Of a stretch of 32,000 nucleotides of DNA, positions 1-32,000 are shown piece after piece. The notes under the pieces are model-generated. The model was given only the letters and a program-made list of their open reading frames with translations, did not search any database and was not told the DNA's origin. Position 1 is the first letter of the stretch, and every line of letters starts with the position of its first letter. The position numbers were made by a program, and so were the translations under genes. This stretch comes from Candidatus Saccharimonadota bacterium (lineage in GTDB: Bacteria > Patescibacteriota > Gracilibacteria > BD1-5 > UBA6164), in NCBI GenBank assembly GCA_963677765.1, contig OY782392.1, positions 900,001-932,000 of the forward strand, read 5' to 3'.

Positions 1-747
1 CCTTTGGGTATATGAAATGGTTCAACAGTTAAATATGCTGCTGATATTTTAACACAGTTTTTTATGTTGGAATGAGATGTTGAAGAGCTTGATGATGTAA
101 CTTGAAATGTTTTAAAACAATGATTAGCTTCTTATTTATTATATTGAGATATAAATTGATATAACTCATATGATTCTAGATTTTTAGAATTAACTAATTT
201 ATGAGAAAATTCTCTATATTTATTTTCTAGAGGTGATATACATATGGTTGTATGATATCCTAGTATGGTAAATGATATATCAGATTATTGATATTCTAGC
301 TCTTTCTTACAAGCAAGAGTCTTTCCACAATATTTTTCAGGTGAAGGAAATTATCTAATTAATTATAACTATTTTGTTATAAATAAAGATACAAATAATA
401 TAAATTTAGCACAAGATTTTTTATCTTATATATCAAATGATTCATGAGCTAGTGTATTTTTAAATAATTTTAAATATTACTTGCCATCACTTTTATCTTT
501 GGATGCAGAATTTTTACCAAAAAAGATTCATAGTGATTTTAATGTTGTCTTGGAAGATTTTTACGCTGATGAATATATGTTATCAAGTTTTGATAAATGA
601 ATTAAAAATATTTATGATTCAAAAATAATATCAATTTTGGATAATTGAGCATATGCAGAATCGAATTTTGAACAATTTGCTAATTCACTTATGTGTAAAA
701 CAAAAAAAATAATAAACTTTGAAAGTTTATCAAAAGACTGTAATTAG
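1..747 (+). CDS. ABC-type extracellular solute-binding protein-like, C-terminal part (5' end outside window)
   Basis: Frame +1 is open from nt 1 to TAG 745-747 only if 12 in-frame TGA are read as Gly. The tail (..GDIHMVVGYPSMVNDISDYG..NYFVINKDTNNINLAQDFLSYISNDSGASVFLNNFKYYLPSL..) resembles the C-terminal lobe of family-1 sugar-binding proteins. A hairpin terminator follows. Family call by eye only. Confidence 0.4.
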
Positions 748-754
748 TTTATTA

Positions 755-781
755 AAAACCGATCATTAGATCGGTTTTAAT
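755..781 (+). terminator. Rho-independent terminator
   Basis: aaaaccgatc / atta / gatcggtttt: 10-bp stem, 4-nt loop and T-run, 8 nt after the TAG stop. Confidence 0.8.
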
Positions 782-796
782 TTGTAATTTAAAAAA

Positions 797-1909
797 ATGA
801 AAAGTTATAATTGTTATATTCATATACCATTTTGTAGTAGTAAATGTAAATATTGTAGATTTGCATCTTTTTGAATAACTCAAAAATTACAAATTCAAAA
901 TTATGTTAATTTTTTATTAAAAGAAATTAATTCATGAAATAAACACTGACAGCTATTAGATACTATTTACTTTTGATGATGAACACCATGAGTTTTATCT
1001 TTATCTAATTTCGAAGAAATATTAACTACTCTAAGAAATAATTATATTTTTTCTAATGATATAGAAATCTCTATTGAAACTACACCAGAGAATGTTACTA
1101 TTGAAAACTTATTATGATGGAAAAAATTATGAATAAATAGAATAAGTATGTGAGTTCAAACTTTGAATGAAAAATCTTTAAAAGAAATTGATAGATCAGC
1201 TAAATGAGATATTTTACAAGCATTAGATAATATAAAAAGTGAGTGATTTGATAATTTATCTATAGATTTTATTATTTGATTACCTTATGTTTCAGCTTGA
1301 GAAATAAATGAAAATATAGACTTTTTACTAAATAAATATTCTTTTATAAAGCATATTTCTGTATATATGCTAGAAGAATATTATGATGTTCCAGAAGATA
1401 AAGAGTCAAAATTTGATAATATTACTTATCCTGACTCTTGGCATAAAACATGAATATCACTTGATGAATATGGTGAAGAATATATTTCGATAAGAAATAA
1501 TTTAGAAAAATATAATTTTAATAGATATGAAATTTCTAATTATTCTAAAAAATGATATGAATGTAAACATAATCAATGATATTGGAATCATAAGGAAGTA
1601 ATTGCATATTGATTGTGAGCATATTGATATTTAGATAATATTAGATATTCAAACAGTGAATCATTTTTAGATTATTATTCATGAAAAAATATTTCTACTA
1701 CAATTGTAAATAAAAATGATATTTTTATAGAAAATATTATGTTTATGATTAGAACTAGTTGAATAGATATATCATATTTAGATAAACTTGATAAAGAAAA
1801 AATTGATTACTTTGTAGAAAATTGATATCTAAAAAAAGAATCAAATAAAATAATATTATCTGATTCTGGAGTTGTTTATATGGATTATATTTTATGAGAA
1901 ATATTATAA
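797..1909 (+). CDS. hemW: Radical SAM heme chaperone HemW (HemN-like, oxygen-independent coproporphyrinogen oxidase family)
   Basis: ATG 797 to TAA 1907-1909, 370 aa with TGA=Gly, checked codon by codon. Has CxxxCxxC (CSSKCKYC, residues 13-20), a GGGTP motif written TGA-TGA-TGA-ACA-CCA (974-988), and HNQGYW. Confidence 0.85.
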
Positions 1910-1911
1910 AT

Positions 1912-1937
1912 AAAAAAAGAGCAATTGCTCTTTTTTT
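1912..1937. terminator. Bidirectional hairpin terminator shared by convergent hemW and hpf-like genes
   Basis: aaaaaaagagc / aatt / gctcttttttt: an A-run and T-run flank a GAGC/GCTC core. It overlaps the hpf-like stop codon (1936-1938). Confidence 0.7.
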
Positions 1938-2259
1938 ATTTACTTGATAATTCTTCTTTGAAGTGATCAAATAAGTGATTTAATAAATCATCTAAATTTT
2001 TGTAATCTTCTCTAGAATATCTAAAACTATCAACATCTAATTTAGCTGATAATACTCAGTCAAACATATCTTTTTTATTTTTTTCAACTTTTACTTCTAT
2101 AAGACCTTCAGCATCAGCTTTGTCATTATATTTTTTTAAATAATTATCTAATTTGTTTTCTAAGTTATGTTTTACTAATCTTTCAGTTGCTTCTTTAGAT
2201 TCTTCAGCGTTAACATGTATTTTTACTTGTATTTCCATATTTTCACTTATTATTATCAT
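1936..2259 (-). CDS. hpf: Ribosome hibernation-promoting factor / RaiA (YfiA)-like protein, short form
   Basis: The 67-aa track ORF 2056..2259 continues through TGA (2056-2058) to TAA at 1936-1938 (107 aa). Sequence: MEIQVKIHVNAEESKEATERLVKHNLENKLDNYLKKY...GVLSAKLDVDSFRYSREDYKNLDDLLNHLFDHFKEELSSK. Size and pattern fit HPF/RaiA but it is divergent. The start may instead be the Met codon at 2236-2238. Confidence 0.5.
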
Positions 2260-2375
2260 ATAAAAATCAAAAAAGGTTTTAAGTAATTTATAAAGGCTTT
2301 TTTACTTAACTTCTTTTTTACATGAAATATTTTATCATATTAAAATTTTAAATCAAATAAAATTTAAAAAAATAA

Positions 2376-2404
2376 TTGAAAATTACTGATATTTAGATAT
2401 AAAT
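2376..2404 (+). promoter_or_regulatory. Candidate sigma70-type promoter for gatB
   Basis: TTGAAA (2376-2381), 17-nt spacer, ATAAAT (2399-2404), about 30 nt upstream of the gatB ATG. Such matches arise easily by chance in AT-rich DNA. Confidence 0.3.
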
Positions 2405-2436
2405 ATAAATATAATTATTATTTAGTATAGTAAAAG

Positions 2437-3873
2437 ATGAATAAATATAAAGCAACTATTTGATTAGAAATACATGTAAGAATAAAATCTAAGACTAAAA
2501 TGTTCTGTTCTTGTAAAAATGCAGTAGAATTAGCTTCAGAACCAAACAAAAATGTATGTAGTGTATGTATGTGATTTCCAGGTATGTTACCAGCATTAAA
2601 TAAAGAAGTTGTTAGACTTTGACTTATAGGTGGTATGGCTATGAATTGTGAAGTTAATAAACATTCTAGATTTGATAGAAAAACATATTTTTATCCTGAT
2701 AATCCAACTGCATATCAAATAACTCAAATGTATGAACCTATAGTAGGTGAATGAAAAGTTAAAACAATTGTTGAATGAGAAGTTAGAGAGTTTTGAATTC
2801 ATCATATGCATTTAGAAAATGATGCTTGAAAATTAATACATGCATGAGGTAAAACATTATGTGATTTTAATAGAGCTTGAAGTCCTTTAATGGAAATAGT
2901 TACAGATCCAGTTTTTCATACAAAAGAAGAAGTAATGGAATTTTTAAAGGAAATTCAAAAAATCATGAGAGCATGTAATGTTAGTGATGCTGATATGGAA
3001 AAAGGTCAAATGAGATGTGATGTTAATATATCAGTTGCTCCTGAATGAAGTGATAAGCTATGAGCTAGAACAGAGACAAAAAATGTTAACTCTTTTTCTG
3101 CTATTGGTAGAGTAATAGATCATGAAACAAAAAGACAAATAAAAATTATTGAATCAGGATGAGTAGTTGATCAAGAAACTAGATGATGGGATGATGATAA
3201 ATGAGTTTCAGTTACTCAAAGAAGTAAAGAAGATGCTATGGATTATAGATATTTTCCTGAACCTGATTTATTAGATTTAAACTTAGACGATGATTTTATA
3301 GAAGAAGCAAGATCTACTATTCCAGAATTACCAATTGAAAAAAGAATTAGATATTTAAATGATTTCAAATTATCAGAAGATGATGCTAGATTATTAACTA
3401 CTGATAGAGCCTTAAGTGAATATTTTGATACTTTGGTTTGATTAACTAATGATGCTAAAAAATCTTGTTCTTATATCACTACTATATTATTGGCTATGAT
3501 AAATGAATCAGAAGATATAAATAGTGTAAGTGAATTAAAATTTGATATAAAAGAATTAGCAAAAGTTATAGAGTTAGTTAACAAAGATGAATTATCAAGT
3601 ACTAATTCAAAACAAGTAGTAGAAGAATTATTTAATAATTGATGAGAAGCAGATATTATAGTTGATGAAAATAATCTTAGACAAAAAAATGATATGTGAG
3701 CTTTAGATGCTATAGTCGATGAAGTATTAGCTAATTGTAGTTCACAAGTAGAAGATTATAAAAATGGTAATGAAAATATATTTGGTTTCTTTGTATGACA
3801 ATGTATGAAAGCATCAAAAGGTCAATGAAATCCAAAAATATTTAATGAATTATTAAAAGAAAAACTAAAATAA
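2437..3873 (+). CDS. gatB: Asp-tRNA(Asn)/Glu-tRNA(Gln) amidotransferase subunit B
   Basis: 478 aa with TGA=Gly, N-terminal half checked codon by codon. Motifs: ATI-G-LEIHV (Gly = TGA 2461-2463), CSVCMGFPGMLP, HLENDAGK, RGWD (TGA 3184-3186 beside TGG 3187-3189), YFPEPDL. The track ORF 3238..3441 is in frame. Confidence 0.95.
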
Positions 3874-3874
3874 T

Positions 3875-3909
3875 AAAAAAGAGCCTTATATAAATAGGTT
3901 CTTTTTTTT
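3875..3909 (+). terminator. Rho-independent terminator after gatB
   Basis: aaaagagcct / tatataaat / aggttctttt hairpin (one G-U pair) followed by a T-run. Confidence 0.55.
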
Positions 3910-4004
3910 GCTTTGAAAATTATAATATGATATTATTTATTTAGTATTAATGTTTTTGCCAAATTTATAGGCTTAACATAATTTATGTTTAACGATTTTA
4001 AACC

Positions 4005-6314
4005 ATGATAAATAAATTATTAAATATTTTTTCAAAAAATAAAAAATCAATATTTTTTATATTATTTTTTGTTTTTGCTTTTTTTGCATTTAGTGATATT
4101 TCTTTTGCAAATGAAAGTTGAAATTTATTAGATACTGAAACAAAAGAAAAGATATGAGAAGCTATTAGATGGATTTGATCAACAATTGTTGTTTTTTTAT
4201 CTATTCTTACATATTTATGAGTTATGTTTTTATCTCCAGAATGGATTAATGGTAGTCTTTTTGGTTTAAATGAGTATTTCAAAGATATATGGATATTGGT
4301 TTCAAATGTAGTATATTTTATATTTGCATTTATCCTTATATGGATAGCATTTATGAATATTATTTGAAAATGACAAGATAAATATCAGTTAAAACAAGCT
4401 TTGCCTAAGTTTTTGATATGAATTCTTATAGTTCCTTTATCATGGTTTATTGTTAATTTTATATTGTCAATTTCTGCTATATTAACTGTAGCAGCTATTA
4501 ATTTGCCTTTTGATACATTTCAATGATTCAATAGTAAAATATCAGAAGTTGATATTCCAAATGATTGTAAGATAGATCTTACAAAAGAATCATGAAATAA
4601 AGATGCTAATTGAAATACTCCTACTAAAAAATATTTTTCTTGTGTTGATGAAAAAGATTGATGAAAAACTGTTAAATTAAAAGATATAATGAATTCAGAT
4701 AACTCTAGTACAAAAATATTTTGAGTTCTTTGAACTTATGCTTATGGTGTTTTGTGATTAGAAAGTTTAGACTATTTAACTGATTTTCAAACTAATACTA
4801 TAAAAACTATATGAGATTTAATTGTAAAACTTGTTTTTGATGTATTGTTTATAGTTGTTTATGCTGTTTTGATGATAGCTTTAGCATTGGTTTTGATGAC
4901 TAGATGAATATATATATGGATATATTTAATGATATCTCCTGTATTTGGTTTGATGTATTTTTTTGATAAATCTAGTTGAGGTTGAGAGTTTTTCGATAAA
5001 TTCAATATAAAACAATTTATATCTTTAGCTATGGTTCCTGTTTATACAATGTTAGCATTAACTTTTGGTTTATTGTTTATATTTGTTGTATGACAATGAA
5101 TGGTTAGTGGTAATACATCTAATTCTTTTCCATGACTTCAATCAGTTAGTATTAAATCAAACAATGATAATGAAAGTAGTACATTAACTATAGGTTCATG
5201 ACAAGATGACGATAAAAAATTTAAATTAACTATTGTCTGAGCAGCTGCAAGTGAAAAAAATATAACTGAAATATGGGACAGGGTTAAGACTGAATGAAAC
5301 TGATGATTGGGAGTAATTTGAACTCTTATAATGAAAATATTTGGTATTGTTATATTATGGTGAGCTGTTATGGCTGCTCTTAGATCAAATGATGTAACAA
5401 AAGCTGTAGTTGAACCACTTCATGCATTTGGTACACAAGTATGACAACTTGCTGCTAAATCGCCACAATATATGCCTTTATTTTGAGGACAAAGTATGCA
5501 AAGTTTGAAGACTATTCAATGATCTATTGAATGAAGTATAAATCAATGAGCTAGAGATAGGGCTACTAATTTTACTTCAAAATATATGCCGTTTTTAGAT
5601 GCAGATTCTACCTGAAGAAAGGCTAATATGGAAACACTGCATAACAATTTAAAAACATGAAACTACTCTTCTGCTGACACTCCTAGAACACTTAAACCAG
5701 CTTGGATAGAATATTTGAAAAATATTCAAGATACTGAATGAGCTAGAAGATTAGATACTGAAGATGTACTTAAAGAATTTGCAAGAAAACTACAAGTTGA
5801 TATAAGTTGAATAAATTTTAATAGTAGAGCATGATATGCTGATGCTATAAAAAGAATAGAAAATCGTTTTGATTGAGATAGTGTAGGATGAGTTTTAGAT
5901 TGAGATGTTAGTTCTAATGCTTCATTGTGACCAGATGATATAGATAGGTTAATAAGATGAGTTTCTTCTAATTGATGAAATAACCAACAAAATAATTGAT
6001 GAAATAATCAACAAAATAATTGATGAAATAATCAACAAAGTAATCAACAAGATAATGTTGCTAGTCAAACTAGGACTGTAAATATAAATTTAACTGATAA
6101 TTGAATGAGGCAAATAGATTTATCATGAGTTGAATGAATTTCAATAACTGATGAAGATATAACAGCTATAAATTCTATAAATGATGTAAATTGAATGACA
6201 AAAGTTGGTTTCTCAAATAAGTTAAGAGATGTTGGTATTTCAAATAATAAAATTGATCCTATTATTAATTATTTAGTAGAAAAATGAATAACTTTCTCAG
6301 ATAATAATAATTAG
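4005..6314 (+). CDS. Large multi-pass membrane protein with signal peptide and Q/N-rich C-terminal domain (TrbL/VirB6-like topology; function unknown)
   Basis: ATG 4005 to TAG 6312-6314, 769 aa with TGA=Gly; first ~550 nt checked codon by codon. N-terminus MINKLLNIFSKNKKSIFFILFFVFAFFAFSDISFA looks like a signal peptide. At least 7 hydrophobic segments follow (e.g. IWILVSNVVYFIFAFILIWIAFMNII, LIVKLVFDVLFIVVYAVLMIALALVLM), then a ~330-aa hydrophilic tail containing (GGNNQQNN)x3. Confidence 0.7.
5970..6053 (+). repeat. In-frame 24-nt tandem repeat (3 units plus a partial unit) encoding N-G-G-N-N-Q-Q-N
   Basis: Units aattgatgaaataaccaacaaaat (5970-5993), aattgatgaaataatcaacaaaat (5994-6017) and aattgatgaaataatcaacaaagt (6018-6041), then the partial unit aatcaacaagat. 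Each full unit carries two TGA codons. Confidence 0.9.
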
Positions 6315-6332
6315 AATAGATAATAATATACT

Positions 6333-6362
6333 AAAAAAAAAATCCCTTATAGGGATTTTTTT
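6333..6362. terminator. Bidirectional hairpin terminator between convergent genes
   Basis: A-run / tccct-tat-aggga / T-run. The minus-strand CDS stop (6347-6349) lies inside the hairpin. Confidence 0.65.
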
Positions 6363-7501
6363 AGTATAAAATCATTTATATCTATAATTTCTAATTCTTC
6401 ATAAATTAGCTTTTTGATATTTAATTCTTTTAAATTTTCTACTAGAAGATATTTTTTATTTTTATCTCATATTTTTAATAACTTATTTACTTCTTTTTTT
6501 ATTTCAGAAGATTCTTTTTCAGATGATATATGTATGTATATAGTATTATCTTCTTTTTTTCATATGAAACTAAATTCAAAAACTCAGTTTTTTCATCATA
6601 AAATATTATAATTGTTATATTTTAATAGTATAAAAATTAAGTTTTCTATTAAAATATTTTTATCTAATCAAAAATTAGTTAGGTAATTTCTGATTCCATT
6701 ATCTCAAAAATAATATTTATTTTTTCAGTTAATAATTTTATTTTTTTTGAAATCAAATAATTCTATCTTATGTATTATTTTTTCTTGTACACTAAAGTCT
6801 ATATAATCATAAAAAGTCTTAGGTGCTATTTTTCCTGCTTCGCTTATATCTCTTAATAACTCTCTATTTGATTTAAATATATTTAAATATGCTAAAAATG
6901 TAATTGTATAATAATACAAATCTATATTTTTAACTCATTTTAAATTAAAAATACTATCTGTTATTATTTTATTAGTAATTAATTCTAGTCATATTTTTTT
7001 ATCTTCAATTAGTTTTAATTTTTTAATTGATCAATATTTTATTGTTTTATTTATATCTGTGCTATCTATTTTTTGAGTTATTTCAAAGTTTTTTATATTG
7101 GGTATTATAATATCGTTTCATATTATTATAATTTTCTTATCTAATTTATAATATTTTGATAAAAAATCTTTTATTCATTCTACTTTTCAACTATTTTGTA
7201 TAAAAATATATTTACTTTCTTTAATATTGATATAGTTCTCTATATCAATATTTGATTTTATTAGATTATGTTTATCTAGACTTTTGTTTAGATATGTATA
7301 ATTTTCTCATATATTTGTTTTTTTTATTATATTTGCTAGATATAATTCTTTTCATGATTCTTTCATTCATGAAATAATGGTTATTTTTTCTTTATTTATA
7401 TTTTTTACAATATCTGATAATGTATTAATATTTATATTTTTATCATTTATATTGTTTATAAAATCTATATTAATTTTTAATAATTCTTTTAAATTGTTCA
7501 T
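6347..7501 (-). CDS. COG1373-type AAA+ ATPase-like protein (AAA_14 + DUF4143 architecture) with degenerate Walker motifs
   Basis: 384 aa. I checked the whole minus frame for TAA/TAG and found none, and track ORF 6725..6919 is in frame. P-loop-like ISGMKESGKE, Walker-B position YIFIQN, YYFGDNGIRNYL (DUF4143-like), and a C-terminal GGKNGVFEFSFI...IYIHISS module. Confidence 0.65.
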
Positions 7502-7673
7502 ATTTAATATTACAATATTTATGTTTTATTTTGATTGTTTTTATTATTAATATTTTATATTAAAAGTCAATTTTTTATCTTAAATATATATTTACTCTTA
7601 TGTAAAGCTTATTTTTTTGACTAAACTTGTTTTTTTATTTTAATAGAATTACTTTATTAATTTAATACTATAT

Positions 7674-9011
7674 ATGAGGTATTTAATTTTTGCATTATAC
7701 GTTATTTTAGCCTTGGTTTGAGTACATTTATTAGTATGATCTAATTTATCGACTCAAGCCAATTTCTTTTTATTACTTGCTGTATTTTTATGAATTTATA
7801 TGGCAGTAAATATTTGAGCAAATGATGTTGCTAATAGTGTTTGACCTGCTGTTTGATCTGGAGCTTTAAAACTTAAACATGCTATAATAATAGCAGCAGT
7901 TTTTGAATTATTATGAGCTGTTATTGCATGATGAGAAGTTGTTAAAACTGTTAAAAATGGTATCATTGATGTAAATATGATTGATAATGTATCTGTATTT
8001 ATATTTATAATGATGGCTGCTTTGTTTTCAGCTGCTGCTTGGCTTAATTTGGCTACATATTTCAAAGCTCCTGTTTCAACTACTCATTCTATAGTTTGAT
8101 GAATTATGTGAGCATGAATAGCTGCTTTATGATTTTGAGTTGTTGATTGGTGAACAATGTGAAAAATTGTTTCTAGTTGGTTTATATCTCCATTATTAGG
8201 TTGATTAATTGCAGCTTTGTTTTTGTATCTTATAAAAACATTAATTATTTTTACTGATGATAAGGTTTCACAGTCAAAAAAATGGGTTCCATTTTTTGTT
8301 GCTATTATGGCTTGGGCTTTTATAACTTTTTTAGCTATTAAGTGACTTAAGCATATTATTAGCATAGATTTTATATTTGCTTCTCATATGTGACTTTTAG
8401 TTTGATTTTTTGTTTACTTTTTTCTTAGATCTAGTATATGAAAGAAAACATCAAAAATTTCTAATGATAGAAAATGAGTAGCTAAACTTTTTAATATTCC
8501 TCTTGTATTTGCAGTTGTTTTATTGACTTTTGCTCATTGATCAAATGATGTAGCTAATGCTATTTGACCTTTGGCTGCTATATATGATTCTTTGGTTAAT
8601 TCTTGAATAAATTGAAGTGTTTGAGTACCTTTTTGGATATTACTTTTATGATGAACAGGTTTATCTTTTTGATTGCTTCTTTTTTGACCTAGAATTATAA
8701 AGGCTGTTGGTACTGAAATCACAGAATTAGATCAAATTAGAGCTTTTTGTATAGCTTTATCTGCTGCTATTACAGTTATATTGGCTAGTCAATTATGATT
8801 ACCTGTAAGTACTACTCATGTTGCCATTGGTTGAGTTTTTTGAGTATGATTTTTAAGAGAATATCTTCATAAAAAACAACATGGTAAAAAAGAAAAATTT
8901 GTTCAAAGAAATATGATGTTTAAAATTATTTCTGCTTGGTTAATAACAGTTCCTATAGTAGCATTTATTTCTTGAATGTTCTTTGTATTATTCAATTTTA
9001 TGTTTATATAA
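7674..9011 (+). CDS. pit: Inorganic phosphate transporter, PiT (PHO4) family
   Basis: 445 aa, checked codon by codon. Carries the duplicated PiT signatures GANDVANSVGP and GSNDVANAIGP, VSTTHSIVGG / VSTTHVAIGG, and many hydrophobic segments. The three minus-strand track ORFs here are antisense shadows. Confidence 0.9.
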
Positions 9012-9019
9012 AATAATTA

Positions 9020-9056
9020 AAAAAGTAAAAAATATTTATTTTTTACTTTTTTTTTG
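9020..9056 (+). terminator. Weak A/U-rich hairpin terminator after pit
   Basis: aaaaagtaaaaaat / attt / attttttacttttt: a long stem, almost entirely A-T, followed by a T-run. Confidence 0.45.
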
Positions 9057-9095
9057 TATACTATAGGCCAAAATATATAGATAATAATAAAAAAT

Positions 9096-10844
9096 ATGGA
9101 AGATAAAATTATTTCTTTATTAAAAGACTTAATAAAATCACAATATGATATTGAAATTGATAATATCAAGCTAGAAATACCGCCTAAAAAAGAACTTTGA
9201 GATTTTGCATTTGGAGCTTTTTTATTATCAAGAGATTTAAAAAGAAATCCAAATCAAATAGCAAATGAAATAAAAGATATTTTATTATCAAATGATTTAA
9301 TAGAAAAAGCATCAGTTGAATGACCTTATTTAAATATATTTGTTAATAAATCAAGCTTTAATGATTTATTTTTGAGTACTTATAGTGATGATTATTTTAA
9401 TAAAATCTCTTCATTTTGAGATAATAAAAAAATAGTTATTGATTATATATGAGCAAATGTAGGTAAACCACTTCATATTGGTCATATGTGTACTCCAAAT
9501 CAATGACAAGCAATGATTAATGCTTATAAAAAACTTTGATATGATGTTATTTCAGATAGTCATATAGGGGATTGGTGAATAATTTTTGGTAAACTTATTG
9601 CTGCTTATAAATTATGGTGAGAAGAATCTAGATTAAAAGAAAATGCAGTTGATTATCTTTTGGAATTATATGTAAAAATAACTTCTGAAATTGAAGAAGT
9701 TTGAGAAGAATTAGAACAAAAAACTAGAGATGAATTTAAATTATTATCTTCTTGAGATACTGAATCTATAGAACTATGGAGAAAATTCACTAGTTATTCT
9801 ATAGATGCTATGAATCAACAACTAGCAAGACTAAATGTAAAACCTGATTACAATATTTGAGAAAGTTTTTATGAAGGATTATGACTTCCAAAAATGGAAG
9901 ATTATCCAGATTTAAAATACGATATGCATTTTATAGTAAATGAATTAGTTTGAAAAAATATTGCAACAAAAAATGAAGATAATTCAGTATGAGTAAATTT
10001 TGATGAATCAAAAAAAATACCAAGTTGTATATTACAAAAAAGAGATTGAACACATGGTTATTTGGCATCAGATTTAGCAGCTATAAAATATAGAGTTGAA
10101 AACTGGAATCCTGAAAAAATAATATATTTTGTTGATGTAAGACAACAAATGCATTTAAAACAAGCATTTGATATTGCTAATTCTGCTTGATGGCTAAAAA
10201 ATACAGAATTATTCCATGCTTATAACTGATTTATAAGCTTAAAAGATTGAGCTATGTCTACTCGTAAAGGTAGAATTATAAAACTAGATGCTTTATTGGA
10301 TGAATCAGAGAAAAGAGCAAAAAATATTATTTTAGAAAAAAGAGATGATATTTCTTGAGAAGAACTTGATAATTTATCAAAGATAATTTGAACTTGAGCT
10401 ATTAAATATTGATATTTGAAAAAATCTAGAGAAAGTGATGTTATATTTGATTGGGATGAGTTTATGAGTTTTGAGTGAAATAGTTGACCATATATTCAGT
10501 ATGCTTATGTTAGATCTATAAGAATATTAGAAAACTTTTGAGATGATATAGATATTAAACATAATATAGTTTTTGAAAACGATGAAGAAACTGATTTGAT
10601 AAAAACTTTATCTAATTATAGTGATATTCTTATCGAATCTACAAAAACAAACTCTCCTCATATTCTATGTAAATATGCTTATTCTTTAACTAAATCTTTT
10701 AATTCTTTTTATAATAATGTTCATATTTTAAATGAAGAAGATTTAGATAAAAAATTATCAAGATTAAAATTAGTTAAACTTTTTTGAATTATTTTAAAAG
10801 ATACATTTTCTATTTTATGAATAGATATGCCTAACAAAATGTAA
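9096..10844 (+). CDS. argS: Arginine--tRNA ligase
   Basis: 582 aa. Motifs: HIGH-type KPLHIGH, HIGDWG (TGG 9573-9575 next to TGA 9576-9578), and a C-terminal ...MPNKM end. The track ORF 10596..10787 is in frame. Confidence 0.95.
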
Positions 10845-10847
10845 TTT

Positions 10848-11516
10848 ATGAATGTTGATTATAATAAATTTGCTTCTACTTTTTCAAAAAGTAGAAAAAA
10901 TATGAAGTGGGAAGAATTGAATTATTTTATAGATAATTATTTAAAGAATAGTGGTTTTTCTTTACTAGATATATGATGTGGTAATGGTAGATTATTATCA
11001 CATCTAAATCAAAATATTGATGATATCAATTTTGATTATGTTTGATGTGATGCTTCTAGTCTTATGATTGAAGAAGCTAAAAATATACATAAAAATGATA
11101 ATTTTTATGTATTAAATATGTTAAACTTAGAAGAATTTAATATATGAAAAAAATTTGATTTCATTGTTTTTATAGCATCATTTCATCATCTTGATAGTTT
11201 TGAAGATAGGGAATTAGTTTTAGATGAAGCTAAAAAACTACTAAAAAAAGATTGAATAGTTTTTATGACTAATTGGTCACTGGATAGTGATTTAAATTAT
11301 GAAAAATATATAAATTCAAGAATAGAAGACTCTTTAAATGAATATGGGTCTAGTGATTACAATATAAAAATCTGAGAGTTTGATAGATATTATCATTGTT
11401 TTAATTTAAATGAATTAAATACTTTGTTTAAAAAAACTTGATTTGATATTATAGAAAATAGATTATTTGATAATTCTAGAAACATAATTAGTGTAATAAA
11501 AAAAATCTGAGATTAA
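10848..11516 (+). CDS. Class I SAM-dependent methyltransferase, Trm9-like
   Basis: 222 aa, checked codon by codon, starting 3 nt after the argS stop. Motif I is LLDIGCGNGR. The N-terminal YNKFASTFSKSRKNMKW and the RYYHCFNLNELNTLFKKTGF segment recall the Trm9/ALKBH8 methyltransferase family (by eye). Confidence 0.75.
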
Positions 11517-11531
11517 TTTCTCAGATTTTTT
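11501..11531. terminator. Bidirectional hairpin terminator (methyltransferase / pilin convergent pair)
   Basis: aaaaatctgaga / ttaatt / tctcagattttt: 8-bp core stem with flanking A- and T-runs. It overlaps the methyltransferase stop codon. Confidence 0.75.
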
Positions 11532-11533
11532 TA

Positions 11534-12361
11534 TTATTCAAAATCATTTACAGGATATGGAATTCATTGATTAACTTCAGTAGAACCAAAACTTGTTAAA
11601 TCAGTAGTATTATCATTTGATTTTCATTTTTCTTGACCATCAACTAGGAAATCAGTTCAATTTCAACCAATTAATGTATTAGGACAATCAGCAGCATCAT
11701 CAAAACATGATTGACTATCATAATCTCATACTATTCTAGTTAGATATGTATCACTAGCTTCTTTTTTTATAGTATAAGCTATATTATAATAAGTACCTGT
11801 CTTATTATTTGATCCCCAACTTGTAGCAGAAGGTTTTCTATAAACAGCATATACATATCTACCTAATCACATTTCTATAAGTGTACTACCACTATCTGTT
11901 TCTTTTAAGTCTCAGATTTCAGGATCATATAAATCTTTAGTTAAATAGTTTTTACCTAGTTGTTCTTGAGATAATGTTCATTTTGCTCAAATTTGTTGTG
12001 GAGTTGTTTTTGTATTATTTATAACTCAACCACCATCAGCACTAACCACAGTTGATATTTCAGCTCAATTCATAGTAACTCATAGAGTGTTAGAAGGATT
12101 AGCAGTAGTACCACTGTTATATCACCACATATTAGTGTTAGCATCATATTCACCAACAGCTGGGTAGTAATTGTTATCTACTTTAAATTGTTGTAAAGAA
12201 GTTTCTATAGTAGATACATCAGATATTTTTCTACCTGAAGTAGCTTTATCTACAGCTCAACCAAAGTTTTGGTATGCTACAACTGATATAATCGCTAAAA
12301 TAGTGATTACTACTAGTAACTCTACTAAAGAGAAACCTTTTTTATTTACACTTATTTTCAT
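11534..12361 (-). CDS. Type IV pilin (prepilin N-terminal cleavage/methylation domain protein)
   Basis: 275 aa; whole minus frame checked for TAA/TAG. Leader and mature N-terminus MKISVNKKG|FSLVELLVVITILAIISVVAY (Gly-1, Phe+1, Glu+5). A ~240-aa globular part has a C-terminal Cys pair (SCFDDAADC). Confidence 0.85.
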
Positions 12362-12432
12362 ATATAAAAACTAGTTATTTTCTAAATAAACAAAAATATT
12401 ATATTATTTATTTAAAATAAGACAAGAAAATA

Positions 12433-12460
12433 TTTACAAAAAAAATATATCTGTTAAAAT
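12433..12460 (+). promoter_or_regulatory. Candidate promoter for rel
   Basis: TTTACA (12433-12438), 16-nt spacer, TAAAAT (12455-12460), about 35 nt upstream of the ATG. Confidence 0.35.
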
Positions 12461-12494
12461 GACTATCTATATAAGTAATAATAATATTATTGCC

Positions 12495-14726
12495 ATGGAA
12501 AAATATAAAAAAATAGATAAAAAAGTCGATAATATAATCAAAAAGGTTTCAAAATATATGTGAAACCTTAATTTTGAGTATATTGAATCAGAAATAAAAA
12601 AAGCCTATATTTATGCCCGTGATGCTCATGAATGACAAAATAGATTGTCATGAGATCCTTATATTCTTCACCCTGTAGAAGCTACAGATATGCTTTTATA
12701 TTTAAAACCTGATATTTATACTATTCAGACTTGTTTACTACATGATGTTATAGAAGATACACCCAAAACAGCAGATGATATAAAAGAAGAATTTTGAGAA
12801 GAAGTAGCTTTTTTGTGTGAATGATTAGCTAAACTATCAAAAATAAGATACAAATGACAAGATAGAGATGTAGGTAGTCTTAGAAAAATGTTTGTTGCTA
12901 TGGCAGAGGACTTAAGAGTTATATTTGTAAAACTATCTGATAGATTACATAATATGAAAACTCTAAAACATCATCCTAAAAAAGATAAAAGAGAAAAAAT
13001 TGCACTTGAAACTCTTCAAATATATTCTCCTATTGCTGATAGATTAGGTTTATATCATTTTAAAAATGATTTAGATGAAGAATGTTTTAAAATACTTGAT
13101 CCTAAATCTTACAAAAAATTAAAAAAAGAGTTAAGAGATTTAGAAACTCAAAGAAATGCTTTTATACAAAATGTTAAAATAGAATTAAATGATTTATTAA
13201 AATGACAAGTAGATAACTATGAAATCGATTATAGAGTTAAATCAATTTATTCTATACATAAAAAACTTATCAAAAAATGATTAACTAATGCATCAGAACT
13301 TTTTGATTTATTTTGAATAAGAATAATGGTAAATACTGAAGCAGATTGTTATAAGGTTTTATGAATTATACATAATAAATGGACTCCACTTCCTAAAAGA
13401 TTCAAGGACTATATAGCATTACCTAAACCAAACTGATATAAAAGTTTGCATACAAATGTAATGTGAGTTTTTAAATCTGATAGAAAACAACCTACTGAAA
13501 TACAGATAAAAACATTCAAAATGTTAGAATACTCTGATCTTTGAGTTGCTGCTCATTTTGAATACAAAGAAAAATGAAGTACTATAGCTACTGATATTGA
13601 TTGGGTAAAAGAATTAAAGGAATTAGTTAATAATTTACAAGATAATGACTTTGTTTGATCATTAAAACTAGATTTTTTCAAAGATAGAATTTTTGTTTTT
13701 ACTCCAAAAGGGGATTTTATAAACCTACCTAACTGATCTACTCCTGTTGATTTTGCATATGCAGTTCATACTGATTTATGAGATCATATTACTTTATCAA
13801 AAGTTAACTGATCAGTTTATCCATTGGATAAAGAACTTCATAATTGAGATGTTGTGGAAATTATTATAGATAAAAATAAAAGACCTAATCCATTTCGGAT
13901 ATCTTTTGTAAAAACAATCAAAGCAAAAAATAGAATTAAACTATCTCTAAAAAAAGAAGACAAAGACTTACATAGAGAAAGAGGTAAAGATTTAATGTGA
14001 AAGTATCTAGAAAAAGCAGATTTATGAAAATTTGATAAAGATTTAACTATATTAAAAATTCTTGATTGAAAATCTTATTCTCTGGAAGAAAGATGGGCTT
14101 TATTAGAGCAAGTATGAAATTTTTCACTACCTCCTTCTAGTCTTATAAAAAGAATACTTAAATCAAATAATTTATTAAATATTTCTTCTAAAAAAATAAC
14201 TGAAGAAGAAAAAGAATTATTAAAGGAAGTTAATCAAACTGATGATTGATCTAAAAAATCTTGTAAAAAAGATTTGATAATATGATGAGAATCAGGACTT
14301 AGTTATAAGCTTTGTCATTGTTCTAGAAGAAAATTAACAAATGATATTGTTGCTCATATAAATAATAAATGAATAATAACTATACATAGAAGAAATTGTA
14401 AAATTTTGGAAGATGTTAATAAAGATAGATTGTTATCTGCATATATTGACTGAGAAAAAGAAGAGTCTTTAATAGTTCATATTAGTTTCTTAGTTGAAAA
14501 TAAAATATGAGTTTTAAAAGAATTATCAGATATAATTTTTAGTATGTGAATTGATGTAGATTCTATAAATACTAGTAAAATTTGAAATACTAAAACAAAG
14601 ATAGATTTAGATTTGAGAATATTAGATTATGATTATTTAATAATAGATAGATTTTTAGAAAGAGTAAAAATACATTTTAAAAAAGTATTACATGAATATA
14701 CTTTATGAAATATTAAAAAAGTATAA
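12495..14726 (+). CDS. rel: Bifunctional (p)ppGpp synthetase/hydrolase, long RelA/SpoT homologue
   Basis: 743 aa, checked codon by codon. HD hydrolase motifs (HPVEAT, LLHDVIEDT, DRLHNM), synthetase motifs (RVKSIYSIHKKL, DLFGIRIMV, GYKSLHT), TGS ([27 protein letters not shown]), a Cys/His cluster (CHCS...HRRNC), and an ACT-like C-terminus. Confidence 0.95.
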
Positions 14727-14759
14727 AAAAAGAGAAGATTTTTAAATCTTCTCTTTTTC
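14725..14759. terminator. Bidirectional terminator between rel and rpsO
   Basis: agagaagatt / ttta / aatcttctct: 10-bp stem flanked by an A-run and a T-run. It abuts the rpsO stop (14760-14762). Confidence 0.8.
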
Positions 14760-15029
14760 TTATTTTCTTAAGTTTAATTTTTCTAAAACTTCATTATACT
14801 TATTAGCATCTTTCTTTTTTAAGTAAGCTAATAATTTTCTTCTTTTAGCTACCATCATTAATATACCTCTTCTTGAGTGGTTATCTTTTTTGTGTTCTAA
14901 TAAGTGTTCTTTTAAGTTTTCAATTTTAGCTGTTAGGATAGCTATTTGAACTTCTGATGACCCAGTGTCACCTTTTTTACTTGCAAAATCAGTAATGATT
15001 TTACTTTTTACATCTTTTGTAACTGCCAT
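14760..15029 (-). CDS. rpsO: 30S ribosomal protein S15
   Basis: 89 aa: [74 protein letters not shown]... No TGA in frame. I take the internal Met of track ORF 14760..15104 as the start. Confidence 0.95.
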
Positions 15030-15103
15030 AAAACGTATTTTACGAAAATAATATAATAATTCAACCAATACCAGAAAATACACCAGTAATCGATTGTAGG
15101 CCA

Positions 15104-15131
15104 ATTATACAAATAAAAAATATTTTTGCAA
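15104..15131 (-). promoter_or_regulatory. Candidate extended -10 promoter for rpsO
   Basis: On the minus strand: TTGCAA (15126-15131), 16-nt spacer ending in TG, TATAAT (15104-15109). This implies a leader of about 70 nt before the rpsO ATG. Confidence 0.45.
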
Positions 15132-15209
15132 ATAAATTTTTCTTTATTGAAAATAATAAATAAATATATATATTAATCATAATAAAAAAATAATTTAAAA
15201 AATATCTCC

Positions 15210-16577
15210 ATGGAAAAATTTGATGCATTTTATTTTGAATCTTATGATTTTGATTATGAAAATCTCATAGCAAAATTTTATTATTCTTTTGACTCTAAAG
15301 AACAATTTATAGAAGAAGTAGATTTTTCAAAATCAAATATTAAACTTAGAAGTGATTTAAATTATTCAATTGTTGATAATTTTTTATTTTCTATACATAT
15401 AGCTTTATGAATCAGTTATTATAAGGCTTTTCCAACAAAAAAACTATATATAAAATCATGATATTTATCAAAAGACCAAATAACTTTTTGGAAAAAATTT
15501 TATAAAAATTGATTATGAGAATTTTTATATATTAACAAAATTAGCCCTGATTGATTGTTTGATTTTGAAAATAAATTAGAAGAAAAAAATATAGATAAAA
15601 GTTTGTTTGATTTTAGTCAAAGTGAAAAATCTTTGATTCCTTTATGATGAGGTAAAGACTCACTAGTTTCTATAGATTTATATGAAAAATCAGATTTTTT
15701 ATATGATTTATATGTATTTTGAAAAACTGATCCTATAAAACAAAATTGTGCAGCTATTTTGTGAAAAGAAATACTTTTAACAAAAAGAAAAATATCTGAT
15801 AACTTGATAAAACTAAACAATCAATGATATTATAATTGACATGTTCCTATAACATGAATAATTGCTTTTGTTATGCTATTAGAAGCTTATTTATATGATT
15901 ATAAATATTTAGTATTATCAAATGAGAAATCTGCTAATGTATGAAATACATTATGGAATTGATTTGAAATAAATCATCAATGGAGTAAATCATTGGATTT
16001 TGAAAAAGATTTTAATTCTTACATTAGGGATAATTTGTCATCTAATATTTATTATTTTTCACTTCTTAGAGGTTTTTATGAATACTCTATAGCTAGATAT
16101 TTTACAAATAATTGTAGTAGATTTTTCTGAGTATTTTCTAGTTGTAATAATAACTTTAAAATAGATGAAAATAAAAGATTAAAAAATACTTTTTGGTGTA
16201 ACTCTTGTCCCAAATGTGCTTTTAGTTTTATTATATTAAGACCTTTCTTAAGTGATAAACAAGTCTTTGATATATTTTGAGAAGATTTATTATTTAAAAA
16301 AGATTTAGAAAATACTTTTTTAGAGTTACTTTGAATAGACTGAATAAAGCCATTTGAATGTGTATGAGAATTGGAAGAAGTAGTTTTATCTTTTTATAAA
16401 ATTTATTGTTTATACGAAGAAAAACCTAATATATTAAATATATTTAAAGAAAAAATATTAGATAATTTTAGTGAAGAATATTTCAATGATTTAGAAAAAA
16501 AACTTTGAACTATTTATGATGAAGATATAATTCCTTGAGTAATAAAAAAATCTTTACTTAGTGATATTACTAAATAA
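15210..16577 (+). CDS. PP-loop (SGGKDS-type) ATP pyrophosphatase superfamily protein, specificity unknown
   Basis: 455 aa, checked codon by codon. LIPLGGGKDSLVS has its first two Gly as TGA (15645-15650; residues 146-151). Later motifs are FWCNSCPKCAFSF and KPFECVGE. It ends 16 nt before the PBP gene. Confidence 0.7.
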
Positions 16578-16593
16578 ATAAAAATTTATACAG

Positions 16594-18936
16594 ATGAATA
16601 AAAAAATAAATATTAATTTGAAAAAACTTAGATATCTAATAAAAAATTGGTCTAGGTTACATACTATAATACTATTTTTTGTATTGTTTTTCTTATTTAT
16701 AATTAAAACATTATTTTCCTATACAGTATTAGAGTATGACTTTTATAAATGATTAGCTGATTCTCAACAAATATGAAAATTTAGTGTTCCTCTTAATAGA
16801 GGGACTATTTATAGTACATGAAAATCTCAAACAGTTTTAGCTACCTCACTTAATCTATATGATATTTCTATAGATCCTCAAATGGAATGAGATAAACCAA
16901 AGTTAGCTGATTTTTTAACTGATATAGTTTATACTGAAACATGTGAATCAAAATGATATAGTACTTGTTATTCAAATATACTTAGATATCTTAGATTATT
17001 AGAAATACCAGACTTTGTTTACGATGAAACTTATATAAGAGATTTATTATGAGAAAAAATTATATCTGATATAATGAAAACAAAGGTTACTAGTGTTATG
17101 TTAGATGTAAAATTGGAATCAGATAAAATAGAAGAATTAAAGTCTTTGAATATAACATGAATTTATCCATGAGATGAATATGTTTATGTTAATCCAGAAG
17201 AATTTAATAATGAAAATGAAACAAGTATAAAAAACTTATCTAGAATAATTTGAATGAATGAAGAAACTCTTAAATTTTTAACTAGAAAAAGAGATTTAAG
17301 ATATGTTCCAGTTTATAAAAAATTATCTATACAAACTTCAGAATATATAAATAATTATTTAGATGAGGAATCAGAAGCATTAAAAAGATGATTACTTTCT
17401 ATAGAAGATTCTATATCTAGATTTATTATATTATCACCAAATCCAAGTAGATATTATCCAGAATGAGATGTTGCTTCACAGGTAACTTGATTTGTTGATA
17501 GTTCAGGTAAATGACATTATTGAATTGAATGATATTATGATGAAATATTAAAGTGAAATAACTGAGAAATTATATCTACAAAGGATATACAATGAAGAAT
17601 GATAAATCCTACAGAATTAGATACTACTACTCTAATTTGAGAATGAGTTCAAATTCATACAACTATTGATAGAAATATACAAAAAAAAGTAGAAGAATTT
17701 TTAGAGCAATGAGTAAAAGAATATAGAGCTAATAGAGGTAGAGTTATAGTAATGGATCCTAAAACATGAGATGTTTTAGCTATGGCAAATTATCCTAGCT
17801 ATAATGTAAATGAGTATTGAAATGTATATGAACTAGAAAGAATAAAAAATGAAGATTATCCAAATCCTAGTACTGATTTATTGTGATTTCCTGTTTATGT
17901 AGAAGATAGGCAATTATGAACTGAATTTATTTTTAATGGTAAAAAAATATATTTAAGATTGGCTGAAAGAGAAGAATTATGAGATAGAGCTTTGGTTAAA
18001 TATAAGTATAAAAATGATTATTGAGCAGCTGTTTATACTAATCATGTTATTTCTTCATTATATGAAGCTTGATCAGTTATAAAACCTCTTACTGTTGCTA
18101 TTTGATTAGATACATGAGAAATAAATGAAAACTCTATGTATCAAGATGATTGATACTTAACAATTGATAACTTTAAAATCTCAAATGTAAGTGATAAATG
18201 TTTATGATATCAAACATTTTCTAATGCACTTCGTTGGTCTTGTAATGTTTGAATGATAAGAATAGCACAAAGAGTATGAAAAACACTTATGCATCAATAT
18301 TTTGAAGATTTTGGTATATGATTTAAAACATGAATAGAATTATCGTGAGAAACTACTTCTAGACTTCAACCATGGGAAAACTGGTCTCAAGCTTGATTAT
18401 TAACTCGTAGTTTTTGACTTTGAATGTCAGTTACTCAAATGCAAGTTGCCGCTGCATATAATGTATTAGCAAATTGATGAGTTTATGTTAAACCAAAAAT
18501 TATTGATAAAATAGTATATCCTGATTGAAGAGAAGTTAAATTCAAAACAGAAGAACAAAGAAGAGTTATAAAAGAATCAACAGCTCAAAAAGTAACTCAA
18601 ATGCTTTACGATGGTACTCATAGTTGGTGAGGCGCTGCTGAACAATGAGCTCTTGATGATTATAGATTTGCTTTAAAATCTTGAACTGCACAAATAGCAT
18701 ATAAAGGTTCTTATGAAGAATGAGTAGCTTCAACTGTAGCTTCTTTTGCTTGATATTGACCAATAGAAGATCCTAGATTTGTAATGGTTGTATCTTTGGA
18801 AAGACCTAGAACAAGTGTTTATGGTTGATCTACTGCATCTAAAGTATGGCAAAATATATGATATTATTTAGTTGATTATTTTGAAATACCTAAAAGACCA
18901 TATCAATTTAATAACTTCTATAGAAATGAACAATAA
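16594..18936 (+). CDS. Class B penicillin-binding protein (PBP2/FtsI-type peptidoglycan D,D-transpeptidase)
   Basis: 780 aa, every codon checked. N-terminal TM segment (HTIILFFVLFFLFIIKTLF), MDPKTGDVLAMANYPSYN, SxxK = S-V-I-K (Ser codon 18073-18075, residue 494), SxN = S-C-N, and KSG with Gly = TGA (18682-18684). Confidence 0.9.
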
Positions 18937-18962
18937 AAAAACCTAGTTTAACTAGGTTTTTT
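18936..18962 (+). terminator. Rho-independent terminator after the PBP gene
   Basis: aaaaacctagt / ttaa / actaggttttt followed by a T-run. Confidence 0.8.
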
Positions 18963-18984
18963 ATTTATTTATAATTTTTAGACG

Positions 18985-19020
18985 AAAAAAAAGAGCATAA
19001 ATTTTGAAAATTTACACTCT
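18985..19020 (-). terminator. Candidate terminator downstream of tRNA-Phe
   Basis: On the minus strand agagtgtaaatttt / c / aaaatttatgctct (two mismatches) followed by TTTTTTTT. Confidence 0.45.
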
Positions 19021-19038
19021 AATTTTTTATTACAAACA

Positions 19039-19113
19039 TGGTGCCGAGGGGCGGATTTGAACCACCGACACAGGGCTTTTCAGGCCCCTGCTCTACCCCT
19101 GAGCTACCCCGGC
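19039..19113 (-). tRNA. tRNA-Phe (anticodon GAA), CCA encoded
   Basis: Reverse complement GCCGGGGTAGCTCAGGGGTAGAGCAGGGGCCTGAAAAGCCCTGTGTCGGTGGTTCAAATCCGCCCCTCGGCACCA folds as a cloverleaf. It has a 7-bp acceptor stem (one G-U), D arm GCTC/GAGC, anticodon loop CTGAAAA, T arm GGTGG-TTCAAAT-CCGCC, and a 3' CCA. Confidence 0.95.
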
Positions 19114-19237
19114 ATATCTTGTGTGCTTGAGTATTATATGAAAAAAAAATATTTGGCAAACTTTTTTTTAACTTTTTTTTGTTTTATCAAATATTATGTA
19201 TAGAATAGCAGCATTAAATACTAATATAATTATCATT

Positions 19238-19489
19238 ATGGAGGTAAAGGTATGTACTTGAAAAATGTGTAGTGAAAGATGGAGTGAATACATCTTAAAA
19301 AGACTTGAAAATGATAAAAAAACATTTAATCTAGATAAACTTGATATTCAAACTAGTCTTTGTATGTGATGATGCAAACAATGACCAAATGTTGTTATAT
19401 GAAATGAAAAATTTGATAGAATGAACCCATTAAAAACAAGCGATTTATTATTTAAAAAATTAAAAGAAAATAAAAATGCAAATAAATAA
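19238..19489 (+). CDS. Small thioredoxin-like [2Fe-2S] ferredoxin-fold protein
   Basis: 83 aa: [26 protein letters not shown]...TSLCMGGCKQGPNVVIGNEKF... The Cx4C...Cx3C spacing is typical of thioredoxin-like 2Fe-2S ferredoxins (NuoE-type). The stop at 19487-19489 lies inside cysS. Confidence 0.65.
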
Positions 19490-20939
19490 TACTAAAACAA
19501 GACAAATAGAAGAATTTAAACCTATGAGTAGTAGAGAAGTAAAAGTCTATTATTGTGGACCTACAGTTTATAACTATGCTCATATTTGAAATCTTAGAAC
19601 TTTTGTATTTGAAGATGTTGTAGTTAAAACTCTTAGGTTTTTATGATATAATGTTAAAACTGTAATGAATATTACAGATGTAGATGATAAAACAATAAGA
19701 GATAGTCAAGCTGTTTGAGAAAAATTATCAGATTTTACTCAAAAATATACAAAAATATTTTTAGATGATATTGATAAATTAAATATAACTCCTGCTGATG
19801 ATGTTGTTCCTGTAACAACTCTTATACCAGAAATGGTAAGAATGATTCAAACTATGATAAATAGAAAAAATGCTTACTTGTGAGATGATGGAAGTATATA
19901 TTTTGATGTTAAGTCATTTAAAAAATATTGAAACCTAGCATGAATAGATATGTGTAATTGTTGATTACAAGCATGAGCTAGAGTTGATAATGATGAATAT
20001 GAAAAAGAAAATGTAGCTGATTTTGTATTGTGGAAAGCTTGGAAAGAATCTGATTGAGATAATTTTTGGAATGAAACATTTAAAATAGATTGAAAAGAAG
20101 TTGTTTTAAAATGAAGACCAGGTTGGCATATAGAATGTAGTGCTTGTAATATGAAATATTTTTGAGCTCAAATTGATATTCATATGTGAGGTACTGACTT
20201 AGTTTTTCCTCATCATCAAAATGAAATAGCTCAAACTGAAAGCTGTACTAAAAAAGAATTTTCAAAATACTGGTTACATAGTGGTCATCTTATGGTAGAT
20301 GGTAAAAAAATGTCTAAAAGTGCTAATAACTTTTATACTTTGAATGATTTAGAAGAAAAATATAAAGATACAGATAAATCATTGCTATATAGAGCTATAA
20401 GACTTAGTTTTATGAATGCTAAATATAATTCTCAAGTAGATTTCACATTTGATAAACTAGAATCAAATTTTAATACTATAAAATGAATTGATGAAGCTAT
20501 TAAAACAGTTGATAGAGAAATTCAAACTACTCAAAACTTTGCTGTAGTATCAAGAGACTTTAGTGAAGCTATGCAAGATTATATAGGGGAATATATGTAT
20601 CATTTAGAAGATGATTTTAATATGCCTGAAGCATTAGCTGTTTTTCATAATTTTATAAAATTTGTAAATACTTGAGTTAGAGAAAAACTTTTTTCATTAG
20701 CTGAATTATCAAGCATTAATGATATGTTTAGAACATTTAATCAAGTATTAAGTATAATTGATTTTGATATTTTAAAACAAGATGAAATATCAGATGATAT
20801 AAAAGAATTATTTGAAAAAAGAAATCAAGCTAAAAAAGATAAAGATTTTGAATCTGCTGATAAATATAGAGATGAATTAATTGAAAAATGATATAAAATT
20901 GTTGATAGTAGAGAATGAAGCTATTTAGAAAAACTTTAA
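19476..20939 (+). CDS. cysS: Cysteine--tRNA ligase
   Basis: 487 aa, first ~270 codons checked. Motifs: [25 protein letters not shown] (HIGH Gly = TGA 19587-19589), [16 protein letters not shown]. The track ORF 20292..20486 is in frame. It overlaps the upstream CDS by 14 nt. Confidence 0.95.
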
Positions 20940-21007
20940 AAAATATTGACTTCAAATATATAATAGTAAAATACTTGTGTATTTTACTATTATTTTTTAC
21001 AAAAAAC

Positions 21008-22261
21008 ATGATTGATTTATCACTTAGTAAAGAGATTATATTATTGATAATACTTGTTTTATTTGTTTTTGAGTTTTTATTAACTCAAACTCTATCTTTT
21101 TTAAATACTACAAAATGGTCATCAAAACTACCTGATGAACTAAAAGAAATTTATGATGAAGAAAAATACTCAAAATCAATGGAATATGAAAAAGTTAAAT
21201 ATAGCTTTTGAAATATTTCAAGTATATTTTTCTTCAATATAATGATACTATTACTTATTTTTGGTGCTTTTGGTTCTTTACATAACTATTTGTACTCTAT
21301 TTCAAGTAATATTTATTTTACAACTTTGTGATTTTTTGGGATTTTATATATATTGCAAACAATAATATCTTTACCTTTTTCTTATTATTCTACTTTTGTT
21401 ATAGAAGAAAAATTTGGTTTTAATAAAATGACTAAAAAATTATTTTTTACTGATTTAATTAAATCTATATTGCTTACTTTTGTTTTATGATGAGCAATAT
21501 TATCTCTTATAATATGGTTTTTTACTATTTCATGAGATTATTTCTGGTTATTTGCATGGGCTTTTGTAAGCTTTTTATCAGTTTTTATGATGATGTTTTA
21601 TAGTAGCTTAATAGTTCCTATATTCAATAAACAAACTCCTCTAGGAGCATGAAAATTAAGAGATGATATTGAAAAATTTGCTAGTGATGTTTGATTTAAA
21701 TTGGATAATATATTTGTTATAGATTGATCAAAAAGATCAAGTAAAGCTAATGCTTATTTTGCAGGTTTTTGACCTAAAAAAAGAATAGTTTTATATGATA
21801 CTTTGATAAAAGATTTAACAAACAATGAGTTAGTTGCTGTTTTAGCTCATGAAATAGGGCATTACAAAAGAAAACATACTTTACAAATGCTTGCTTTTTG
21901 ATTAACACAAACATTTATTATGTTTTTTGTATTGGGTATTGCCTTAAACTATATAGAAATATCTCATGCTTTATGAGCAGATACTTATAGTTTTGCTGTT
22001 TCTTTGGTAGCTTTTGGGATTTTATTTACTCCGCTATCAATAATATTTTGATTGTTTTGAAATATTCTATCTAGAAAAAATGAATACGAAGCAGATGAGT
22101 TTGCAGCTGTTAATTATAAGCCTAAAAAACTTAAATCAGCTCTTATAAAATTATCTAGAAATAATTTATCAAATCTTACTCCACATCCTGCTTATGAATT
22201 CTTTCATTATTCACATCCAAGTGTATTAAAAAGATTAAAAGCTTTAGATGAATATAAATAA
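21008..22261 (+). CDS. Ste24/CAAX-prenyl-protease-type zinc metalloprotease (peptidase M48A)
   Basis: 417 aa from ATG 21008, checked codon by codon. Has multiple TM segments, HEIGH ([12 protein letters not shown]), NEYEADEFA and SHPSVLKRL. The in-frame ATG at 20915 would overlap cysS by 25 nt and I do not prefer it. Confidence 0.85.
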
Positions 22262-22262
22262 A

Positions 22263-22289
22263 AGACACCTATTTTCAGGTGTTTTTTTG
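22263..22289 (+). terminator. Rho-independent terminator after the M48 protease gene
   Basis: acacct / attttc / aggtgt followed by TTTTTTT. Confidence 0.8.
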
Positions 22290-22345
22290 TTTATTTTTTA
22301 AAATAATGTTATAATTTTTTTAGTTAATAATATTTTTCATTTTTT

Positions 22346-23185
22346 ATGATAAAAAAACTAAAGAAATTATTTAAGTATGATAAATCAGAATATGAAAATA
22401 TTTTGGATGACCCTAATTCAAAATTAGGGAAATTTTTGGATACTTTTATATTGTCTTTGGTTCTGATATTTCCATTGGTTTTGATATTTGAAAGTATCTG
22501 ATCAAATGCTATAGCTTATGAAAAACAAATATTTGTTTTTGATTTTTTTATATCTTTGGTTTTTGCTTTAGAATATATATATAGATTAATAAGAGCTAAA
22601 AATTGATTAAAGTTTATAATTACTCCTATTAGAATTATTGATTTGCTTTCTTTTTTACCTTTCTTCTTATGACTTTTTACATGAGGATTATTCAAGATTT
22701 TAAAAGTATTAAGAATTCTTAGAATTTTTAGACTTTTAAAAAGAATACCATTAACATCAGGTTTTATAAACTCACTAAAAAGTTATGCAGATGAATATTT
22801 AGCTGTGTTTACTTTGTATTTTGTAGTTTTATTTATATGTTCTTTTTTGGTATATTTCTTTGAGAGTAGTATTCCAGGGAGTGATTTTACATCTATTCCT
22901 CAAGCTCTTTGGTGGTGAATAGTTACAACTGCTACAGTTTGATATTGAGATATTGTACCTGTTACTTTGTATTGAAAAATAATATGATCTGTACTTGTTT
23001 TTTTATGACCGTTACTTTGATGACTTATTTCGGCAGTTACTATTATGGTTTTTATGGAAACATCAAAAGAGCATGATAAGCTTAGAGATGAATCAAAAAG
23101 AAGAAAAATTTGTTCTAGATGTAAAACTAGAAACCCTAAAAAAGCAAACTACTGTATGAAATGCTGACAAAAATTTTTAAATTAA
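22346..23185 (+). CDS. Voltage-gated-type (6TM) potassium channel with C-terminal zinc-ribbon
   Basis: 279 aa, every codon checked. S4-like LKVLRILRIFRLLKR; pore ALWWGIVTTATVGYGD, with both filter glycines as TGA (22940-22942, 22946-22948) and TGG-TGG-TGA at 22910-22918. Tail is CSRCKTRNPKKANYCMKCG. Confidence 0.85.
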
Positions 23186-23212
23186 AATAGCTTAAATATA
23201 AGCTATTTTTTC
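23184..23212 (+). terminator. Rho-independent terminator after the channel gene
   Basis: aaaatagctta / aata / taagctatttt followed by a T-run. Confidence 0.7.
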
Positions 23213-23278
23213 TTTACAAAAAAATAAATACTCATATTATAAAAAACATAATTAATTGATTATTAAAAAAAATAAAAA

Positions 23279-25015
23279 ATGAAACAAAAATTTTATATAA
23301 CAACTCCTATATATTACTGAAACTGATTACCTCATGTAGGTCATTTTTATACTTCTAGTATTGCAAATATTATTTATAAATATCACAAAATATCATGAGA
23401 AGATTCTAGATTTACTACTGGTATTGATGAGAATAGCCAAAAAGCAGTTATAAAAGCTGAAGAAGCAAATATGTGAATAATGGAATATTTAGATCATATG
23501 GCTTTTGAACATAAAAAAGTATGGGATCATTTTAATTTTGATTATACTGATTTTATTAGAACTACTAGTGATAGACATCATAAATTAGTAAGAGATGTGT
23601 TAGCTCATTGTCATGATAAATGAGATATATATGAAGGTGAATATGAATGAATGTATTGTGTATGATGTGAAAGCTTCAAAAAAGATGAAGACTTAGTATA
23701 TATGAATAAAACTACTGGAGAAACTTTTCCTATAACTGACAAAGTTAAGCCTAGTGATAATATTATAAAAGTATGTCCTGATCACTTAAAAGCACCTGAC
23801 CAAATAAAAGAAAAAAATTATTTTTTCAAACTTTCAAAATATCAAACTTGGTTAGAAGAATTTTATGAAGCTAATCCTAGTTTTGTAAATCCTGATTTTA
23901 GATACAATGAAGTAAAAGCATTTGTTTCTAGAGGATTAGAAGATTTTTCTATATCAAGAGAAACTAATAGTTTTGGTATACCTTTACCATTTGATGAATC
24001 ACAAGTTACTTATGTTTGGTTTGACGCATTATTTAACTATTATACAAGTTGTAAATATAGTAGATGATGAGATAAAAATAATGAGAATTTTATAGATGAG
24101 TCAGATTTTTGGATTAAAAAAGATAACTCTTCAAAGGTGATGCATTGTGTTTGAAAAGATATTATAAGATTCCATGCTATATTTTGGCCAGCTATGTTAG
24201 CTTCATATTTTGACTTAGGTAAAGAAGTAAATTGAGTTATTCATTTTGATAAAGAAAAAGATTTTTCATATTTACCAGATCAAATATTAACATGATGATT
24301 TTTTACTGTAGATGGTAAAAAAATGAGTAAATCTTTATGAAATGTTATTGAGCCTATTGAGTATAGTGATAAATATAATAAAGAATTATTAACTCTTTAT
24401 ATGTTATCAGCTTTTACTATAGGTAGAGATTGAGATTATGATAGAAAAGATGCTATTTTGAATTATAATTCAAAAATGGCTAATAATTTCTGAAACTTAT
24501 TAAATAGAGCAGTTGTTCTTACTATGAAAATGGATTTAGCTGATTGATTGTTTTCTGAATTATCAAGTGAATTTTCAGATGATAATAGTTATGATTTAAA
24601 TATTGAATGAAATGAAATTATAGAATTTAATTGATCACTTAATTGATATAACTATTACTTTTCAAAATTTATGTCTGAAAATAATCTAAAATGAGCTTTA
24701 GATTTAACATTTAAGTTTCTTGATAGTTTAAATAATTATGTTACAAAAAAAGAACCTTGGACATTGATGAAAGATGACTCAAAAATAGAAGAAGTAAAAG
24801 AAATAATGTATACTATCTGTGAATGATTGAGACAAGTTTCTTTAAATCTTTATCCATTTTTTTCAGAAAAAATGATTCAAGTATTAAAAGCTTTAGGTTT
24901 AGATTATTATACTAGATTAGAAGCTTGAGAATTTAATGATATAAGAAATGAAAAACCTAGTTTTATTATAAAAGAAAAAGCACCTATTTTATTTGAAAAA
25001 TTTGATGTAGAATAA
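23279..25015 (+). CDS. metG: Methionine--tRNA ligase
   Basis: 578 aa. Motifs: TTPIYYGNGLPHVGH (TGA at 23318-23320 and 23324-23326), zinc knuckle CVGCE...CPDH, and KMSKS (GKKMSKSLGN). The track ORF 23702..24067 is in frame. Confidence 0.95.
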
Positions 25016-25016
25016 T

Positions 25017-25301
25017 ATGATTACTATAAAAAATGCTTCTTGAGAAGTTATAAAAACTATTGAAGCTGATTTAACAAAAACTTTATTAAAACAATTGGAA
25101 GCAGAATGAGTATCAATGGCTGCCGCTTGTTATACTGGTATATGTTGAGCATGTATGTGTCAAATAGAGGATGGTGAAGAAAATATAAATAAATCATTTA
25201 GATGAGAACCATGATTCCCTTTGGGTAATGATGAGGTTATGACATGTATAGCATGAGTAAAAGACAAAGATAAAGATATTGTTTTAAAAACTATATATTA
25301 A
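25017..25301 (+). CDS. Plant-type [2Fe-2S] ferredoxin
   Basis: 94 aa starting 1 nt after the metG stop. ACYTGICGACMC (Cx4Cx2C) plus a distal MTCIA Cys form the classic 2Fe-2S ligand pattern. Confidence 0.8.
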
Positions 25302-25333
25302 AAAAAAGAGACTTTTTTAAAAGGTCTCTTTTA
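25302..25333. terminator. Bidirectional terminator (ferredoxin / small membrane protein convergent pair)
   Basis: aaaagagacttt / tta / aaaggtctctttt. It overlaps the minus-strand stop at 25331-25333. Confidence 0.75.
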
Positions 25334-25654
25334 TCTTCTTCTAGGTCTACCAGAATAATCCATTGTTTTTGGGTCATCTAGATATTCCTCAACATATTTT
25401 TTTTCATCATCACTTAGATTTTCATAATTATCTATCATTTCTTGAACACTATAATATTTATGAGCTTTGTTTTTTTCATTTCTTCTTATCATAAATATTA
25501 ATATTGCTATTAAAACAACATCAACAATTCCAGAAACATATAGAGAAATTTGTGTATCATTGATAATGAAACCATTAACTATAATAAATGTTATTCCATA
25601 TATAATAAGTAAAATAATTATTAATAGAAATAATCCTTCCATAGCTTTTGCCAT
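25331..25654 (-). CDS. Small membrane protein (2 predicted TM helices, charged tail), function unknown
   Basis: 107-aa ORF from the track with no TGA. GLFLLIIILLIIYGITFIIV and VSGIVDVVLIAILIFMI are followed by an acidic/basic tail. AAGGA lies about 8 nt upstream of the ATG, one of the few SD-like sites in the window. Confidence 0.6.
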   Translation of the reverse strand: MAKAMEGLFLLIIILLIIYGITFIIVNGFIINDTQISLYVSGIVDVVLIAILIFMIRRNEKNKAHKYYSVQEMIDNYENLSDDEKKYVEEYLDDPKTMDYSGRPRRR

Positions 25655-25720
25655 AATTTATCCTTTTGTTTTTATTTTTGTACAAATTATATTAACTATA
25701 AAATAATTATTTGTCAAATT

Positions 25721-25745
25721 AAAAGTATGACTAAGTCATACTTTT
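25721..25745. promoter_or_regulatory. Perfect 11-bp inverted repeat (candidate operator or orphan terminator)
   Basis: aaaagtatgac / taa / gtcatactttt sits in the divergent intergenic region, about 77 nt upstream of the RHH-domain gene. A T-rich stretch follows on the + strand. Confidence 0.4.
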
Positions 25746-25821
25746 TTATTTTTTACTTTGATTTTGTTTTATTAATTATTATATTTAGCTTTGTTACAAA
25801 TATTTATTTAAATATTTATTT

Positions 25822-26643
25822 ATGATAAATAAAGAAAAAATAGCTATTTCTATAGATAGTGTGCTTTTGGAAAAAATAGATGAAAAAGTTGATAAAATCA
25901 ATTTTAAAAGTAGATCAAATGTTATAGAAAGTCTTATAAGAGAGTGATTAAAACTAAAAGAAGATATTTGATGACTTATAATTGCAAATGATAATAATTG
26001 GAATGATAGTGAGTATCCTTTGGATATACCAAAATGTCTTATTGAAATAGATTGAGTTACTATACTGGAGAAAAATATAAGTATATTAAGAAAATCAAAT
26101 ATAAATAATATATATATCGCTATATGACATAAAAAACAAATGATAATAGATTTCTTAAAAAGAAAGTGACTATATGATAAAGTTAATCTTTTAGAATTTA
26201 ATTCTTCAGATATGACTTGAAAAGTTGTTTATGATTCAAAGTTATTTCAAAAATATAATAAATTAGTTGTATTTTTATGAGATAATTATCATCATGATTT
26301 TAATTTATTAGATTTTATCTATTACCATAATACTAGTAATACTCATTTATCTGTAGTTGTTCAACCTATTGATGCATCAAAGTGATATTGAAATATAAAA
26401 CTAGAGTGAAATAATATAGTTAGGTTTGTAGAAAAACCAGCTACAAAAGAAGATATTTCTTTTATAGTTAATACTGGTATCTATTTGATAGATTCAAAAG
26501 TAATTCCAGAAAATAAATGAAACTCAAAACTTGAAACTGATTTTTTTCCTGATTATGTTCAATCAAATAAATCAAAAGCTTATTTTCATAATTGAAAATG
26601 GTTTCATATGCAAGATAACAAAACATTAAATTTATTTAAATAA
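25822..26643 (+). CDS. Ribbon-helix-helix (CopG/NikR-like) domain fused to a nucleotidyltransferase-like domain with a degenerate active-site loop
   Basis: 273 aa, every codon checked. The N-terminus KEKIAISIDSVLLEKIDEKVDKINFKSRSNVIESLIREGLK follows an RHH pattern. The remainder aligns by eye to sugar-1-phosphate nucleotidylyltransferases (DIPKCLIEIDG, FLGDN, GYGNI, RFVEKP, NTGIY, ETDFFP). LIIANDNNWND replaces the usual LAGGxGTRL loop. Confidence 0.7.
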
Positions 26644-26655
26644 TATAAAAATATT

Positions 26656-27072
26656 ATGACAAATATAAATATAGCTAGCAATGAAAATTTTATAACAGAA
26701 GATGATGTATATTTACATACATATAATACAAGATTGCAAAATCTTTTTGTGTATATATCAGAATTAACATCTATCGATATTAGTCATAAGGTAATAATGG
26801 ATAACTTTAGCTTTTGAGATTATACTATAGATGCTTTCAATTGAGAACATATGGATTATTTTCTTGATACTAATTCAAGCTGATACGAAGTTTTTTCTGA
26901 GTTTAAGCCAGAGGATTTAATAAATGAATCAAATATTGAGATATTAAATCATATAATGACTTGAGAATTAAGAGTAGCTTTTATTGATAATTATGAAAAA
27001 ATATTACTTTTGAATAAAACGATAAAAACAAAAACTAGTGAAAATGTTGCAGAAATTTTATATCTAAATTAA
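26656..27072 (+). CDS. Hypothetical acidic protein (138 aa)
   Basis: Open frame with 4 in-frame TGA, every codon checked. It lies 12 nt after the preceding stop and ends 8 nt before galU. I recognise no motif. Confidence 0.55.
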
Positions 27073-27080
27073 TTATAACT

Positions 27081-27953
27081 ATGTCTAAAGTAAAAAAATG
27101 TGTTATTCCAGCTGCTGGTATGTGAACTAGATTTTTACCAGCAAGTAAAGCTCTTCCAAAAGAAATGTTTCCTATAATAGATAAACCTGTTATGCAATTA
27201 TTGGTTGAAGAAGCAATTAGTGCATGATGTAATGATATTATTATTGTTACAGGTAGAAACAAAAGAGCTATTGAAGATCATTTTGATTCAAATTTTGAGC
27301 TTGAAAAAAAATTAGAATCATCTAATAAATTTGAAAGCCTTGAAAAAGTAAAAATGCTTAATTCTATGGCAAATATTTCATATATAAGACAACCATATCC
27401 AAGATGAGATTGAGAAGCTATATTGAGAGCTAAAAATTTTTTATGAAATGAACCATTTTTAGTTTTATTTTGAGATGATATTATTGATTGAGAGAAAACT
27501 GCTGCTCAACAATTAGTTGAAGCATATAATAGAAAAAACTGTCCTGTAATTGCTACTATTCCTGTTAGTGATGAAGAAGTTTCTAGTTATTGAGTTATAG
27601 AAACAAGTCTTAGAGATGGTAAAAGCTTTGTTGTAGATAGATTTTTGGAAAAGCCTAATGCGAATGAAACAAAATCTAGAAATTGAGTAGTAGGGAAATA
27701 TGTATTAAATAGTGATATTTTTCCATACTTAGAAGATGCAGCATCAAAAAAAGTTAGTTGAGAAATAAGACTTGCTGATGCTTTTGAAATGATGAGAAAA
27801 GACAAAGATATATATTGATTAAATATAGAATGAGATAGATTTGATACTTGAAGTAAAATCTGATTTTTAAAAGCAACTATAGCTTTTTGATTGAAAAATA
27901 ATGAATTAAAAGATGAATTAAGAAATTATATAAAAAGTTTAAATATAAAATAA
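27081..27953 (+). CDS. galU: UTP--glucose-1-phosphate uridylyltransferase
   Basis: 290 aa, every codon checked. Motifs: [22 protein letters not shown] (Gly = TGA 27123-27125), [24 protein letters not shown], and GDRFDTGSKIGFLKA. Confidence 0.92.
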
Positions 27954-27954
27954 T

Positions 27955-29238
27955 ATGATTAAATTAGATTTAAAAAATTTGCTTTTTCCTATTGGTTTTT
28001 TAAACCTAAAATATTGATATAAAGCAAGACAATCTATTAGATGAATAAAGCAAAAACATGAACTAGGTCAATTATGATTTATAGATTTAGATATAAATAA
28101 TGATATAGAAAAAATAAATGATTTTGTATCAAAAACAAAAAATAAATACGATGATGTTGTTGTTTTGTGAATATGATGAAGTGCTTTATGAACTCGTAGT
28201 ATATTTACTGCTTTGAAATGAAAATATTACAATTTATTATCAAAAGAAAAAAGAAACAATTTTCCAAAACTACATATATTAGATAATGTTGATCCTATAG
28301 AAATAGATCAGTTAATAAATATTTTGGATTATAAAAAAACACTTTTTATAGTTATATCAAAATCATGATGAACATTGGAAACAATATCTCAGTTTCAATT
28401 TTTTAAAAATCAGTTAGAAAATATTTGAATCGATTATAGAAATCATTTTGTAGTTGTTGCATGAGAAGATTCTATCTTTAAAAAAGAATGTCTAAAAAAA
28501 TGATTAGAAGTTTTTGATATACCAAATAATGTTGGTTGAAGATTTTCTGTTTTTACAAATGTTTGATTATTACCATTAGCTTTTGTTTGAATAGATATAA
28601 AATGATTACTCTCATGAGTAACAAAAAGTAAAAAATCATACTTAGATGAAGATATGATGAATAATCAAGCTCTTTTAACTTCACTAATACAATACCATTC
28701 ATATATAGAATTGTGAAAAAATATTACAGTCTTTTTTCCATATATATCAAACTTTAATTATTTATGACAATGGTATAAACAAATGATTTGAGAAAGTCTT
28801 TGAAAGTGATGAATTTGAGTTACTCTTTCTGACTCTATATGAGTAACTGATCAACATAGTCAATTACAATTATACTATGATTGACCAAATGATAAGCTTA
28901 TAATGTTTTTGGAGTTAGAAGATTTCCAAGTTGATTATGATATATGTTGTAATGAGAAATTTAGTTTTTCAAATTTGATGCATACAGAAAAATATTGAAC
29001 AGAAACATCTATAACTGAATACAATAAAATTAATTATACTTTGAAACTAGATAAATTAAATGAAGAAACTCTTTGAGAACTTATATTATTCTTTGAGTTT
29101 CAAACAGCTATATTATGAGAACTTTATGGATTTGATGCTTTTGATCAACCAGGAGTTGAAATATGAAAAAAGATAACAAAACAAAGGCTTATAGAAAATA
29201 TTTGAAAAATTGAGCTTTTAGAATGAAAAATTAACTAA
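27955..29238 (+). CDS. pgi: Glucose-6-phosphate isomerase (short bacterial/archaeal type)
   Basis: 427 aa, every codon checked; by hand count 33 in-frame TGA against 5 GGN. Motifs: VVVLGIGGSALGTRS, ISKSGGTLET, VGGRFSVFT, and DQHSQLQLYYDGPND. It starts 1 nt after the galU stop. Confidence 0.9.
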
Positions 29239-29244
29239 AATAAA

Positions 29245-30393
29245 ATGAAAGAACAAATTAAAATAACTACTATATGATGATGAAATTGACAATCAAATTT
29301 ACTTGATTGACTTAATAGTTACTTTTGAGATGAAGTAAAAATCTCATCTATAGTATCTATGAGTGATGACTGAAGAACTACTTGAGTTTTGATGAAGGCT
29401 TTCAATGATAAACTAAATATACATCTACCTCCTCCATGAGATGTTAGAAGATGTTTATTCTCTTTATCAAAAAGTAAATACAAAGAACAATTTCAAATTT
29501 ATTTTGAACAAGAAATAACTTTGGATTGAGATATAAAAGATTTTAGTATAAAAGATATTTTATTATCACTTGATTCATCAAATGATTTTATAGAATATAT
29601 TTCTAGAGAAAAAAAAGACTTTTTAGATTTTTTTATACCTTTGGGTATAAAAATTAAATGACATAAATTTTGAAATATATTAATGGCATCACTTTTTTAT
29701 AACTATAATCAGGATTATGATAAAATGTTGGATTTTTTACATAATATGATGGAAGTTTGATGAAAAATAATACCAGTAACTATAAAAAGAGCATATATAA
29801 AAGCTATTTTATGAAACTGAGATGTTATTGAAAAACAAGATAATATATCTAATGTTGCTAATTATAATTCATGAATATCAGATCTTCGTTTGATGGATTG
29901 TTCTATTGATGCAGATCATACAAAACAAGTACATGATGCTATTGTTGAATCTAATTACTTGATAATTTGACCTTGAGATTTATATACTTCTATTATTTCA
30001 AATTTTATAATTTGATGAGTTAAGGATTCAGTTAATGATTCTGTTTCAAAGATTATATATATTTGAAACTCAACAAATAAATGATGAGAAACAACATGAC
30101 TTACACAACTTGATTTTTTAAACAAAATAGAGCTGTTTTTATGAAAAAAAGTTGATTATTTTGTTTTAAATAATTCAAAACCTAGTCTTAGTGATGATGA
30201 AAAAGAAGTTTTTAAAAATGATATATCTGTAAAATGATGAGATTATTTATTTTTATCAGATATAGAAAGAGAAGAATTATCTAGAAGATGAGTTAATGTA
30301 TTAGAAACTGATTTATTGTGAGATAATAAGACTTATAAATATGATAAGAAAAAAATAGTAGAATCATTATCTAAAATAATTTTTAATAAATAA
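29245..30393 (+). CDS. yvcK: YvcK/CofD-like (UPF0052) gluconeogenesis / cell-envelope factor
   Basis: 382 aa, every codon checked. Motifs: TTIGGGNG (TGA x3 at 29275-29283 plus 29287-29289), SMSDDGRTTGVL, GHKFGNILMA, and IIGPGDLYTSIISN. Confidence 0.88.
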
Positions 30394-30395
30394 AT

Positions 30396-30740
30396 ATGTA
30401 TATATTTTTGCACAATTCTAGATGTAGTAAATCTAGAGAAGCTCTAAAAATAATGGAAAAATCAAAAAAGAAATATACTCTTAGAGAATATTTAAAAAAT
30501 CCATTAGATCTTGATGAATTAATTTCTTTGCAAGAAAAACTTTGATTGAGAGCTATTGAGTTTACAAGAATACAAGAAACAGAATTTAAACAATCAAATT
30601 TAACAAAAGAATCTAGTGATATAGAAATACTAAAAGCTATGAGTAAATATCCAAAACTAATGGAAAGAGCTATTGTTTATAACGATAATTCTGCTATAGT
30701 ATGTAGACCTGTTGAAAAACTTAATGATTATTTAAAATAA
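30396..30740 (+). CDS. ArsC/YfgD-family (glutaredoxin-fold) reductase-like protein
   Basis: 114 aa: MYIFLHNSRCSKSREALKIM...LMERAIVY..AIVCRP. The HN(P/S)RCSKSR motif is typical of the ArsC family. It starts 2 nt after the yvcK stop, and the track ORF 30546..30740 is in frame. Confidence 0.8.
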
Positions 30741-30744
30741 TTAT

Positions 30745-30779
30745 AAAAAAATAACTTTGCATTTGCTAGTTATTTTTTT
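30745..30779 (+). terminator. Rho-independent terminator ending the galU-pgi-yvcK operon
   Basis: aaaaaataact / ttgcatttgct / agttatttttt followed by a T-run. Confidence 0.55.
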
Positions 30780-30812
30780 ATTATATAGTTAATAAAATTA
30801 ATACTTATAAAT

Positions 30813-31211
30813 ATGAATATATTTTCATGAAATATTACTCTAGATGGTAATAAAAAAATAGACTTAGATTTTGATTATATAGAAAGTATTTCAAAATCTG
30901 GGAATAAAATATTATTTGTTTTTTGAGAAACTGAATTAAAAACAAAAAATGAATTAATATCTAGCTTAGAAAAATCTGTTTGAAAGATAATTAACTATGA
31001 TATATCTATTAGTAGTGAATCAAAAATAGATATTTTGAATTCTGCATATGAAGAATGAATTTATGAAATAGCTAGTTTTGAGTGAGAAGAAGTTACTTTT
31101 GATGAAATAGTAGATAGATTTAAAAACTTTGAAGAAGTTATATCTGTAAGAGAATCAGAAATTTCTCAAAAGTTTTGAAATAAAACAATAAAAGTAGATT
31201 TTGTATATTAA
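30813..31211 (+). CDS. Hypothetical protein (132 aa)
   Basis: Open frame with several in-frame TGA, ATG 30813 to TAA 31209-31211. No recognisable motif and no TM segment. Confidence 0.5.
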
Positions 31212-31230
31212 TAATTAAGATAAATAAAAA

Positions 31231-31488
31231 ATGATAAATATAGTATATTCTGATATGTGTCCTTATTGTGATATGGCTAAATCTTTACTTGATTCTCTAT
31301 GAATAGAGTATAATGGTATTGATTATACATGACAATTTGATAAAGTAGTCGAATTAGCATGAGTTACTTGAATGAGAACTATACCTCAAATCTTTAATTG
31401 AGATGTTTCAAGAGAAAATCTTATTTGAGGATATACTGAGTTAAAACAGTTAGTTGATGAATGAAAATTAGAAGATTTATTAAAATAA
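31231..31488 (+). CDS. Glutaredoxin (CPYC type)
   Basis: 85 aa, every codon checked. Active site SDMCPYCDMAK, then TIPQIFNGD and GGYTEL, which are canonical Grx motifs. Confidence 0.85.
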
Positions 31489-31489
31489 T

Positions 31490-32000
31490 ATGGAGATATA
31501 TATACATATTTGAACAAATTTAGAATATTTCGACCTTTTAAATGAAGGTAATTTACTTTCAAAATGAAAGCAAGACAGAGAGCTTGCTTCTTTTTTCATG
31601 AAAAATTTTCCTTGAGAATTAGCGACAACAATTTCTCCTCAATATGAAGTTAATTCTGTTTGAATAAGAGAAATAAAAAAGAAGTTTTGAGTAGATGCAT
31701 TTAACAAAATAGGAGGGATTTATTATTGAAGTGATAATTGTGAATATTTAACTCCTACAAAAAAAGAAATAGAAGATGCTATAGAAAAATTTCAACTATT
31801 TAATAAAAATTTTCCACCTCATAGAGTCAGAACTTTTACATTGGTTACTCCTTATGTATGAGATAAAATGCTTGACAGATTAGAAGAGTGATTAGAGTAT
31901 TTAAATAATTTAAATATAAAAAATCCTATAGAAATTGTAGTTAATGATTATTGAGTTCTAAATCTTATAAACAAAAAATATACTAATTTGAAACCAATTT
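31490..32000 (+). CDS. Peptidase U32-like protein, N-terminal part (3' end outside window)
   Basis: Open from ATG 31490 to the window edge, starting 1 nt after the grx stop. GVDAFNKIGGIYYGSDNCEYL..EIEDAIEKF..TLVTPYV..IEIVVNDYGVLNLI recalls the U32 family layout. This is a weak call made by eye. Confidence 0.35.

Follow-up and report, generated by a model that had tools for sequence, protein, structure and literature searches.

Gene content and reading frames

The window, that is the whole 32-kb stretch of DNA that was analysed, carries 30 back-to-back CDSs when TGA is read as a sense codon, and 94.8% of it is then coding (table 1). With table 11, no ORF is longer than 121 aa (23702-24067, a fragment of MetRS), and frames of 100 aa or more without a stop amount to 2.9 kb; with TGA as sense, ORFs reach up to 784 aa and such frames amount to 40.5 kb, a sum over all six frames in which overlapping frames are counted in. 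Reading TAA or TAG as sense instead of TGA did not restore long ORFs in the window. The stops of the CDSs are TAA (27) or TAG (2) and never TGA. Termination is found only at UAA and UAG, and in several genes, e.g. those for GatB, ArgRS, the M48 peptidase and S15, the Pfam matches end only a few residues short of the C-terminus.

Table 1. Features of the window, with in-frame TGA and GGN codon counts and conserved motifs
Feature	Position	Strand	Remarks
Solute-binding-protein-like CDS, 3' part	1..747	+	12 TGA; TAG stop
HemW-like radical SAM CDS	797..1909	+	24 TGA, 2 GGN; GGGTP with TGA-TGA-TGA at 974-982 (TGATGATGA)
Small CDS, no Pfam match	1936..2259	-	1 TGA; conserved in 16 relatives
gatB	2437..3873	+	20 TGA, 11 GGN; IGLEIH with TGA at 2461-2463
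Large multi-pass membrane protein, no Pfam match	4005..6314	+	55 TGA
24-nt in-frame repeat in the preceding CDS	5969-6044		encodes NNGGNNQQ, GG as TGATGA
AAA_14/DUF4143-like ATPase CDS	6347..7501	-	17 TGA; both Pfam matches under curated cut-offs
PHO4-family phosphate transporter	7674..9011	+	37 TGA; Pfam match
argS	9096..10844	+	27 TGA
SAM-dependent methyltransferase	10848..11516	+	7 TGA
Type IV pilin-like CDS (N_methyl motif)	11534..12361	-	14 TGA, 15 GGN; lowest TGA share among larger genes
relA/spoT homologue	12459..14726	+	32 TGA; sole in-gene CGG of the window
CGG codon in relA/spoT	13896..13898	+	invariant Trp after TGS domain
rpsO (S15)	14760..15029	-	0 TGA, 3 GGN
CDS, no Pfam match	15210..16577	+	21 TGA, 2 GGN
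PBP2-type transpeptidase	16594..18936	+	51 TGA; KSG at 18676-18684, TGA at 18682
tRNA-Phe(GAA)	19039..19113	-	sole tRNA of the window
Thioredoxin-like 2Fe-2S ferredoxin	19196..19489	+	5 TGA, 0 GGN
cysS	19476..20939	+	17 TGA; HIGN with Gly as TGA at 19587-19589
M48 (HtpX/Ste24-like) peptidase	20915..22261	+	13 TGA
Voltage-gated-type K+ channel	22346..23185	+	13 TGA; filter TVGYG with both Gly as TGA (22940, 22946)
metG	23279..25015	+	23 TGA; YGNG with both Gly as TGA (23318, 23324)
2Fe-2S ferredoxin (Fer2)	25017..25301	+	6 TGA
Small membrane ORF, no Pfam match	25331..25654	-	0 TGA, 5 GGN
Nucleotidyltransferase	25822..26643	+	13 TGA, 1 GGN; weak RHH-like match ahead of it (20.2 bits, cut-off 20.5)
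CDS, no Pfam match	26656..27072	+	4 TGA
galU-like NTP transferase	27081..27953	+	15 TGA; GxGTR with TGA at 27123-27125
pgi	27955..29238	+	33 TGA, 5 GGN; compared with 2q8n
yvcK/CofD family	29245..30393	+	30 TGA, 1 GGN; GGGNG at 29275-29289
ArsC/Spx-family CDS	30396..30740	+	1 TGA
CDS, no Pfam match	30813..31211	+	6 TGA
Glutaredoxin	31231..31488	+	7 TGA
CDS 5' part, no Pfam match	31490..32000	+	9 TGA; continues beyond the window

The preliminary description of this DNA had reported a longest standard-code ORF of 121 aa, 30 back-to-back CDSs at about 94% coding, 27 TAA and 2 TAG ends for the complete CDSs and, in pgi, 33 TGA codons against 5 GGN. Recomputation and our own gene set returned the same values, and the gene re-calling that it had proposed gave fragmentary ORFs with table 11, long ORFs with TGA as sense and identical boundaries with tables 4 and 25. 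Each coordinate that it gave for a conserved motif was inspected and proved to be an in-frame TGA or TGG inside the motif named. Over all genes of the window the in-frame totals are 513 TGA, 145 GGN and 64 TGG, which means that glycine makes up 1.4% of codons if TGA is left out and 6.5% if it is included. In the relatives, with the exception of two GC-rich ones, glycine makes up 5.4-7.6% of codons.

The amino acid at TGA codons

In GatB, which was compared with 37 standard-code homologues, the 20 columns that hold TGA in the window contain 56% Gly and 0% Trp, while the columns with GGN contain 63% Gly and the column with TGG contains 86% Trp. The log-odds summed over these 20 columns are +47.6 bits for Gly, followed by Ala with -26.3 bits, and -60.2 bits for Trp. 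About 44% of the residues in the TGA columns are not Gly in these distant homologues, but because the GGN columns behave alike (37% non-Gly), this share represents ordinary divergence. The Pfam score was higher with Gly than with Trp in 17 of the 17 domains tested, for instance 371.6 against 254.1 bits for PHO4, 115.3 against 57.5 for PGI, 165.6 against 80.4 bits for CofD and 224 against 140 bits for the PBP2-type transpeptidase. When Pgi was aligned with the solved Thermotoga structure 2q8n, 20 of the 28 aligned TGA positions, counted by eye, were Gly and none was Trp. The GatB columns, the Pgi comparison, the Pfam scores and the codon interchange described below all agree with the earlier proposal that TGA encodes glycine, and they support TGA as a sense codon for glycine rather than tryptophan. 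Proteomic proof of UGA as Gly in BD1-5 has been provided by Hanke et al. 2014 (PMC4032931), who also recorded individual peptides that had another residue at UGA, and hence there may be low-level ambiguity at this codon.

Interchange of UGA with GGN and dependence on GC content

Among 2,784 aligned codon pairs between TGA in the window and 43 Gracilibacteria loci, TGA stands opposite GGN 943 times, opposite TGA 865 times and opposite TGG not once; TGG of the window stands opposite TGG in 82% of pairs. In a strain that is 96% identical (L082), 11 of the 14 codon differences involving TGA are exchanges between TGA and GGN, and none is an exchange with TGG. In the 15 loci tabulated, the TGA and GGN codons of GatB together number 27-36, with a value of 31 for the window, and the number of TGA codons among them ranges from 0 to 24. 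UGA and GGN are shown by these comparisons to be interchangeable.

UGA accounts for 78% of the glycine codons in the window, a value typical of relatives with a GC content of at most 0.27, where the share is mostly 63-84% and where TGA is the main glycine codon in all but three. The UGA share tracks GC across the relatives. The earlier claim that UGA is the main glycine codon is true here, but it has to be refined: this usage is a by-product of low GC and is common among the low-GC relatives. Frequent use of UGA for glycine has been remarked on before (PMC10746230).

Origin of the DNA and decoding of UGA

Proteins sampled from the window are identical to those of a public contig of 1,048,296 bp, and the GC content of the organism is about 23%. 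The best GatB matches, with up to 81% identity, are Candidatus Gracilibacteria MAGs. Among the best ~40 matches (46-81% identity), the majority bear the title Candidatus Gracilibacteria and the rest the looser labels Peribacteria, Patescibacteria group and bacterium; in-frame TGA occurs in the gatB of most of the latter that were tabulated. Judged from best matches and record labels, not from a tree, the organism is one of the Gracilibacteria and thereby falls within Gracilibacteria/BD1-5 or Absconditabacteria (GTDB class JAEDAM01), in line with the expectation that it comes from one of the two clades known for table 25.

We propose, with a probability of about 0.96, that the window is Gracilibacteria (BD1-5) chromosomal DNA in which UGA serves as an ordinary codon for glycine (table 25) and translation stops at UAA and UAG alone. 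UGA would be read by a dedicated tRNA-Gly(UCA) that carries the bacterial glycine identity set (G1:C72, C2:G71, G3:C70, U73) and is charged by GlyRS. The anticodon of tRNA-Trp would stay CCA, so that UGG would remain tryptophan, and release factor 2 would have been lost, so that nothing would compete at UGA. Once UGA had been reassigned, mutation pressure towards AT could have turned most GGN codons into their AT-richer synonym UGA.

The only tRNA in the 32-kb window is that for Phe, with no tRNA(UCA), and neither prfB nor prfA lies within the window. Two relatives (L034 and L035), which have only 53-55% GatB identity to the window and in-frame TGA in gatB, carry, at a distance of about 15 nt from tRNA-Gly(GCC), a tRNA(UCA) of the form GCGGGGG...CCCCCGC-U-CCA. 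This tRNA matches the Rfam tRNA model with 43.4 bits and has all four glycine identity elements, for which the rules were taken from PMC8629427. tRNA-Trp(CCA) was found in six relatives, and in none of the BD1-5 genomes available has prfB been detected (PMC6851277). From these relatives and the literature, we infer that this organism, too, has tRNA-Gly(UCA) and tRNA-Trp(CCA) and lacks prfB.

This UGA code is already known as NCBI table 25. It has been known since 2013, and its use in Candidate Division SR1/Absconditabacteria and in Gracilibacteria was reportedly described in that year by Campbell et al. and by Rinke et al. Users of table 25 share with this organism a low GC content and a genome of about 1 Mb, as well as UGA as Gly, UGG as Trp, stops at UAA and UAG only, and a tRNA(UCA) with glycine identity, here seen in the relatives. 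Nothing essential differs, as the UGA share of 78% is at the high end yet matches the relatives with a GC content of at most 0.27. On the other hand, table 25 holds no reassignment of CGG, and here CGG may be reassigned.

CGG as a possible second reassignment

CGG has the appearance of a Trp codon, so that the code may differ from table 25 in its plain form. An extension of the UGA code, which does not exclude it, reads CGG as Trp, presumably with the help of a tRNA(CCG) that arose from tRNA-Trp, with the other GC-rich CGN codons nearly vanished; we consider it rather probable. The only in-gene CGG of the window, a sample of one, aligns with an invariant Trp of the solved Rel proteins 6yxa and 8fr8, and among 11 relatives this position is TGG in nine and CGG in the other two (L003 and L017). 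After removal of antisense ORFs, CGG in loci with a GC content of at most 0.27 fell on Trp-majority columns six times (four distinct orthologous sites) and never on Arg-majority columns, and in loci with a GC content of at least 0.31 the corresponding numbers were 0 and 18. The control codons fell almost exclusively on Arg (Arg/Trp: CGA 160/1, CGT 235/0, AGA 1234/1, AGG 133/0). L003 uses CGG five times and CGA, CGT and CGC not at all, and CGA is absent from the real genes of the window.

Trp has been predicted by Codetta for both CGA and CGG in Absconditabacteria and for CGG only in some Gracilibacteria (Shulgina & Eddy 2021, PMC8629427). The pattern seen here supports the latter prediction: CGG is very rare and, in the window as in its lowest-GC relatives, lies on Trp columns that are conserved, whereas CGA shows no Trp signal in Gracilibacteria. 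However, the evidence comprises one codon in the window and four sites overall, and scans of the window, the 43 Gracilibacteria loci and L082 yielded no tRNA(CCG). Moreover, L002, whose GatB identity is just as high, has a CGG codon in a column with an Arg majority, and three lineages may alternatively have inherited a Trp-to-Arg substitution that is tolerated. We lean slightly towards CGG having been recaptured as Trp in a low-GC sublineage of Gracilibacteria, with Arg retained in those of higher GC and CGA and CGC effectively unused. If this is true, the clade illustrates GC-driven, stepwise codon capture in progress, and the correct translation of such genomes needs a code that is lacking from the NCBI tables.

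Tryptophan or stop at UGA

UGA is Trp in the Mycoplasmatales/Entomoplasmatales, Hodgkinia, Nasuia, Zinderia and Stammera, the users of table 4. As here, UGA is a sense codon in their AT-rich reduced genomes, the loss of RF2 is the expected enabling step and the ORF map is identical, meaning that ORF boundaries give table 4 the same standing as table 25; public pipelines have in fact translated this genome with it. Reading UGA through a tRNA-Trp(UCA), as in Mycoplasmatales and several insect endosymbionts, is nevertheless refuted by the GatB, Pfam and codon-pair alignments described above, confirming the earlier view that this is not code 4, and we regard it as highly improbable. It would imply that Trp makes up 5.7% of residues and Gly 1.4%, and the tRNA-Trp of the relatives keeps its CCA anticodon. 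Furthermore, TGG directly adjoins TGA in RGWD (3184-3189), in GDWG of ArgRS (GGG GAT TGG TGA, 9567-9578, with TGG-TGA at 9573-9578) and in WWG of the K+ channel (22910-22918), where Gly is TGA.

Still less credible is the standard code, under which every TGA would be a genuine stop and the DNA would be non-coding, pseudogenised or subject to occasional readthrough or selenocysteine insertion: beyond being the default assumption nothing favours it, and it is refuted by 513 TGAs in one frame per gene within full-length, domain-complete essential proteins (aaRSs, GatB, PBP2, Pgi) whose frames are free of TAA and TAG, by the conservation of these codons or their exchange for GGN in relatives, and by the match of the relatives' tRNA(UCA) to the general tRNA family of Rfam, with no other family reported there in a search that, for overlapping related families, reports the best one alone.

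The preliminary description had called any standard-code annotation of this contig invalid, but the commoner error in practice is translation with table 4 in public protein collections. The sampled proteins of this very genome stand in such a collection with TGA mistranslated as Trp. S15 is the only protein of the window with a code-independent public copy; its gene contains no TGA.

Reading frames and gene content

Table 11 breaks up every gene in the window, which has a GC content of 23.4%: the longest start-to-stop ORF under this code is 121 aa, and no more than 2.9 kb falls in frames that stay open for 100 aa or longer, as against 40.5 kb (summed over all six frames) and ORFs of up to 784 aa when TGA is read as sense. 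Setting TAA or TAG to sense instead gave no comparable gain in stop-free length in the window. The gene set derived with TGA as sense consists of 30 CDSs, 25 of them on the plus strand, covering 94.8% of the window; 27 end in TAA, two in TAG and one leaves the window end, and UAA and UAG are the sole stops in window genes. The 30 CDSs (at ~94% coding), their stop usage and the 121-aa limit of the standard code had all been put forward in the preliminary description, and each was reproduced; the motifs in which it had placed in-frame TGA codons lie exactly where it located them, and the ORF-length comparison that it proposed gives 121 aa against 784 aa. The genes contain 513 TGA, 64 TGG and 145 GGN codons (GGT 104, GGA 26, GGG 14, GGC 1), so that glycine makes up 6.5% of codons when TGA is counted and 1.4% without it; with TGA at 78% of glycine codons, the claim that it is the main glycine codon holds.

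Pfam matches, mostly near-complete in domain length, include GatB, ArgRS, CysRS, MetRS, RelA/SpoT, S15 and a PBP2-type transpeptidase, and further a PHO4 transporter, M48 peptidase, K+ channel, GalU, Pgi, YvcK/CofD, ferredoxins, glutaredoxin and others. Considering that this content includes aminoacyl-tRNA synthetases, rpsO, PBP2, relA and pgi, it shows that the window is chromosome and not phage or plasmid. Among the GatB matches listed, MAGs labelled 'Candidatus Gracilibacteria bacterium' rank highest, with up to 81% identity, and no record is titled Absconditabacteria. At four junctions neighbouring genes abut or overlap by a few bases, with TAA as the stop in all cases; the ATGA start/stop overlap, common in standard-code bacteria, is unusable in the window's code. 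A 769-aa multi-pass membrane protein without a Pfam match, encoded beside gatB also in relatives, carries 3.2 tandem copies of a 24-nt unit (96% match), which lies in frame and encodes NNGGNNQQ, every GG being written TGATGA.

Positions of features in the window and in related loci (numbering of each sequence)
Sequence	Feature	Position	Strand	Remark
Window	hemW	797-1909
Window	membrane protein CDS	4005-6314		beside gatB
Window	24-nt tandem repeat	5969-6044		in CDS 4005-6314
Window	pilin-like gene	11534-12361	-	TGA 14/29 glycine codons
Window	only in-gene CGG	13896-13898		RelA/SpoT codon 480, after TGS domain; context PNPF-CGG-ISFVKT
Window	rpsO	14760-15029	-	TGA 0/3 glycine codons
Window	gene junctions	19476-19489, 20915-20939, 25011-25017, 30390-30396
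Window	longest table-11 ORF	23702-24067
Window	yvcK	29245-30393		TGA 30/31 glycine codons
Window	glutaredoxin	31231-31488
L034	tRNA(UCA) + tRNA-Gly(GCC) pair	11100-11270		two glycine isoacceptor genes in tandem (putative for UCA)
L035	tRNA(UCA) + tRNA-Gly(GCC) pair	20981-21150		as in L034
L023	'Patescibacteria group' relative	2075-3505		gatB TGA 0
L040	'Patescibacteria group' relative	6949-8379		gatB TGA 0
L082	tmRNA gene	19240-19693		tag AFKNALNPSFVAA; after uvrB

The amino acid encoded by UGA

Seventeen Pfam domains from 10 proteins were each scored with TGA as Gly and then as Trp, and the score was higher with Gly in 17/17. The difference is seen, for instance, in the PHO4 (371.6 vs 254.1 bits), Transpeptidase (224.2 vs 140.5), PGI (115.3 vs 57.5) and CofD (165.6 vs 80.4) domains. 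The GatB of the window, with TGA masked as X, was also compared with 37 homologues found in a genome scan whose genes have no in-frame stop under table 11, a set that includes Peregrinibacteria, Paceibacterota, Lachnospiraceae and Rickettsiales. In these standard-code homologues Gly occupies 56% and Trp 0% of the 20 TGA columns; the 11 GGN columns have 63% Gly and the one TGG column 86% Trp. Summed log-odds over the TGA columns are +47.6 bits for Gly, -26.3 for Ala, which is next, and -60.2 for Trp. Among the matches listed, a search with YvcK returned close Gracilibacteria-type relatives only and no standard-code homologues, and therefore solved PGI structures were used for a second test: against the Thermotoga PGI structure 2q8n, Gly stands at 20 of the 28 aligned TGA positions and Trp at none (counted by eye).

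UGA is thus a sense codon for glycine and UGG encodes tryptophan. GatB columns, Pfam scores and the Pgi alignment all favour Gly over Trp, as the preliminary description had argued, and in GatB and Pgi, two of the five proteins that it named for alignment, the residue opposite TGA is mostly Gly and never Trp. In every respect tested (UGA as Gly, UGG as Trp, UAA and UAG as stops) the window agrees with table 25 of Gracilibacteria and SR1; it differs from table 4 in that the amino acid is Gly rather than Trp. For this assignment of UGA in the two groups NCBI introduced a separate table soon after 2013, and several hundred genomes in GTDB use table 25. Proteomics has previously shown 97 peptides unique to a UGA=Gly database, whereas the Trp database had 3 such peptides and the stop database 0 (Hanke et al., PMC4032931). 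Since table 25 covers exactly this clade, with that many genomes and proteomic support, the reading is correct and was well argued from the beginning, yet already known. It is a confirmation and not a discovery, and its practical weight lies in annotation.

Exchange of UGA and GGN among relatives

When the TGA codons of the window were aligned with ORFs of 43 Gracilibacteria-type loci (2,784 codon pairs), the opposite codon was GGN in 943 cases, TGA in 865 and TGG in none, and window TGG stood opposite TGG in 82% of aligned pairs. The same is seen at short distance in L082, a strain represented by JGI metagenome contig 3300031933 (Ga0326349_1000485) with 96.0% identity to window positions 19242-32000: 427 codons differ, 14 of them involving TGA, of which 11 are exchanges between TGA and GGN and 0 between TGA and TGG. 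Across 15 tabulated loci, two standard-code relatives included, the sum of TGA and GGN in gatB stays at 27-36 (31 in the window), and TGA alone runs from 0 to 24. UGA and GGN interconvert by drift.

The TGA share drops among relatives as GC rises, being about 63-84% at GC of 0.27 or less, with three loci excepted, and about 6-31% at GC of at least 0.37, which is what AT pressure on a synonymous pair predicts. Heavy TGA usage in code-25 bacteria has been noted earlier (PMC10746230). Genes of the window also differ in TGA share (chi-square p about 7e-6). Avoidance of TGA linked to expression was considered as a general rule and dropped, the relatives being inconsistent (rpsO of the relative L042 has 4 TGA and 0 GGN), and the unevenness is not clearly tied to expression. 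Two loci labelled 'Patescibacteria group', L023 and L040 (GatB identity 61-62%, GC 56-57%), may be GC-rich lineages barely using UGA, or may be standard-code. Record labels such as 'Gracilibacteria', 'Peribacteria' and 'Patescibacteria' do not track code usage.

Decoding machinery

tRNA-Phe is the only tRNA in the window, and neither prfA nor prfB is present in these 32 kb. Two relatives whose gatB contains in-frame TGA, L034 and L035, each have a tRNA(UCA) according to ARAGORN, and some 15 nt downstream of it lies tRNA-Gly(GCC). The two acceptor stems are unlike (GCGGGGG in tRNA(UCA), GCAGACA in tRNA-Gly(GCC)). The ends of tRNA(UCA), GCGGGGG...CCCCCGC-U-CCA, give G1:C72, C2:G71, G3:C70 and U73, and this is the set by which Shulgina & Eddy call tRNA-Gly(UCA) (PMC8629427). 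The tRNA(UCA) of relatives scores 43.4 bits on the Rfam general tRNA model; the minimum-free-energy fold of the L034 copy shows no cloverleaf, and its assignment rests on ARAGORN and the Rfam model. From these relatives, UGA would be read by a dedicated tRNA-Gly(UCA), and tRNA-Trp would remain UGG-specific, as tRNA-Trp(CCA) in six relatives suggests. Sieber et al. (PMC6851277) detected prfB in none of the available BD1-5 genomes, with prfA present, which points to a loss of RF2 here as well. In L082 a tmRNA gene follows uvrB about 7.5 kb past the position of the window's right end, and the source genome probably also carries tmRNA there.

CGG and other scarce codons

Arginine in window CDSs is almost wholly AGA (268). 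CGT occurs 9 times, CGC 0 and CGG once, and the sole CGA lies where the ORF of rpsO is spuriously extended at its 5' end, leaving 0 in real genes; GC-rich codons in general have almost disappeared, other scarce ones being GGC 1, ACG 1, TCC 2, CTC 2 and TGC 2. The single CGG, in RelA/SpoT, aligns to an invariant Trp of solved Rel structures (6yxa ...GPSQDWVKL..., 8fr8 ...GPSRDWQGF...), and of 11 relatives, nine have TGG at the orthologous position and the other two, L003 and L017, have CGG. L003 has 5 CGG codons and 0 each of CGA, CGT and CGC.

An unfiltered all-against-all tally also gave an AGG-to-Trp signal at 27 sites, which is an artefact of conserved antisense ORFs, because the proline synonyms CCT/CCA/CCG read backwards produce false AGG/TGG/CGG swaps. 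With only the longest non-overlapping ORFs retained, AGG on Trp falls to 0 and the CGG signal stays. In loci with GC of 0.27 or less, CGG occurs 6 times in Trp-majority and 0 times in Arg-majority columns; at GC of at least 0.31 the numbers are 0 and 18. Control codons in the filtered tally fall on Arg and Trp sites as 160/1 (CGA), 235/0 (CGT), 1234/1 (AGA) and 133/0 (AGG). The six occurrences represent four distinct orthologous sites, RelA/SpoT and three more, one of which is TGG in the window's membrane-protein gene beside gatB. A Codetta-based prediction assigns CGG to Trp in some Gracilibacteria (Shulgina & Eddy, PMC8629427), and the window and its low-GC relatives show a matching pattern. 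No tRNA(CCG) was seen in the sequences scanned. Small as this sample of four sites is, it suggests that CGG stands for Trp in this organism, in addition to the table-25 change. This is the sole part of our results that touches an open question, namely the extent and patchiness of a second reassignment in Gracilibacteria, and together with the annotation warning it is where the remaining value lies.

Mistranslation in public protein data

Table 4 is the fallback of density-based heuristics, and with it about 8% of the residues of proteins like YvcK become Trp. For HemW, YvcK and glutaredoxin the public collection holds the Trp version only and the Gly version is absent; the exact matches, among four products sampled, are the rpsO product and the Trp translations of these three. 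Trp exceeds 4% in 91 of the 120 best YvcK-family matches, which is a signature of table-4 translation and fits the gTranslate preprint, where heuristics for code assignment that fall back on table 4 are described. Such mistranslation is widespread in public data, and alignments, HMMs and structure predictions will be contaminated by it. One YvcK-family entry reads 'TTIWWWNWQ' in place of GGGNG, and in NCBI-sourced entries Gly is used.

What the first reader, a model, noticed from the sequence alone, without database searches (positions are those of the whole stretch)
25822..26643. RHH DNA-binding domain fused to a nucleotidyltransferase-like domain that has lost its NTP-binding loop
Residues ~4-45 follow a ribbon-helix-helix (CopG/NikR-like) pattern. 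The rest matches sugar-1-phosphate nucleotidylyltransferases along its length (DIPKCL, FLGDN, GYGNI, VEKP, NTGIY, ETDFFP). The signature G-G-x-G-T-R-L loop, however, is replaced by A-N-D-N-N-W-N-D. This looks like an enzyme fold repurposed as a ligand sensor for a transcription factor. It is the first gene of the operon containing an authentic GalU, so a sugar-phosphate or UDP-sugar-responsive autoregulator is a reasonable hypothesis.
Basis: partly seen in the sequence, partly recalled or inferred. Interest (0 to 1): 0.6.

Follow-up and report, generated by a model that had tools for sequence, protein, structure and literature searches.

The report
NikR-like regulator with dead sugar-nucleotidyltransferase sensor
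This gene of a Gracilibacteria genome encodes a likely transcription factor: a NikR-type DNA-binding head fused to a sugar-nucleotide enzyme fold without its catalytic loop, and it belongs to a large unstudied family in ultrasmall bacteria and archaea that sits beside sugar-phosphate metabolism genes and conserved GTATGA operator boxes.

Summary
Under code 25 (TGA=Gly; a tRNA-Gly(UCA) is in the genome), 25822-26643 is one 273-aa ORF. It has an N-terminal ribbon-helix-helix (RHH) domain and a sugar-1-phosphate nucleotidylyltransferase (NT) fold. ANDNNWND replaces the G-G-x-G-T-R-L loop.

The fusion is real. At least 100 sequence clusters share the full-length architecture. About 45 of 401 sampled Patescibacteria genomes carry it, and named copies come from DPANN archaea.

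The family's RHH profile matches E. coli NikR best. The upstream palindrome is GTATGA-N5-TCATAC, which uses NikR's own half-site. It occurs once in the 1.05-Mb genome. It is identical in three orthologous loci, and a fourth differs by one spacer base. Arrays of the same box, direct or inverted at a 10-11 bp period, lie upstream of distant family members.

Neighbouring genes are enriched in PGI, PGM, FBPase, GAPDH and PFK. In Gracilibacteria the order regulator-galU-pgi holds in all 14 loci.

In this clade the hexose-pocket residues are invariant. The PPi loop, the base-binding motif and the second metal Asp are lost.

Best reading: an operon-specific regulator that senses a sugar phosphate or nucleotide sugar. 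DNA binding, the ligand and the sign of regulation are inferred, not shown. I found no paper describing it.

The parts
25721..25745 (.). Candidate operator: a perfect palindrome (12-nt arms, 1-nt centre) holding the half-sites GTATGA (25725-25730) and TCATAC (25736-25741), 11 bp centre to centre.
   Evidence: One search shows the palindrome. It is the only exact GTATGA-N5-TCATAC in the 1.05-Mb genome. It is identical in three orthologous loci and differs by one spacer base in a fourth, including one genome with a different upstream gene. The same box occurs in arrays upstream of distant homologues. It also scores as a hairpin followed by a T-run.
25758..25785 (+). Promoter-like site TTGATT-16-TATATT, 13 nt downstream of the palindrome. 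This is a weak prediction.
   Evidence: The number of promoter-like hits in this 23% GC DNA equals the chance expectation, so this is a lead only.
25822..26643 (+). Gene for the 273-aa RHH / NT-like fusion protein (P0001), read under code 25.
   Evidence: and 29 (AF2 pLDDT 91.9, pTM 0.85).
25831..25956 (+). NikR-type ribbon-helix-helix DNA-binding domain, residues 4-45. It comprises the strand segment K-I-A-I-S-I, helix 13-22, the N/S-R-S turn and helix 31-45.
25984..26007 (+). A55-N-D-N-N-W-N-D62. N56-D62 stand in place of the G-G-x-G-T-R-L pyrophosphate-binding loop, so the catalytic Arg is Asn61 and the Thr is Trp60. The stretch is conserved in the clade as [AS]-[NH]-[DE]-x-x-W-[ND].
26029..26640 (+). 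Rossmann-like NT (GT-A) fold, residues 70-273. It keeps K71, D154, Y189-G190, E204-K205, N217, E238 and W260. It has lost the LGTAG base motif, the Lys of the E-K pair (T239) and the second metal Asp (H262).
   Evidence: Pfam; Foldseek hits HddC 6jq8 at E 3e-17, plus GMPPB, VTC1 and RmlA; profile against GMPPB at E 1e-50; residue table; VTC1 residue roles.
26656..27072 (+). 138-aa ORF of unknown function, second gene of the row.
   Evidence: No Pfam or NCBIfam hit. It is present only in the closest relatives, at 91, 64 and 32% identity.
27081..27953 (+). galU, UTP--glucose-1-phosphate uridylyltransferase, with an intact G-x-G-T-R loop.
   Evidence: TIGR01099 E 3e-92; sequence.
27955..29238 (+). 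pgi, glucose-6-phosphate isomerase.
29245..30393 (+). CofD-related protein of the YvcK type (UDP-sugar-binding family).
30396..30740 (+). ArsC-family protein, last gene of the row.
   Evidence: It is conserved after the yvcK-like gene in L065, L067 and L070.

Best explanation
The gene encodes a one-component transcription factor.

Shown or well supported: its N-terminal NikR-type RHH domain belongs to a family whose genes carry GTATGA boxes upstream. In this window the two boxes are inverted and 11 bp apart.

Inferred: the RHH domain dimerises, and two dimers sit on the two boxes upstream of its own operon (regulator, orf138, galU, pgi, yvcK-like, arsC-family).

Shown by sequence: the C-terminal domain derives from a hexose-1-phosphate nucleotidylyltransferase of the GDP-mannose pyrophosphorylase / HddC type. 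It has lost the pyrophosphate loop, the catalytic Arg, the base-binding motif and one metal-binding Asp, and it keeps the hexose pocket.

Inferred: the domain no longer catalyses. Instead it binds a hexose phosphate or NDP-hexose and holds the dimers together. Ligand occupancy then changes operator binding, so expression of the UDP-glucose / hexose-phosphate genes follows sugar supply. Repression relieved by ligand is my preferred direction. It rests on analogy with NikR and other RHH proteins, and on distant family members whose boxes overlap or follow the -10 element.

The protein belongs to a large unstudied family in CPR bacteria and DPANN archaea. Family members are typically local regulators of central sugar-phosphate genes. 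The enzyme-like domain ranges from apparently intact to heavily eroded.
For: - The architecture is real and conserved. There are 31 close sequences of about 273 aa. More than 100 clusters at 50% identity align from residue 2-5 to about 265. About 45 of 401 sampled Patescibacteria genomes carry a full-length copy with no internal stops.
- The RHH domain is NikR-like. The published E. coli NikR operator is GTATGA-N16-TCATAC (PMC7055735).
- The window's site GTATGA-N5-TCATAC is unique in the genome. It is identical in three orthologous loci, and a fourth differs by one spacer base. One of the identical loci has a different upstream gene.
- 24 of 50 upstream regions of family genes hold an exact box. 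Dinucleotide shuffles predict 3.1, and 5% of control windows have one.
- Paired boxes occur in 27 of 60 target regions against 7 of 103 upstream regions of other genes in the same loci. Several of those 7 lie before neighbouring genes.
- In four other genomes of about 1 Mb, every exact direct pair lies at the regulator's locus.
- Orthologous Gracilibacteria loci carry direct-repeat arrays, which cannot form a hairpin.
- Neighbours are enriched in PGI, PGM/PMM, GlpX FBPase, GAPDH, PFK, PGK, enolase, aldolase, transketolase and sugar kinases. The order regulator-galU-pgi holds in all 14 Gracilibacteria loci.
- The fold is confidently NT.
- All 33 clade members keep P-K, D154, G190, E204, N217, E238 and H262. 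By the VTC1 structure paper, these map to the hexose and phosphate contacts. The lost residues map to the PPi and guanine contacts.
- The true GalU in the same operon keeps the canonical loop.
Against: - No DNA binding, ligand binding or enzyme assay exists for any member.
- RHH_1 for this protein alone is 0.3 bits under Pfam's cut-off.
- The monomer models show the two helices but not the N-terminal strand, as expected for a domain that folds only as a dimer.
- The palindrome also scores as an intrinsic terminator. In one orthologue it directly follows a co-directional gene.
- TATGAT resembles a -10 hexamer, so part of the upstream enrichment of GTATGA could come from promoters.
- About half of the distant family loci show no exact box.
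- In the window the site lies about 50 nt upstream of the only plausible -10, which fits an activator as well as a repressor.
- K71, D154 and K205 remain, so residual or altered catalysis is not excluded.
- The ligand is unknown.
Confidence: 0.65

Rival explanations
1. The NT-like domain has no ligand. It only supplies the dimer-of-dimers scaffold, and the protein is a constitutive autorepressor that sets a fixed level of operon expression.
For: NT enzymes are obligate dimers or tetramers (established knowledge of RmlA and GMPPB). The catalytic loop is gone. Many family members have large deletions around the loop.
Against: In the window's clade the hexose-contact residues are invariant in all 33 sequences (Y189-G190, E204, N217, E238, W260). 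A new conserved motif, [AS]-[NH]-[DE]-x-x-W-[ND] with Y65-P66, lines the former nucleotide side. A pure scaffold would not need these residues.
Confidence: 0.15
2. The protein is still an enzyme as well as a DNA binder, a trigger enzyme like PutA or NadR, using an altered set of catalytic residues or a different substrate.
For: K71, D154, E204 and K205 are retained. A few family members keep a fully canonical G-G-x-G-T-R loop plus the W-x-D-x-G motif (6 of 124), so they may be real bifunctional enzymes and possibly the ancestral state.
Against: This clade has lost Gly9, Thr12 and Arg13, which bind PPi in VTC1. It has also lost the LGTAG base-binding motif, the Lys of the E-K pair and the second Asp. 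A canonical GalU is encoded two genes downstream.
Confidence: 0.1
3. The palindrome at 25721-25745 is an intrinsic terminator or insulator hairpin and not a protein-binding site. The regulator's real targets, if any, lie elsewhere.
For: The hairpin has 11 pairs and a T-run. Its folding energy is -10.7 kcal/mol, z -3.9. It has the same shape as the bidirectional terminator at 25304-25332. In L003 it directly follows a co-directional gene.
Against: In the window no co-directional gene ends upstream of it; the neighbour is divergent. The arm sequence stays identical or differs only in the spacer while the flanks and the upstream gene change. Orthologues carry the same box as direct repeats, which cannot pair. 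The box matches the half-site of the closest solved RHH relative, NikR. The exact site is unique in the genome.
Confidence: 0.07
4. The fusion is an annotation or translation artefact: two genes joined by reading through a stop codon or a frameshift.
For: The ORF exists only if 13 TGA codons are read as sense.
Against: The genome encodes tRNA-Gly(UCA), and at six of the TGA positions Gly is the commonest residue in distant homologues. Every other gene in the window also needs TGA read as sense. Homologues in standard-code genomes have the same architecture with no stops.
Confidence: 0.01

Closest known systems
NikR (nickel-responsive repressor; PDB 1q5v, 2hza, 2hzv)
   Same: It has the same type of N-terminal RHH domain and is the best solved-structure match of the family's N-terminal profile (E 4e-7). 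The strand motif R-x-T-I-T-L and the N-R-S turn are shared by most family members. The DNA half-site GTATGA/TCATAC is the same. The logic is the same: an RHH head plus a C-terminal ligand-binding, oligomerising domain.
   Different: NikR's C-terminal domain is an ACT-like nickel-binding tetramerisation domain. Here it is a nucleotidyltransferase fold. NikR's half-sites are 16 bp apart; here they are 4-5 bp apart (10-11 bp period), with N15 in a few lineages. The window protein has K-I-A-I-S-I where NikR has R-V-T-I-T-L.
GMPPA (non-catalytic paralogue of GDP-mannose pyrophosphorylase) and GalF
   Same: These are NT-fold proteins of the same subfamily as the closest solved relatives (GMPPB, VTC1, HddC). 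They have lost catalysis and act as sensors or regulators. GMPPA binds GDP-mannose and inhibits GMPPB (PMC11228364).
   Different: GMPPA regulates by protein-protein contact with the active enzyme and has no DNA-binding domain. The window protein carries an RHH domain and lacks the C-terminal left-handed beta-helix.
PutA and NadR (enzymes fused to DNA-binding domains)
   Same: PutA joins an RHH domain to metabolic enzyme domains. NadR joins an HTH domain to an NMN adenylyltransferase. The few canonical-loop members of this family may work in the same way. This comparison rests on established knowledge and was not tested here.
   Different: Those proteins are active enzymes with unrelated folds (PutA) or a different nucleotidyltransferase superfamily (NadR). 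The window protein appears catalytically dead.
CggR / SorC-type and NrtR-type regulators
   Same: In these transcription factors the effector domain is a repurposed enzyme fold that binds a sugar phosphate (CggR: FBP) or a nucleotide derivative (NrtR: ADP-ribose). CggR controls central glycolytic genes, as this family's neighbourhoods suggest for it. This comparison rests on established knowledge.
   Different: The DNA-binding domains (HTH or winged HTH) and the sensor folds are different. There is no sequence relationship.

Membership tests
Ribbon-helix-helix superfamily (Pfam RHH_1 / CopG-NikR type) | Profile match over about 40 N-terminal residues, including the turn motif before helix 2. 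| tested here: met
   For P0001 alone RHH_1 scores 20.2 bits against a cut-off of 20.5, which is borderline. NikR NCBIfam models score E 5e-5. 67 of 124 family members hit RHH_1, best E 2.6e-9. The family profile hits E. coli NikR at E 4e-7 and CopG at 0.04.
Ribbon-helix-helix superfamily (Pfam RHH_1 / CopG-NikR type) | Strand-helix-helix topology. | tested here: inconclusive
   The AF2 monomer models give helices 13-22/25 and 31-42/45 but leave residues 4-11 without strand pairing. This is expected because the sheet forms only in a dimer. All top Foldseek hits are RHH proteins (NikR probability 0.99, TM 0.75), but E-values are weak for a 50-residue query.
Ribbon-helix-helix superfamily (Pfam RHH_1 / CopG-NikR type) | Binds repeated DNA boxes as dimers or higher oligomers. 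| not testable with these tools
   Only comparative support is available: conserved arrays of GTATGA boxes at a 10-11 bp period upstream of family genes.
NikR | C-terminal ACT-like nickel-binding tetramerisation domain. | tested here: not met
   NikR models match residues 4-45 only. The C-terminal 200 residues are an NT fold.
Sugar-1-phosphate nucleotidylyltransferases (PF00483) | GT-A / Rossmann-like NT fold. | tested here: met
   Pfam E 7e-17; Foldseek HddC at E 3e-17, plus GMPPB, VTC1 and RmlA; family profile against GMPPB at E 1e-50.
Sugar-1-phosphate nucleotidylyltransferases (PF00483) | N-terminal G-G-x-G-T-R-L signature (PPi/NTP binding; catalytic Arg). | tested here: not met
   Profile positions 1-20 are unmatched. 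The stretch N56-D-N-N-W-N-D62 occupies the loop's place. Gly9, Thr12 and Arg13 bind PPi in VTC1.
Sugar-1-phosphate nucleotidylyltransferases (PF00483) | Catalytic Lys of the P-K motif, Asp of the G-D motif, the E-K pair, and Asp of the W-x-D-x-G motif. | tested here: not met
   K71, D154 and E238 are kept. The Lys of the E-K pair is T239, and the second Asp is H262, invariant in all 33 clade members.
Sugar-1-phosphate nucleotidylyltransferases (PF00483) | Pyrophosphorylase activity. | not testable with these tools
   This needs an enzyme assay.
GalU (TIGR01099) | Equivalog-level profile match. | tested here: not met
   GalU models do not appear among P0001's hits. The gene two positions downstream scores E 3e-92 against the same model.
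RHH antitoxins of type II toxin-antitoxin pairs | A small RHH protein next to a toxin gene. | tested here: not met
   There is only a weak HicB-like hit, E 0.047. No toxin family is among the neighbours. The protein is 273 aa and carries an enzyme-like domain.

The most novel reading that the evidence does not exclude
CPR bacteria and DPANN archaea share a previously unrecognised family of local regulators of central sugar-phosphate metabolism. In this reading the family began as a bifunctional enzyme-repressor: a NikR-type RHH domain fused to an active hexose-1-phosphate nucleotidylyltransferase. Its members now span every stage from catalytically competent to pure sensor. The operator code (GTATGA boxes at one-turn spacing) has been kept across the radiation. 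This would give these uncultured lineages one of their few predictable regulatory circuits.
Probability: 0.45. Interest if true: 0.8.

Novelty: new variant of a known kind. Interest (0 to 1): 0.68.

Why it matters
Very little is known about gene regulation in Patescibacteria and DPANN archaea. They have few recognisable transcription factors, and most cannot be grown alone.

This family is annotated in public records only as "NTP transferase domain-containing protein", "NDP-sugar pyrophosphorylase family protein" or "hypothetical protein". Metabolic reconstructions therefore count it as an enzyme. If the reading here is right, those calls over-predict nucleotide-sugar synthesis and miss a regulator.

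The work also gives a concrete, testable circuit: a defined operator box, a defined target operon and a short list of candidate ligands. It further offers a natural series for studying how an enzyme active site turns into a sensor pocket.

Tried and rejected
Genomic context came instead from the genome search, the fetch from genomes and the search for related loci.
- Literature searches found nothing describing the architecture. I tried RHH plus nucleotidyltransferase plus sugar, Patescibacteria plus RHH, and CPR plus regulator plus glycolysis. A search for the NikR base-contact residues gave only irrelevant papers. The statement that NikR's strand residues read the half-site therefore rests on my own knowledge.
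- Rfam found nothing in the intergenic region.
- The promoter scan is uninformative in 23% GC DNA: 21 sites found against 20.8 expected. The sign of regulation could not be set.
- My first control for box enrichment used coding windows, which is too easy a control. The stricter control used upstream regions of other genes in the same loci. It is itself contaminated by likely real sites before neighbouring genes. I therefore added whole-genome scans.
- I looked for covariation between strand residues and box variants (GTATGA against GTATTA) in Gracilibacteria and saw none that was clear.
- The artefact and frameshift reading was rejected.

Full report
**The observation**

Under the standard bacterial code the region holds only fragments. 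Under code 25 it is one ORF, 25822-26643, of 273 residues with 13 TGA codons read as Gly. The recoding is not an assumption:
- Every gene in the window needs it.
- The genome encodes a tRNA-Gly with anticodon UCA.
- At six of the TGA positions, Gly is the commonest residue in the more distant homologues, most of which use the standard code.

Record titles of close relatives name Candidatus Gracilibacteria.

Pfam finds NTP_transferase at E 7e-17 for residues 70-260. The match starts only at profile position 21, so the G-loop positions are unmatched. RHH_1 covers residues 9-44 at 20.2 bits, just under the 20.5 cut-off. NCBIfam's NikR models match residues 4-45 at E 5e-5. The stretch before the conserved P-K reads I-I-A-N-D-N-N-W-N-D-S-E-Y-P-L-D-I-P-K.

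The genes that follow are a 138-aa orphan, galU, pgi, a yvcK-like gene and an ArsC-family gene, with gaps of 12, 8, 1, 6 and 2 nt. The GalU keeps a canonical loop.

**The fusion is real and widespread**
- A word-indexed search returned 30 sequences of about 273 aa, 47-95% identical, all with the motif [AS]-[NH]-[DE]-x-x-W-[ND].
- An exhaustive phmmer search returned more than 100 further clusters at 50% identity, 240-290 aa long, that align from residue 2-5 to about 265.
- A profile of 124 such proteins (A2) found a full-length copy in about 45 of 401 sampled genomes of the phylum. These use the standard code and have no internal stops.
- Source names are only "NTP transferase domain-containing protein", "NDP-sugar pyrophosphorylase family protein" or "hypothetical protein". 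They come from Parcubacteria, a Diapherotrites archaeon and a Woesearchaeota archaeon.
- Of the 124 members, 123 hit NTP_transferase and 67 hit RHH_1.

**The N-terminal domain**

A profile of the first 50 residues from 51 loci (A5) hits E. coli NikR best among all solved structures (E 4e-7). It aligns R-x-T-I-T-L...N-R-S-x-A-I with NikR's R-V-T-I-T-L...N-R-S-E-A-I. P. horikoshii NikR (4e-4) and CopG (0.04) follow.

AF2 models show the two helices at 13-22/25 and 31-42/45. The strand is unpaired, as expected for a monomer model of a domain that folds as a dimer. Foldseek's top hits for the N-terminal model are all RHH proteins, NikR first. Their E-values are weak because the query has only 50 residues.

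**The C-terminal domain**

The full model has pLDDT 91.9 and pTM 0.85. Foldseek gives HddC (E 3e-17), GMPPB, VTC1, RmlA and AGPase. The family profile hits GMPPB at E 1e-50, aligned from profile position 49 onward.

I used the residue roles described for VTC1 with GDP-mannose and PPi (PMC9168903) and the alignments. The window protein compares as follows.

| VTC1 residue(s) and role | Window protein |
|---|---|
| Gly9, Thr12, Arg13 (PPi contacts) | lost: D57, W60, N61 |
| L-G-T-A-G (guanine-binding loop) | lost: D-M-T-G-K |
| Lys of the Glu195-Lys196 pair | lost: T239 |
| Asp219 | lost: H262 |
| Lys23 | kept: K71 |
| Asp111 | kept: D154 |
| Tyr145-Gly146 | kept: Y189-G190 |
| Glu162 | kept: E204 |
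| Asn173 | kept: N217 |
| Glu195 | kept: E238 |
| Trp217 | kept: W260 |

All 33 members of the W-N/D clade keep P-K, D154, G190, E204, N217, E238 and H262. The hexose side of the pocket is therefore under strong constraint, while the nucleotide/PPi side has been rebuilt.

Across the 124 family members the loop is distributed as follows:
- 6 have a canonical G-G-x-G-[TS]-R loop.
- 11 have G-G-x-G-x-[KR].
- 33 have the W-N/D form.
- 74 are otherwise degenerate or deleted.

In the sampled genomes the commonest form is G-G-x-G-[VIL]-K-M-R-P-F-T.

**The operator**

The palindrome at 25721-25745 has perfect 12-nt arms around one base. It contains GTATGA-N5-TCATAC. The published E. coli NikR operator is GTATGA-N16-TCATAC (PMC7055735).

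- Uniqueness: the exact site occurs once in the 1,048,296-bp genome.
- Conservation: it is identical in three orthologous loci, and a fourth differs by one spacer base. One of the identical loci has a different upstream gene and diverged flanks.
- Gracilibacteria at 47-57% protein identity: the boxes persist but the arrangement varies. Some are inverted with spacers CGAGT or TAAGT. Others are two to four direct repeats at a 10-11 nt period, sometimes with a GTATTA variant. Direct repeats cannot form a hairpin.
- Distant family members at about 25% identity: 24 of 50 upstream 150-nt regions hold an exact box. Dinucleotide shuffles predict 3.1 (maximum 10 in 300), and 5.2% of 1400 control windows have one. 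Two unrelated lineages (L017, L048) use the same N5 inverted geometry as the window.
- Paired boxes: these occur in 27 of 60 target regions against 7 of 103 upstream regions of other genes in the same loci. Several of those 7 lie directly before neighbouring genes, for example the PfkB kinase gene in L013 and the first gene of the L051 operon. They are probably real sites.
- Other genomes: in four other genomes of about 1 Mb, every exact direct pair lies at the regulator's locus. One-mismatch hits elsewhere were about as frequent as hits to a reversed control pattern.

These regulators therefore look local, not global.

**Caveats on the operator**

The window's palindrome also scores as an intrinsic terminator (-10.7 kcal/mol, z -3.9). 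In one orthologue it follows a co-directional gene. TATGAT resembles a -10 hexamer. In some lineages the box overlaps a plausible -10 (L017, L020, L045) or lies between the -10 and the start codon (L018, L021, L042; sequences). That placement fits repression, but it also means promoters may contribute to the enrichment.

In the window the site lies about 13 nt upstream of the only plausible -35. The promoter scan is no better than chance in this AT-rich DNA. The sign of regulation is therefore open.

**Context**

In all 14 Gracilibacteria loci the regulator is followed by galU and pgi, and by the yvcK-like and ArsC-family genes where the contig continues. The 138-aa ORF appears only in the three closest relatives.

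In other lineages the immediate neighbours include:
- bifunctional PGI (6)
- PGM/PMM (4)
- GlpX FBPase (4)
- GAPDH (3)
- PFK (2)
- GHMP kinases
- PGK, enolase, class II aldolase, transketolase, ROK and PfkB kinases, and an IMPase-family protein

About a third of neighbours are central sugar-phosphate enzymes. I judge that far above what genomes of about 1000 genes would give by chance. This was not formally tested, and related genomes are not independent.

**Synthesis**

Well supported:
- The architecture, the NikR-type RHH domain and the NT fold.
- The loss of the catalytic loop and the conservation of the hexose pocket.
- The conserved box arrays and the conserved linkage to sugar-phosphate genes.

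Inferred:
- The protein binds the boxes as a dimer of dimers.
- It no longer catalyses.
- A hexose phosphate or NDP-hexose is the effector.
- Binding represses the operon.

The closest functional analogies are:
- NikR: the same head and half-site, with a different sensor domain.
- GMPPA: the same fold turned into a non-catalytic product sensor (PMC11228364).
- PutA and NadR: enzymes fused to DNA-binding domains.

I found no paper that describes the family. My coordinates and family assignments agree with it.

Noticed in passing
window 26656-27072 (+): A 138-aa ORF lies between the regulator and galU and has no family hit. It is present only in the three closest relatives, at 91, 64 and 32% identity. 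It is absent from the other Gracilibacteria operons, where galU follows the regulator directly. It looks like a fast-evolving recent insertion.
   Followed up: partly
window 25304-25332: A 14+1+14 inverted repeat with T-runs on both sides lies between the convergent ferredoxin gene (25017-25301, +) and the 107-aa membrane-protein gene (25331-25654, -). It is probably a bidirectional terminator, and it has the same AAAAG...CTTTT shape as the operator palindrome.
   Followed up: no
G000:C1:711876-711954 (outside the window): This is a tRNA-Gly with anticodon UCA, the decoder of TGA as glycine. A normal tRNA-Gly(UCC) and a tRNA-Trp(CCA) are also present.
   Followed up: yes
L055-L059 (G120, G325, G404, G365, G352): A shorter subfamily of about 208-223 aa has the same RHH head and a truncated NT-like domain. 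It always lies directly upstream of a SecD/SecDF-type gene (Pfam SecDF_P1_head, SecD_1st, SecD_SecF_C). In L055 and L058 a TCATAC box lies next to a TTGAC element.
   Followed up: partly
L076/L080 (G246:C1:80770-80795): A second array of three tandem boxes (GTATGA-N4-GTATGA-N4-GTATGA) lies 1.7 kb upstream of the regulator gene, beyond an aminotransferase gene. This is in addition to the inverted pair directly upstream of the regulator.
   Followed up: no
L010, L011, L013 (sites near 2457-2544 in regulator-forward orientation): In these lineages the regulator's own upstream region has no exact box. A paired box instead sits just before the next gene downstream, which in L013 is a PfkB sugar kinase. 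The main target there may be the neighbour and not the regulator itself.
   Followed up: partly
P0064, P0072: Family members carry names from a Diapherotrites archaeon and a Woesearchaeota archaeon. The architecture is therefore shared by CPR bacteria and DPANN archaea. Whether this reflects transfer between them was not examined.
   Followed up: no
L004 (G018), sites at 728-746 and about 1409-1430: The 27%-identical homologue in another genus of the same family has two similar direct-repeat sites. One is upstream of its own gene, next to a TGGTATAAT extended -10. The other is before a 221-aa gene about 700 nt away.
   Followed up: no
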